A stretch of DNA of 32,000 nucleotides from an uncultured Alphaproteobacteria bacterium. Lineage in GTDB: Bacteria; Pseudomonadota; Alphaproteobacteria; Rs-D84. The notes beneath the pieces were generated by a model. The model did not search any database. It was not told the DNA's origin and saw only the letters and a list, made by a program, of their open reading frames with translations. The stretch spans positions 780,001 through 812,000 of the forward strand of contig OZ007020.1 in NCBI GenBank assembly GCA_963931495.1. Reading direction: 5' to 3'. Made by a program: the position numbers and the translations under genes. Shown here piece by piece: positions 1-32,000 of this stretch (within the stretch, counting starts at the first letter, position 1; each line of letters opens with the position of its first letter).

Positions 1-468
1 GTATATAAAACGTGAAAACAATTCTTCCCCAGACACACAATACAGATTACATGTTTTATCAGAAAAAGAATATGGACTGGCGGTGCCACAGTCAACATCA
101 CGTTCGCATGTTTGCCACATTGCGTCATTCACCTGGGCATCCCCAGATACAGAAAACCAATTAGCGGTAAAATTCCCCAGCACAGATTCTTGTAATGCCA
201 TCTTGGCCGAATATTCAATCGGGCCATTGCCATGAGAATGCCCAACAACCGTCCATTGACCAGTTAATTTATCTATCTCTACAATAAATGGGTCAATCCG
301 CTGGCTGCGTACCGCCCAGATTAAAATACCACATAAAAATATTACCAACAAAAACGTCACGCACGACGCAATGCCCATAAATCTGGACAACGCCACAGAC
401 TTTCCCGCCGGGAATGCGGGTGTGTTAAAATCGCTTGGATAATCCAATGGCATCCCCCCCTGTGACAT
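1..468 (-). CDS. virB8: VirB8-like type IV secretion protein, partial (C-terminus lies beyond the left edge)
   Basis: Hand translation; absent from the ORF track because there is no stop in the window. Sequence: MSQGGMPLDYPSDFNTPAFPAGKSVALSRFMGIASCVTFLLVIFLCGILIWAVRSQRIDPFIVEIDKLTGQWTVVG... It has a cytoplasmic tail, one TM helix, then 'DPFIVEIDKLTG', which resembles the VirB8/TrbF 'EPYVIRVDxxTG' signature. Confidence 0.55.
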   Translation of the reverse strand, partial: MSQGGMPLDYPSDFNTPAFPAGKSVALSRFMGIASCVTFLLVIFLCGILIWAVRSQRIDPFIVEIDKLTGQWTVVGHSHGNGPIEYSAKMALQESVLGNFTANWFSVSGDAQVNDAMWQTCERDVDCGTASPYSFSDKTCNLYCVSGEELFSRFIY

Positions 469-475
469 ATGGCGG

Positions 476-622
476 TTATGCCTGGTACACCATGATGCAC
501 GCGCATGGGCTTAATTTCAATTCGTTGTTATCGTAACCGACACCCACGGGTTCGCGGTCATAAATCTGGCCACATCCGGCCAGCGCCAATGCAATGAATG
601 CACCCAGTAAAATTTTTTTCAT
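476..622 (-). CDS. Small lipoprotein (48 aa), VirB7-like by size and by position upstream of virB8
   Basis: Hand translation: MKKILLGAFIALALAGCGQIYDREPVGVGYDNNELKLSPCACIMVYQA. Lipobox 'LAGC'. Strong SD (aaaagggggaaaagg) upstream. The stop lies 7 nt before the virB8-like ATG. Confidence 0.55.
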   Translation of the reverse strand: MKKILLGAFIALALAGCGQIYDREPVGVGYDNNELKLSPCACIMVYQA

Positions 623-692
623 AACCTTTTCCCCCTTTTATTTCCTTGGTTGAATTATAAGAAAAATTCGCCATCCCGGTCAAGATATAAAA

Positions 693-2987
693 TCAAAACT
701 GGGTTTCAAATGACAATAAAAAGCGCTGTTCACGGTCATATGGTGTCATTTTAATTGGCCACCCCCAACTGAAATTCATTGGCCCCATCGGCGTATTCCA
801 ATAAATACCAACACCCGCAGATGTACGAATTGTATCATCAATATAATTTTGTATCAGTATCCCGCCATAATCATATTCGTATTCTTGTTTCGGTGGCTTG
901 CCCAAGATTCCGTAATCAAAGAATACAAAGCCCTTGACCTGGTATTCGTCTGGGATAAATATCGGAAAGTTTAATTGCACAGAACCATTAATCTTCCATA
1001 ATCCGCCCAACGCATATGTTGAATAGTACCGCGCACGTGAACCAACACCCGCAATATCAAATCCACGCAGTGATTCCCCACCCAAGAAGTAACGATATAC
1101 ACGCGATACGTATGAATCCCCCAGCGGCTGGATTAATCCCAAATCCAATGATGCGCGCAATTGCCACCGGTCATCAAAAAACTTTACCATACCGATAACG
1201 TCCGCATTATACCGCATATATGTTTCGGTTCCACCAAATCCAGTGTACGCAATCCCCAGATTGCCGACAATGCCCGTATGGGTATTTTGTTCAAAATTCG
1301 TGTCCAGGTTATAGTACCGTAAATATGTACCAACTGTAAACAAATTTGCATTACGCCAATCTTGCCCCGTACGCATCGCAGAATACAAATCGTAATTCTG
1401 GTCAAACGCCGCCGACAAGCGCACCGTCTGGGACCAATGGTCGGTCAAACGCCACCCCATGCGCCCGGCAATGGTCAAAGAATCACGGTCATACCCAAAG
1501 CCGCCCAGTGACGTATAATCATACATTGTGTATGCAACATCAAAGCCCGCCGACAATGGCCGACCAAACAAATATGGTTCGGTGAAACTGAATAATGCCT
1601 GTTTTTGATATTGCGCCAACGATGCGCGTAATTGCACCACTTGGCCCCGCCCCATAAAGTTAGATTCAGAAATTCCTGCATCAACCATAAATCCGTTTAT
1701 GTTTGACCACCCAAATCCACCAGATAATTCGCCGGTTGGTTGTTCTTCAACCTGGATGTCCAAGTTTATCATATTTGCATCAGCAATACGATTAGGCACC
1801 ATCTGGACATTTTTGAAATACCGCGTACGCATCAAATTCTGGCGCGCTTCTTCAATTGTCTGTAATGAAAATGGATCGCCCGAACGCATCGGCACCAATT
1901 GTTCAATCACAGAATCAAATGTACGAACATTACCTAAAATATTTATATTATTCAGGTATATTCTGTTTGTGGGCTGGATTCTGAAATTTATATCAATTGT
2001 GCGGGTATCGTCATTCTTGGTCGGAATTGGTTCAACATTTATAAACGCGTACCCTGCGTCACCCACCGCACCACGCAACGCAGATATTGTTTCATCAACC
2101 AAATCAATGTTGTACGTGTCACCATCAGACATCTTCATAACGTCGTATAAATCACTGTCTGGGATATCGTGGAACGGGTTATCCAGTGTTATTTTTCCAA
2201 ATTTATATTTTTCACCTTCGTCAATTGTAAATGTCACAGAATAATATTGCCGGTCAGGCGTAAATACCCCCGTGGCATCCGTCACAACCGCATCCGCATA
2301 TCCATTACGCATATAAAACTGGCGTAACATTTGCTGGTCGTATAATATACGATCTTCATCAAAGACATCAAACTGTGTCATAAAACGCCACCACGCATGT
2401 TCGCGCGACAATATTGCATCACGCAATGTGCGGTCGCTGAATTTTTCATTACCAACAAAATCAATATCAGAAATATATGTCGGATGCCCTTCAGTTATTT
2501 CATACACAACATTAACACGATTATCACCCAATTCTATTTTTTTGGGCTCTATTTTCGTGCCAAAGAATCCCTTGCGTTGGTATATTGTTAACATCCGCTG
2601 TACGTCGGCACCAATAACAGATTCATCATACGACGAACGTTCTTTTAATCGCAATTCGTTTTTCAAATCATCTGTGGAAACGTCATCATTACCTTCAATC
2701 GTTACCATATTTACAATTGGTGATTCGGTAATATCTATTTTTAATACATTGCCCGACATACGAACACTGACGCGTGAAAAATATCCACTTTCTTGTAATT
2801 TTTTCGCAATCTGGTTTGCCTGTTCTGTGTTAACACTGTCGCCGATTTTGACATCAGATAAAATACGCACAGATTCTGTATCCATGCGCTTATTCCCAGT
2901 AACATCAATACGCGAAACAGTTGCGGCATCTGCGAATGGCGCAATCATTATCGCTGTTGTTGTAAACAATATTTTTTTAATATTCAT
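693..2987 (-). CDS. bamA: Outer membrane protein assembly factor BamA (Omp85)
   Basis: 764 aa with a signal peptide, POTRA-like repeats (e.g. 'VSRIDVTGNKR', 'ISDIDFVGNEKF') and a C-terminal beta-barrel ending '...LSFETQF'. Lies in rseP-bamA synteny. Confidence 0.95.
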   Translation of the reverse strand: MNIKKILFTTTAIMIAPFADAATVSRIDVTGNKRMDTESVRILSDVKIGDSVNTEQANQIAKKLQESGYFSRVSVRMSGNVLKIDITESPIVNMVTIEGNDDVSTDDLKNELRLKERSSYDESVIGADVQRMLTIYQRKGFFGTKIEPKKIELGDNRVNVVYEITEGHPTYISDIDFVGNEKFSDRTLRDAILSREHAWWRFMTQFDVFDEDRILYDQQMLRQFYMRNGYADAVVTDATGVFTPDRQYYSVTFTIDEGEKYKFGKITLDNPFHDIPDSDLYDVMKMSDGDTYNIDLVDETISALRGAVGDAGYAFINVEPIPTKNDDTRTIDINFRIQPTNRIYLNNINILGNVRTFDSVIEQLVPMRSGDPFSLQTIEEARQNLMRTRYFKNVQMVPNRIADANMINLDIQVEEQPTGELSGGFGWSNINGFMVDAGISESNFMGRGQVVQLRASLAQYQKQALFSFTEPYLFGRPLSAGFDVAYTMYDYTSLGGFGYDRDSLTIAGRMGWRLTDHWSQTVRLSAAFDQNYDLYSAMRTGQDWRNANLFTVGTYLRYYNLDTNFEQNTHTGIVGNLGIAYTGFGGTETYMRYNADVIGMVKFFDDRWQLRASLDLGLIQPLGDSYVSRVYRYFLGGESLRGFDIAGVGSRARYYSTYALGGLWKINGSVQLNFPIFIPDEYQVKGFVFFDYGILGKPPKQEYEYDYGGILIQNYIDDTIRTSAGVGIYWNTPMGPMNFSWGWPIKMTPYDREQRFLLSFETQF

Positions 2988-2989
2988 AT

Positions 2990-4048
2990 TTAACTTAACC
3001 CAAATACACGCGCCAAATCATTCCACATGGTCAGTGCGAACAATCCGATAATTAATAGCCATCCGATTATTATTGCAATTTCCATGCCACGCCCCCCCAG
3101 TTTGCGCCGTGTTATTGCCTCTATTATCAAAATCAGCAAATAACCACCATCCAATACCGGTAACGGCAACAAATTTATAACACCAAGATTCACAGATAGC
3201 AACGCAATAATTGATAACAATGCAACAAGTCCCATTGACAAGGCTTGACCCGACACTTCGGCAATAGTTATAAATGACCCCAGTTGTTTTGACGACCGTT
3301 CACCAGTAATAATTTGCTTTAACACAACCAATAATGTTTTAGACTGGTAATATGTTTCGCGCGCGCCAGCATACAGTCCGTCAAAGAATCCCTTTTTGCG
3401 CAATTCCGTTTTGCTGCCATCGGCAACCAGTCCCCACCGTTCGGCCGGCGCCAGTTGAACACGAACCAAATCTTCGCCACGCAATAACAGCACATTTGCA
3501 TCATGACCAGATGCCAATTCTTTGGCAATAATTAATTCACCCCAATTGGTAATTGGTTCATCATCAATACGCATGACAATATCACCCGGCTTTACCCCGG
3601 CGTCAAACGCGATGCTTTCTTGGATAACCTGGCCAACAACCGGCAATTGAACCTGTTTTGGTTGGAACATAAAAATCCCAGAATATATTAACCACGCCAA
3701 AATAAAATTCATTGTGACACCGGCGGCAACAATTATAAATTGCTTCCACGCCGGCACCGATAAATAATGACCGCACTTTTTTTCATCGGGCAATTCTGCA
3801 TATTTTTTGCGGTCAAACATGTCTTCTTGACCATAAATAGAAACATAACCGCCCAACGGCAAACACGCCAGTTTCCAAACAGTACCATGTTTATCATGCC
3901 ATTTTACAATCGCTGGGCCAAAACCAATTGAAAATGTATCAACGCGTACGCCCGCCCAGCGCGCCGCCAAAAAATGCCCCAGTTCGTGGACAAAAACCAC
4001 AACCCCCAGTACAATTAATAATGCAATTATTGCCAATACAATCTGCAT
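2990..4048 (-). CDS. rseP: RIP zinc metalloprotease RseP
   Basis: 'HELGH' zinc motif in TM1, an internal PDZ-like region and a multi-TM C-terminus. Conserved position between cdsA and bamA. Confidence 0.9.
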   Translation of the reverse strand: MQIVLAIIALLIVLGVVVFVHELGHFLAARWAGVRVDTFSIGFGPAIVKWHDKHGTVWKLACLPLGGYVSIYGQEDMFDRKKYAELPDEKKCGHYLSVPAWKQFIIVAAGVTMNFILAWLIYSGIFMFQPKQVQLPVVGQVIQESIAFDAGVKPGDIVMRIDDEPITNWGELIIAKELASGHDANVLLLRGEDLVRVQLAPAERWGLVADGSKTELRKKGFFDGLYAGARETYYQSKTLLVVLKQIITGERSSKQLGSFITIAEVSGQALSMGLVALLSIIALLSVNLGVINLLPLPVLDGGYLLILIIEAITRRKLGGRGMEIAIIIGWLLIIGLFALTMWNDLARVFGLS

Positions 4049-4074
4049 GAAACCCGGCCCCTTTTATCATAAAA

Positions 4075-4719
4075 CTATAACAACACCAACCATATTAATG
4101 GCAATGCGTAAATCCAACCATCAAAACGATCCAATAACCCACCATGGCCCGGCAAAATACGGCCAAAATCTTTCAGTCCCATTTTGCGTTTAATCCAACT
4201 GGCGGTTAAGTCACCATACTGACTTAACAACGAAATACTGATACCAATCCACATCAGTTGTGGCATAAATACATCCGCCCCCAGCAATCCATACATTACC
4301 GATGCAAATGTTCCACACAAAATACCCGCAATTTGCCCCGACCACGTTTTCCCCGCAGACAGCCGTTCCCACATCTTGTCACCACCAATCATACGGCCAA
4401 AGAACCACGCACCAATATCAGCACAACATATAATCAACAACAATAACAACATTATCCACGGCCGCGACCCAACAGATTCCACCGCCACCAACATCACGAC
4501 CAACCATGCTAAAAACGCCCCAAACGATAACCAATTCTTTTTTAATACATCGCGCGGGGTACGCACCATGCAAATAATCATTTCTGTAATCATTCCGATT
4601 ACAATAACAATCCCCAAATATTTAACAGCCGGCACGCCATAGTATTCACCAATCGCCGCCGCGACAACGACCAATGTCATAATGGCCCCAACCAGAATTC
4701 TTTGCATGGTATTTGACAT
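4075..4719 (-). CDS. cdsA: Phosphatidate cytidylyltransferase CdsA
   Basis: Signature 'SWIKRKMGLKDFGRILPGHGGLLDRFD'. Start moved to the internal Met (MSNTMQR) that abuts the uppS stop. Confidence 0.85.
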   Translation of the reverse strand: MSNTMQRILVGAIMTLVVVAAAIGEYYGVPAVKYLGIVIVIGMITEMIICMVRTPRDVLKKNWLSFGAFLAWLVVMLVAVESVGSRPWIMLLLLLIICCADIGAWFFGRMIGGDKMWERLSAGKTWSGQIAGILCGTFASVMYGLLGADVFMPQLMWIGISISLLSQYGDLTASWIKRKMGLKDFGRILPGHGGLLDRFDGWIYALPLIWLVLL

Positions 4720-4720
4720 T

Positions 4721-5500
4721 TTATTTCCCCTTGTGTTTTTTGCCGGAATAATCCGCCTTTTTACCGCCACCAAAGCGACGATTGCGCTTGGCATATTCGT
4801 CCAGCGTAAATTGCCACAATTCTTCGCTGCGAACTAAATCAGGCCAATGTTGTGGTATAAACAATAATTCTGCATATGCCAGTTTCCATAACAGAAAGTT
4901 TGAAATTCTGAATTCATTACTGGTACGCACCATCAAATCAATTGGTAACAGTTCGCCTGTATCCAAAAATGTTTCAAATGTTTCCTTGGTCACTGGTTCG
5001 CCCGCGGCAATCGCATCGTTTACTGCGGCAACAATTTCATCTTGCCCGCCATAGTTTAGTGCGAACACAACAGTTCCCCCGGTATTTTCGGCCGATGCCG
5101 ATTCCAATTCATCACATTTTTTCGCCAATTTCGTTGGCAATTTGTCACGTGACCCCACAACGCGATAGCGCAAATTTTTTTCCAGCGCATGTCGCATGTT
5201 TTTATCCAGTTCCGTATAGAATAAATCCATCAAAAAGTCTACTTCTTCTTGGGAACGATTCCAATTTTCTGTTGAAAACAAAAAGAACGTGATTGTTGTT
5301 ACGCCACGTGCAATAAACCAATCCACCAAATTTTCAAAATTTGTAATCCCCGCCTGGTGCCCCGCCAACGGCGGTAAACCACGTGCTTCGGCCCAGCGGC
5401 GATTACCATCACATATAAATGCGATATGCTGTGGAATTTTTGGTGCATCTGCACATTCTGTTATATTTTCTTGTTTTTTCTTTTTGAATATTTTCAGCAT
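4721..5500 (-). CDS. uppS: Undecaprenyl-diphosphate synthase (cis-isoprenyl transferase)
   Basis: 'HIAFICDGNRRWA' and 'RTSNEFRISNFLLWKLAYAEL' motifs. Confidence 0.9.
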   Translation of the reverse strand: MLKIFKKKKQENITECADAPKIPQHIAFICDGNRRWAEARGLPPLAGHQAGITNFENLVDWFIARGVTTITFFLFSTENWNRSQEEVDFLMDLFYTELDKNMRHALEKNLRYRVVGSRDKLPTKLAKKCDELESASAENTGGTVVFALNYGGQDEIVAAVNDAIAAGEPVTKETFETFLDTGELLPIDLMVRTSNEFRISNFLLWKLAYAELLFIPQHWPDLVRSEELWQFTLDEYAKRNRRFGGGKKADYSGKKHKGK

Positions 5501-5537
5501 TTTTTATCCAATGTTGTTATTCTGTACCACCAAGACA

Positions 5538-6098
5538 TTATACAGACATAATATCCGCTTCTTTCTGTTTGGCCAACGCATCAACATCGGCGGCACGCTG
5601 GTCAAAAACCTTTTGGATATCATCTTCGTATTTACGTTGATCGTCTTCGGAAATTTCTTTGTCTGCAACCGCACGTTTAATTTTGCCCATCGCATCTTGC
5701 CGAATGTTGCGCATAGAAATCTTGGCTTCTTCGGCGTATTTACCGGCAACCTTGGTCAATTCTTTGCGGCGTTCTTCGGTCAGTGGCGGCATATTCAGAC
5801 GGATAACACCACCCGCCGTCATCGGATTTAATCCCAGCCCAGAATCACGAATTGCCTTTTCAACCGCGCCGGCATTATTAATGTCCCACACAGTTACGGT
5901 TAACGTCTGGGTATCTGGGGTGGCAACGGTTGCGACCTGGTTCAACGGCATATCAGATCCATAAACCGGAACCCGCACACCATCCAACAGATGGACAGAT
6001 GCGCGCCCCGTACGCAATCCGGCATATTCATCTTTTAATACATCCAATGTTTGTGATGTTTTTTGTTCTACTTCGGCTTTCAGTGCTTGATAGTCCAT
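5538..6098 (-). CDS. frr: Ribosome recycling factor
   Basis: 186 aa with typical Frr sequence ('GRASVHLLDGVRV', 'NPMTAGGVIRLNMPPLTEERRKEL'). Confidence 0.95.
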   Translation of the reverse strand: MDYQALKAEVEQKTSQTLDVLKDEYAGLRTGRASVHLLDGVRVPVYGSDMPLNQVATVATPDTQTLTVTVWDINNAGAVEKAIRDSGLGLNPMTAGGVIRLNMPPLTEERRKELTKVAGKYAEEAKISMRNIRQDAMGKIKRAVADKEISEDDQRKYEDDIQKVFDQRAADVDALAKQKEADIMSV

Positions 6099-6138
6099 GA
6101 TAATCTCCTTGCTTGTTCAAAAAGGTTAGCAAATTGAT

Positions 6139-6167
6139 TTGACTTTTGGCAAGAAGAAATATAGAAT
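6139..6167 (+). promoter_or_regulatory. Sigma70-like promoter for the tRNA-Ala/tRNA-His pair
   Basis: TTGACT-17 nt-TAGAAT, ending about 12 nt before the tRNA-Ala 5' end. Confidence 0.5.
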
Positions 6168-6179
6168 AAAGTTTCGCAT

Positions 6180-6255
6180 GGGGTTGTAGCTCAGCTGGTA
6201 GAGCACTTGCATGGCATGCAAGGGGTCGTCGGTTCAAGTCCGATCAGCTCCACCA
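6180..6255 (+). tRNA. tRNA-Ala (anticodon GGC)
   Basis: Hand-folded cloverleaf: GGGGTTG/CAGCTCC acceptor with G3:U70, anticodon loop ATGGCAT, T-arm GTCGG-TTCAAGT-CCGAT, encoded CCA. Confidence 0.9.
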
Positions 6256-6266
6256 AAATTCAGTAT

Positions 6267-6344
6267 GGCGGATGTAGCTCAGCTGGTTAGAGCGTTGGTT
6301 TGTGGTACCAAATGTCGCCGGTTCGAATCCGGTCATCCGCCCCA
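6267..6344 (+). tRNA. tRNA-His (anticodon GTG) with encoded G-1 and C73
   Basis: G-1 followed by GCGGATG/CATCCGC acceptor, anticodon loop TTGTGGT, T-arm GCCGG-TTCGAAT-CCGGT, discriminator C, encoded CCA. Confidence 0.9.
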
Positions 6345-6415
6345 GAAATAAAAAAACGCCCAACGGGCGATTTTTTATTTATGTGCACAGGATGCGGATG
6401 AGAACCGCGGTTCGC
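6326..6415 (+). repeat. Repeat copy A: last ~19 nt of tRNA-His, terminator and ~45 nt of downstream sequence
   Basis: 90 nt, identical by eye to 8312..8401 apart from one substitution (gatgaGaacc vs gatgaTaacc). Confidence 0.85.
6357..6376. terminator. Bidirectional intrinsic terminator after tRNA-His
   Basis: cgccc-aac-gggcg hairpin flanked by an A-run upstream and a T-run downstream. It is part of the repeated module. Confidence 0.7.
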
Positions 6416-6535
6416 ATACGAGTACACAAGGCAAGCGTCAGCGCAGCCGAGTGAATACGAGTGGTGAGCAGCACCGCCAGGTGCGCCAAGCGAACAATAC
6501 GAAGTTGGGCAATGAAAATTGCCCGACGCAGGTGA

Positions 6536-6549
6536 CCGGTCATCCACCA
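6536..6549 (+). repeat. Degenerate extra copy of the tRNA-His 3' end (ccggtcatccacca)
   Basis: 10/10 match to 'ccggtcatcc' from the tRNA T-stem/acceptor, then divergence. It lies just before the stop of the 151-aa ORF. Confidence 0.5.
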
Positions 6550-6564
6550 ATCTATCGGTATAAT

Positions 6565-7020
6565 TCAATATTTAATCGCATACATGCATTCCAACATCTT
6601 TGGAACGTTGTCTGGTTTAATACCATTTAGCAATTTGACCGAAGCAATTGAACCAAATGGCGCATAAAACTTTGGTTGTATGACGCTTTTTGTATTATAT
6701 TCATTAAATTCATAATATTTTGCGATGCAGTTATTTATCGCTGCTTCTGTATCCGCGATTGACATATGGATAAAAATATCCCATACCTGGTCAGCAATTT
6801 CATCATATTTGTAATCGTCAAACCGATAGTTGTCATAAAAGTATTCCAAAACTTGTTTTGATTGCGCCTCTATCAGGTCGGATATATTTGCAGGGAAATT
6901 ATATCTCGGGTGCGATGCGCGGTATATGTCCAGCTTTTCTTGATTTACGCCCCACGCATTATCAACGCCAGCATTTGCCGCAAACGGCAACATAAACAAC
7001 AGCAATACCAGTTTTTTCAT
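6565..7020 (-). CDS. Secreted protein; paralogue of the GH108 core of the upstream gene, lacking the catalytic EGGY motif
   Basis: Signal peptide MKKLVLLLFMLPFAANA. 'NAWGVNQEKLDIYRASHPRYNFPANISDLIEAQSKQVLEYFYDNY' aligns by eye with 'NAGITKGALDRYNTDHPNFNFPHNVRELTPEQAVQIYKEDYYDER' of ORF 7052..7909. Confidence 0.6.
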   Translation of the reverse strand: MKKLVLLLFMLPFAANAGVDNAWGVNQEKLDIYRASHPRYNFPANISDLIEAQSKQVLEYFYDNYRFDDYKYDEIADQVWDIFIHMSIADTEAAINNCIAKYYEFNEYNTKSVIQPKFYAPFGSIASVKLLNGIKPDNVPKMLECMYAIKY

Positions 7021-7051
7021 ACAGTCATTATCAAAATAATAACATTAAAAA

Positions 7052-7909
7052 TCAATATCTTTCTGTACGTGCCGTCCAACCATCGCCATATTTGTTCCAA
7101 GTTGAAAGTCCTGCCAAATATTCCAAACGCTTTTCCTTCAAAGCATCCATAAAAGCCGCTATGTCTGAATTGGGGATATTATTTAGCGCATTGATTGTGT
7201 CATTGCCCATAATACCATCAACAGCCAATTTTGTGTTTGTGTTTTCGTTTAATGTTTCCTGAACTATGCGACTGACAGCAGAAAATTTACTCATAACCCC
7301 CATATCAAAAATAGCACCAGCAATACGGTCGTTTTCTATTTCATTTATTCGTCGTTCGTCATAGTAATCTTCTTTATATATCTGAACGGCTTGTTCTGGT
7401 GTTAATTCTCGTACATTATGTGGGAAATTAAAGTTTGGGTGATCTGTATTATATCTGTCTAATGCACCCTTAGTTATTCCTGCATTGGTAGGTTGATCAA
7501 TAAGGTTCGGATTATCTACATACCCTCCTTCTTCTGCCATAGTGTGTAATATTATTTTGTCGCGTCGTTCATCACCGATAGGCTTATCGTTGTCATCAAC
7601 TTCGCATTCTTCTATCCAACAGCGACAATTAATATGATGCGGGAAATTTGGTATTTCTTCTTGGTGTTCATAAATTTTGTCCGCAAAACTGGCACAGTCA
7701 TCACACGTTTTTTCATCATCAATCGCATGCCACACCCATACAGTTCGCACAGAAATATTGCGCCCAGTTGAATCTGTAAAACTTTTTCCATACTTTTGGT
7801 TAAAATAATCCTTAACTTGTTTAGCCACATTTTCGTGATTTGGGTTATTGAGGTTGGTATAAGCATCACTTGTCATTAAGTCTTTGATGTTGTTTGGTAG
7901 TTTGTTCAT
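7052..7909 (-). CDS. Fusion protein: MuF/SPP1-gp7-type C-terminal motif plus GH108 muramidase plus PG_binding_3-like domain
   Basis: N-terminal part 'WHAIDDEKTCDDCASFADKIY...PNFPHHINCRCWIEE' is the phage head-morphogenesis MuF motif. 'AEEGGYVDNP...NAGITKG' is the GH108 catalytic region. 'KLAVDGIMGNDTINALNN' is a peptidoglycan-binding repeat. Confidence 0.75.
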   Translation of the reverse strand: MNKLPNNIKDLMTSDAYTNLNNPNHENVAKQVKDYFNQKYGKSFTDSTGRNISVRTVWVWHAIDDEKTCDDCASFADKIYEHQEEIPNFPHHINCRCWIEECEVDDNDKPIGDERRDKIILHTMAEEGGYVDNPNLIDQPTNAGITKGALDRYNTDHPNFNFPHNVRELTPEQAVQIYKEDYYDERRINEIENDRIAGAIFDMGVMSKFSAVSRIVQETLNENTNTKLAVDGIMGNDTINALNNIPNSDIAAFMDALKEKRLEYLAGLSTWNKYGDGWTARTERY

Positions 7910-7951
7910 TGTATATCCCTGGGTTGTAAAAAAATGCTATATGATGGGAAA

Positions 7952-7976
7952 TAAAAAAAGACGACCAATGTCGTCT
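7952..7976 (-). terminator. Intrinsic terminator upstream of the MuF-GH108 gene
   Basis: Minus-strand agacgac-attg-gtcgtct hairpin (7 bp) followed by a T-run. Confidence 0.6.
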
Positions 7977-7991
7977 GTTATGCGGACGCGT

Positions 7992-8019
7992 ATTATACTA
8001 TAAAAAGGTAATTTTTCAA
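7992..8019 (-). promoter_or_regulatory. Near-consensus sigma70-like promoter (TTGAAA-16-TATAAT) firing into the terminator at 7952..7976
   Basis: Read on the minus strand: ttgaaa aattacctttttatag tataat acgcgtccgcataacag. Confidence 0.5.
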
Positions 8020-8146
8020 TATATTTATGTCTTTACATCACGTCGGGGCATATACCGCATTCGGCCAGCAGCGACCCAAAATCCCATTTCACAATCATGA
8101 AATCACGAATATATTTTTGTCCCGATGTTCGTATCAATTTAATAAG

Positions 8147-8216
8147 TCCGCCCCAGAAATAAAAAACGCCCAACGGGCGATTTTTATTTATGTGCACAGG
8201 ATGCGGATGAGAACCG
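8147..8216 (+). repeat. Repeat copy B: last 9 nt of tRNA-His, terminator and conserved downstream block
   Basis: 'tccgccccagaaataaaaaacgcccaacgggcgatttttatttatgtgcacaggatgcggatgagaaccg'. It matches copies A and C except for homopolymer lengths. Confidence 0.8.
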
Positions 8217-8311
8217 GCGAGAAAGCCGTTCGAACCGCTGCAAAAAGGCGGACGAGAGTACGCCGGTTGTGCGAATGCACAATTTTGCAAGGTGATGAAG
8301 CGCAGCGAAAT

Positions 8312-8401
8312 AATCCGGTCATCCGCCCCAGAAATAAAAAAACGCCCAACGGGCGATTTTTTATTTATGTGCACAGGATGCGGATGATAACCGCGGTTCG
8401 C
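8312..8401 (+). repeat. Repeat copy C: last ~19 nt of tRNA-His, terminator and conserved downstream block
   Basis: 90 nt, near-identical to 6326..6415. Its hairpin with flanking A/T runs can also terminate the minus-strand phage operon that ends at 8417. Confidence 0.85.
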
Positions 8402-8416
8402 CGTGGCAATGTTTAA

Positions 8417-8674
8417 TTACTGTATTACCGCTGTTTTTATTAATGCAACATCTTCACGAATTGTGTCTATTTTTATCTGCAACTGGCCCAGTCCGGTTTC
8501 CAGAATCGTCGTACGATTTTCCAGCGCGGTTATGCGACTGTCGGCGCGATGCAATTCATCCAATGACGAATCTTGGCGCGCAACCCAGTATATAACCCCG
8601 GCAACAAACGCAATTAAAAACCAACTGTTCCGTAAAAAATCCAACACCCCAATTGCGCCCAGTTGTCGTTTCAT
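8417..8674 (-). CDS. Small membrane-anchored coiled-coil protein (i-spanin-like architecture)
   Basis: 85 aa with an N-terminal TM helix (WFLIAFVAGVIYWVA) followed by a heptad-rich helix. Start overlaps the stop of the upstream ORF. Function not established. Confidence 0.55.
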   Translation of the reverse strand: MKRQLGAIGVLDFLRNSWFLIAFVAGVIYWVARQDSSLDELHRADSRITALENRTTILETGLGQLQIKIDTIREDVALIKTAVIQ

Positions 8675-8865
8675 TATTTCCCCCGTTCAATCATATTTTC
8701 AATTTGGTGAACCAATGCACGTTGCGCTTCCAGACTGCGCAGTTGGGCATCTGTGGCATCCGGCCCCAGTACGCGTTCAATTGTAATTTTGCGCAAGTGC
8801 GATAATACCGCTGCGCCACTGGTCGTAGAAAATGTTCGTGCATAATTTTGTTCTGTATCTTTCAT
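8674..8865 (-). CDS. Small conserved phage protein downstream of portal (Bbp19-like by recollection)
   Basis: Start moved to the Met after SD 'aggag' (MKDTEQNYARTFSTTSGAAVLSHLRK...). The resemblance to small proteins next to podophage portals is from memory only. Confidence 0.5.
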   Translation of the reverse strand: MKDTEQNYARTFSTTSGAAVLSHLRKITIERVLGPDATDAQLRSLEAQRALVHQIENMIERGK

Positions 8866-8881
8866 TGTCATCTCCTGGGGC

Positions 8882-10105
8882 TTATAAAATTGTTTCAGCA
8901 GCAGCCATTTGCGCAATGGGTGCAATGTATTTTAATTCAGCGTCGCTGTTCAGTGTAATCCGGTCAATAATGCCACGACGGGACAAAATCTGTAATCCGC
9001 GTTCAACCAACGGACGAATAAATTCATGCAGCAATCGTCCATATGTTGCCCCCAATATGCGGACCATATCCGCGCTGCGCGCCATAATTTCTGTGGCGGT
9101 CATTTCTTTTTCAGACAGCAACCCCAGTCTGTCCGCCAGCATTGTGTGGCGTATGCGTTCACGCAAGTCTTTCAAAACAATCTGGGACACGTCAAAATTC
9201 GCCCCAGATGTTAACGGCGTCAATCCAGATGACCCAACGGCTTTGGGTATAATTGCCCCAGGTGTTAAATTAATATTAGACAAATTTATAACACCGTCAT
9301 CGTCGGCCTGCCATATGCCGGAAACAGCAATCGTTGCGTTTTTCAACACCAATTCAACAACCTTGTTTGCTGTTTTAATGTCTGGTAATGCACGCAACAC
9401 CGGCCCACGGCCGTATTGTTCGCCACTGGCCACAGACCAGCGGAATATGATGTACGGGTTTGTTTCAAATTTTCCGGTGGCAACAATGTTATTTTCTAAA
9501 TCCCCACCAACATCCATCCATGCGGTGAATTCCGTATCAACCAAACTTTGCACCAACCGCAGTGGTGTTTCAGGGTCATTTTTTATTGTATCGCGCAAAT
9601 TAGCCGGTGGGGTCCAAGATGGATATTTTTCCATGACTTCGCGCGCCGGCATGGTCGCCGTATGAAACACGGCCCCATTCAGTATCGCAATGTCACGCAT
9701 CGGAATCGCAGTAAACGAAAATGCCGATGACGCACCAATCGGATTTTCCGCCATAAACAGGCATGCTGTGCCCAGAATTATTAAATCCATATAGCACTGG
9801 TGAACAGTGGTGTAAAAATTAGAATCATTTAGATTCGCACGTAACGCCATTGTTGCAGTTTCTGCATCGGGTGATTGTGCACTTTCTGGGACCAATGAAA
9901 TCCACAATGATTCTGGCGGTGTCAGCAATGAATAAATTGATGCCGCCAAATTATCTGCGGCATCCGCAGCGGTGGCATCAAACATCATCGCCGCATCATC
10001 ATCAGCGGTTGGCATAGTGTACCGCAATGCTGCATCCCAACGATTTAACCATGGTGTACGCAAATCCAGCGCACGGCGATACATCTGTTGTAAATTTTTT
10101 TTCAT
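8882..10105 (-). CDS. Portal (head-to-tail connector) protein, T7-like family
   Basis: 407 aa. N-terminus 'YRRALDLRTPWLNRWDAALRYTMP' and 'LAASIYSLLTPPESLWISL' resemble the Head-tail_con family. Lies immediately downstream of terminase. Confidence 0.75.
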   Translation of the reverse strand: MKKNLQQMYRRALDLRTPWLNRWDAALRYTMPTADDDAAMMFDATAADAADNLAASIYSLLTPPESLWISLVPESAQSPDAETATMALRANLNDSNFYTTVHQCYMDLIILGTACLFMAENPIGASSAFSFTAIPMRDIAILNGAVFHTATMPAREVMEKYPSWTPPANLRDTIKNDPETPLRLVQSLVDTEFTAWMDVGGDLENNIVATGKFETNPYIIFRWSVASGEQYGRGPVLRALPDIKTANKVVELVLKNATIAVSGIWQADDDGVINLSNINLTPGAIIPKAVGSSGLTPLTSGANFDVSQIVLKDLRERIRHTMLADRLGLLSEKEMTATEIMARSADMVRILGATYGRLLHEFIRPLVERGLQILSRRGIIDRITLNSDAELKYIAPIAQMAAAETIL

Positions 10106-10137
10106 GTTATATATCCTTTTGTTTGTTTATAAAAATT

Positions 10138-10156
10138 CCCCCGACAAATGCCGGGG
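10138..10156 (-). terminator. Weak terminator-like hairpin between the terminase C-half and portal
   Basis: Minus strand ccccggc-attt-gtcgggg (7 bp including one G.U), followed by 'aattttta'. Confidence 0.35.
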
Positions 10157-10197
10157 AAACCTGAAATGCGAAACAACATTTTTATGCTGTTTCTGGG

Positions 10198-10226
10198 GTT
10201 ATAGTATTTCGTCTTTATACATTGAA
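10198..10226 (-). promoter_or_regulatory. Promoter-like TTCAAT-17-TATAAC overlapping the end of the terminase C-half
   Basis: Minus strand: ttcaat gtataaagacgaaatac tataac. Confidence 0.35.
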
Positions 10227-11063
10227 TTCTGTATTCGCAGAAAATGGGCGTACAGACTGGCCCAATGGACGGACCGGTGTCGGAATCGCGCATATTGCGC
10301 CGGCAACGGCATCTAAACCATCATCATGACCAACATATCCGTATGGCGCCCAACCAATCATTTCAGATATCAGTGGGGTTGACTGGATACGTCGGTGTGC
10401 GTACATACGCCCTGTCGTTAAAATCGGTTCAATGGAATCCAATATTCTTGTTTCTTTGTTGTGATGATTTGATACAGGCACAATGTGGATTCGCCGATTT
10501 TGGCGCATGGCGACATCACGCATAATTTCTGGCAATGCAACCCCCATACCATTTGTTTCCACATATATGCGCCCCAGACAATGACGGCACATAAAATCCA
10601 GCACCATTTCACACTGGCGGGCCAATGGATGTAAATCATTATCTGGAACAATCAAGTACAATACATCATGGATGAAAATATTTTTTGTCTTGTCATCCCG
10701 GTATACCAGAACACAAACACTGGCGTCTGATTTCTTGTGCGCGGTTGATGGGTCCCAGTATGCGGTTGCGCCCGTGATAACATGGTCACCAATTCGCGCC
10801 CTGCGTGAATCAAAATCATCGTCATACAGGTGCAGTGCATCTGGATCCAGGCGCGCACGTTCGGGCGCAATAAATTCCAACATCATTTGCGCTGAAAAAT
10901 ATCGGTCGCCGACCGTATGGCGCAATTCATCTATGCGCGACAGCGGAAACAATTCTGGCCATGCGGGCGTACCATCAGTGGAAATGATTGGGATTTTTAA
11001 TTCCCGATATCCGCATAAAAAAGGCGTTGAAAAAGCAAAATTTTTATATACTATATTTGACAT
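10215..11063 (-). CDS. terL: Large terminase, C-terminal half (lid plus RNase-H-like nuclease), as a separate ORF of a split gene
   Basis: 'PAWPELFPLSRIDELR...FSAQMMLEF', then the nuclease acidic motifs 'AYWDPS', 'YVETNG' and 'HDDGLDA'. No internal stops. Its ATG overlaps the divergent dnaB ATG (CATG). Confidence 0.8.
   Translation of the reverse strand: MSNIVYKNFAFSTPFLCGYRELKIPIISTDGTPAWPELFPLSRIDELRHTVGDRYFSAQMMLEFIAPERARLDPDALHLYDDDFDSRRARIGDHVITGATAYWDPSTAHKKSDASVCVLVYRDDKTKNIFIHDVLYLIVPDNDLHPLARQCEMVLDFMCRHCLGRIYVETNGMGVALPEIMRDVAMRQNRRIHIVPVSNHHNKETRILDSIEPILTTGRMYAHRRIQSTPLISEMIGWAPYGYVGHDDGLDAVAGAICAIPTPVRPLGQSVRPFSANTEFNV
11027..11054 (+). promoter_or_regulatory. Promoter for dnaB (TTGAAA-16-TACTAT); the predicted start site falls at or next to the ATG, suggesting a leaderless mRNA
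   Basis: ttgaaa aagcaaaatttttata tactat atttgac ATG. No SD before the ATG. Confidence 0.45.
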
Positions 11064-12615
11064 GGACTTTACCCCAAAAACATTACCAACAAATCTGGAA
11101 GCCGAACAGGCCGTATTGGCCGCGGTATTGATGAATAACCGCGCGTTGGAACGTGTGTCAGAATTCTTGAAACCAGAACACTTTTCACATCCGGCGCACC
11201 AAGAAATTTATAAACTGGCGGAACGCCAATTTGCCGCCGGTATACCGTTTGATATTATTACCGCAAAAAATTATCTGGACCAGCAAGGGGTGCTGGAATC
11301 CGTTGGCGGTGTTGAATACCTGACGCAATTGGCGGGGGCCGGGGCAACCGTTGTAAATGTTGAACAATATGGTCGCATCGTGTACGACAACGCAATGCGT
11401 CGCGAATTAATAAATCTGGGACAATCCATTACCGATGCGGCATATACCGAAGATTTGGATAACCCAGTATCGGCCCAGATTGAAACCGCAGAACAAAAAC
11501 TGTTTGAAATGGCGTCGTCGGGTGTTTCTGAACGCGAAGTATCGTCAATTGCAACCGCATTGCAAAGTGCCCTGCAAGAAGCAGAAATCGCGTACAAGGC
11601 CGATGGAAAACTGTCTGGGTTGACCACGGGGCTGAACGCGTTGGACAAATCAATCAGTGGGCTGCATCATTCTGACCTGATAATTATCGCCGGGCGGCCC
11701 GCGATGGGTAAAACAACACTGGCGATGAATATTGCCTTTAATGCGGCAAATGCAATTCTGTATGGGCGCGCAAATGAAAAGTACAAGGGCGCCGTCGCAT
11801 TTTTCAGTCTGGAAATGTCATCGTCACAATTGGCGGCACGTGTGCTGTCATCACAATCAAAAATTCCGGCATCGGCCATGCGCGAAGGTTCATTGACCGA
11901 TGAAGATTTCTTGAAAATGTCGCAATATTCGGCCGCAATTGGTAAAGTTCCGCTGTATATTGACGATACACCGGGCATGTCAGTACCAATGATTCGCACA
12001 CGGGCACGTCGTCTGGCGCGGAAATGTGGCGGGATTGCATTGATTGTGATTGACTATCTGCAATTAATGACATCACCAGGTGGGCGTCGTAACGATAACC
12101 GCGTCCAGGAAATTTCCGAAATAACACGCGGATTGAAAATGCTGGCCAAAGAATTGGATGTGCCGGTTATCGCCCTGTCCCAGTTGTCGCGCAGTGTTGA
12201 ATCCCGCGATGACAAGCGGCCACAATTGGCCGACCTGCGTGAATCTGGATCAATTGAACAGGACGCCGATATCGTTATGTTCACATATCGTGAAGAATAC
12301 TATCTGGAAAATCGCGACCCGTCACAACGTATTTCTGGTAACACCAATGAAAAGATTATTGAAAGTTATCAAAAACGTTTGGAACGCGCACGTGGCAAGG
12401 CCGACGTTATTATCGGAAAAAATCGTCACGGACGACCAGAAACGGTGCGATTGGCATTCTTTGGTGATTACAGTCTGTTTGACAATCTGGACGAAATGGA
12501 AAGCCGCGCAAATGGCGAATTTATTGATGCGTCGGCGCTAATTAATACCCCCGATGATATGCCTGGGATGCCGTCTGTGGATGCCGACGCAATTCCAGAT
12601 GATATGCCATTGTAA
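11062..12615 (+). CDS. dnaB: Replicative DNA helicase DnaB (517 aa) with an acidic, proline-rich C-terminal extension
   Basis: 'LPTNLEAEQAVLAAVLMNN', Walker A 'GRPAMGKTT', 'IVIDYLQLM', 'ALSQLSR', 'ESGSIEQDAD'. It also has the 'REEYYLE...' insertion that I recall as typical of alphaproteobacterial DnaB. The upstream 130 codons of the track ORF are antisense to terminase and were discarded. Confidence 0.9.
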   Translation: MDFTPKTLPTNLEAEQAVLAAVLMNNRALERVSEFLKPEHFSHPAHQEIYKLAERQFAAGIPFDIITAKNYLDQQGVLESVGGVEYLTQLAGAGATVVNVEQYGRIVYDNAMRRELINLGQSITDAAYTEDLDNPVSAQIETAEQKLFEMASSGVSEREVSSIATALQSALQEAEIAYKADGKLSGLTTGLNALDKSISGLHHSDLIIIAGRPAMGKTTLAMNIAFNAANAILYGRANEKYKGAVAFFSLEMSSSQLAARVLSSQSKIPASAMREGSLTDEDFLKMSQYSAAIGKVPLYIDDTPGMSVPMIRTRARRLARKCGGIALIVIDYLQLMTSPGGRRNDNRVQEISEITRGLKMLAKELDVPVIALSQLSRSVESRDDKRPQLADLRESGSIEQDADIVMFTYREEYYLENRDPSQRISGNTNEKIIESYQKRLERARGKADVIIGKNRHGRPETVRLAFFGDYSLFDNLDEMESRANGEFIDASALINTPDDMPGMPSVDADAIPDDMPL

Positions 12616-12681
12616 TTTTTATACTTGCCACAGGGATAAAAATTGACTAACATTTTGTCAAGAAATCCCAAGGAGATAACA

Positions 12682-13689
12682 ATGGCGCAAGAAGAAATAA
12701 TCTTTCCAAACAACATCAGAAATATTCGTCTGGCCAATGGTATGAAAATGACAGAACTGGCGCGCCAGGCAAATTTATCACTGTCGGCGGTTTCAAAAAT
12801 TGAAAAAGGCGTGCGTCGTCTGAACCAAAAGCAATTATTAAACATATGCAATATTCTGGGATGCAAACTGTCGGATATATTTATCAAGGAATCCGATGCG
12901 GTTGCCGACCAATGGCAAAATGAAATTAAACGCCGATTGAACGATAACGAAGACAGCGGACTGAAAATATTCGGCAGTGGACTGCGCAAAATTCGCCAGC
13001 AATCTGGAAAAACAATTGCCCAGGCGGCCAAAGATGCCGGTATGACATTGTCTGTGTATCATAAAATAGAAGTTGGACAACGCGAAATATATCAAAATGA
13101 AATTGAACCACTGGCTGAATCGTTTGCGTACAGCGTTGATGCAATGCTGGATAAAATTGCCAATATGTACAAGGCCGGCGAATTAACCAAACAAATTAAC
13201 AAGGTCAAAGAACGTGTAAAATCTGTGTTGGTGCCGGGCAACCCATTGTCTGGATTAGATGTACACAGCAGTTTGTATGGCGCAAAGTTGTATGACAGCG
13301 CACGTAAAAAACTGGTCCCAGTGTTTGGCGTGCCGAATGGGAAATCTATCGTATTCAAAAAAACAGACAAAACGATGATTGTTGCACCAATGCCACTGGA
13401 AGGTCACAAAGGCGTCTATGCGGTTATTCCGAACTCTAAACGATTGGGTGGTTTTATCCCAGAAAAATCATATGTGTTCGCAGATGCAGAAATTCCCGCC
13501 CAGGTTGGTGATTTGGCCGTGTGTCTGGATACGGATTTTGATGCGTTAACACCAAGTAATTCTGGGAACGCACAAATCGCGATTATACGCCAGGATTCCA
13601 AGGGCAAAATTTATGGACAAATTTCTTCACCCGAAGAAAAAATTATCGCCAAAACTATGCACAAGGTCGTAATGATTGTAATGGAATAA
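12682..13689 (+). CDS. Tandem XRE-type HTH protein with a CI/LexA (S24)-like C-terminal domain
   Basis: SD 'aggag' 6 nt before the ATG. Two HTH_XRE units ('IRNIRLANGMKMTELARQANLSLSAVSKIEKG', 'LRKIRQQSGKTIAQAAKDAGMTLSVYHKIEVG'). C-terminus 'VPVFGVPNG...GDLAVCL' has a CI-like fold pattern, but the catalytic Ser/Lys are not clearly conserved. Confidence 0.75.
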   Translation: MAQEEIIFPNNIRNIRLANGMKMTELARQANLSLSAVSKIEKGVRRLNQKQLLNICNILGCKLSDIFIKESDAVADQWQNEIKRRLNDNEDSGLKIFGSGLRKIRQQSGKTIAQAAKDAGMTLSVYHKIEVGQREIYQNEIEPLAESFAYSVDAMLDKIANMYKAGELTKQINKVKERVKSVLVPGNPLSGLDVHSSLYGAKLYDSARKKLVPVFGVPNGKSIVFKKTDKTMIVAPMPLEGHKGVYAVIPNSKRLGGFIPEKSYVFADAEIPAQVGDLAVCLDTDFDALTPSNSGNAQIAIIRQDSKGKIYGQISSPEEKIIAKTMHKVVMIVME

Positions 13690-13714
13690 AAATCATACTC
13701 AGGGGGGATAAACA

Positions 13715-14389
13715 ATGAATGCCAAGGCCAGTACAACCGCACAAAAACTGTTGAATCTGTATCGTCAAGAACATGTTATTTTTGGCGGATGGGCCGCCGT
13801 AAATCAGGTCTTTGTTGATGAAGCAACCCCAGATGTATTACACGAATTGCGTGAATTGCCCACTGGTAAAAATCTGATCAAGCATATTGAAAATCTGCGC
13901 AGTGGCAAAACGCCAATGGATTCAATTGAACGCGAATTGTTGCCATACGGTGGCATGATGGCCGAAACAGTTGCAACCGTGCCACTAACAAAAAGCGAAT
14001 GGGCCGAATTGGAATCTGGTATTAACTCATTTACAACTGACCAAGATGGACTGGAAAAAATCCAACAATTGGATGTTATAAAAAAATTCGGTGATCAATG
14101 GATGGTTGCAATTCGCGCGGCATTGTCTGAACGCCCTGAATTGCTGGAAAAATGGGCATTGGTTACAAAAACGTATCGGGCGTATTATCTGTGGAAAGTG
14201 GCCAGTGATATGTTAAATCAACCACTGTCTGAACGTGCGCGCGCACAATTACAGGCCGACATGCCAGAATACGAAACATATTTACCAATGTTTGGCGATG
14301 CCGGTGTTGAATTGTTGGAAAAATTACGTTCGTTTATTTCAACAATGACCCCAGATGCAGACACAACAGACAACCAAAATTCAATCTGA
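13715..14389 (+). CDS. Hypothetical helical protein (224 aa), last gene of the terminase-splitting cassette
   Basis: SD 'aggggg' upstream and an intact ORF. No recognisable motifs. Its stop overlaps the stop of the convergent terminase N-half by 9 nt. Confidence 0.6.
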   Translation: MNAKASTTAQKLLNLYRQEHVIFGGWAAVNQVFVDEATPDVLHELRELPTGKNLIKHIENLRSGKTPMDSIERELLPYGGMMAETVATVPLTKSEWAELESGINSFTTDQDGLEKIQQLDVIKKFGDQWMVAIRAALSERPELLEKWALVTKTYRAYYLWKVASDMLNQPLSERARAQLQADMPEYETYLPMFGDAGVELLEKLRSFISTMTPDADTTDNQNSI

Positions 14390-14980
14390 TGTGCGATAGA
14401 TTGTATCCAATGTATGTGGTGTGCCGACATAAATCATTGTGCCGGTGGGCGACAGAATAAAATCCAGTTCACGCAACCGTTCACGCAGTGTTTCGCGCTT
14501 TTGTGCCGTGTTGCTGGTATTTGGGACCTCTACATCATCACAAATTATTAAATCTGCACGCATGCCAGTGATGTTACCATGGATTCCTTGGCATACGACA
14601 GACGGTTCACGAATGCCGATTGGCCGATTAATCGTAATTCGGCCACTGGCCCATTCTTTCTTGGCCGACGGAATCAAATCTGCGCATCGCGGATGATTTT
14701 CCAGTATATGCCGTATATGCGCAACCATGCGCGATGACAGATTGTTTTCTGCGGATAAAATCAATATCCTGGTTGCAGGATGTAAATACAGCACACACGC
14801 AGCAAATATCCCAACAACTGTTGATTTGCCAGAATGTCGGAACGCCATCAGTAACCCACGATGCGGCGTATCTGTGAATACAGAAAATAAAAATTCCATT
14901 ATTTTATAATGATGTGCCGGCGTTTCCAGCCCCAGCATTTGATTCCATTCATCCAAAAACACATAAAAATCCGATAACAT
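14381..14980 (-). CDS. terL: Large terminase, N-terminal ATPase half, as a separate ORF of a split gene
   Basis: Walker A 'FRHSGKST', Walker B 'ADLIICDDVE', motif III 'YVGTP'. The ORF ends 'LDTIYRTSD*' about 12 residues after motif III. Confidence 0.85.
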   Translation of the reverse strand: MLSDFYVFLDEWNQMLGLETPAHHYKIMEFLFSVFTDTPHRGLLMAFRHSGKSTVVGIFAACVLYLHPATRILILSAENNLSSRMVAHIRHILENHPRCADLIPSAKKEWASGRITINRPIGIREPSVVCQGIHGNITGMRADLIICDDVEVPNTSNTAQKRETLRERLRELDFILSPTGTMIYVGTPHTLDTIYRTSD

Positions 14981-14993
14981 GACGACATCAACA

Positions 14994-15347
14994 TTAACTT
15001 AATAAATCATCAAATTTATCCAGTAATGATTGCAACAAGTTTGGTTTTTTAACACTGGATTGAGCCTTTTTCAGTCGTTCTGTATTTGATTTGCGCTTCT
15101 CGTCATACGGCTTTTCTGTTTCTGATTTCAGTCGTTTTAACACCGCGCCGGTTGTCATACTGCGTCCAGACACACCAGACGCACCATATTTTGCACGCTG
15201 GGTTGCCAATGTTTTTTTTACTAAATTTGTTTTTTCTTTCTCGTCAGCCGCCATATCAGACAAAATTTTTTTTCGTTCTGATTCCGCTGTTCGTTTTGAA
15301 TCTTGGTAATCCAAAACATCTATGACATCTGATACAAGTTGTCCCAT
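14994..15347 (-). CDS. Basic coiled-coil phage protein; small-terminase candidate by position only
   Basis: 117 aa, K/R/E-rich, immediately upstream of terL, which is the position of T7 gp18. No sequence motif recognised. Confidence 0.45.
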   Translation of the reverse strand: MGQLVSDVIDVLDYQDSKRTAESERKKILSDMAADEKEKTNLVKKTLATQRAKYGASGVSGRSMTTGAVLKRLKSETEKPYDEKRKSNTERLKKAQSSVKKPNLLQSLLDKFDDLLS

Positions 15348-15371
15348 AATCTCACCTTTTATTTACATTTG

Positions 15372-17087
15372 TTATACATTGTAATATCCGTACATAGATA
15401 CAGATAATACAGTTACCGGTAATTGTTCATCACTGGATATTGTCCATGGGGCATCAACAGAATTCTTTTGACATCCCAACATATTTACCGAAATATCACC
15501 ACTGTATCCATTTGCGCCATCATCAAAAATGTAATTAGGAAACTGGACACGCAATCCGTTAATAAATAATGTTTTTGTGTCCAGAACACGCGCCGCAATC
15601 TTTCTGATTTTTAATAAACTGGCGTTATGTCCAGATGCGCGAACCGGTAATCCAGATGCGGTAAATGAAAAATCATATTCCCCGGCATCGTTTAATGCCC
15701 CCGATGAAAAACGTTCCAGATAAAAATTCACACCACGCGCAACAATTACATATGTTTCAGAACCAATTGTTGCCACAGATTTGAATTGACCCTGGGTTTT
15801 ATAGCGCGCCCACCCCGAAATTCCCAATGCAGAATTTTGGTTCAATACCGCCATATCGCCATTTTCCATAACAACAAACAACTGGCGCCATTCTTCGTTA
15901 TATGACATATCTATGGGCGATTGCATCAAGTGTTTCGCCTGGGTACACAAATCATTCGCATTGTAATATTCGCCCAATTGATCCAGACTTAATTCACGAA
16001 TGTCTTTTTCGGTACTGGAAATAAATACTGTTGCCCCCTCTATTTTTTGTGGCGGCAGGTATCGTGTGGCAACACTGCCCACAGATGTGTGCTGTTTGAT
16101 ATCAACAGACGATGGGGTTAATGGCTTGCTGGATATCGCCCATTCGCCAAAATTAGTCAGAATTTGCAAGTTATCACTGCTGACCACGGTACAAATTTGT
16201 TGACGTTGTTGTGATAACAATGTTATGAAAATTGCTTCGTCATCCAGTCCGGTACCAACATCAAAATTATTATGGTGGCCAACCTTGGACATCCAAACAC
16301 CACTGGGCCATGACCGTGAACCACCAAATACCAATCTGTCTTGATGAAATGTGATACTGCACGGCCACCCACGCCGGTCACTGAATGCGGATTCATACCA
16401 ATCAGATACCGGGGCCGACGGTAAACTGTATGTGCCATTAGTATATGCATAAACAACCGTTGGACTGATGTATTCCATTATGTACCATTGTTTATTCATC
16501 AACAGTAAACGTCCGCCTTCGTTTTGCGCGGTCCAAAAATTCTTGTTGGTTGTAAATGTTGCGAAATTATTGCCTTGGCTGTTTGAAGTAACTGTAATTT
16601 TTACATCCTTGGAATCATCAAATCGCATAAACGGGATGTTTATTGACATGTCTGAATCGTTGCGTTCAAATTCAAAGTCGCTTAATTCAAATCCATTATC
16701 CGTTTTGCGCAGTATATACGGTGAATAATCTGGGTGAACGAATATCATCGTATCAAATCGCTGTGCATATTGTATTTTATCCAGTGCACTTAATGGCCAC
16801 GGCGATGGAAGATTAGAAACAACCGCCACACCATCAAAAACCAATAAATTTTTGTTGCCCAGTACCAGTAAATAATTTCCTGTTTCGCCAAATGAAAATG
16901 GAACTAAACGCCCAGATCCGCCCAGCGTATCCACAGACACCAATCCACGTCGGCGCGTCAACCCACCACCAAACATAATATCCATATTTTCCAACATGGA
17001 CAAACCATTCAAATTATCATGCGCAAAAAATTCTGGGGCAACTTCGCCATCCGCAAAAGAATTTTGCGTCTTTATAAATTCAGCCAT
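15372..17087 (-). CDS. Tail tubular protein B / nozzle (T7 gp12-like)
   Basis: 571 aa. N-terminus 'QNSFADGEVAPEFFAHDNLNGL...GGLTRRRG' is typical of podophage nozzle proteins. It follows the gp11-like gene. Confidence 0.65.
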   Translation of the reverse strand: MAEFIKTQNSFADGEVAPEFFAHDNLNGLSMLENMDIMFGGGLTRRRGLVSVDTLGGSGRLVPFSFGETGNYLLVLGNKNLLVFDGVAVVSNLPSPWPLSALDKIQYAQRFDTMIFVHPDYSPYILRKTDNGFELSDFEFERNDSDMSINIPFMRFDDSKDVKITVTSNSQGNNFATFTTNKNFWTAQNEGGRLLLMNKQWYIMEYISPTVVYAYTNGTYSLPSAPVSDWYESAFSDRRGWPCSITFHQDRLVFGGSRSWPSGVWMSKVGHHNNFDVGTGLDDEAIFITLLSQQRQQICTVVSSDNLQILTNFGEWAISSKPLTPSSVDIKQHTSVGSVATRYLPPQKIEGATVFISSTEKDIRELSLDQLGEYYNANDLCTQAKHLMQSPIDMSYNEEWRQLFVVMENGDMAVLNQNSALGISGWARYKTQGQFKSVATIGSETYVIVARGVNFYLERFSSGALNDAGEYDFSFTASGLPVRASGHNASLLKIRKIAARVLDTKTLFINGLRVQFPNYIFDDGANGYSGDISVNMLGCQKNSVDAPWTISSDEQLPVTVLSVSMYGYYNV

Positions 17088-17107
17088 ACGGTTATCCTTT
17101 GTTTTAT

Positions 17108-17626
17108 TCAGAATCGTACATTTATTAACGAAAAATCATCTATGGCATTACTGGATGTCGTTGCACTGTCAATGAATTTCGCCGATTGTAATTCCGATTC
17201 ATACAAAGCCGCCAATGTGCGAAATACAGACTGGTCGCCAATCAGTGGAATGCAAAATTCCATCGCTAATTTTGTCGCCGCCAACGATATGAAGTATGCC
17301 GGCATGGATTCAACATCAACATGAACAATGCACAATATGTTCATTTTGTCTGATGGCGATATAATTTGATTGCCAATAATTTGCCCATTGCATTTCAATA
17401 CGCGCATGCATTCAGACGGCAAGAAAAAATCACCATCGGAATCGCGCACTAAATCAAATGACTTGCATGCAAAGCGCCATGGATGAATGGACAACAGTGC
17501 GTCTATGACCGGATTAAACAAAGTTCGCGATAATTGCGCCGCCGGGGAATCTTCTTGGATTGATTGAATTGGCTTTTCCCCCAGTTTTAATAACGCCATT
17601 GAACATAAATCTATTTTTGTCGTCAT
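17108..17626 (-). CDS. Tail tubular protein A / adaptor (T7 gp11-like)
   Basis: 'IDLCSMALLKLGEKPIQSIQEDSPAAQLSRTLFNPVIDALLSIHPWRFA' parallels T7 gp11 '[44 protein letters not shown]'. Confidence 0.7.
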   Translation of the reverse strand: MTTKIDLCSMALLKLGEKPIQSIQEDSPAAQLSRTLFNPVIDALLSIHPWRFACKSFDLVRDSDGDFFLPSECMRVLKCNGQIIGNQIISPSDKMNILCIVHVDVESMPAYFISLAATKLAMEFCIPLIGDQSVFRTLAALYESELQSAKFIDSATTSSNAIDDFSLINVRF

Positions 17627-17675
17627 TTTTTATCCTGTATGTAAAAAATGGGGCGAACAAACGCCCCAATCAAAA

Positions 17676-17903
17676 TTATGACAAATCACCAACTGTTACA
17701 CTGGTTGACACAGTAATTTTTTTAATACTGGTATTATCAGAACCATTAACGATTACTATATCGCCTGTATTCATCAACGTTTTTACATTGTCAAAATATC
17801 CAGATGCCACGATTGTTGCCAATGTTTCATTTGCCGAATAATGCCACAACGTAAATCCATTTGCATATGCAATTACAGATAAATTTTTATTCTGAAAAGC
17901 CAT
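17676..17903 (-). CDS. Small phage structural-module protein (75 aa), function unknown
   Basis: Intact ORF tightly packed between the capsid and adaptor genes. 'NGFTLWHYSANE...GYF...GDIVIV' pattern. Confidence 0.5.
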   Translation of the reverse strand: MAFQNKNLSVIAYANGFTLWHYSANETLATIVASGYFDNVKTLMNTGDIVIVNGSDNTSIKKITVSTSVTVGDLS

Positions 17904-17939
17904 CTGTTATTCCTTTGATTTATATGATTATTATGATAA

Positions 17940-18776
17940 TTATTCCGACACAGTATCGTCGTCTTTGCACTGCAAGCGAACAATACCATCGTTATCAATC
18001 AGAACCGCGCCTTGGGACATACTGTTGCTGATAAAGTGTGCCGCGCGTTCGCCATGCCATGAAATATCTGTTTTTACTTCTTGGCCACATGCATGTCCGA
18101 TGCTGGTTGCATGATAGATAAAGCAATCACGTTCATCAGTATTCGCCAATGGTAATGCATTGTACATAACCCACGTTATGCCCAACCATTTTTTTGATGC
18201 ACCGCCAGATACCAGCGGCAAATCATTACCAACATAATCCGCCGATACAAATTCATCCAACGACAACAGTTCATTCCACTGGTGCACACCGACAACAGCA
18301 AAGCGACGACCATCATCTGGGACATCGTTTTGATTCATAACTTCTATGGCCGACAAAATTAAATCTTTGGTCAGGCCTGTTGAATAATCGCCCACAGATG
18401 TCGTAGATTGATTCATTGCATTGATAATTAATTCATCTGTTTTGCGACCCAGTGCATACGCACCCGCAGACGCGACAACACGACGTTCATCAACATTTGT
18501 TTTTAATTCATCCAATGCATCAACCCAATCGCCGGCATAATAGTCTTGTAATATACATTCCACCGGTTCATGATTCAGATTCATAACTGGCACAATACCA
18601 TGGCGCGATTTTGTGCTGGCGGTACCACGCCCAACCTTTTGAAATGTTGTTGACGCGCCAACGACCCCAGATTTACTGCGTACCGTTGCGCGTAATTTTG
18701 TTCCCATTTGCTGGTATGCCAAATGAACATCGGCTTCAAATTGTTTTATAAAAACATTATCAACAGAAACAGACAT
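17940..18776 (-). CDS. Major capsid protein (HK97-fold family typical of BPP-1/epsilon15-like and alphaproteobacterial podophages)
   Basis: 278 aa. 'FIKQFEADVHLAYQQMGTKLRATVR...', 'YAGDWVDALDELKTNVDER', 'AYALGRKTDELIINAM'. SD 'aaaggaaaa'. Position after the scaffold gene. Confidence 0.8.
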   Translation of the reverse strand: MSVSVDNVFIKQFEADVHLAYQQMGTKLRATVRSKSGVVGASTTFQKVGRGTASTKSRHGIVPVMNLNHEPVECILQDYYAGDWVDALDELKTNVDERRVVASAGAYALGRKTDELIINAMNQSTTSVGDYSTGLTKDLILSAIEVMNQNDVPDDGRRFAVVGVHQWNELLSLDEFVSADYVGNDLPLVSGGASKKWLGITWVMYNALPLANTDERDCFIYHATSIGHACGQEVKTDISWHGERAAHFISNSMSQGAVLIDNDGIVRLQCKDDDTVSE

Positions 18777-18905
18777 TTAATTTTTCCTTTGGTTAAATTG
18801 AAATACAGTGCGTAAATAAATTACGCAAAAAAAATTTTGAATTGTGGTTATGCATAAAATATGCGCCATAAAACAAAACGCACACGGGTCCGAAACGGAT
18901 TGTCC

Positions 18906-18953
18906 AAAAAAATATTCAGTCTGATGTGCACATAAAATCAGACTGAATATTTT
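18906..18953 (-). terminator. Intrinsic terminator (16-bp perfect stem) upstream of the capsid gene
   Basis: aaatattcagtctgat / atcagactgaatattt with an 11-nt loop (gtgcacataaa). T-run follows on the minus strand. Confidence 0.6.
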
Positions 18954-18954
18954 A

Positions 18955-18980
18955 TATAAAAATACCCCGCAATTGCGGGG
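18955..18980 (-). terminator. Intrinsic terminator just after the H1-like gene
   Basis: ccccgc-aatt-gcgggg hairpin, followed on the minus strand by a T-rich tract. Confidence 0.7.
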
Positions 18981-19003
18981 AATATAAAAAGAATTAATTT
19001 ATA

Positions 19004-19348
19004 TTATTTTCTTTTTGCACATGCCTTTTTCGCCGCCGGTTTTTTGGCCGCAACTTTCTTTACAGCAACTTTTTTCGCAACTGGTTTTTTTGCCGCAACT
19101 TTCTTTACAGCGACTTTTTTTGCAACCGGTTTTTTGGCCGCAACTTTCTTTACAGCGACTTTTTTTGCAACCGGTTTTTTGGCCGCAACTTTTTTTGCAA
19201 CTGTTTTTTTTGCCGCAACTTTCTTTACAGCTGGTTTCTTGGCCGCTGGCTTTTTCGCAGCAACCTTTTTCACCGCCGGTTTTTTAGCAGCAGGTTTAGC
19301 AACAGGCTTTTTCGCGGCAGGTTTTGATTTGAAAATTTTGAATGGCAT
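19004..19348 (-). CDS. Lysine/alanine-rich histone H1-like (Hc/AlgP/BpH-type) DNA-binding protein
   Basis: 114 aa made almost entirely of AAKKP/VAKKV repeats. SD 'aaggagag'. Has its own terminators. The plus-strand ORFs over the same repeats are mirror artefacts. Confidence 0.8.
   Translation of the reverse strand: MPFKIFKSKPAAKKPVAKPAAKKPAVKKVAAKKPAAKKPAVKKVAAKKTVAKKVAAKKPVAKKVAVKKVAAKKPVAKKVAVKKVAAKKPVAKKVAVKKVAAKKPAAKKACAKRK
19047..19181. repeat. Tandem 45-bp DNA repeats (three near-identical units, flanked by degenerate copies) inside the H1-like gene
   Basis: ggccgcaactttctttacagcRactttttttgcaaccggtttttt repeated head to tail. Each unit encodes a 15-aa AAKKPVAKKVAVKKV block. Confidence 0.8.
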
Positions 19349-19453
19349 TCTTCTCTCCTTTTCTATTTGTTGGATAGAACAAATTTTTTTGTTCTTACTT
19401 TATATTTTATATTAATCAAAAAAAATAGTAAAGAAGAAAGTGAATTTTTTTAG

Positions 19454-20110
19454 TTACGAATACAATTTTTTAAATCCATTTTCAATTTTGCGAACGTATT
19501 CTGGATCCATATCACGCCAATATTTTGGGTCACGCATCATGCGACGCAATTCATCATCTGATAAAATTTTTTCACCACCATCATCGGTTTGTACGGTTGG
19601 TTCCATTGACTGCATCATTTGATATATGCCTTGGATTCCCTGGGGTGACGAGCACATTGCATCAAATGCATCATGCGGTAAATATTTTTCACCAAATGTA
19701 TTTATTGCACGTAATGCATCATACATTTTTTCGGTACCACCAAAAAAATTTTTTAATTCTGAAATTGCATCTGATTCATTTTTTATTTCAAATAAATCTG
19801 ATAACACAGGTGATAAAAATTCATTCGCAATATCATAAATTTTTTCAACTTGGGATGATGTTAAACCAATTTCTAAAAATTTTTCACGCAACGAATCGTC
19901 ATCAAACATTGGGCATGTTGGATATTCATTTGCATTTTCTGGCACGCCAATTGCGCGATTAAATTTTGCACGTAATTCAGAATCTGATTCAGACGTTGGT
20001 ACAGAAATCATTGTGCCAATCTTTTTTTCTAGTTCTGTATACGATTTTAATAACGCATCTGTATTTAACGTACCATCTTTATTCAGAAATTTTTCTGGAA
20101 TTTTTTCCAT
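19454..20110 (-). CDS. Capsid scaffolding protein (putative)
   Basis: Start at the internal ATG after SD 'aaaggaaag' (MEKIPEKFLNKDGTLNTDALLKSYTELEKKIG...). Acidic, helical, upstream of the capsid gene. The N-terminal motif recalls podophage scaffold proteins. Confidence 0.6.
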   Translation of the reverse strand: MEKIPEKFLNKDGTLNTDALLKSYTELEKKIGTMISVPTSESDSELRAKFNRAIGVPENANEYPTCPMFDDDSLREKFLEIGLTSSQVEKIYDIANEFLSPVLSDLFEIKNESDAISELKNFFGGTEKMYDALRAINTFGEKYLPHDAFDAMCSSPQGIQGIYQMMQSMEPTVQTDDGGEKILSDDELRRMMRDPKYWRDMDPEYVRKIENGFKKLYS

Positions 20111-20300
20111 TTTTCTTTCCTTTGGTTTCACTGGATTTGCGCAGAAAATAAATTCCGCCAAACATAAATATTGATTGCATCATTGTGAATACATCTGTGT
20201 CGCCCACCATATACGCGCCAACCGCAGACAGTATTCCAATGCCTGATATAATATACGTCCGGTGACCTGATAAAAATCCACCACTGATAATTTTGTTCAT
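20079..20300 (-). CDS. Holin-like small membrane protein
   Basis: MNKIISGGFLSGHRTYIISGIGILSAVGAYMVGD...MMQSIFMFGGIYFLRK followed by a basic tail. Two TM segments. Lies directly after the lysin gene. Confidence 0.5.
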   Translation of the reverse strand: MNKIISGGFLSGHRTYIISGIGILSAVGAYMVGDTDVFTMMQSIFMFGGIYFLRKSSETKGKKNGKNSRKISE

Positions 20301-20317
20301 AAAAATTCCCCTGGTTG

Positions 20318-20728
20318 TTACAGATAAAATAAAAATCCGTCTATGTCGGCGATATATCCGCGTGCGGTTGCCCATGACGGAATCACATCAGAACGATGAA
20401 AGCATGTCGCACCATAACACATATCACCCAACGTGCCGTTCAGCATTCTGTGCACAACACGCAGACACATTTGAAATCCACAATTTATTACATCCACAGA
20501 AATTAATTTATTATCTGGTGATTCTGGACGTAACACATCAAACAAATTAACATCTGATATAACATCATATAAATCGCGTCCAGTAACACGTGCATTATTT
20601 GCAACCAGTGATGCCATCATTTCAACCAATCGTAATGATTGCGCATGCGTTTGTGCATATAATATACGTGCGATTTTATATTCCAGCAATTTCGTTTCAT
20701 CTGGATTTTTTATCAATGTTAATTGCAT
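20318..20728 (-). CDS. SleB/CwlJ-type cell-wall hydrolase (phage endolysin-like)
   Basis: 'ARILYAQTHAQSLRLVEMMASLVANNAR' and 'GATCFH' match the Hydrolase_2 pattern (ARTIYGEARGE...NR; GATHFH). Confidence 0.7.
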   Translation of the reverse strand: MQLTLIKNPDETKLLEYKIARILYAQTHAQSLRLVEMMASLVANNARVTGRDLYDVISDVNLFDVLRPESPDNKLISVDVINCGFQMCLRVVHRMLNGTLGDMCYGATCFHRSDVIPSWATARGYIADIDGFLFYL

Positions 20729-20751
20729 GTTGTATATTCTCTTGCAGTTAT

Positions 20752-20778
20752 AAAAAAAAAGCGCACAACAATGTGCGC
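20752..20778 (-). terminator. Intrinsic terminator t2 immediately upstream of the lysin gene
   Basis: Minus strand gcgcaca-ttgt-tgtgcgc, followed by a run of about 9 T. Confidence 0.7.
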
Positions 20779-20785
20779 GGTCATG

Positions 20786-20816
20786 AAATAAAAAATCCGC
20801 CGAAAAATTTCGCGGA
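20786..20816 (-). terminator. Intrinsic terminator t1
   Basis: Minus strand tccgcg-aaattttt-cggcgga (bulged stem), followed by tttttta ttt. Confidence 0.5.
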
Positions 20817-20842
20817 CAAATTTATTCCTGTTTATGCGTGTC

Positions 20843-20871
20843 AGTATATCATATTTTGATGTAAAAGTCAA
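20843..20871 (-). promoter_or_regulatory. Near-consensus promoter (TTGACT-17-TATACT) at the head of the phage-derived operon
   Basis: Minus strand: ttgact tttacatcaaaatatga tatact gacacgcataaacagg. Located between the birA stop and t1/t2. Confidence 0.55.
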
Positions 20872-20887
20872 GAAAATATTTTTTACA

Positions 20888-21577
20888 TCACATTGTGATT
20901 TCGTCACCATATGCCAATGTATATTGCGCCCCCCGCCGCAACACCAATGCACCATTTTCATTTATCCCGATTAATTCAGCCGTATCGCCGCGATATTTCA
21001 CCGTCTTGTTTAATCCGGCGGCCAAATCCATCCACCGCGTACGTACGTCAACAAATTTTGTCCGACGCCATTTGTCCAAATTCTGCATCAATTTATTTAA
21101 TAAATCGGATTTTTCAATCTTGGCATATTTGTTCAATTTTGTTGTTTTGTAATTTTCAATTGTTGGACATGTCTTGATGTTTATACCAATGCCAACAATA
21201 ACAAATCGCCCAGCATACTCAATTAATATCCCCGAAACCTTTGCGCCATCTATTAATATATCATTTGGCCATTTTATTTTTGGATTAATGCCGAACGCAA
21301 TCAATGTTTCTGCAACAGCGACCGCAACAACATACGACAAACGCGGGTCACGTTCGTCATCAGAATTAAAAATAAAACTGGCATACAAATTGCCGTGATG
21401 TGATATCCACGTACGCTTGTACCGGCCACGTCCCGCAGATTGCGCCATTGCCATAATAACCGTGTGATCACGCGCGACACCGTCAGCCACCATATTCAAT
21501 GCATATGTTTGTGTACTGGGGATTTTATCAAAAGAAATCAGTTTATATCCGGCCAAGTTTATAAACCCCATTTTCAT
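20888..21577 (-). CDS. birA: Biotin--[acetyl-CoA-carboxylase] ligase (no N-terminal HTH)
   Basis: 'QSAGRGRYKRTWISHHGNLYAS', 'KWPNDILIDGAKVSGILIE'. Confidence 0.9.
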   Translation of the reverse strand: MKMGFINLAGYKLISFDKIPSTQTYALNMVADGVARDHTVIMAMAQSAGRGRYKRTWISHHGNLYASFIFNSDDERDPRLSYVVAVAVAETLIAFGINPKIKWPNDILIDGAKVSGILIEYAGRFVIVGIGINIKTCPTIENYKTTKLNKYAKIEKSDLLNKLMQNLDKWRRTKFVDVRTRWMDLAAGLNKTVKYRGDTAELIGINENGALVLRRGAQYTLAYGDEITM

Positions 21578-21992
21578 TTATAATAAAATCACGGCCGAAT
21601 GTTTTGCGCAATTGATAAATTGCGGTATCAACAGTATGCGTTGAAACATCTGGGGCGTACCCCAGCGCAATTCGCAAATCAACATTATTCAATCCGCCTG
21701 ATTTATACAGCGCAATTACAATACGCGCATGCAACGGTGACAAATGCACTGGACGTTTGAACACCGCATTCAAAATACCCGTACCATCCAAGGCCGACAT
21801 AATTGCCGCATTAATATCCATTGCCGATGCCGGCAGTTTTATATCCAATGTGTCAAAGTCAACATCGGCCATATTTATATCATCAACAACAGTGGCGCCG
21901 AAATCTGACAATATGTGGCGCCATACAGAATCTGATGTATATATTTTTATTCCATGTAACATTATATAAAGAATAATAAACACGTTTCGCAT
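21543..21992 (-). CDS. Winged-helix (OmpR/PhoB-type) DNA-binding protein with a short, degenerate N-terminal domain
   Basis: C-terminus 'LSPLHARIVIALYKSGG...STHTVDTAIYQLRKTFGRDFIINENGVYKL' fits the Trans_reg_C pattern. Start uncertain (alternative Met at 21962). Overlaps the birA start. Confidence 0.55.
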   Translation of the reverse strand: MRNVFIILYIMLHGIKIYTSDSVWRHILSDFGATVVDDINMADVDFDTLDIKLPASAMDINAAIMSALDGTGILNAVFKRPVHLSPLHARIVIALYKSGGLNNVDLRIALGYAPDVSTHTVDTAIYQLRKTFGRDFIINENGVYKLGRI

Positions 21993-22052
21993 TGTCCAAT
22001 AAAAAAGACCGCGGTAAAATATCGCGGTCCCATGTTGTCAAGATATGAAATA

Positions 22053-22298
22053 TTATTCGCGTTCTTTATTTTGTGGTTCTATGAATTTTGTAAAATCTTG
22101 GATACTGGCACCAGTTGATGACAGTATTTTTGAAATGCTGTTGGTTGATGGCCAACGTGGCTGGCCTTCTTTGGACCAACGCTTGCTGCGGTTAAATGTT
22201 GTTGGATCTAAACCGCTGCATTTTGCAAGCCCGGAACAAGACATTCCGTGCTCGGTAGCAAAGCGTTCAATTGCCCGCCAAACATCTTCATGGGTCAT
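22053..22298 (-). CDS. Stand-alone CI/Cro-type HTH protein (81 aa)
   Basis: 'MTHEDVWRAIERFATEHGMSCSGLAKCSGLDPTTFNRSKRWSKEGQPRWPSTNSISKIL' matches the N-terminal domain of alphaproteobacterial HTH-S24 repressors. No S24 domain is present here. Confidence 0.7.
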   Translation of the reverse strand: MTHEDVWRAIERFATEHGMSCSGLAKCSGLDPTTFNRSKRWSKEGQPRWPSTNSISKILSSTGASIQDFTKFIEPQNKERE

Positions 22299-22465
22299 GG
22301 TTCTCTCTCCTTGTTATAAAATTCGGCAAATATTGCCACCAGACTTTTATGTCTATTACTGATTTTATTCCATTCCGTCCCCATCAGCAACAAGGACAAT
22401 TTCCTAAAAAAACGCGGAAAATCGTCCCAAAAATAACACTAAAAAAAATTTTTTGACAAAAATAC

Positions 22466-22494
22466 TTGACAAATAACATAAAATGTATTACATT
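22466..22494 (+). promoter_or_regulatory. Promoter of the candidate sRNA (TTGACA-17-TACATT; a second TTGACA lies 13 nt upstream)
   Basis: ttgaca aataacataaaatgtat tacatt. Confidence 0.45.
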
Positions 22495-22499
22495 TCGAT

Positions 22500-22689
22500 T
22501 CGTCAAAGGGGAAAACCCCGGCGACGGGGTGCAAACCCCATGGGGTTCAGGGATTCAGACTCCCTCCTACATTCTCTCTCCTCTGGACTCTGGGCCCCAA
22601 ACTTGATTTAGAATGCCCAATTTCTTTTTCTCCTTTCCTTCCTTTCGGGGCATTCGGAAACACCGCCGGAAAACCGGCGGCGTTTTTTT
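22500..22689 (+). ncRNA. Candidate ~190-nt sRNA with G/C hairpins and CU-rich (anti-SD-like) single-stranded stretches
   Basis: Has its own promoter and its own terminator (ccgccgg-aaaa-ccggcgg followed by a run of about 7 T, 22663..22689). Hairpins ggggaaaacccc and ggggtgcaaacccc. An 8-bp stem gaatgccc/gggcattc closes a 28-nt loop 'aatttctttttctcctttccttcctttc'. The downstream gene has a separate consensus promoter. Confidence 0.5.
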
Positions 22690-22705
22690 ATCACGGCACC
22701 CAATA

Positions 22706-22734
22706 TTGAATTTTTATTCGTTTTGTACTATAAT
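22706..22734 (+). promoter_or_regulatory. Consensus-like promoter TTGAAT-17-TATAAT for the Imm/SHOCT gene
   Basis: ttgaat ttttattcgttttgtac tataat. Confidence 0.6.
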
Positions 22735-22767
22735 AACGGGGTATAAAGCACAACAAAGGGGGAAAAG

Positions 22768-23091
22768 ATGGCTGAATTTCTGGTTGCATTTTGCATGGCG
22801 TTTATATTTTTATTACTGGCGATTGCGATATTGTCTATCCCGGTTTTAATTGCAAACGCACGTGGTATAACGGGCGGCGAACGAACGGCGATTATCGTAT
22901 TATCTGTATTTGGTATCTTCTTTGGTATAACATGGTTCGTGGCGTTGATATTATCATTGGCACTGCGTGGCGATTGTTGCGTTGCAGGCGACGAACTGGA
23001 CAGATTGGAAAAATTGGCCAAGTTATATAAAGACAAGGTTATAACCAAGGACGAATATGAACGTATGAAATCAAAACTGATACGCGAATAA
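22768..23091 (+). CDS. Membrane protein with a superinfection-immunity-like N-terminal domain and a C-terminal SHOCT motif
   Basis: Two TM helices ('IPVLIANARGITGGERTAIIVLSVFGIFFGITWFVALILSL'). C-terminus 'LEKLAKLYKDKVITKDEYERMKSKLI' fits the SHOCT pattern. SD 'aaaggggga'. Confidence 0.65.
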   Translation: MAEFLVAFCMAFIFLLLAIAILSIPVLIANARGITGGERTAIIVLSVFGIFFGITWFVALILSLALRGDCCVAGDELDRLEKLAKLYKDKVITKDEYERMKSKLIRE

Positions 23092-23096
23092 GTCAA

Positions 23097-23122
23097 CGGC
23101 CCCATCAGGGGCCGTTTTTTTT
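23097..23122 (+). terminator. Intrinsic terminator
   Basis: cggcccc-atca-ggggccg followed by a T-run of about 8. Confidence 0.75.
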
Positions 23123-23309
23123 AACGTGAACGTTTGTGATATAATATATCAATAATTAAATCCGCCAATCCGAAACGGTTTAATAATTTCCGTTCGCGTT
23201 CTTCGGCGGCGCGCAGTTTATCTGCGTCACGTTGGCGTAATTCTTTATCAATATCACGATTTACAATACGTTGGTCGGAACCACACAGGACGATTGGATT
23301 TTTATTCAT
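23121..23309 (-). CDS. Small charged helical protein (62 aa) downstream of virB11
   Basis: SD 'aaagggg' upstream of the ATG. No recognisable motif. Confidence 0.5.
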   Translation of the reverse strand: MNKNPIVLCGSDQRIVNRDIDKELRQRDADKLRAAEERERKLLNRFGLADLIIDILYHKRSR

Positions 23310-23356
23310 ATTCAGTACCCCTTTTGATATATAAATGATAAACGTAACATGTGGTA

Positions 23357-24352
23357 CTATACCACTTCTGTAACCGCGCGCAAGGCCCCATCGCGCGATA
23401 ATTGCACAACGCGAATTTTTTTCTTCATTTCCGCAATCAGGTCGGTACGGTCATAGGCCGGCTGGGTATGCAAAATCCTGTCTGCAAATGCCGCATATGC
23501 GGCATCAGCACTTTCCGCATGAATCGTTGTATAAAAATGGTCGTGCCCTGTCCCCAGCATTTCCCACAAAACCGCCGCATTATCCGTAGATATTTCGCCA
23601 CCAATAATTACGTCTGGGGTCATACGGACAACCAAATCCAGCAAGCGCGCATAATTAAAATCATTTGTTTGTTCTGTGCGCGACAAAACAAAGTGCACAC
23701 GATTTGCCTGGGGTACGCGAATTTCACGCGCGTCTTCAACCGTAATCACACGTGCGTTTTTATCAATCAGTGTCAACATATGATTCAAAAAAGTTGTTTT
23801 CCCGGTTGCGGTCGCACCACTGATTAAAATCGGACTGCCATCATTAATGGCCGACATTAAACGATCGTACGGATCATCTGGACGGGTTGTTTGGCGTGGA
23901 TTCACACGCATTAATTTTTGCCCCCGCTTTAAGTGATACTGTTCAAACGATGTATCTGGTGCACTGGTACCCCGAATATTCAACGCAACGCCCCCCGTAA
24001 TATCACGATCGTCATACTGTACATTTGGGCCGGCAATTGCCGTAAAGCGATGATTACCCGGCAATGTCGCATACACAACCGGCATGCCATGTATTGGATC
24101 AAACGGACGTTCGTATATATTTGCGACCGTATGAATTAAATCAATCAAGTACTGTTTTGTCAGAACATCCGCATTATACGCGACCCACGGCACACGTGCC
24201 CCGTGCAGGCGCAGCCAAACTTCGCCCGCATGATTTATGGCGATTTCTTCAACAAATGACGGGGTATAAAATTCCGCCAATGGCCGCAGCAAAGAATCCA
24301 GTACAACATTTGACATCAGATTAATTTTATCACAAATCGTGACTTGAATCAA
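23357..24352 (-). CDS. virB11: VirB11-family type IV secretion ATPase
   Basis: Walker A 'ISGATATGKTT', Asp box 'RVITVEDAREI', Walker B 'PDVIIGGEIS', His box 'LGTGHDHFYTTIHAESA'. An alternative ATG start lies at 24316. Confidence 0.85.
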   Translation of the reverse strand: MIQVTICDKINLMSNVVLDSLLRPLAEFYTPSFVEEIAINHAGEVWLRLHGARVPWVAYNADVLTKQYLIDLIHTVANIYERPFDPIHGMPVVYATLPGNHRFTAIAGPNVQYDDRDITGGVALNIRGTSAPDTSFEQYHLKRGQKLMRVNPRQTTRPDDPYDRLMSAINDGSPILISGATATGKTTFLNHMLTLIDKNARVITVEDAREIRVPQANRVHFVLSRTEQTNDFNYARLLDLVVRMTPDVIIGGEISTDNAAVLWEMLGTGHDHFYTTIHAESADAAYAAFADRILHTQPAYDRTDLIAEMKKKIRVVQLSRDGALRAVTEVV

Positions 24353-24395
24353 AACGCTTTATTTGATAAAATCAAAAAAAAGAGAGATACAAGCC

Positions 24396-24959
24396 ATGAA
24401 AAAATCTTTGCTGATGATGCTTTGTTCTGTATTTGTTCTGGGCGCGTGCGCCACGGATACAGATACACCGTACAATACAACTGATTTTGCCCAGGGCGGA
24501 ACCGATGCCCCGCTGTACAACGAACGGACCAGTGGATTTATGCAGGCGGACAATCAATATTCCAACATTGATTCATATAAGCCCAAAACAGATTCAGAAA
24601 AGGAAGCCAGTGATAACCGCTGGAACACGGCGCGCATGGAAACCAGATGGCAAGAATATCGTGGCGCAATGGTTCGGGTCCAGATATTATTGGGAAATAC
24701 AGATTTACGTGAAATGCGCCTGCGTTTGATGCAAAATGCAAATGGAATGGATATTGACGGCGATTCGCGCACCATTTTGGCCAAGGTTGCAGATTATGAA
24801 ATGAAACGCGTTTGTGGCCGCAACGCAGACAGCATTGTAATTGTATACGATCGCCCATCGTTTGATGTAATGCGTCCAACACCGTATTTTGATTATCGCA
24901 TAGAAGCCGAAGGCGCAACAATGCGTGAATATGGATTCCGGTGCGTATACAGTAATTAA
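24396..24959 (+). CDS. Lipoprotein of unknown function
   Basis: MKKSLLMMLCSVFVLGAC lipobox. Start moved to the ATG after 'agagag'. Confidence 0.65.
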   Translation: MKKSLLMMLCSVFVLGACATDTDTPYNTTDFAQGGTDAPLYNERTSGFMQADNQYSNIDSYKPKTDSEKEASDNRWNTARMETRWQEYRGAMVRVQILLGNTDLREMRLRLMQNANGMDIDGDSRTILAKVADYEMKRVCGRNADSIVIVYDRPSFDVMRPTPYFDYRIEAEGATMREYGFRCVYSN

Positions 24960-24991
24960 CAAAAAAACTTAAAAAAACAATGGGGGACAAA

Positions 24992-25321
24992 ATGAAAAAA
25001 TTAATGTCTGTATTTGCGTTGTGTGGCGCAATGTTTTTAACCGCATGTGACAGCAATGCTGGGGCGCAAAATGGTGATACGGTTATAATTGATTTTGCCG
25101 GGTACAAGGATGGCGTTGCGTTTGATGGTGGCATGGCAACAAATTATCCACTGGTGTTGGGCAGTGGCCAATTCGTCCCAGGATTTGAAGAACAACTGGT
25201 TGGAATGGAAAAAGGCGAAACACGTGACATCAATATCACGTTCCCGGAAAATTACTATCCGGAATTGGCCGGTGCCGATGTTGTATTTACAGTAACCGTG
25301 AATGACATTGTAAAACAATAA
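24992..25321 (+). CDS. Lipoprotein consisting of an FKBP-type PPIase domain of the trigger-factor type
   Basis: Lipobox 'FLTAC'. 'GDTVIIDFAGYKDGVAFDGGMATNYPLVLGSGQFVPGFEEQLVGMEKGETRDINITFPENYYPELAGADVVFTVTV' closely parallels the trigger-factor PPIase domain. Confidence 0.8.
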   Translation: MKKLMSVFALCGAMFLTACDSNAGAQNGDTVIIDFAGYKDGVAFDGGMATNYPLVLGSGQFVPGFEEQLVGMEKGETRDINITFPENYYPELAGADVVFTVTVNDIVKQ

Positions 25322-25341
25322 ATTGTATTGAAAAATAAAAA

Positions 25342-25377
25342 ACAGGTCGGTTGTAAAAAATAACCGACCTGTTTTTT
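25342..25377 (+). terminator. Intrinsic terminator (11-bp stem)
   Basis: acaggtcggtt-gtaaaaaat-aaccgacctgt followed by a T-run. Confidence 0.75.
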
Positions 25378-25381
25378 ATTG

Positions 25382-25410
25382 TTGACATGAATTATCCAAA
25401 CAGGCACAAT
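25382..25410 (+). promoter_or_regulatory. Promoter TTGACA-17-CACAAT for the Cys-rich protein gene
   Basis: ttgaca tgaattatccaaacagg cacaat. SD 'gtggggga' follows. Confidence 0.45.
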
Positions 25411-25438
25411 AAAAACAATAAATAAGTGGGGGATAAAA

Positions 25439-26044
25439 ATGCTTAAATTATTAACAGCATCCGTGTTTTTGTTTTTATTCACAACAAACGGTTTTGCCGC
25501 AGTGGCAACTGTTTCTGGCAATTGTACCAAGCAAAGCTGCTTTATGGGTGAGCCGCTTGATAATAGTTTACAGTATAATACATATGGGTGCAGGACATCT
25601 AGTGATATCTGTTATTACGGTGGCACCCCCTCAGGCGGAACAGCATCAACAGCGTACAGAGCAACATATTGCACATCATGTAACGATGGATATGAATTAA
25701 AAACGTATACAAGCGCATCACAATCTGCCCGTGGATGCACCGTTACATACGACCTGTGTGTTCCGAAATGTCCATCCGAATGCCCAAACTCCACTTCTTA
25801 CAGTGATGCCGGCAACGGCAAACAGGTAATATGTTCCAAGACCGTTGTTCCATATAAATGCTCGTATCGGTGTGCCAACAATTATTATGGTAACGGCGTA
25901 ACATGTTCCCTGTGTCCAGGTTCGGGGAAAAGCCTGGCTGGGAACAATCGCACCATAACCGGTTGTTATGTTGAAGCAGGATACACAGGCAGCAACACCG
26001 CCGGTAAATATGAATACACCGGACGCTGTTACTATAGCGTATAA
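25439..26044 (+). CDS. Secreted cysteine-rich repeat protein
   Basis: Signal peptide MLKLLTASVFLFLFTTNGFA. Many Cys in CxxC / CP..CP spacings ('CTSCNDGYEL', 'CVPKCPSECP', 'CANNYYGNGVTCSLCP'). Ends 'CYYSV'. Confidence 0.7.
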   Translation: MLKLLTASVFLFLFTTNGFAAVATVSGNCTKQSCFMGEPLDNSLQYNTYGCRTSSDICYYGGTPSGGTASTAYRATYCTSCNDGYELKTYTSASQSARGCTVTYDLCVPKCPSECPNSTSYSDAGNGKQVICSKTVVPYKCSYRCANNYYGNGVTCSLCPGSGKSLAGNNRTITGCYVEAGYTGSNTAGKYEYTGRCYYSV

Positions 26045-26071
26045 AAAAATCCGCAAATGCGGATTTTTTTA
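26043..26071. terminator. Bidirectional intrinsic terminator between the Cys-rich gene and lpxI
   Basis: atccgc-aaat-gcggat flanked by an A-run and a T-run. Confidence 0.75.
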
Positions 26072-26893
26072 TTCATCAATTGCAAGAATAAATATTTTTA
26101 ATTCATTCGCGCGCCGTATCACGGCATCGCGATTCACCACAAAGCATGTTTTGGTATTTACAACAATTCCACGCAACTTGGCCGCGGCAACCGCATTAAC
26201 CGTATCAATACCAATTGCCGGTATATCAATTCGTAAATCTTGGCCTGGTTTGGTCATTTTGGCAAAAACACCGCTGGACTTTTTACGATTGCGCCGCATG
26301 TCAACCACACGTTCCAGCATTTTGGCCGTGCCTTCGGCGGCCTCAACCGCGATAACCTGGTTATCAACAACAACCGATGCGCCAATGTCCGCCGCACCAA
26401 TTGTATGCGATACATCAATCGCACGTTTTATATCCGCCATGTCGCGCGATGACGGACGAGTCCGCGTTTGAACACCCGATGTTTGAAACGTTAATTCTGG
26501 TGCCACATCTTGGGCCGCAACAATGTTAAATCCGCGCCGTTCCAGCGCATTGTTCAATGCAACCGCCATAGAATCATACCCCCGTTGATTTTTTAATATA
26601 CTTAATAATAATCCCAATGACCATAAATCTGGGCGAATGTCAGATAAATTCGGATGCCCCAGTGCACCAACAAATGTGACATTGCGAATACCACGCCGAC
26701 GCGCCGCACGTACCGCCGGCCACACCCCACCCAATCGCACCACAATGTCAGGCGACAACCGGGCGTCATAAAAATTCTTTAACCCAACAACAAATACGTC
26801 CCATCCATTGCGACGCAACGCATCACGCGCCAATAATGGCAAATCCAGCGCGCCGGCAACCAATGCAATCTTTTTATCTGTATTTTTCTTCAT
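26069..26893 (-). CDS. lpxI: UDP-2,3-diacylglucosamine pyrophosphatase LpxI (DUF1009 family)
   Basis: 'IALVAGALDLPLL', 'AVEAAEGTAKMLERV', 'KMTKPGQDLRIDIPAIGIDTVNAVAAAKLRGIVV'. Start taken at the MKKNTDKK Met. Confidence 0.8.
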   Translation of the reverse strand: MKKNTDKKIALVAGALDLPLLARDALRRNGWDVFVVGLKNFYDARLSPDIVVRLGGVWPAVRAARRRGIRNVTFVGALGHPNLSDIRPDLWSLGLLLSILKNQRGYDSMAVALNNALERRGFNIVAAQDVAPELTFQTSGVQTRTRPSSRDMADIKRAIDVSHTIGAADIGASVVVDNQVIAVEAAEGTAKMLERVVDMRRNRKKSSGVFAKMTKPGQDLRIDIPAIGIDTVNAVAAAKLRGIVVNTKTCFVVNRDAVIRRANELKIFILAIDE

Positions 26894-26981
26894 CACGTAA
26901 ATGGTACGCGTAAATGATGCTGGAATCAAGTTTCATTTTATGATAAAATTTTATTAATAGTGATATATAGCGAGCAAAAAC

Positions 26982-27752
26982 ATGAAAAAAATTGGATATC
27001 TGGGGATTTTTGCAGTGGTACTGGCGTCGCCAGCAATGGCGTCGTATTATGCAGATGCGTTCCGCGACGAAATTACCGAAGGATTGGATTTGGTCGGTGC
27101 GCGCGCAAATGCCGATGTTTTGCCAGATGCCGCCCCTGGGGAATTGGGGCTGGATGTGTACCAGACGGCCGATGCCGTCCAAGACGAAGATATACAATTA
27201 TTTATCCCAACATCACTGTATATGCGTGCCGGTGGCGGTATAAATTTGGGATTTGCCACAGACCAGGCGCATATCGCAGACCAGGGATATACCAGTTGGA
27301 ACAGTTGGACAACACAAATCGGAATCGGTTGGAATCTGTCGTCATATGTGCGCACAGAAATTGATTTCCAAGAATCTACGTTCACATTTGATGGACTGGA
27401 CGACACGATGCAGGCGTCATATCAAACAATGGGTGGAATGCTGTATTTTGACTTTGCACGGCGTTATGTCCAAACAGGTGATATTACATATCGGCGCGCG
27501 TTTGTCCCGTTCATGGGGCTGGGGGTGGCGGCCGGATTTTATCAATTTGATGGCACTGGGGGTGCAAACGGTTTTGTTATTGCCGCACCACGGGCCGTGT
27601 TGGGATTCAATGTAATGCTGAACGATTTAATCGGAATTGATATTATGTACCAATATCAAATGATGATTGGCAATGGTTTTGGATGGGATGTTCGCGCGGG
27701 TGGCGTTGATAATATCAGCAATGTTATTGCGTCTTTCCGTGTGAATTTCTGA
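26982..27752 (+). CDS. Outer-membrane beta-barrel protein (OMP_b-brl / Omp25-like)
   Basis: Signal peptide MKKIGYLGIFAVVLASPAMA, alternating-residue beta strands, C-terminal 'ASFRVNF'. Confidence 0.75.
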   Translation: MKKIGYLGIFAVVLASPAMASYYADAFRDEITEGLDLVGARANADVLPDAAPGELGLDVYQTADAVQDEDIQLFIPTSLYMRAGGGINLGFATDQAHIADQGYTSWNSWTTQIGIGWNLSSYVRTEIDFQESTFTFDGLDDTMQASYQTMGGMLYFDFARRYVQTGDITYRRAFVPFMGLGVAAGFYQFDGTGGANGFVIAAPRAVLGFNVMLNDLIGIDIMYQYQMMIGNGFGWDVRAGGVDNISNVIASFRVNF

Positions 27753-27774
27753 TAAAAAAGGGTAAGGGTTAACA

Positions 27775-28422
27775 ATGAAAGCAAAATTTTTGTTTTTTAT
27801 ATTATCACTGGCGCCGATGACGGCAATGGCGGCAATCCCTTATCGTGTGGAACAGGTTAATATGCCGGCACCAGAAGTGCCAACCGGATATGACAGCGAA
27901 GCGTTCGCACGCGTGCGCCGTTTCTATGCCGGGGCATCGTACAACTTTTCAATATGGAATAATGGTAATGACGGCACACTTATTGTGCATGGTCAAAACA
28001 CGTCGTCATTTGATGCCACAATCGGCGTACGACCATATGATATTTTTCGTATAGAGGCAAACTATATCTATGCCAACGGAAAATGGGGCGATTTTTCAAT
28101 GACCGGCAGCACCGTCATGCTGAACGCGTTATTTGATGCCAGAATTGATAATATTTATCGCCTGTTTTATCATCAACGCATGGTGCCGTATGTCGGAATC
28201 GGGGTCGGCGCATCATGGAATGCCGCCGATGGTACAGAAATAGCGGACAAGGTATCCCCGGCGGCGGCCGCAATGGCGGGACTGGGGGTTGAACTGGGCG
28301 AACGATTTACAATTGATTTTGGATACAGATATCTGTATATATTTTCACCAAAATTCAGTGTGATATCTGGATTCGCACCGGCGGCGCATCAATTCCGGGC
28401 GGGAATACGTGTGAATTTCTGA
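27775..28422 (+). CDS. Outer-membrane beta-barrel protein, paralogue of the preceding gene
   Basis: Signal peptide MKAKFLFFILSLAPMTAMA. Shares 'VPYVGIGVGA'/'VPFMGLGVAA' with its neighbour. C-terminal 'AGIRVNF'. Confidence 0.75.
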   Translation: MKAKFLFFILSLAPMTAMAAIPYRVEQVNMPAPEVPTGYDSEAFARVRRFYAGASYNFSIWNNGNDGTLIVHGQNTSSFDATIGVRPYDIFRIEANYIYANGKWGDFSMTGSTVMLNALFDARIDNIYRLFYHQRMVPYVGIGVGASWNAADGTEIADKVSPAAAAMAGLGVELGERFTIDFGYRYLYIFSPKFSVISGFAPAAHQFRAGIRVNF

Positions 28423-28430
28423 ACAATAAT

Positions 28431-29354
28431 ATGAATAAATGTCCGTTCTTTGGTATATGCGGTGGGTGCAAGTATAATTTTATGGCACCAGATTATCATG
28501 CGCAAAAACTGGATGAAATTCGCAATATTCCCATTACGGGGGACCCAATATGGATTCCGGCTTATTCGCGGCGACGGGCCGAATTTGCATTCGCAGATGG
28601 TAAATTTGGATTCTTGATGCATCGGTCAAAAACAATCGTGCCGATTACGCAATGCCCATTATTGGCCCCAGAAATAAATGAAATATTGCCCAGACTGGCG
28701 GATTTGCCGTGGGGCGGCAATGGGACGTGTTTGGTTACATCATGCGATAATGGAATTGATGTTTATGTTGTATCACCTGTACCGTATTTCAGCACCATAT
28801 TCAAAAAATCAGCCGAAAGTATCGGCGCAATTCGCATAATGTGGAACGACAAAGTTGTCGCCCAATCTGGGGACCCAATCGTCAGTTTTGATAATCATCG
28901 TGTTGAATATACATCCGGCGCATTCTTGCAACCAACCCGACAAAGCGAAAAAATCTTGCGCGATATGGTAATAAGCGCGGTTGGTGATTTACGACCCGTC
29001 GCAGATTTGTTTTGCGGTTTGGGGAATTTTACATTCGCGTTAAATGCCGCCGGCTTTGATATTAATGGTATTGGGATAAAACGCGACTTGTTCGCGAATC
29101 CGTTAAATGTTAAATCACTGAATCAATTTGCATGTGTTGTTATGGACCCGCCGCGGGCCGGCGCGATGGCCCAATGCGGTCAAATCGCAAAATCAAATGT
29201 AAAAAAAATTATATACATTTCTTGCAATCCACAAACATGGATGCGTGATGCAAAAATTTTAACCAATGGCGGATATATAAATACAGAAAATATTCCCATT
29301 GACCAATTTGTCGGCAGTTCGCATTGGGAACTGTTTTCCATATTTGAAAAATAA
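28431..29354 (+). CDS. SAM-dependent RNA (uracil-5)-methyltransferase, RlmD/TrmA family, short form with an N-terminal Cys cluster
   Basis: 'CPFFGICGGCKY', 'FLQPT', 'DLFCGLGNFT', 'VVMDPPRAG', 'YISCNPQT'. Confidence 0.8.
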   Translation: MNKCPFFGICGGCKYNFMAPDYHAQKLDEIRNIPITGDPIWIPAYSRRRAEFAFADGKFGFLMHRSKTIVPITQCPLLAPEINEILPRLADLPWGGNGTCLVTSCDNGIDVYVVSPVPYFSTIFKKSAESIGAIRIMWNDKVVAQSGDPIVSFDNHRVEYTSGAFLQPTRQSEKILRDMVISAVGDLRPVADLFCGLGNFTFALNAAGFDINGIGIKRDLFANPLNVKSLNQFACVVMDPPRAGAMAQCGQIAKSNVKKIIYISCNPQTWMRDAKILTNGGYINTENIPIDQFVGSSHWELFSIFEK

Positions 29355-29359
29355 CGTTA

Positions 29360-31567
29360 TTATGAAAAATTCTGGGGATTAACATCAATTTTAACCCGAA
29401 CATTTGCCGGTATACGTGCGCGCCCAATCCAACGCGCAACAATCGGTTGCAACATCGCACGCGCACCACCAGTCACCAAAAAGCGCATGCGATACCAATT
29501 GCGAATCTGATAAATCTGGGCAACAATTGGTCCCATTATTCTTACCCCATCTGCGACCGGGGCCGACGCCGCCAACGATGCACAAAAGTTTTGTAATACG
29601 CTTTCTTTCTGGGATTCAACAATTACCGCAATTAATTGGCCATACGGTGGCATCTTTGCCGCACGACGCGCATCCATATCGGCCGCCATGAATGCATCGC
29701 GATTACCGTTGCATATTGCCGCCAGCACCGGATGCGTCGGCTGATACGTTTGCATCAGTACGCGTCCCGGGGAATCACCACGCCCCGCCCGACCAGCCAC
29801 CTGGAACAATTGCTGGAACGTATGTTCGGCAGCACGAAAATCAGTACCAAATAATCCCATGTCTGCATCAACCACACCAACCAATGTCAGATTGGGAAAA
29901 TGATGTCCCTTGGCCAGAATTTGCGTACCAATGACAATATCTATGTCCCCTGATTCCATTTTATGCACAATGCGTTCCAGTGCCTGGCGCGACACGATTG
30001 TATCACTGGACACCAACGCAGTGCGTGCCGACGGAAAACGCGCAGCAACTTCTTCTTGAATCTTTTCCAGTCCGGCCCCACGTAACGATACCGTGTCACC
30101 ACAGCATGGACATCGTGATGGCATCGGCATCATACGACCGCACATGTGGCACATCAATTTATCCGTCCGCTTATGATATGTCATACCAATACTGCAATCA
30201 GGACACTGGGCAACCCAACCGCATTTCTTGCACTGTACAATTGGGGCAAATCCACGCCGATTGATAAATAACATCACTTGATGTCCGGCGCCCAGCGTCC
30301 GGGTTATTGCATCACACAGAACCGGTGATAAATATCCTGTGCGTGGTGCATCAGAATCATCATCGCCCATCATCGTATACGGCATTGGGCGATGTTCACG
30401 TAAATCAATTGTTTCAATTGTTGGCAACGATGCCCCGCCAAATCGCGATGTTAATTTCAGACGCCGATACTTGCCATCGGCAACATTTTGCAATGTTTCA
30501 GCAGATGGGGTCGCACTGGCCAACACAATCGGAAAGCCAGAAATCTTTGCACGCAGCACCGCCATGTCACGCGCATGATAATTCCCCATGTCTTCTTGTT
30601 TGTACGATGTATCATGTTCTTCGTCCACGACAACCAACCCCAGGTTCTGCCACGGTAAAAACAGCGCACTGCGTGTGCCAACAACCATGCGTATTTCACC
30701 GCGCAGCACCCCACGCCATATTTCCCGTCGTCGTGCCGCGGTTAAATTACTGTGCCATACCACCGGTGGCGCACCAAAACGCGCCGCATATCGTGACATA
30801 AATTGCGCCGTCAGTGCAATTTCAGGCATCATCAATAATACCGAACGTCCCATACTGTATGCACGCCATGCCGCATCAAAATATACCTGGGTCTTGCCAC
30901 TGCCGGTTATGCCATCCAGTAAAAATGCCGAATATCCACCGCGTTCAATTGCCGCACCAATTTCGTTCGCCGCCAACGCCTGTTCAGAATTCAAACGAAC
31001 ATTACCAACGTCATTGTATTGGTAATGTGTAAAGTCTGATTCTTGGGCACGGACGTCACACGGAACCAGAATTCCACGCTGGATCATTGTGCGCACAACC
31101 GCACCACTGACATGCGCGATATTTTGAATATCTGATACAGACATCGCGTCATTTTCGTTTGATGCAAATGCATCGGCCACAGATTGACGCGCGTCCGTCA
31201 TACGAACACCAGTATCAGAAATGTATTTATATAATTGTTCTGTCTTGGGCGGCAAAAACGCATCAGGAACATTCACAATCAATCGTAACACAGCGCCAGG
31301 GGTCATCAATGTCCATTCAGACATTTTTTTTATCCACTGTAAATCATGCACAGATAAATGATATGGAAAAACATCCGTTGTGTTTTTTATCTTGTCATGG
31401 TCCAGGCCACTGTCACCAATACCGTATACGACCCCAATGTATGGCCGCGACATCACCGTTACACGAACGAATGTACCCAATTCTGCCGGCGCAGCCAGGC
31501 GATAATCATATCCTGAATTCACCACATTTGGTATCAAAACTTTAACAATATCGCCCGCGTTAAACAT
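29360..31567 (-). CDS. priA: Primosomal protein N' (replication restart helicase PriA)
   Basis: 'DGITGSGKTQVY', 'VVVDEEHD', Cys-rich Zn region 'CKKCGWVAQCPDCS...CHMCG...CPCCG', 'QVAGRAGR'. Confidence 0.95.
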   Translation of the reverse strand: MFNAGDIVKVLIPNVVNSGYDYRLAAPAELGTFVRVTVMSRPYIGVVYGIGDSGLDHDKIKNTTDVFPYHLSVHDLQWIKKMSEWTLMTPGAVLRLIVNVPDAFLPPKTEQLYKYISDTGVRMTDARQSVADAFASNENDAMSVSDIQNIAHVSGAVVRTMIQRGILVPCDVRAQESDFTHYQYNDVGNVRLNSEQALAANEIGAAIERGGYSAFLLDGITGSGKTQVYFDAAWRAYSMGRSVLLMMPEIALTAQFMSRYAARFGAPPVVWHSNLTAARRREIWRGVLRGEIRMVVGTRSALFLPWQNLGLVVVDEEHDTSYKQEDMGNYHARDMAVLRAKISGFPIVLASATPSAETLQNVADGKYRRLKLTSRFGGASLPTIETIDLREHRPMPYTMMGDDDSDAPRTGYLSPVLCDAITRTLGAGHQVMLFINRRGFAPIVQCKKCGWVAQCPDCSIGMTYHKRTDKLMCHMCGRMMPMPSRCPCCGDTVSLRGAGLEKIQEEVAARFPSARTALVSSDTIVSRQALERIVHKMESGDIDIVIGTQILAKGHHFPNLTLVGVVDADMGLFGTDFRAAEHTFQQLFQVAGRAGRGDSPGRVLMQTYQPTHPVLAAICNGNRDAFMAADMDARRAAKMPPYGQLIAVIVESQKESVLQNFCASLAASAPVADGVRIMGPIVAQIYQIRNWYRMRFLVTGGARAMLQPIVARWIGRARIPANVRVKIDVNPQNFS

Positions 31568-31701
31568 ACATACAAGTTAAACTGTTTCGTCACATTTTTC
31601 AACCGCATTCGCAAAAGATTATTTTTATAATTTGACAAAACATCCGTTTGTATATTATACTGCCAGAGTGTTATTTTTAATCAAACCTGGGAATAAATGA
31701 A

Positions 31702-32000
31702 ATGAATAAAGACCAAGCCGAAATCACAGGAAAGCAACTGTTCAGGTATTATGTTGTGTACATAACTGAAAAAGTTCTGGAAAACGATCAAACACCATAT
31801 TCTAATCCAAACATCATGCGCAGTTCGTGGCGCAACATCATCCCGTACAGCGAACAAATGGAAAAATTTGTTATTTTTGAAACACGTAATTTTATTCATA
31901 TCTTTCCAAAATCAAAAAGTTTGCGATTCTTGAAACATCTGATTGACGGAATGGCCGATTATTTATCTGCGTATGCACAACAAAATCCGGCATTCCCAAC
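31702..32000 (+). CDS. Hypothetical protein, partial (runs off the right edge)
   Basis: Hand translation: MNKDQAEITGKQLFRYYVVYITEKVLENDQTPYSNPNIMRSSWRNIIPYSEQMEKF..., open to the end of the window. Divergent from priA. No motif recognised. Confidence 0.4.
   Translation, partial: MNKDQAEITGKQLFRYYVVYITEKVLENDQTPYSNPNIMRSSWRNIIPYSEQMEKFVIFETRNFIHIFPKSKSLRFLKHLIDGMADYLSAYAQQNPAFP

Follow-up and report, generated by a model that had tools for sequence, protein, structure and literature searches.

Phage-like genes beside birA

The window analysed here is a 32,000-nucleotide stretch from Candidatus Enterousia (GTDB order Rs-D84), a clade of gut Alphaproteobacteria with genomes of <1 Mb. Its conserved cluster of phage-like genes spans ~8417–20871 (~8.4–20.9 kb of the window), mostly on the minus strand. 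An earlier note on this DNA had drawn the cluster as 6565–20871 and placed all of it on the minus strand, but the conserved core is shorter and 11062–14389 carries three plus-strand genes. The phage-like genes and regulatory signals described in this section are all on the minus strand. Profile searches confirmed the T7-type head, neck and lysis set named in that note (portal, capsid, scaffold, adaptor, nozzle, split TerL and lysin). Its statement that every ORF is intact holds for the ORFs confirmed in the window; all listed phage-like, lysis and MuF-GH108 ORFs are intact there.

The head is represented by a scaffolding protein (19454–20161; Phage_T7_Capsid, the T7 capsid assembly protein, E = 2e-9; dN/dS 0.22), present in all loci, a major capsid protein (MCP; 17940–18776; Phage_capsid_2, E = 3e-72; PDB 9eg4, E = 6e-23) and a portal of 407 aa (8882–10105; Head-tail_con, E = 1e-80, profile positions 2–440 of 489). 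A T7 gp11-like head-tail adaptor (17108–17626; phrog_394, E = 1e-31; Pfam Tube, E = 1e-3; dN/dS 0.19) and a gp12-like tail nozzle (15372–17087; phrog_376, E = 1e-80; PDB 8ck1 ‘Tail Nozzle’, E = 6e-29; dN/dS 0.19) complete the neck. The MCP gene is followed by one for a 75-aa protein (17676–17903; phrog_18004, a family without assigned function; dN/dS 0.13), and the portal gene by one for a 63-aa Bbp19-like small phage protein (8674–8865; PF25181, E = 6e-11). Phages L092, L117 and Hodr carry both small genes in the same positions. L092, a phage from human faeces with a 62% identical MCP, and L117 each have the order portal, Bbp19, scaffold, MCP, 75-aa protein, adaptor and nozzle; the L117 fragment is the longer one and continues with an ORF resembling the 117-aa gene described below, a fibre and an intact TerL. 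This gene order indicates that the cluster descends from a real phage lineage. It differs from these phage relatives in its portal, which is shorter at the C-terminus than their portals of 527–567 aa, and in a histone H1/Hc2-like protein with AKKP-type repeats (19004–19348; Pfam HC2, E = 3e-16; NCBIfam below cut-off), which is encoded between scaffold and MCP in 72/72 loci but is missing from L092 and L117.

The lysis genes lie at the two ends of the cluster. A putative SleB-type endolysin of 136 aa (20318–20728; dN/dS 0.30) gives weak matches to SleB/Hydrolase_2 in Pfam (E = 1e-3) and to the phrog_938 endolysins (E = 1e-4), has a homologue in Pelagibacter phage Hodr, and is present in all 66 loci that reach that far. 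Next to it, a 73-aa protein (20079–20300), which likely starts at MNKII within a 98-aa ORF, combines two hydrophobic segments with a basic tail at its C-terminus; this layout and its conserved position suggest a holin. The last conserved gene encodes an 85-aa protein (8417–8674; dN/dS 0.16) with an N-terminal membrane anchor, a coiled coil and a weak phrog_736 match, and is a putative, i-spanin-like protein.

Just downstream of the birA stop codon lies a sigma-70-like promoter (20843–20871; TTGACT, 17 nt, TATACT; score 10/12, with a TG extension), and CTTGACTT occurs at this position in 88% of 66 species. The stretch from this promoter to the start codon of the lysin contains a tandem pair of hairpins, each with a T-run behind it (20761–20816; terminator scan match at 20778–20761). 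Both are conserved in the 66-species alignment and look like leader terminators. Further signals comprise an intrinsic terminator after the H1-like gene (18965–18980, terminator scan), conserved hairpins in the MCP leader (18925–18890 and 18827–18809) and another intrinsic terminator behind the paired MCP and 75-aa genes (17649–17668).

A basic protein of 117 aa (14994–15347; dN/dS 0.22), modelled by AF2 as a helical hairpin, had been assigned to the TerS position, but its gene occupies the place of the T7 internal virion proteins gp13/gp14. A weak tblastn match (29% identity) places it in a 143-aa ORF between nozzle and fibre of phage L117; the reverse search did not recover the match. Its structure matches are not significant and include several ‘internal virion protein (B)’ entries. 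An identity as a gp13/gp14-type internal virion protein is more likely than one as TerS. Its gene adjoins TerL only because the window lineage has lost a 182-aa fibre gene that lies between the two in 57/83 related loci. This fibre stub, to which some species add an Mtd_N tip protein, has been lost ~10 separate times, the window lineage included. The window species has neither, and its remaining genes are still under selection. The description of the cluster as fibre-less is therefore correct for the window but not for the system: the absence is a recent loss in this lineage, and most relatives keep the stub. No TerS was recognised in the cluster, no homologue of the L117 TerS candidate was found in Enterousia, and the cluster lacks large ejection proteins.

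A terminase gene divided by dnaB

The terminase is encoded in two pieces, both on the minus strand. The N-terminal piece (14381–14980; phrog_38 positions 271–459, E = 6e-41) holds the ATPase core with Walker A, Walker B and motif III, which are invariant in 80/80 species. The C-terminal piece (10215–11063; phrog_38 positions 469–710, E = 2e-36; Terminase-T7_RNaseH-like) comprises the lid region and an RNaseH-like nuclease, whose acidic motifs are invariant in 72/72 species. When joined, the pieces align to intact T7-type TerL as a single segment, and the intact TerL of phage L117 spans both (residues 2–204 correspond to the N-terminal and 194–474 to the C-terminal piece). The cut lies beyond ATPase motif III in a surface loop, and every species conserves the junction peptides. 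The alignments thus show one gene cut cleanly into two polypeptides, both under purifying selection. A brief literature search found no precedent for a working terminase split within the ATPase domain.

The division arises because three plus-strand genes sit inside the terminase gene. The first encodes a replicative helicase DnaB of cellular type (11062–12615; DnaB_C, E = 2e-100), which passes the NCBIfam NF006606 replicative-helicase equivalog (624 bits vs. a cut-off of 540) and fails phage_DnaB (416 bits vs. 499). Its ATG overlaps that of the TerL C-terminal piece in the palindrome CATG. The second is a regulator with two HTH_3 domains (12643–13689; HTH_3, E = 3e-20, two stretches; dN/dS 0.09) and a C-terminal domain of ~165 aa that has no match in PDB or Pfam. 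The third encodes a conserved, all-helical protein of 224 aa (13715–14389; AF2 pLDDT 80), for which no Pfam, PHROG or NCBIfam match and, with the AF2 model, no matching PDB fold was found. It has 1268 homologues (E ≤ 0.001), of which the 120 listed are 72–100% identical and unnamed, and the region of its stop codon shares 9 nt with the end of the TerL N-terminal piece. The earlier claim that replication genes are missing does not hold, given DnaB inside the cluster and PriA in the window outside it (29360–31567); both look cellular rather than phage-derived.

Conservation and selection across the clade

A scan with one genome per GTDB species yielded 108 nozzle relatives, and 80 of these species-level loci were retrieved and inspected for gene order. 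All 80 share the same order beside birA, including the dnaB-split terminase. All of them come from MAGs assigned to Alphaproteobacteria or Candidatus Enterousia, obtained from the gut of humans, chickens, ruminants and horses, and MCP amino-acid identity across the 80 species is 79–93%. The synteny proposed as a check was thus found, but with birA rather than tRNA-His as the conserved anchor. As the earlier note had stated, there is no integrase among the window ORFs scanned. Nor did the window, or the genes called up to 10 kb on either side of the portal at four loci listed with Pfam families (from the window species plus two or three relatives), reveal an integrase or a replication module of phage type.

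Across species, dN/dS of the phage-like genes is 0.05–0.3, far below the value of 1 set as a second check (MCP 0.08, portal 0.08, TerL pieces 0.11 and 0.16), compared with 0.06 for DnaB and 0.16 for BirA. It is unchanged in 25 species without the fibre gene. In close species pairs, used because synonymous sites are unsaturated there, pN/pS is 0.04–0.10 and equal to that of host genes; example pairs have 102 synonymous vs. 15 non-synonymous differences and 327 vs. 69. Within the window species the corresponding counts are 15–23 and 2–3. Pair by pair, pS of the phage-like genes approximates that of flanking host genes, and the pairwise dN values of MCP plus portal and of host genes are correlated (Spearman 0.74). 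Among ~1,500 orthologue copies, just two have an internal stop codon (MCP in L062, portal in L086). These substitution patterns indicate purifying selection as strong as on housekeeping genes, and the cluster is neither strain-specific nor under relaxed selection.

A probable domesticated particle and its possible roles

The cluster is probably what remains of a short-tailed phage (T7-type virion) that was domesticated long ago and has been passed on vertically, and it is a candidate GTA-like particle known from its genes. Phage-derived, host-owned particle systems of this kind are termed viriforms. Synteny and selection support the domestication suggested by the earlier note, and ‘GTA-like’ stays a candidate label. 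Judged by predicted functions, the retained set is exactly what is needed for building and releasing a DNA-filled particle: scaffold, MCP, portal, adaptor, nozzle, a small protein of the internal-virion kind, TerL, lysin, and holin-like and spanin-like proteins. Early, replication and integration genes, large ejection proteins and a recognisable TerS have been lost. With 7 chains, the closest solved capsid entry may point to a T=7 ancestor of the head; a head of that size would in principle have room for all 12 kb of the cluster and might then not fit the classical criterion, a head too small to take up the genes that encode it.

Host RNA polymerase would start at the conserved promoter behind birA and then have to transcribe past several terminator hairpins that are also conserved; read-through or antitermination may therefore serve as the control. 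The TerL pieces would act jointly as a two-part packaging enzyme and, without a sequence-specific TerS, would fill heads with host DNA; cell lysis would then free the particles, as in gene transfer agents. Without ejection proteins, DNA entry would need the recipient’s own uptake machinery, for which RcGTA offers a precedent. More speculatively, late-operon transcription might run antisense through dnaB, because this essential gene sits inside the terminase gene on the opposite strand.

The earlier statement that no podovirus-type GTA had been described is outdated, since FpGTA of Faecalibacterium was reported in 2026 as the first (PMC12946183). It consists of a 10.5-kb operon for head and packaging and a second, separate one for fibre and lysis, which went undetected in 7/12 strains (PMC12946183). 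FpGTA was the sole podovirus-like GTA in the literature searched, which held no description of the Enterousia cluster. A tiny-genome gut bacterium and at least 80 related species carry a strong, so far undescribed candidate for a GTA-like particle.

Several features count against the GTA-like reading: no TerS was recognised, repeated fibre loss is odd for a particle that must adsorb to cells, and the missing large ejection proteins leave DNA delivery across the envelope unexplained. These features would fit a domesticated particle that does not inject kin and is selected for something other than gene transfer, such as a PBSX-like killer or defective particle, lysis-coupled DNA release, or delivery to partner cells on which the metabolically dependent Enterousia may live. 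This explanation shares the evidence from conservation and selection; Rs-D84 bacteria have been proposed as obligate symbionts or parasites (PMC12306168), and the FpGTA authors leave a PBSX-like role open (PMC12946183). It is nevertheless rather unlikely. A short podovirus tail has no known contractile or membrane-depolarising killing machinery, and the strictly conserved terminase ATPase and nuclease motifs argue for selection on DNA packaging itself.

That the genes serve separate cellular jobs without forming a virion, with the capsid as a compartment shell and terminase and portal in chromosome processing, is improbable. Host genes (dnaB, the HTH regulator and the H1-like gene) are indeed interleaved with phage genes, and fibres are dispensable, but the interdependent scaffold, MCP, portal, adaptor, nozzle, TerL halves and lysis set is kept intact and ordered in ~80 species, and neither adaptor nor nozzle could conceivably serve a purpose in the absence of a portal vertex. 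A helper-dependent satellite resembling capsid-forming PICIs, which makes its own heads and borrows fibres, TerS and ejection proteins from an infecting phage, would match the head-centred gene set without fibres and TerS in the window, and gut samples hold related free phages with compatible parts, such as L092. It is very unlikely, since there is no integrase and no att site around the core, the cluster keeps its place beside birA throughout the clade and has an essential host gene within it, and pS equal to that of host genes means that it is not moving.

An ordinary decaying (cryptic) prophage, which the incomplete gene set, the interrupted terminase and a phage-like islet at the adjacent tRNA-His might suggest, is refuted for practical purposes by synteny in all 80 species inspected, the dN/dS and pN/pS values, the rarity of internal stop codons, continued selection in fibre-less species and the invariant terminase motifs.

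The islet itself (6326–8401, ~2 kb) is integrated at tRNA-His and bounded by 90-nt direct repeats (6326–6415 and 8312–8401; 99% identical) that begin in the tRNA-His 3′-end. It encodes a MuF-GH108-PG_binding_3 fusion (7052–7909, minus strand) and a signal-peptide-bearing partial paralogue of 151 aa (6565–7020, minus strand; 34% identity over 62 aa). Both genes, counted as part of the cluster in the earlier note, are real and intact, but they are missing from the cluster in other species, except for a partial GH108 match in L066. The islet is a separate, species-specific element outside the conserved system, and it contains a third, degenerate copy of the repeat at 8135–8224.

Gene content and surroundings of the cluster

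The compact set of phage-like genes was confirmed by ORF listing and family searches, and runs on the minus strand from 20.9 to 8.4 kb. It begins with a SleB/Hydrolase_2-type lysin (20318–20728, minus strand; weak family match), a 73-aa holin-like protein with two segments, a scaffold (Phage_T7_Capsid, E 2e-9) and a histone H1/Hc2-like repeat protein with lysine-rich AKKP repeats (19004–19348, minus strand). These are followed by the major capsid protein (MCP; Phage_capsid_2, E 3e-72), a 75-aa protein (phrog_18004), the adaptor (phrog_394, E 1e-31) and the nozzle, which matches phrog_376 (E 1e-80) and the PDB ‘Tail Nozzle’ entry 8ck1 (E 6e-29). A basic 117-aa protein comes after the nozzle and alone occupies the interval between nozzle and large terminase (TerL) in the window. 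TerL itself is in two pieces, an ATPase part (14381–14980, minus strand) and a nuclease part (10215–11063, minus strand), and the array ends with the portal (Head-tail_con, E 1e-80), a Bbp19-like protein and an 85-aa membrane-anchored coiled-coil protein. A T7-type podovirus virion module is present, comprising portal, scaffold, MCP, adaptor, nozzle and the two-piece T7-type TerL; the TerL families are of the T7 type, including Terminase-T7_RNaseH-like, and those of the adaptor and nozzle are Tube and Phage_nozzle. Contrary to the uniformly minus-strand cluster described in the earlier note, the TerL pieces are parted by three plus-strand genes (11062–14389), which encode DnaB, a double-HTH_3 protein and a protein of 224 aa that matches no family. 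Both flanks consist of core genes, with bamA, rseP, cdsA, uppS, frr, tRNA-Ala and tRNA-His on one side, and birA, virB11, lpxI, a tRNA methyltransferase gene and priA on the other.

No integrase, excision gene or phage replication module was found among the scanned ORFs of the 32-kb window, in agreement with the missing integrase of the earlier note; DnaB and PriA are of cellular type. Integrase and phage replication genes were likewise missing from the 10 kb on either side of the portal in those related loci for which Pfam families were listed. Neither large internal core or ejection proteins (gp15/gp16 class) nor a full-length tail fibre were found in the cluster, and family searches of it recognised no small terminase subunit (TerS), a state that would be compatible with non-specific packaging of DNA. 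The lysin, holin-like and spanin-like genes appear compatible with particles released by lysis. An Rfam scan of the window returned two tRNAs and nothing else. The ORFs at 20719–20961 and 8027–8416 were rejected as spurious, since they overlie the promoter/terminator leader and tRNA-His-derived repeats, respectively.

The H1/Hc2-like AKKP-repeat gene is fixed between the scaffold and MCP genes in 72/72 loci, varies in length from about 75 to 175 aa, and is absent from the related phages examined. Its product could be either a DNA-condensing packaging partner or a plain host nucleoid protein.

In many species, genes of type IV secretion, namely virB11 and others that match VirB8 weakly, sit a few kb from the cluster, on one side or the other. 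They are found at 23357–24352 in the window, downstream of the 85-aa gene in six related loci (L011, L012, L014, L016, L023, and L028) and at 19653–21224 in another (L001). A small membrane protein encoded between the 149-aa gene and virB11 (22768–23091) carries a C-terminal SHOCT domain (E 9e-8).

The MuF-GH108 gene and its paralogue, previously counted as part of the cluster, belong to a separate, species-specific integrated islet at tRNA-His (region 6268–8401). The islet is bounded by 90-nt direct repeats (6326–6415 and 8312–8401) that are 99% identical and comprise the 3′-end of tRNA-His with its downstream terminator hairpin; a third, degenerate copy is found at 8135–8224. The 2 kb between the repeats encode a MuF-GH108-PG_binding_3 fusion and a partial paralogue bearing a signal peptide, and no integrase remains in the islet. 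Such att-like repeats bound only the tRNA-His islet, and none flank the core cluster. Since MuF fusions are usually cargo proteins packaged in heads, the islet may be what is left of a different phage; a further possibility is that it provides the particle with a cargo that degrades cell walls.

The split terminase, its dnaB insert and transcription signals

When joined, the two TerL pieces align in one segment (residues 5–469) to intact T7-type terminases. The intact 507-aa TerL of L117, the closest free phage, corresponds to the N-piece over residues 2–204 and to the C-piece over residues 194–474. The cut lies in the loop directly past ATPase motif III, where the N-piece ends in ...GTPHTLDTIYRTSD and a stop codon and the C-piece begins with MSNIVYKNF..., and its position is the same in all species. 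An intein or a duplication at the split was rejected, as the loop is cut cleanly, with no residues lost, extra or duplicated. Both halves are complete ORFs, each with its own start and stop codon. The Walker A (GKS/T), Walker B (DDxE) and motif III (GTP) sequences are invariant in 80/80 species, as are the nuclease motifs WDP, ExNG and DDGLDA in 72/72 species. The two polypeptides would thus be expected to cooperate as a two-piece packaging enzyme. In a set of 1.84 billion representative proteins, the nearest non-self TerL relatives are, where full-length, single chains of 450–510 aa; shorter entries may be fragments. No conserved two-piece terminase, and no dnaB embedded in one, was described in the literature searched.

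The insert fits its surroundings closely. The ATG of dnaB (11062–11064) overlaps that of the TerL C-piece (11063–11061, minus strand) in a CATG palindrome (11061–11064), and in relatives the gap between dnaB and the C-piece is 7–8 nt. At the other border, the 224-aa gene and the TerL N-piece are convergent and share 9 nt at their 3′ ends, in the stop region of the former (14381–14389). Because these junctions are flush or overlapping, the promoter and ribosome-binding site of each gene must lie inside the coding sequence of its partner. The DnaB appears to be of cellular type: with 624 bits it clears the cut-off of 540 for the NCBIfam replicative-helicase equivalog NF006606, whereas its 416 bits against phage_DnaB fall short of the 499 required.

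The Bacillus skin element in sigK and the heterocyst nifD/fdxN elements are multi-kb inserts that interrupt genes required only by cells undergoing terminal differentiation. Unlike them, the insert described here carries an essential gene, and no direct repeats were found at its borders and no recombinase in or near it, with DnaB, the HTH protein and the helical protein all free of a recombinase signature. For these reasons, an excisable, gene-splitting element of the skin type is not favoured, and it is unlikely that TerL is restored through a programmed excision of the insert. The idea that the HTH protein ends in a LexA/CI-like S24 domain was likewise rejected, as neither a PDB profile search nor Pfam gave a match.

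In a deeper branch (L115; IMG/VR 2820136564_000001, 900–11400), whose MCP is 73% identical, TerL is also split by dnaB, and an 834-aa protein without a Pfam match replaces the HTH and 224-aa genes. The portal, scaffold, lysin and birA were not found in the stretch examined. That the split is shared shows it to be old, with dnaB as the constant passenger. Lineage-specific inserts of 0.75–2 kb also occur between dnaB and the C-piece or between the C-piece and the portal in two loci (L032, 17386–18145; L068, 16610–17500 and 18350–20390), and their ORFs, including those in the gap between C-piece and portal, have no Pfam matches.

A promoter-like site directly past birA (20871–20843) consists of TTGACT, a 17-nt spacer and TATACT, and CTTGACTT is found in 88% of 66 species. 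Between this site and the lysin ATG lies a pair of conserved hairpins with T-runs, and there are further terminators, also conserved, behind the H1-like gene and behind the 75-aa gene. The latter recalls T7, which has a terminator after its capsid gene. By analogy, a promoter followed by tandem terminators suggests the layout of an antitermination-controlled late operon; no antiterminator was identified. No strong minus-strand terminator was predicted across the dnaB insert, and therefore late transcription may, speculatively, run antisense through dnaB.

Upstream of the MCP gene (18890–18925 and equivalents) lies a highly conserved inverted repeat, CAGTCWGA...TCWGACTG, with a loop of 7–19 nt and a T-run, followed by a second conserved stem, GCGCAT...ATGC. 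These stems resemble RNA hairpins more than protein-binding sites of fixed spacing. A sigma-54 promoter reading of the conserved TGGCGC...TTGCA as -24/-12 elements was rejected, as the distance between GG and GC ranges from 8 to 15 nt across species; a hairpin is the more likely explanation.

Conservation, fibres and origin

The portal is identical residue for residue, in the same gene order, on contigs of up to 958,617 bp. Among 4,664 portal homologues at E ≤ 1e-10, the best 120 are 88–100% identical. A nozzle-alignment scan with one genome per GTDB species yielded 108 relatives, of which 80 loci were inspected. All 80 are from Alphaproteobacteria or ‘Candidatus Enterousia’ metagenome-assembled genomes from human, chicken, ruminant, horse and other guts, and in 80/80 of these species-level genomes the cluster occupies the same birA-side locus. 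Every locus of sufficient length has the order 149-aa gene, birA, lysin, holin-like, scaffold, H1-like, MCP, 75-aa, adaptor, nozzle, 117-aa, (fibre stub), TerL N-piece, then the 224-aa, HTH and DnaB genes on the opposite strand, then TerL C-piece, portal, Bbp19-like and 85-aa. Amino acid identity to the window is 79–93% for MCP, 76–92% for the portal, 65–94% for DnaB and 53–83% for BirA.

The earlier note had proposed synteny and dN/dS below 1 as a check, and both are borne out. Pairwise Nei-Gojobori dN/dS, which is rough as dS is ~1.3 and close to saturation, ranges from 0.08 to 0.30 per phage-like gene: 0.08 for MCP and for the portal, 0.11 for the TerL N-piece, 0.13 for the 75-aa protein, 0.16 for the TerL C-piece and for the 85-aa protein, 0.19 for nozzle and for adaptor, 0.22 for the 117-aa protein and for the scaffold, and 0.30 for the lysin; the host genes dnaB and birA have values of 0.06 and 0.16. 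In unsaturated close pairs, pN/pS is 0.04–0.10 for 11 joined phage-like genes and mostly 0.03–0.12 for five host genes. For example, the phage-like genes differ at 102 synonymous vs. 15 non-synonymous sites in one close pair and at 327 vs. 69 in another, and within the species of the window at 15–23 vs. 2–3. Per pair, pS of the phage-like genes equals that of the host genes (0.067 vs. 0.070; 0.334 vs. 0.345), and pairwise dN of MCP and portal correlates with that of host genes (Spearman 0.74). Among all orthologues of the well-defined cluster genes, internal stops were found only at MCP codon 83 in one locus (L062) and portal codon 64 in another (L086), either through assembly error or through genuine recent inactivation. 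The cluster is vertically inherited under strong purifying selection.

The earlier note had also placed the 117-aa protein in the TerS position. This assignment was rejected, as the gene sits before the fibre gene in relatives and, weakly, also in L117. A weak tblastn match (29% identity) links it to a 143-aa ORF in the gap between nozzle and fibre of L117, and the reverse search returned none. Together, the match and the pre-fibre position suggest the gp13/gp14 position rather than TerS. Its structural model is a helical hairpin, and the structure matches are non-significant, with several podovirus ‘internal virion protein B’ entries among them.

Tail fibres are absent from the window, as the earlier note had it; most relatives keep a 182-aa fibre gene, and the absence is therefore a lineage-specific state. 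This fibre stub, found between the 117-aa gene and the TerL N-piece in 57/83 loci, has a dN/dS of 0.15 and no stop codons, and is homologous to the first ~160 residues of the 653-aa fibre of L117. In 17 loci, each of which has the stub as well, a gene for a 158-aa Mtd_N protein (E 1.5e-16) follows the 85-aa gene on the same strand at a distance of ~0.6 kb. A neighbour-joining tree shows an ancestral stub with about 10 separate losses, and the species of the window is sister to a clade with both fibre parts, which indicates that its loss is recent. Selection on the other genes is equally strong in 25 fibre-less species and within the species of the window, so that the fibre was lost repeatedly without decay of the remaining genes.

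Free podoviruses of the same structural lineage were found in L117 (IMG/VR 3300010211_000044; MCP 62% identical), in a human-faecal ‘Bacteriophage sp.’ fragment (MT838907; MCP 62% identical) and in Pelagibacter phage EXVC031P Hodr (MCP 44% identical). Like the cluster, they have a homologous portal, Bbp19-like protein, scaffold, 75-aa protein, nozzle and adaptor (the last not detected in Hodr). The fibre N-terminus is homologous in L117 and Hodr, and so is the L117 TerL, with 51% identity over the N-half. The phage order is portal, Bbp19, scaffold, MCP, 75-aa, adaptor and nozzle, with a 117-aa-like ORF, the fibre, small genes and an intact TerL further on in L117. Unlike the cluster, the phages have a single intact TerL (507 aa in L117) and a 653-aa fibre in place of the 182-aa stub of most Enterousia. 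They also have a full early region, and lack both the dnaB/HTH insert and the H1-like gene, the cluster being the reverse on each count. Phage portals are 527–567 aa long vs. 407 aa in Enterousia, and phage nozzles are longer too. The 783-aa and 1247-aa internal proteins of Hodr have no counterpart in Enterousia, nor does the candidate TerS of L117, a 123-aa ORF just upstream of TerL, have a homologue there. By this comparison, Enterousia has lost the whole early, replication and lysogeny region, the large internal proteins and the candidate TerS, with its portal and nozzle shortened and its fibre cut to a stub, and has gained the H1-like gene and the dnaB insert.

Possible function and relation to known systems

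The evidence for the Enterousia cluster comes from comparative genomics, and indicates that it is very probably a domesticated, phage-derived module. Like a gene transfer agent (GTA), it is chromosomally fixed and vertically inherited, under purifying selection, and without integrase or phage replication module in the regions scanned. Because the interdependent gene set is complete and both terminase activities are conserved, particle assembly is the most economical function. The cluster probably directs the assembly of DNA-filled particles that are released by lysis, as a GTA-like viriform; actual gene transfer is a possibility that we put forward tentatively.

A particle with a role other than gene transfer seems somewhat unlikely. 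PBSX is, like the cluster, a chromosomally fixed, non-propagating phage derivative, and it packages host DNA and is released by lysis; unlike the cluster, its tail is contractile and it serves as a killing particle, and no killing mechanism is suggested for Enterousia. Separate co-option of the genes for cellular jobs appears improbable and a helper-dependent satellite very improbable. A cryptic prophage can be practically dismissed, as no integrase was found, no repeats surround the core, the cluster is present clade-wide and selection is strong, and vertical inheritance under such selection rules out an ordinary decaying prophage.

The alphaproteobacterial GTAs, namely RcGTA and CcGTA (Rhodogtaviriformidae) and BaGTA, are likewise vertically inherited, phage-derived clusters of ~14–15 kb under purifying selection, lack integrase and replication genes, and are released by lysis. 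RcGTA has accessory fibre and spike genes elsewhere, and its DNA enters via competence proteins of the recipient. These GTAs differ in architecture, lacking the T7-type Head-tail_con portal, Phage_capsid_2, adaptor and nozzle. Judged by families, all matches of the Enterousia cluster are of the T7 podovirus type and no long-tail genes are present, which places it outside the RcGTA-like group. CtrA-type boxes (TTAA-N7-TTAA) upstream of its units were found in only 0–1 of 66–81 species. Its architecture and the absence of CtrA boxes set the cluster apart, so that it would represent an independent domestication.

The closest parallel is FpGTA of Faecalibacterium prausnitzii, published as the first podovirus-like GTA, for which particles and ~9 kb of packaged host DNA were shown experimentally (Borodovich et al., 2026; PMC12946183). 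It has a TerS-like gene, a head/packaging operon and a dispensable fibre/lysis operon (PMC12946183). Like the Enterousia cluster, FpGTA belongs to a gut bacterium, is encoded on the chromosome by an operon of ~10 kb with genes for TerL, portal, scaffold, MCP and short-tail proteins, is near-ubiquitous in its genus and lacks replication genes, and its fibre/lysis genes are separable and missing in many strains. In contrast, its host belongs to the Firmicutes, whereas the Enterousia cluster has a split TerL with dnaB inside and no recognised TerS. If particles are made, this would be a further domestication of a phage, independent of the others, from a T7-type virion lineage otherwise represented only by the 2026 Faecalibacterium case.

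A more specific proposal is an independent, order-wide T7-type GTA family, the first of its type in Alphaproteobacteria, with a two-piece terminase and an operon interlocked with dnaB. Given the overlapping start codons and stop regions, induction of the late operon would send antisense transcripts across dnaB and its regulator, and the producer cell would thereby be committed to arrested replication and to lysis. Taken as a whole, this proposal is unlikely. The terminase is odd in being split in its ATPase domain yet fully conserved. Two further oddities are the presence of an essential replication gene in a phage-derived operon and the repeated fibre loss under undiminished selection on the other genes.

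Enterousia (Rs-D84) genomes are ~0.75–1.0 Mb, lack most biosynthesis and respiration, and are thought to depend on partner cells (PMC12306168). The core cluster of ~12 kb takes up roughly 1.3% of a 0.96-Mb genome lacking glycolysis, respiration and most biosynthesis. Its retention under housekeeping-strength selection implies a substantial fitness role, which bears on the question of what GTAs are for. The host clade consists of widespread uncultured gut bacteria of humans and livestock; papers on Enterousia/Rs-D84 do not mention phage genes, and the literature searched held no account of the Rs-D84 cluster. Fragments of the Enterousia locus, dnaB and birA included, are catalogued in IMG/VR as viral contigs (L097–L114). 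These entries, made by virus-prediction pipelines, probably bring false ‘viruses’ into catalogues of the gut virome.

Follow-up and report, generated by a model that had tools for sequence, protein, structure and literature searches.

The gene for the large terminase subunit (terL) of a podovirus-like cluster in an uncultured Alphaproteobacteria bacterium is divided into two open reading frames (ORFs) that lie 3.3 kb apart, with three genes on the opposite strand between them, and both parts are kept by purifying selection. The DNA that we analyzed (the window) covers 32,000 nt (GCA_963931495.1 OZ007020.1:780001-812000). The same arrangement is found across the 'Ca. Enterousia'/Rs-D84 clade of gut Alphaproteobacteria, uncultured organisms with genomes <1 Mb (PMC12306168). 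We think it fairly likely that terL underwent an ancient fission in a domesticated cluster and that its two products come together non-covalently as a working terminase.

The N-terminal half, terL-N (14381-14980, minus strand; 199 aa), corresponds to the RecA-like core of a T7-type TerL ATPase, with a Walker A motif (FRHSGKST), a Walker B motif followed by the catalytic Glu (DLIICDDVE) and a C-motif (GTPH). The C-terminal half, terL-C (10215-11063, minus strand; 282 aa), comprises a predicted β-strand (LKIPI), lid-like helices and an RNase H-like nuclease with its acidic triad (YWDPS, ETNG, DDGLDA), and matched the Pfam families Terminase-T7_RNaseH-like and Terminase_6C. On the PHROG 38 profile (terminase large subunit), the N-half covered positions 271-459 (E 6e-41) and the C-half positions 469-710 (E 2e-36). 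On NCBIfam termin_lrg_T7 (NF033889), the N-half covered positions 1-190 of 500 (226.8 bits against a cut-off of 150) and the C-half positions 231-500. terL-N also aligned with residues 19-211 of the T7-type TerL chains 4bij and 8dgc. Based on these matches, we assign the halves to the N- and C-parts of one T7-type TerL, and not to unrelated families. The original prediction, which was made from the sequence alone, had the positions of all ORFs, the shared strand and the order of the halves right.

No residues are missing at the break, although a handful had been predicted to be lost. The halves (199 and 282 aa) sum to the length of uninterrupted relatives (481-505 aa). Residues 5-198 of the N-half aligned with residues 6-199 of one such relative (P0121) and residues 12-282 of the C-half with its residues 207-498, leaving 1 residue unaligned at the broken end of the N-half and 11 at that of the C-half. 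As in other genes in pieces, the two ORFs together span the whole protein of one ancestral gene. The N-half had been described as an intact ATPase ORF; instead, the ATPase domain itself is broken, in a variable loop that lies between its Walker A/B core and its strand-plus-lid region. A break at the ATPase/nuclease border was ruled out, since the predicted strand and lid helices sit on the C-half ahead of the nuclease.

For AlphaFold2 modeling, the halves were artificially fused into one chain, which places the association of separate halves outside the reach of the model. The joined model had a pLDDT of 90, with the junction in a 32-residue coil where pLDDT falls to 63, and the strand and lid helices followed the junction and preceded the nuclease. 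It matched TerL structures, and the P74-26 ATPase domain (~250 residues) aligned with it over ~285 alignment columns, which extends beyond the break. The TerL lid is thought to be a force-generating lever that touches neighboring subunits (PMC5389665), so severing it from the core is mechanically awkward and counts against a two-polypeptide enzyme.

As predicted, the gap is filled by three plus-strand genes. The first is dnaB (11062-12615; 517 aa; Pfam DnaB and DnaB_C), which encodes a replicative DNA helicase. It scored 623.8 bits on NCBIfam NF006606 (equivalog cut-off 540) and 415.7 on the phage_DnaB model, under the cut-off of 498.65; by these scores, we class it as a cellular-type and not a phage helicase. 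The second gene (12643-13689) encodes a double XRE-type helix-turn-helix (HTH) regulator, whose C-terminal domain has an unknown fold. Translation probably begins at M14 (12682), which would give 335 aa, and the mean column identity of the protein was 87% across 25 species. The label 'S24-like' originally given to this protein is not supported, as no profile search returned an S24 match. The last gene (13715-14389) is a conserved ORF for a 224-aa protein of unknown function. Profile searches, including PHROG and NCBIfam, found no family match for it, and its AlphaFold2 model (all-alpha, pLDDT 81.5) had no Foldseek match in the PDB. Its homologues form 1268 clusters; the members of the 120 listed clusters were all 215-233 aa long with at least 72% identity, and each homologue locus checked belongs to the 'Ca. 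Enterousia'/Rs-D84 clade.

Cassette and terminase genes overlap at both junctions, in the way that had been predicted. On the left, the start codons of dnaB (11062-11064, plus strand) and terL-C (11063-11061, minus strand) share one CATG. On the right, the stops of terL-N (14381-14383) and the 224-aa gene (14387-14389) are convergent and the ORFs overlap by 9 nt; no terminator was found at this junction. A promoter scan placed the dnaB promoter (TTGAAA, 16-nt spacer, TACTAT; 11027-11054, plus strand) within terL-C codons 4-13, on the opposite strand, so dnaB in this window would be leaderless or nearly so. The promoter motif AAAAAAGGCGTTGAAAAAGCA...ATATAC.AT was kept in 74/74 loci, and synonymous codon entropy in codons 1-16 of terL-C was 0.06-0.2 versus a gene mean of 1.29. 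No conserved promoter was found for terL-C itself, and terL-N and terL-C now lie in different transcription contexts. Both observations count against a two-polypeptide enzyme.

We compared 122 complete loci, 75 from genomes and 47 from IMG/VR, each with an N-half identity of at least 71%. Every one had the N-half/cassette/C-half layout, with a gap of 3285-3459 nt (3.3-3.5 kb) and with both halves adjoining portal and tail genes; none of them was free of the cassette. T7-type TerL is typically one polypeptide of ~480-590 aa, and terL was contiguous in all 36 relatives with an N-half identity ≤56%. The split is old, not a recent accident, and dates to the ancestor of the clade.

Both halves have remained intact since then. 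The terL-N ORF was intact in 83 loci (192-214 aa), and the terL-C ORF was intact and began with ATG in 73/74 (279-287 aa); the one exception among complete loci had a C-half ORF of only 97 aa. The stop of terL-N and the ATG of terL-C are themselves conserved. The catalytic motifs (Walker A, Walker B, GTPH and the three acidic motifs) were invariant or nearly so across 73-83 orthologues. With synonymous sites near or at saturation (median dS ~0.8-1.2 for the closest pairs and ~1.9 for all pairs), dN/dS was 0.06-0.08 for terL-N and 0.06-0.14 for terL-C, comparable with the values for portal and capsid (structural genes overall, 0.04-0.15), and lowest among the genes measured for dnaB (0.03-0.06). 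Unsaturated pairs gave 0.057 for the N-half, 0.063 for the C-half, 0.028 for DnaB, 0.038 for portal and 0.044 for capsid. No conserved ORF in another frame overlapping the halves was seen that could be the source of this signal. Inactivating substitutions with dN/dS near 1, which had been raised as a possible outcome, are not what these genes have. Given its low dN/dS and a genome <1 Mb, this may be the only copy of dnaB in the genome.

The history that we favor begins with a podovirus-like cluster that would have become domesticated and vertically inherited in the 'Ca. Enterousia'/Rs-D84 chromosome. In the clade ancestor, a T7-type terL would have undergone fission in the variable surface loop that separates the motif-III strand from the strand-plus-lid segment leading to the nuclease. 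The gap would since have been held by a three-gene cellular operon in inverse orientation, each half would have gained its own stop or start codon, and purifying selection has retained both. The halves most likely reassemble non-covalently (fragment complementation) into a working terminase. We infer two-polypeptide assembly, packaging activity and particle production; of the three options in the original prediction, the two-polypeptide enzyme appears best supported.

A precedent comes from Aeromonas phage Aeh1, in which nrdA is split by mobE into NrdA-a and NrdA-b and the products reassemble without splicing (PMC3045599). By analogy, the same mechanism may operate here; in both cases inserted DNA fragments an enzyme gene into two ORFs, each with new terminal residues. 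Unlike in Aeh1, the insert is not a mobile endonuclease gene but an inverse-orientation operon for a cellular-type helicase, an HTH regulator and an all-alpha protein of unknown function, and the split is fixed across a whole bacterial clade instead of occurring in one phage.

A second TerL lineage (L088/L089) is also encoded in two ORFs (210 aa and 271 or 284 aa, ATGGGTGA overlap). It is cut in the same variable loop, past the TIY motif, and it too has a chromosomal setting among housekeeping genes. Unlike terL here, it has no insert, its ORFs are translationally coupled, and the N-half identity is only 43%. Because this lineage groups with uninterrupted TerLs and not with our clade in an unbootstrapped NJ tree, its split is probably an independent fission, which suggests that the loop tolerates being cut. 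The idea that relatives might encode terL as two adjacent genes thus holds for this distant lineage and not for the clade itself.

The halves could instead be conserved without forming a joint terminase, having been exapted for separate cellular roles (such as an ATPase role for the N-half and a nuclease or portal-binding role for the C-half), or the cluster could make DNA-free particles. We regard this as unlikely. It would fit the separate transcription contexts, the loss of the covalent link between core and lid, the different rates of the halves (mean amino-acid distance 0.21 for the N-half and 0.36 for the C-half) and the lack of a small terminase in Pfam, PHROG and NCBIfam profile searches. 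Against it, each catalytic motif of both activities is conserved, the halves still sit beside portal and tail genes in every complete locus, the strand and lid on the C-half would be functionless without the ATPase core, and the second split lineage keeps its halves translationally coupled.

The halves are surrounded by a ~12-kb podovirus-like cluster that encodes scaffold, capsid, tail tube A and B, TerL and portal, all on the minus strand. The stretch 20729-20871 holds a near-consensus promoter (TTGACT and TATACT separated by a 17-nt spacer, with an upstream TG), which is conserved in 66 loci, and two hairpin-plus-U-run terminators (fold z = -3.06) that lie between the promoter and the first structural gene. 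The genes that follow encode a 136-aa cell-wall-hydrolase-like protein (20318-20728), a T7-type scaffold (19454-20161), a Lys/Ala-rich HC2-like protein (19004-19348) and the major capsid protein (17940-18776); tail tubular protein A (172 aa), tail tubular protein B (nozzle, 571 aa) and a 117-aa protein occupy 14994-17626, upstream of terL-N. The portal, or head-to-tail connector (8882-10105; PF12236, E 1e-80), lies directly downstream of terL-C and is syntenic in all loci, and a Bbp19-like 83-aa protein and an 85-aa protein (8417-8925) form the conserved cluster end. This neighborhood, together with the family, the ASCE ATPase motifs and the nuclease triad, is that of T7-type TerL (gp19; 4BIJ, 8DGC), from which the locus differs in having two polypeptides cut within the ATPase domain, with cellular genes between, and in having no recognized small terminase. 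Neither that gene nor a holin was recognized in the cluster, and a 182-aa tail-fibre-like gene present in 63/79 relatives is absent from the window; these gaps count against a two-polypeptide enzyme.

Housekeeping genes flank the cluster (frr, uppS, cdsA, rseP and bamA on one side; lplA, lpxI and priA on the other), and the original description of a domesticated phage cluster inside a bacterial chromosome was borne out. It is quite improbable that the cluster is a mobile prophage or satellite that is, or until recently was, active, with the split as a trait of that element. IMG/VR does list this locus and ~50 relatives as viral genomes, and a CI-like HTH+S24 repressor and a holin are present in related elements whose terL is uninterrupted. 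However, the IMG/VR entries are fragments, many of them starting exactly at the capsid start codon; lplA and the neighboring 149-aa gene are syntenic across species; the 32-kb window has no integrase, phage polymerase or replication module, and the locus no att repeats; a cellular-type dnaB sits within the cluster; and the pairwise divergence of the phage-derived genes follows that of DnaB (Spearman 0.31-0.79).

Plain inactivation, in which the insertion destroyed the terminase and its remnants persist only as flank and overlap of the essential dnaB operon, is very improbable. The dnaB promoter over terL-C codons 1-16 and the overlapping stops of terL-N and the 224-aa gene do leave short stretches of terL constrained by the cassette. 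But this overlap covers only ~50 nt, the other 1.4 kb is intact in all complete loci but one, dN/dS is low despite near-saturated synonymous sites, and the strongly reduced genomes of the clade (PMC12306168) make the keeping of useless DNA unlikely. The suggestion that a helicase is locked inside a domesticated cluster stands, and its other part, an inactivated terminase, does not.

The gene might also be rejoined on demand, by programmed excision or inversion, RNA splicing or a split intein. The skin and nifD elements are developmentally excised intervening elements, with their own recombinase and flanking repeats. Fractured genes with split inteins, whose broken ends carry intein fragments, have also been described (PMC2677866). 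Both kinds share with terL a multi-kb insert and collinear halves, and a loop-out of the cassette is conceivable. We give rejoining almost no credence, because Pfam, PHROG and NCBIfam profiles found no recombinase in the cassette, the junctions have no direct or inverted repeats, a profile search found no Hint/intein match, no Rfam intron family matched even at E 1, the full-length halves leave no space for intein fragments, the N-half stop and the C-half ATG are conserved, and excision would delete dnaB. Lacking intein, intron, homing endonuclease, transposase and recombinase, the locus fits none of the usual routes of terminase interruption, as had been predicted.

Returning to the two-polypeptide reading, both halves are kept intact by selection, so the enzyme most likely still works as two separate proteins. 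The cluster, which is set among housekeeping genes and lacks both an integrase and a replication module, is a candidate gene transfer agent (GTA). Like RcGTA, BaGTA and the podovirus-like FpGTA of Faecalibacterium (PMC12946183), it is a chromosomal, phage-derived set of head, tail and packaging genes that is vertically inherited under purifying selection, as judged by synteny with host flanks, dN/dS and distances tracking DnaB. Its structural genes are of the T7-like podovirus type, unrelated to those of RcGTA and BaGTA, and it differs from known GTAs in its split terminase and in its host, an uncultured lineage with a reduced genome. With the dnaB promoter inside the first 16 codons of terL-C, an essential gene and a packaging gene are physically interlocked. 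Because of this embedded promoter and the terminator-free convergent junction, expression of the helicase and the repressor may be coupled to particle production.

The large terminase (TerL) is encoded by two minus-strand ORFs, terL-N (14381..14980, 199 aa) and terL-C (10215..11063, 282 aa), just as originally predicted, and both matched the same terminase families. The PHROG 38 profile was matched at positions 271-459 by the N-half and 469-710 by the C-half. The NCBIfam model termin_lrg_T7 was covered at positions 1-190 and 231-500, respectively. Among Pfam domains, Terminase_6N was found in the N-half, and Terminase-T7_RNaseH-like and Terminase_6C in the C-half. Residues 19-211 of the T7-type TerL chains 4bij and 8dgc align with the N-half. 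Searched as a single sequence, the C-half had no match in the PDB; a match required a profile built from the joined alignment.

A search of 1.8 billion representative proteins yielded uninterrupted relatives of 480-505 aa that are ~50% identical to the N-half. In one of these (P0121, 498 aa), residues 6-199 correspond to N-half residues 5-198 and residues 207-498 to C-half residues 12-282; the alignment of a second, P0124, agrees. Because the two halves sum to 481 aa, the whole protein is accounted for, and the handful of residues once thought to be missing at the junction are not missing.

A multiple alignment places the break in a stretch that varies in both length and sequence, downstream of the conserved GTPH..TIY motif. 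We built a profile from the joined halves and 25 uninterrupted homologs and aligned it to the terminase of the T7-like phage PhiV-1 (8dgc). The break fell at approximately residues 211-220 of that chain, with C-half residues ~30-70 mapping to 262-295. AlphaFold2 modeled the artificially joined halves with a pLDDT of 90 and a pTM of 0.77. The junction lies within a 32-residue coil (187-218), where pLDDT drops to 63, and is followed by a strand (219-223, LKIPI), helices (240-259) and a nuclease sheet starting at about residue 277. Foldseek matched the joined model to TerL structures, and the isolated ATPase domain of P74-26 (~250 residues) aligned over ~285 alignment columns, far beyond residue 199. 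Since profile alignment, model and Foldseek all extend the ATPase past the break, the cut falls inside the ATPase domain, with the Walker A, Walker B and C-motif core on one side and a strand plus the lid on the other. The N-half is thus not the intact ATPase ORF it had been taken for. The TerL lid caps the active site, touches the neighboring subunit and has been proposed as the lever that moves DNA (PMC5389665).

The split is ancient and found throughout one clade. Homologs of the N-half form 889 clusters; the best 120 of the 889 are all 198-221 aa, lie on contigs as long as 917 kb and, where named, belong to 'Candidatus Enterousia' or to Alphaproteobacteria MAGs. A scan of GTDB species representatives gave 80 loci, drawn from MAGs of ruminant, chicken, human and other guts, and IMG/VR gave ~50 more, one of which is the window's own locus cut precisely at the capsid start codon. 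At N-half identities of at least 71% (75 genome and 47 IMG/VR loci), the order is terL-N, the opposite-strand 224-aa, HTH and DnaB genes, terL-C and portal, with a gap of 3285-3459 nt. At identities of 56% or less, 36 loci have a contiguous terL. No locus at or above 71% was found to lack the cassette. The exact N-half sequence of the window also occurs on a contig of 968,759 bp; Rs-D84/Enterousia genomes are smaller than 1 Mb (PMC12306168).

Inactivation of the terminase, one of the explanations originally offered, does not fit these loci. The N-half ORF is intact in 83 loci, and the C-half ORF is intact, ATG-started and 279-287 aa long in 73 of 74. Little or no variation is seen at the Walker A lysine, the acidic residues of Walker B, GTPH or the three nuclease motifs (YWDPS, ETNG and DDGLDA). 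Across all pairs, for which dS is saturated, NG86 dN/dS was 0.078 for the N-half, 0.143 for the C-half, 0.056 for DnaB, 0.062 for the capsid and 0.060 for the portal. Over 20 closer pairs (dS ~0.8-1.2), the values were 0.057, 0.063, 0.028, 0.044 and 0.038 in the same order. Intact ORFs, conserved motifs and low dN/dS together rule out plain decay. DnaB pairwise distances correlate with those of the phage-derived genes. We regard the split as almost certainly real, ancient and under selection.

The cassette between the halves consists of three plus-strand genes. The first is dnaB (11062..12615), whose product passes the cellular equivalog NF006606 (623.8 vs. a cut-off of 540) and fails the phage_DnaB model. 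Its best 'phage' match, MT835812.1, was discarded as a mislabeled bacterial fragment carrying MurJ, MFS and YgjP genes. The second gene (12643..13689), according to profile searches, encodes two XRE-type HTH domains, and no other protein of the locus is as conserved as its product (87% mean column identity). The 'S24-like' label it had carried is not supported: no S24 signal emerged from Pfam applied to the C-terminal 169 aa, from a profile search of the PDB or from BLASTP comparison with the CI-like repressor of a related element. Its listed TTG start (12643-12681) is probably wrong, as most orthologs have 335 aa, beginning with the Met that corresponds to 12682. The third gene (13715..14389) encodes a 224-aa protein that AlphaFold2 modeled as all-alpha; family searches and Foldseek of that model gave no match, leaving the idea of a Q-like antiterminator unsupported.

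Both junctions in the window are as first described: on the left, dnaB and terL-C share a single CATG at their starts (11061-11064), and on the right the convergent stops overlap by 9 nt. Across loci the right-hand ORFs also overlap, the shared stretch being 4 nt in 51 of 82, and a terminator scan found none at this junction. Upstream of dnaB, the motif AAAAAAGGCGTTGAAAAAGCA..TTTTT.ATATAC.AT is conserved in 74 of 74 loci. A promoter scan predicted a dnaB promoter there (11027-11054; TTGAAA, 16-nt spacer, TACTAT). The motif is the opposite strand of terL-C codons 4-17, where synonymous codon entropy falls to 0.06-0.2 vs. a terL-C gene mean of 1.29, the strongest dip of the locus. The conserved motif and the entropy dip place the dnaB promoter within the newly acquired 5′ end of terL-C. 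Because the predicted −10 box in the window ends 7 nt before the dnaB ATG, dnaB is probably leaderless here; in about half of the species, the spacer is instead 19-25 nt with an AAGGA motif.

The surrounding cluster is of phage type. On the minus strand, a gene for a cell-wall-hydrolase-like 136-aa protein is followed by a T7-type scaffold, a Lys/Ala-rich HC2-like protein, the major capsid protein, tail tubular proteins A and B and a 117-aa protein. Then come terL-N, the cassette and terL-C, followed, again on the minus strand, by the portal, a Bbp19-like protein and an 85-aa protein. One flank holds frr, uppS, cdsA, rseP, bamA, tRNA-Ala and tRNA-His, and the other lplA, genes for a VirB11-like ATPase and an FKBP, lpxI, a tRNA methyltransferase gene and priA. 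No integrase, phage polymerase or recognizable small terminase was found within the 32-kb window. Because a phage-type cluster sits between housekeeping genes with neither integrase nor phage polymerase, its gene content fits the profile of a domesticated element and makes it a candidate gene transfer agent (GTA). The Enterousia and gut GTA literature we searched does not mention it. FpGTA of Faecalibacterium has been described as the first podovirus-like GTA (PMC12946183). We rejected an identity with BaGTA of Bartonella, whose terminase is a single gene of 1344 nt and whose gene content differs; the window comes from Enterousia/Rs-D84.

Several other features of the cluster were recorded. 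Of 79 related loci, 63 carry, between the 117-aa gene and terL-N, an ORF of 182 aa (9472-10020 in related locus L001) that overlaps the terL-N start and whose N-terminus resembles tail-fiber adaptor domains; it is wholly absent from the window (14981-14993) and from 15 other species. The HC2-like gene (19004-19348, minus strand) encodes a histone-H1/HC2-like, Lys/Ala-rich protein of 114 aa between scaffold and capsid, and its DNA contains internal repeats (CGGTTTTTTGGCCG at 19037, 19127 and 19172); in relatives, a low-complexity ORF of about the same length occupies this place. Positions 6565-8416 form a segment not present in the related loci fetched. It encodes a 151-aa protein with a signal-peptide-like N-terminus and a 285-aa GH108 lysozyme that also has a PG_binding_3 domain and, at its N-terminus, a Mu-F-like piece, and its non-coding stretch contains the hairpin CGCCCAACGGGCG twice, 176 nt apart.

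How the gene came to be split was approached through its junctions and relatives. The locus fits none of the usual routes of interruption, as had been stated: a repeat search found no att-like repeats at the cassette junctions, Rfam gave no intron match at the gathering threshold or at E 1, and profile searches found no recombinase or intein features at the split. In uninterrupted relatives, the order is portal, Bbp19-like gene, scaffold, capsid, tube A, tube B, a variable stretch, terL and hydrolase, so the Enterousia cluster has also moved its portal block and hydrolase gene. Adjacent terL halves do occur in two relatives, L088 (10001-11480) and L089 (10001-11441), as two ORFs (210 aa and either 284 or 271 aa) with a ATGGGTGA stop/start overlap and no insert, broken at the same loop as in Enterousia. 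However, their identity is only 43%, and in an unbootstrapped neighbor-joining tree they group with uninterrupted TerLs rather than with Enterousia. Because they share the break site yet group elsewhere, these alignments mark the loop as a permissive fission site, probably hit twice. In this different bacterium, the ORFs lie among the housekeeping genes ftsY, miaB, dapF, hemC, hemD, tsaD and alaS, with no capsid gene within 10 kb; one of the two contigs is 1.47 Mb long. An apparent third split (P0143, locus L087, 317-1237 of a single 1.2-kb contig) was rejected as an in-frame stop in the conserved HSY*TIY, either a nonsense mutation or an assembly error.

Other members of the element family differ in setting. 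L164 (686-5381), with an uninterrupted terL, has a divergent CI-like HTH and Peptidase_S24 repressor upstream and a hydrolase, a 'GTA_holin_3TM' family holin and then the portal downstream; it is possibly a small temperate podophage or a further GTA-like element. In L085 (GCA_013572995.1, 439-9254), a cluster comprising capsid, tail and lysozyme genes plus an uninterrupted terL directly abuts topA and argG, which suggests that other chromosomal, possibly domesticated, copies exist. Three public 'Bacteriophage sp.' or viral-genome records (L091, MT835812.1; L092, MT838907.1; L093, IMGVR_UViG_3300029904_000356) include a plain bacterial fragment (MurJ, MFS, DnaB) as well as fragments of this family, and L093 has 99-100% protein identity to the window genes from capsid through the Bbp19-like gene.

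Overall, the original observation is confirmed with corrections and its interpretation partly supported. We propose that a T7-type terL in a candidate GTA was broken by an ancient insertional fission and became interlocked with the dnaB operon of the clade. The cassette would either have caused the break or have moved between halves already separate. Judging from sequence, we think it reasonably likely that the two TerL products form a working terminase. The genes-in-pieces NrdA of phage Aeh1 is likewise a split gene, and its products reassemble without splicing (PMC3045599), as we propose for TerL here. Our literature search found no precedent for a split TerL.

It is also conceivable, though we consider it improbable, that the split is part of a commitment switch and not merely tolerated. 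At 20729-20871 (minus strand), the structural operon has a near-consensus promoter (TTGACT, 17-nt spacer, TATACT, upstream TG), conserved in 66 loci/species, followed by two tandem hairpin-plus-U-run terminators that precede the first structural ATG. This strong promoter with two leader terminators points to antitermination control. The arrangement resembles a lambda PR′/tR′-style antitermination leader, or a small RNA gene. Further strong terminators flank the capsid gene. In such a switch, the structural genes would be expressed from this one promoter, and transcription would pass antisense across the 224-aa gene, the HTH gene and dnaB before arriving at terL-C and the portal. Read-through would be needed because the minus strand showed no strong terminator-like site from terL-N to terL-C, and a conserved promoter of terL-C could not be detected within dnaB, where no window of synonymous constraint is comparable to that of the dnaB promoter. 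Production of complete terminase and portal would then collide with, and silence, dnaB and the regulator. No operator motif common to the dnaB and structural promoters was found.

If the halves do form an active motor, the locus is a natural experiment in which a viral packaging ATPase tolerates a break between its nucleotide-binding core and the lid, the presumed source of the power stroke, and its conservation across hundreds of lineages would offer a ready-made test system for models of force generation. If the switch were real, making particles and arresting replication would be linked in the producing cell. An essential replication gene inside a phage-derived operon, with its promoter within terL-C, is unusual and may stabilize or regulate the domesticated element. 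The locus indicates that an abundant, uncultured group of Alphaproteobacteria from animal guts, with reduced genomes, carries a T7-like candidate GTA not described before.

Follow-up and report, generated by a model that had tools for sequence, protein, structure and literature searches.

The 32-kb window (32,000 nucleotides, the whole stretch of DNA that was analysed) belongs to Candidatus Enterousia, an uncultured gut alphaproteobacterium of the order Rs-D84 with a 0.96-Mb genome. On the minus strand, directly after birA, a promoter (P1) is followed by a short leader, two terminators (t1 and t2), and a cluster of phage-derived genes. The features are collected in Table 1. The first gene of the cluster had been annotated at first pass as a lysin. 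This identity holds, since Pfam Hydrolase_2 matched 18 of 28 endolysin orthologues (best E = 1.5e-7), and the next gene is holin-like. Thus, the operon starts with lysis genes, as in lambda.

TABLE 1 Features of the P1 region, the phage-derived cluster, and the second lysis unit, in window positions
Feature	Position	Strand	Details
birA stop codon	20890-20888	-	TGA, just 5' of P1
A/T-rich tract	20872..20885	-	TAAAAAATATTTTC, UP-element-like, directly 5' of -35
Promoter P1	20843..20871	-	-35 TTGACT 20871-20866, 17-bp spacer, TG 20851-20850, -10 TATACT 20848-20843
Leader start, conserved	20817..20842	-	Box GCATAAACAG 20837-20828; A/T element AAATTT 20823-20818
Terminator t1	20790..20816	-	Hairpin TCCGCGAAATTTTTCGGCGGA 20816-20796, T6 20795-20790
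Terminator t2	20752..20778	-	Hairpin GCGCACATTGTTGTGCGC 20778-20761, T9 20760-20752
Ribosome-binding site of endolysin gene	20743-20738	-	AAGAGA, weak
Endolysin, first gated gene	20318..20728	-	136-aa cell-wall hydrolase, SleB-like; PHROG endolysin family E = 1e-4; ATG 20728-20726
Holin-like	20079..20300	-	73 aa, two transmembrane helices, basic C-terminus (sequence features only)
Scaffold, T7-type capsid assembly protein	19454..20110	-	Pfam PF05396, E = 2e-9; overlaps holin gene end
HC2-like unit	19004..19432	-	Whole unit
Promoter of HC2-like gene	19432-19404	-	TTTACT-17-TAAAAT, conserved
HC2-like gene	19004-19348	-	Lysine-rich; 5'UTR hairpin
Internal tandem terminators	18906..18980	-	H1 18980-18965 and T-run; H2 stem 18950-18911, T-run to 18906
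Structured RNA, capsid 5'UTR	18838..18908	-	Two hairpins, each with AYAA internal loop between G-C pairs
H5	18827-18809	-	Weaker terminator-like hairpin 3' of capsid 5'UTR RNA
Capsid	17940-18776	-	PF19821
p75	17676-17903	-	
Terminator after p75	17668-17649	-	
Tail tubular A	17108-17626	-	PF17212 tube, weak match
Nozzle/tubular B	15372-17087	-	PF25675, weak match
p117	14994-15347	-	
TerL (large terminase subunit), N-terminal half	14381-14980	-	T7-type terminase
Second phage-derived block	8417..11063	-	Also contains p83 and p85
TerL, C-terminal (nuclease) half	10215-11063	-	In second block
Portal	8882-10105	-	PF12236; in second block
Second lysis unit	7052..8019	-	GH108/PG_binding_3 muramidase gene 7052-7909
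Muramidase promoter	8019-7992	-	TTGAAA-16-TATAAT
Muramidase leader box	7983-7975	-	GCATAACAG
Muramidase leader terminator	7976-7959	-	Followed by T7

The phage-derived DNA extends beyond what the first-pass annotation had seen. A cluster without a portal was considered and proved wrong, as the portal and the second terminase half were found at positions 8882 to 11063. Host dnaB and a CI-like repressor gene interrupt the large terminase gene. The junctions of this dnaB-p348-p224 insert show no convincing direct repeats that could mark excision sites. On the late strand of the dnaB region, 40 of 69 species have no terminator, and the others have one or two, all weak; this is compatible with a single long late transcript running antisense through dnaB but says little for or against it. 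Because the HC2-like gene has its own promoter, the cluster is not one simple operon. In 65 of 69 species, two to three terminators (range, one to five) precede the capsid gene, with H2 supported by covariation, and a terminator follows p75 in 44 of 69, with hardly any terminators inside genes. No promoter was recognisable before the capsid gene. The RNA of the capsid 5'UTR is 95.7% paired, with compensatory changes at 20 of 25 pairs, and its covariance model finds one copy per locus; no Rfam family came near threshold in positions 18700 to 19050 at either gathering or permissive thresholds.

The phages closest to the cluster are Pelagibacter podophages, relatives of the capsid are encoded in 442 species genomes, and about 70 loci share the same gene order from p149-birA through to TerL. 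Amino acid identity reaches 84 to 93% for the capsid and 77 to 92% for the portal, compared to 59 to 82% for BirA. Such strong purifying selection on the phage-derived genes means that they must be expressed. The cluster is apparently an undescribed domesticated element, vertically inherited and derived from a T7-like podovirus. In its gene content and inheritance, it resembles a gene transfer agent (GTA): a phage-derived structural and lysis set, vertical inheritance, a fixed chromosomal site, and purifying selection. Its genes are T7-like and have neither the HK97-fold siphovirus-type order nor the homologues that mark an RcGTA-like element.

The first-pass annotation had placed a TTGACT-17-TATACT promoter after the birA stop on the minus strand, and both the sequence and a consensus scan bear this out. 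P1 scores 10 of 12, has the extended -10 TG in addition, and is the top site of positions 19500 to 22500. Promoter-like matches around P1 are not enriched (12 found versus 13.3 expected in the consensus scan) and occur at chance frequency; therefore, a lone match in one sequence proves little. Terminator-like sites are enriched in the scanned region (10 found versus 2.8 expected). For the predicted promoter-terminator layout, the decisive argument is the comparison across species, for which we used 71 species-level genomes of relatives (some counts for the cluster use 69 or 70 species or loci). The P1 spacer is invariably 17 bp (71 of 71), and the hexamers, CTTGACTTT and TGnTAnnnT, are almost invariant across the 71 species, whereas the neighbouring 3' end of birA is poorly conserved and the spacer sequence only moderately so. 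In five species, the birA TGA stop falls within TTGACT itself. With conserved hexamers at a distance in the range of 16 to 18 bp, P1 appears to be a sigma-70-type promoter. Immediately 5' of the -35, the consensus aAAAatAt..tC is conserved in the 71 species, and this A-tract may act as an UP element. A regular expression search of the window and about 90 loci found no second copy of P1 plus leader.

Transcription is predicted to start at about position 20837 to 20835. Within the leader, C7, A8, T9, A12, and A13 each reach at least 90% conservation, and T26 is invariant in all 71 species. The AAATTT element matches the loose -10-like pattern NANNNT and may be a promoter-proximal pause element. 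Just 5' of t1 is a hexamer, RATTnT, with A2 in 61 and T6 in all 71 species, which is a loose pattern in an A/T-rich region. Complementary segments inside the conserved leader (CATAA...TTnTG) were examined as a hairpin, which is 73.6% paired versus 74.2% in shuffles; we rejected it as a selected structure because it lacks covariation. A leader peptide was also rejected, as an ATG is present between t1 and t2 in some species only. When sequence within 20 kb was searched in 70 species for sites antisense to the leader, no cis target was recurrent (best position, 5 of 70), and Rfam 15 gave nothing near threshold in positions 20700 to 20900, with only two tRNAs reaching the gathering score in the window.

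The two hairpin-plus-T-run terminators proposed at first pass lie where they had been placed, and both hairpins form when the 112-nt leader is folded (z = -3.8 versus dinucleotide shuffles). A G+C-rich hairpin followed by a U-run is present as t1 in 69 of 71 species (L073 and L077 have no canonical t1) and as t2 in all 71. The t1 hairpin is modest, with a median of -8.6 kcal/mol across species. In an unfitted MAFFT alignment, t1 is 85% paired compared to 71% in shuffles, and none of 500 shuffles reached its covariation score (0.322 versus 0.152). The t2 hairpin, of 6 to 12 bp with its T-run, occurs as 65 distinct sequences. For t2 alone, MAFFT gave an alignment that was not in register, and we replaced it with a covariance-model alignment, which is biased towards structure; there, t2 is 97% paired with compensatory changes in all 8 pairs. 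With both helices in a model-fitted alignment, 16 of 16 pairs have compensatory double changes (score 0.70 versus 0.19). As background, a comparable stem precedes only 1.1% of 1499 T-rich tails inside conserved genes. Judged by these substitutions, t1 and t2 are conserved as structures and not as sequences.

From the T-run of t2 to the endolysin ATG, we counted 23 nt in the window, close to the first estimate of about 24. Across all species, this gap measures 21 to 47 nt, ribosome-binding site included, and is too short to hold another promoter. A separate promoter downstream of t2, an objection raised in the first-pass annotation, thus has no room, and any transcript of the first gene has to come through the terminators. 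Upstream, no terminator separates birA from P1.

At an unlinked site lies a second gated lysis unit: a muramidase gene preceded by a promoter, a short leader, one or two terminators, and a ribosome-binding site, found both in the window and in five further species. This layout occurs at different genomic sites among species and precedes the homologues in L091 to L096; in three of these loci (L091, L092, and L095), the gene directly 5' of the unit is on the opposite strand. The leader sequence differs from that of P1, and the spacers of P1 and of the muramidase promoters have nothing in common beyond A/T-rich sequence and the extended -10.

No antiterminator had been recognised in the window at first pass, and our searches agree. 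Pfam and NCBIfam gave no protein match to the Q, AlpA, N, NusG/RfaH, or GafYZ families in the 32 kb. Two conserved neighbouring proteins were considered as candidates by structure. The AlphaFold model of p149 (pLDDT 87), considered as a Q- or AlpA-like factor, is an OmpR/PhoB-type winged helix only, and it matches no Q structure in the PDB. The model of p224 (pLDDT 74.5), considered as a Q-like factor, is all-helical without a significant PDB match. Neither protein has a PDB sequence match. Within the window, these searches thus recognised no protein with a Q-lambda, Q21, or Q82 fold.

Taken together, we lean towards a model in which P1 is gated by terminators and the genes are turned on only via a termination-resistant RNA polymerase. 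P1 would be a strong sigma-70-type promoter, probably constitutive and without an activator. By default, its transcripts would end at t1 (about 42 to 47 nt) or else at t2 (about 77 to 85 nt), and the endolysin, holin, scaffold, and downstream structural genes would be silent. Leaky expression of the endolysin and holin would be harmful. The genes would come on when RNA polymerase from P1 is turned termination-resistant, and we infer that this occurs by processive antitermination at P1. A factor would join at or just after P1, plausibly via the initially transcribed box (GCATAAACAG ... ARATTnT), and the modified polymerase would then pass t1, t2, and the further terminators of the cluster. This factor would also open the muramidase gene at its unlinked site. 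The stems have fully different sequences from one species to the next, but the 5' leader is kept, which fits a polymerase- or promoter-proximal factor and not an alternative masking fold. On sequence grounds, the recurrence of the muramidase unit and the cluster-internal terminators favour terminator read-through. Expression by read-through had been proposed in the first-pass annotation and is now supported by the short t2-to-ATG gap, the internal terminators, and the muramidase unit; its comparison to a lambdoid late operon also stands, with terminators between promoter and first gene and the lysis genes first. A fuller version is more doubtful, and we offer it tentatively: a T7-like, GTA-like element of an undescribed kind, fixed in the reduced Rs-D84 genomes, whose lysis and structural regulon may be opened by an antiterminator of an unrecognised family (protein or RNA) loaded at the leader box, with the AYAA-loop RNA as a second control point.

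Passive attenuation would produce identical anatomy and an identical sequence pattern. Here, a strong P1 would be throttled by two imperfect terminators without any factor, giving low basal or stochastic expression, with a leak perhaps sufficient to switch on a few cells. The modest t1 hairpin, the two species that manage on t2 alone, and the structure searches of p149 and p224 that found no antiterminator are all in line with this. However, the capsid and tail genes lie behind three to six conserved terminators in series, and if each of these were simply leaky, hardly any transcript would get through. The leader sequence is kept regardless of the hairpins, something that leakage does not need, and a steady leak of holin and endolysin would come at a cost. 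We consider passive attenuation rather unlikely. Quite unlikely, in our view, is that P1 and t1 make up an independent gene for a small RNA of some 45 nt, which has a conserved single-stranded 5' seed and a terminator hairpin, with t2 as a back-up that also ends the hth81-p149-birA operon and the phage-derived genes transcribed in some other way. The 21 to 47 nt before the endolysin ATG fit no alternative promoter, no recurrent complementary target was found within 20 kb in 70 species, and there is no Rfam match. An unrelated lysis gene, with a leader unlike that of P1, has the same design in front of it, and in three of its loci the gene immediately upstream is on the opposite strand. A strong promoter, an unstructured conserved 5' segment, and a terminator are indeed the usual anatomy of a small-RNA gene, and birA does lack its own terminator before P1; however, a short terminated RNA is also an expected by-product of read-through control. 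The 6S RNA is such a short terminated product of lambda PR'.

Less probable still is attenuation specific to one hairpin, in which a ligand or RNA-binding protein would stabilise an alternative leader fold that blocks t1, in the manner of a riboswitch, BglG/LicT, or ANTAR. The conserved leader segment adjoins the 5' arm of t1, and a 5' hairpin is possible in many species, but this candidate shows no covariation and does not overlap the t1 stem. A conserved anti-terminator pairing is impossible, because the leader is constrained and the stems are free to change. Moreover, t2 and the downstream terminators would stay in force, and no Rfam family matches. Lastly, we find it hardly credible that t1 and t2 do no more than end the birA operon, beside a nonfunctional promoter-like match. 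Such matches are at chance frequency in this A/T-rich region, and birA transcripts need an end somewhere. However, across 71 species the -35, the -10, and the distance between them hardly change at all, with flanks that are not conserved, the downstream genes are under strong selection without another promoter, and the same design is found at muramidase loci where no upstream gene needs a terminator.

Terminator-gated expression from P1 resembles several known systems. Shared with lambda PR'-tR' and Q are a strong constitutive sigma-70 promoter directly 5' of a late operon, early intrinsic termination that gives a short RNA, lysis genes followed by head genes, and further terminators downstream. 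However, two terminators lie within about 85 nt here, as opposed to the single tR' at about 194 nt in lambda. There is also no Q gene beside the promoter and no Q-like fold in p149 or p224, and the element is T7-like and chromosomally fixed rather than lambdoid. The put RNA of HK022, RfaH with ops, and LoaP are cases in which a short 5' leader element of a long operon leads to a terminator-resistant polymerase. The conserved leader described here is about 20 nt and unstructured, in contrast to the two-hairpin put RNA; it is unlike the ops consensus, and the window encodes no NusG paralogue.

Domesticated phages offer further parallels. In the gene transfer agent of Bartonella (BaGTA), the promoter PbgtA-K is a near-consensus constitutive sigma-70 promoter (TTGACA-N17-TATCAT) with NANNNT just downstream, and a leader terminator silences the capsid and lysis operon until it is relieved by the processive antiterminator BrrG (bioRxiv 10.1101/2024.11.20.624540). 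Both elements are alphaproteobacterial domesticated phages with a conserved near-consensus promoter and leader termination. However, the leader in BaGTA runs over 864 bp and has a single predicted terminator, a weak one, compared to about 110 nt and two canonical terminators here; BrrG is Q21-like, with no such protein found here, and the structural module is of other phage ancestry. In Pseudomonas aeruginosa, the self-lysis genes alpBCDE are kept off via intrinsic terminators downstream of the promoter and are opened by AlpA (PMC7969949). AlpA opens two unlinked loci, and a later paper identified the second as the amidase gene ampDh3. These two unlinked lysis loci parallel the endolysin cluster and the GH108 muramidase gene. 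AlpA differs in recognising a DNA element between the -35 and -10; here, P1 and the muramidase promoter share no such element, the conserved box is downstream of the -10, and no AlpA-family protein was detected in the window. The long cluster of the Caulobacter gene transfer agent (CcGTA) has terminators that are bypassed by the promoter-loaded antiterminator GafZ with Nus factors, and its promoter has a degenerate -35, needs GafY and IHF, and is followed by a terminator after the first gene (PMC11150451). Both are alphaproteobacterial phage-derived clusters with internal terminators. In contrast to CcGTA, the promoter here is near-consensus, its -35 included, the terminators precede the first gene, and no GafY or GafZ homologue was recognised in the window.

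Genomes below 1 Mb discard nearly all dispensable DNA, and yet about 11 kb of virus-derived genes are retained here. That they are kept, are held more tightly than a housekeeping enzyme, and have their lethal part stopped twice argues that the element is functional and tightly controlled. Control by antitermination is already known from lambda, AlpA, BaGTA, and CcGTA. If true, the read-through model would extend such control of domesticated phages to a podovirus-like type and to the human and animal gut, and it would point to an antiterminator unlike the known families. The 110-nt cassette is compact enough for direct testing in E. coli. The short terminated RNAs, and a switch from them to long transcripts, would provide a handle on whether uncultured gut Alphaproteobacteria swap DNA via self-made particles.

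P1, the promoter lying 3' of the birA stop, was the top-ranked promoter site between 19500 and 22500 in a consensus scan (10 of 12 matches plus TG). An A/T-rich tract separates its −35 from the birA stop on the minus strand, and the leader box GCATAAACAGGAATAAATTTG starts about 7 bases past its −10. Two tandem terminators, t1 and t2, follow, with 23 bases from the t2 T-run to the ATG of the endolysin gene. The first-pass annotation had described this promoter, the hairpins, and the ATG as resembling lambda PR'-tR', and both the sequence and the scan agree with its coordinates and description. The 112-nt leader folded into precisely the t1 and t2 hairpins (z = −3.8). Terminator-like sites were enriched (10 found versus 2.8 expected) and promoter-like sites, in the same scan, were not (12 found versus 13.3 in shuffled sequence), so the single-sequence match to P1 is unconvincing alone.

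Features of the gated cluster, its surroundings, and the muramidase unit
Feature	Position	Strand	Details
Two small regulator-like genes	21543-21962, 22053-22298	−	Upstream of birA, on the strand of the gated operon
birA stop TGA	20890-20888	−	Biotin-protein ligase; Pfam PF03099, NCBIfam birA_ligase
P1 −35 TTGACT	20871-20866	−	Followed by 17-bp spacer
P1 extended −10 TG	20851-20850	−	3' end of the 17-bp spacer
P1 −10 TATACT	20848-20843	−	Consensus scan
t1	20816-20796	−	Hairpin TCCGCGAAATTTTTCGGCGGA + six T; sequence, fold
t2	20778-20761	−	Hairpin GCGCACATTGTTGTGCGC + nine T; sequence, fold
Cell-wall hydrolase, 136 aa	20318-20728	−	First gated gene; ATG 20728; weak PHROG endolysin-family match
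Holin-like protein, 73 aa		−	17-nt gap after hydrolase gene; two hydrophobic helices, basic tail
Lysine-rich HC2/histone-H1-like gene and promoter	19004-19432	−	Between scaffold and capsid genes
Internal terminators H1, H2	18906-18980	−	Conserved; before capsid gene
Structured RNA, capsid 5'UTR	18838-18908	−	Upstream of capsid ATG 18776
Internal terminator after p75	17649-17668	−	Conserved
T7-type large terminase, ATPase half	14381-14980	−	First 190 of 500 model positions
dnaB, double-HTH CI/LexA-like p348, p224	11062-14389	+	Between terminase halves
Terminase nuclease half	10215-11063	−	Model positions 231-500; same strand as ATPase half
Terminase remainder and T7-type portal	8882-11063	−	Beyond three opposite-strand genes
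Muramidase unit	7052-8019	−	Promoter-leader-terminator and GH108/PG_binding_3 gene
Muramidase-unit promoter TTGAAA-16-TATAAT	8019-7992	−	Precedes GH108/PG_binding_3 gene
Muramidase-unit terminator	7976-7959 + T7	−	After box GCATAACAG

Comparison among genomes gives the decisive evidence for the layout. Relatives of the capsid protein, whose gene lies 2 kb downstream of P1, are encoded in 442 species-level GTDB genomes. The best 80 loci come from metagenome-assembled genomes (MAGs) of gut Alphaproteobacteria that are uncultured; many bear the name Candidatus Enterousia, a genus of the order Rs-D84, whose genomes are below 1 Mb (PMC12306168); the window's species has a circular-looking 959-kb contig. 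Gene order (p149, birA, the intergenic region, the 136-aa gene, and the rest of the cluster) is kept in about 70 of the best 80 loci. Every one of 71 distinct intergenic regions carries the same series: an A-tract, CTTGACTTT, a spacer of exactly 17 bp, TGnTAnnnT, a 20-nt conserved leader, two hairpin-plus-T-run units, a ribosome-binding site, and the ATG. Across the 71 species, the promoter hexamers are near maximal information and the adjoining birA 3' end is poorly conserved; in five, the −35 hexamer contains the birA stop codon. Two contigs with this alphaproteobacterial locus (L029, CAVGNU010000006.1; L069, CAZJGX010000005.1) are filed under Bacteroides fragilis/Muribaculaceae bins, which are probably binning errors.

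With standard MAFFT alignment, the helix of t1 was 85% paired compared to 71% in column shuffles, and its covariation score was 0.322 compared to 0.152 (none of 500 shuffles as high; slid controls at most 0.09). The t2 region was too variable for MAFFT and lost register; an uninterrupted stem of 6 to 12 bp stands right before its T-run in 71/71 sequences, with 65 distinct hairpin sequences. After covariance-model realignment of the leader, which is biased towards structure, t1 was 89% and t2 97% paired, changes occurred on both sides in 16 of 16 pairs, and the score was 0.70 versus 0.19 in shuffles (slid controls at most 0.11). As background, 1.1% of 1,499 T-rich tails inside conserved genes had a comparable stem upstream (perfect, at least 6 bp, at least 3 G-C pairs). 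Canonical t1 is missing in two species (L073 and L077), where just a T-rich stretch is left of it; both still have P1 and the leader box, and their t2 is strong. Judged from these alignments, the t1 and t2 hairpins are selected as structures.

Expression by terminator read-through, as the first-pass annotation had interpreted the layout, is strongly favored by these comparisons. The gap from the t2 T-run to the ATG is 21 to 47 nt in all species, ribosome-binding site included, so the separate downstream promoter named there as the contrary case has no room. The 5' leader sequence is conserved (CATAAACAG, then A.ARATT.TG) while the terminator stems vary freely, which fits recruitment to polymerase and not refolding of the leader to mask one terminator; a hairpin within the 5' leader had no covariation support. 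In our model, the leader would recruit something to the polymerase, which would then pass the terminators. A hexamer of the NANNNT type, RATTnT, lies just before t1 in an A/T-rich region (A in 61/71, T invariant) and hints weakly at a −10-like pause element. We lean, by a little over even chances, towards factor-dependent processive antitermination at P1, while passive leakiness of the attenuator is improbable. The rest of the probability is shared by a small-RNA gene, hairpin-specific attenuation, and coincidence.

A second, unlinked lysis unit bears on these alternatives. Its muramidase has an N-terminal Phage_Mu_F-like segment, and the next gene encodes a small signal-peptide protein; this pair occupies different genomic sites in different species, and five other MAGs have muramidase homologues in differing neighborhoods. 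Complete upstream regions hold an extended −10 promoter, a 13- to 17-nt leader, one or two hairpin-plus-U-run terminators, and then a ribosome-binding site; a sixth locus, L093, is truncated 74 nt upstream and shows just the two terminators. Box GCATAACAG is common to the muramidase and P1 leaders of the window, and the leaders of other species are only loosely similar. With this same design, an opposite-strand gene lies immediately upstream in three loci (L091, L092, and L095), so the terminators are not there to end an upstream gene. It is also unlikely that a short RNA is the point of the arrangement. Nearby, an apparent small, dispersed repeat of intergenic DNA has copies at 6357-6369, 8167-8179, and 8343-8355, one adjoining tRNA-His and two between p85 and the muramidase promoter; A- and T-runs flank its bidirectional hairpin, CGCCCGTTGGGCG, within a longer repeated sequence (..CATCCGCATCCTGTGCACATAAATAAAAA..).

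The regulatory layout itself is, by analogy, of an already known kind, with the design of lambda PR'-tR' and Q. The gene-transfer-agent capsid operon of Bartonella has a TTGACA-N17-TATCAT promoter that is conserved and constitutive, with NANNNT five bases further on and a terminator in the leader; this arrangement holds the operon off until the Q21-like BrrG loads (bioRxiv 10.1101/2024.11.20.624540). Promoter-loaded GafZ of Caulobacter takes polymerase through the terminators of the gene-transfer-agent cluster (PMC11150451), and Pseudomonas AlpA bypasses intrinsic terminators to open two unlinked loci, one being lysis genes (PMC7969949). These systems match the P1 design, but their protein families were undetected in the window; as the first-pass annotation had found, no antiterminator is recognizable there (Q, AlpA, N, NusG-paralogue, and GafYZ-like proteins). 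Two regulatory candidates, encoded directly upstream of birA at 21543-21962 and 22053-22298, are an 81-aa Cro/CI-type HTH protein, two genes upstream and 83 to 95% identical across species, and the conserved neighbor p149, a lineage-specific protein of true length 139 aa with an OmpR/PhoB-like winged helix. The p224 product is an all-helical orphan without a structural match.

Terminators recur within the cluster and are almost absent inside its genes. The 230-nt spacer from the lysine-rich gene to the capsid gene holds one to five coding-strand terminators in 65/69 species, and in 44/69 one follows p75, ahead of the tail tube gene. H1 reads CCCCGC..GCGGGG; the 12-bp stem of H2 is conserved in sequence (TTCAGTCnGA..TCnGACTGAA) and leads into a T-run. 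No conserved promoter-like element was found before the capsid gene. The only other conserved promoter in the cluster, TTTACT-17-TAAAAT, is highly conserved and serves the lysine-rich gene, which has a 5'UTR hairpin (AGAACAAA..TTTGTTCT), a strong ribosome-binding site, and a product whose length differs among strains via repeats (89, 114, and 119 aa). The capsid 5'UTR RNA, one copy per locus, forms two hairpins (GG-AYAA-stem...CC and GG-stem...AYAA-CC) and covaries strongly (20 of 25 pairs, the preceding H2 included); it has no Rfam family and is not in the nearest phage.

The T7-like podovirus-derived gene set spans 6565-20728 on the minus strand and adjoins birA at the same chromosomal place in about 70 loci examined. 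Pfam Hydrolase_2 matches 18 of 28 orthologues of its first gene (best E = 1.5e-7). After the holin-like gene come a T7-type scaffold, the lysine-rich HC2-like protein, the major capsid (PF19821), a 75-aa protein, tail tubular protein A, the nozzle, a 117-aa protein, and the first part of the terminase. In many species (L010, L031, L061, L073, and others), an additional ORF (about 170 aa; MYKISYTGDG..FPFFQ..), resembling by eye the N-terminal domain of T7-type tail fibers, lies between p117 and the terminase N-terminal half; it is lost in the window's lineage. The split terminase is kept in 75 loci, with both halves under selection and the portal 77 to 92% identical, and no repeats that would suggest excision flank the dnaB-p348-p224 block. 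At about 11062 the nuclease-half ORF and dnaB diverge, the start of the ORF overlapping the start codon of dnaB. Capsid identity across species (84 to 93%) exceeds that of BirA (59 to 82%), which argues for vertical inheritance of the element and for strong purifying selection on it.

The nearest phages are Pelagibacter podophages (capsid identity 44%), and no description of the T7-like element was found in the literature searched. A 2026 paper (PMC12946183) presents a Faecalibacterium element as the human gut microbiome's first GTA-like element and also as the first to have podovirus-like morphology. Three things appear new here: the fixation of a domesticated T7-like element in the reduced genomes of gut Alphaproteobacteria, a putative antiterminator for which the window's proteins gave no match to the known families, and, ahead of the capsid gene, a covarying RNA that is undescribed. 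It is this setting, rather than the layout, that raises the interest of the P1-t1-t2 gate.
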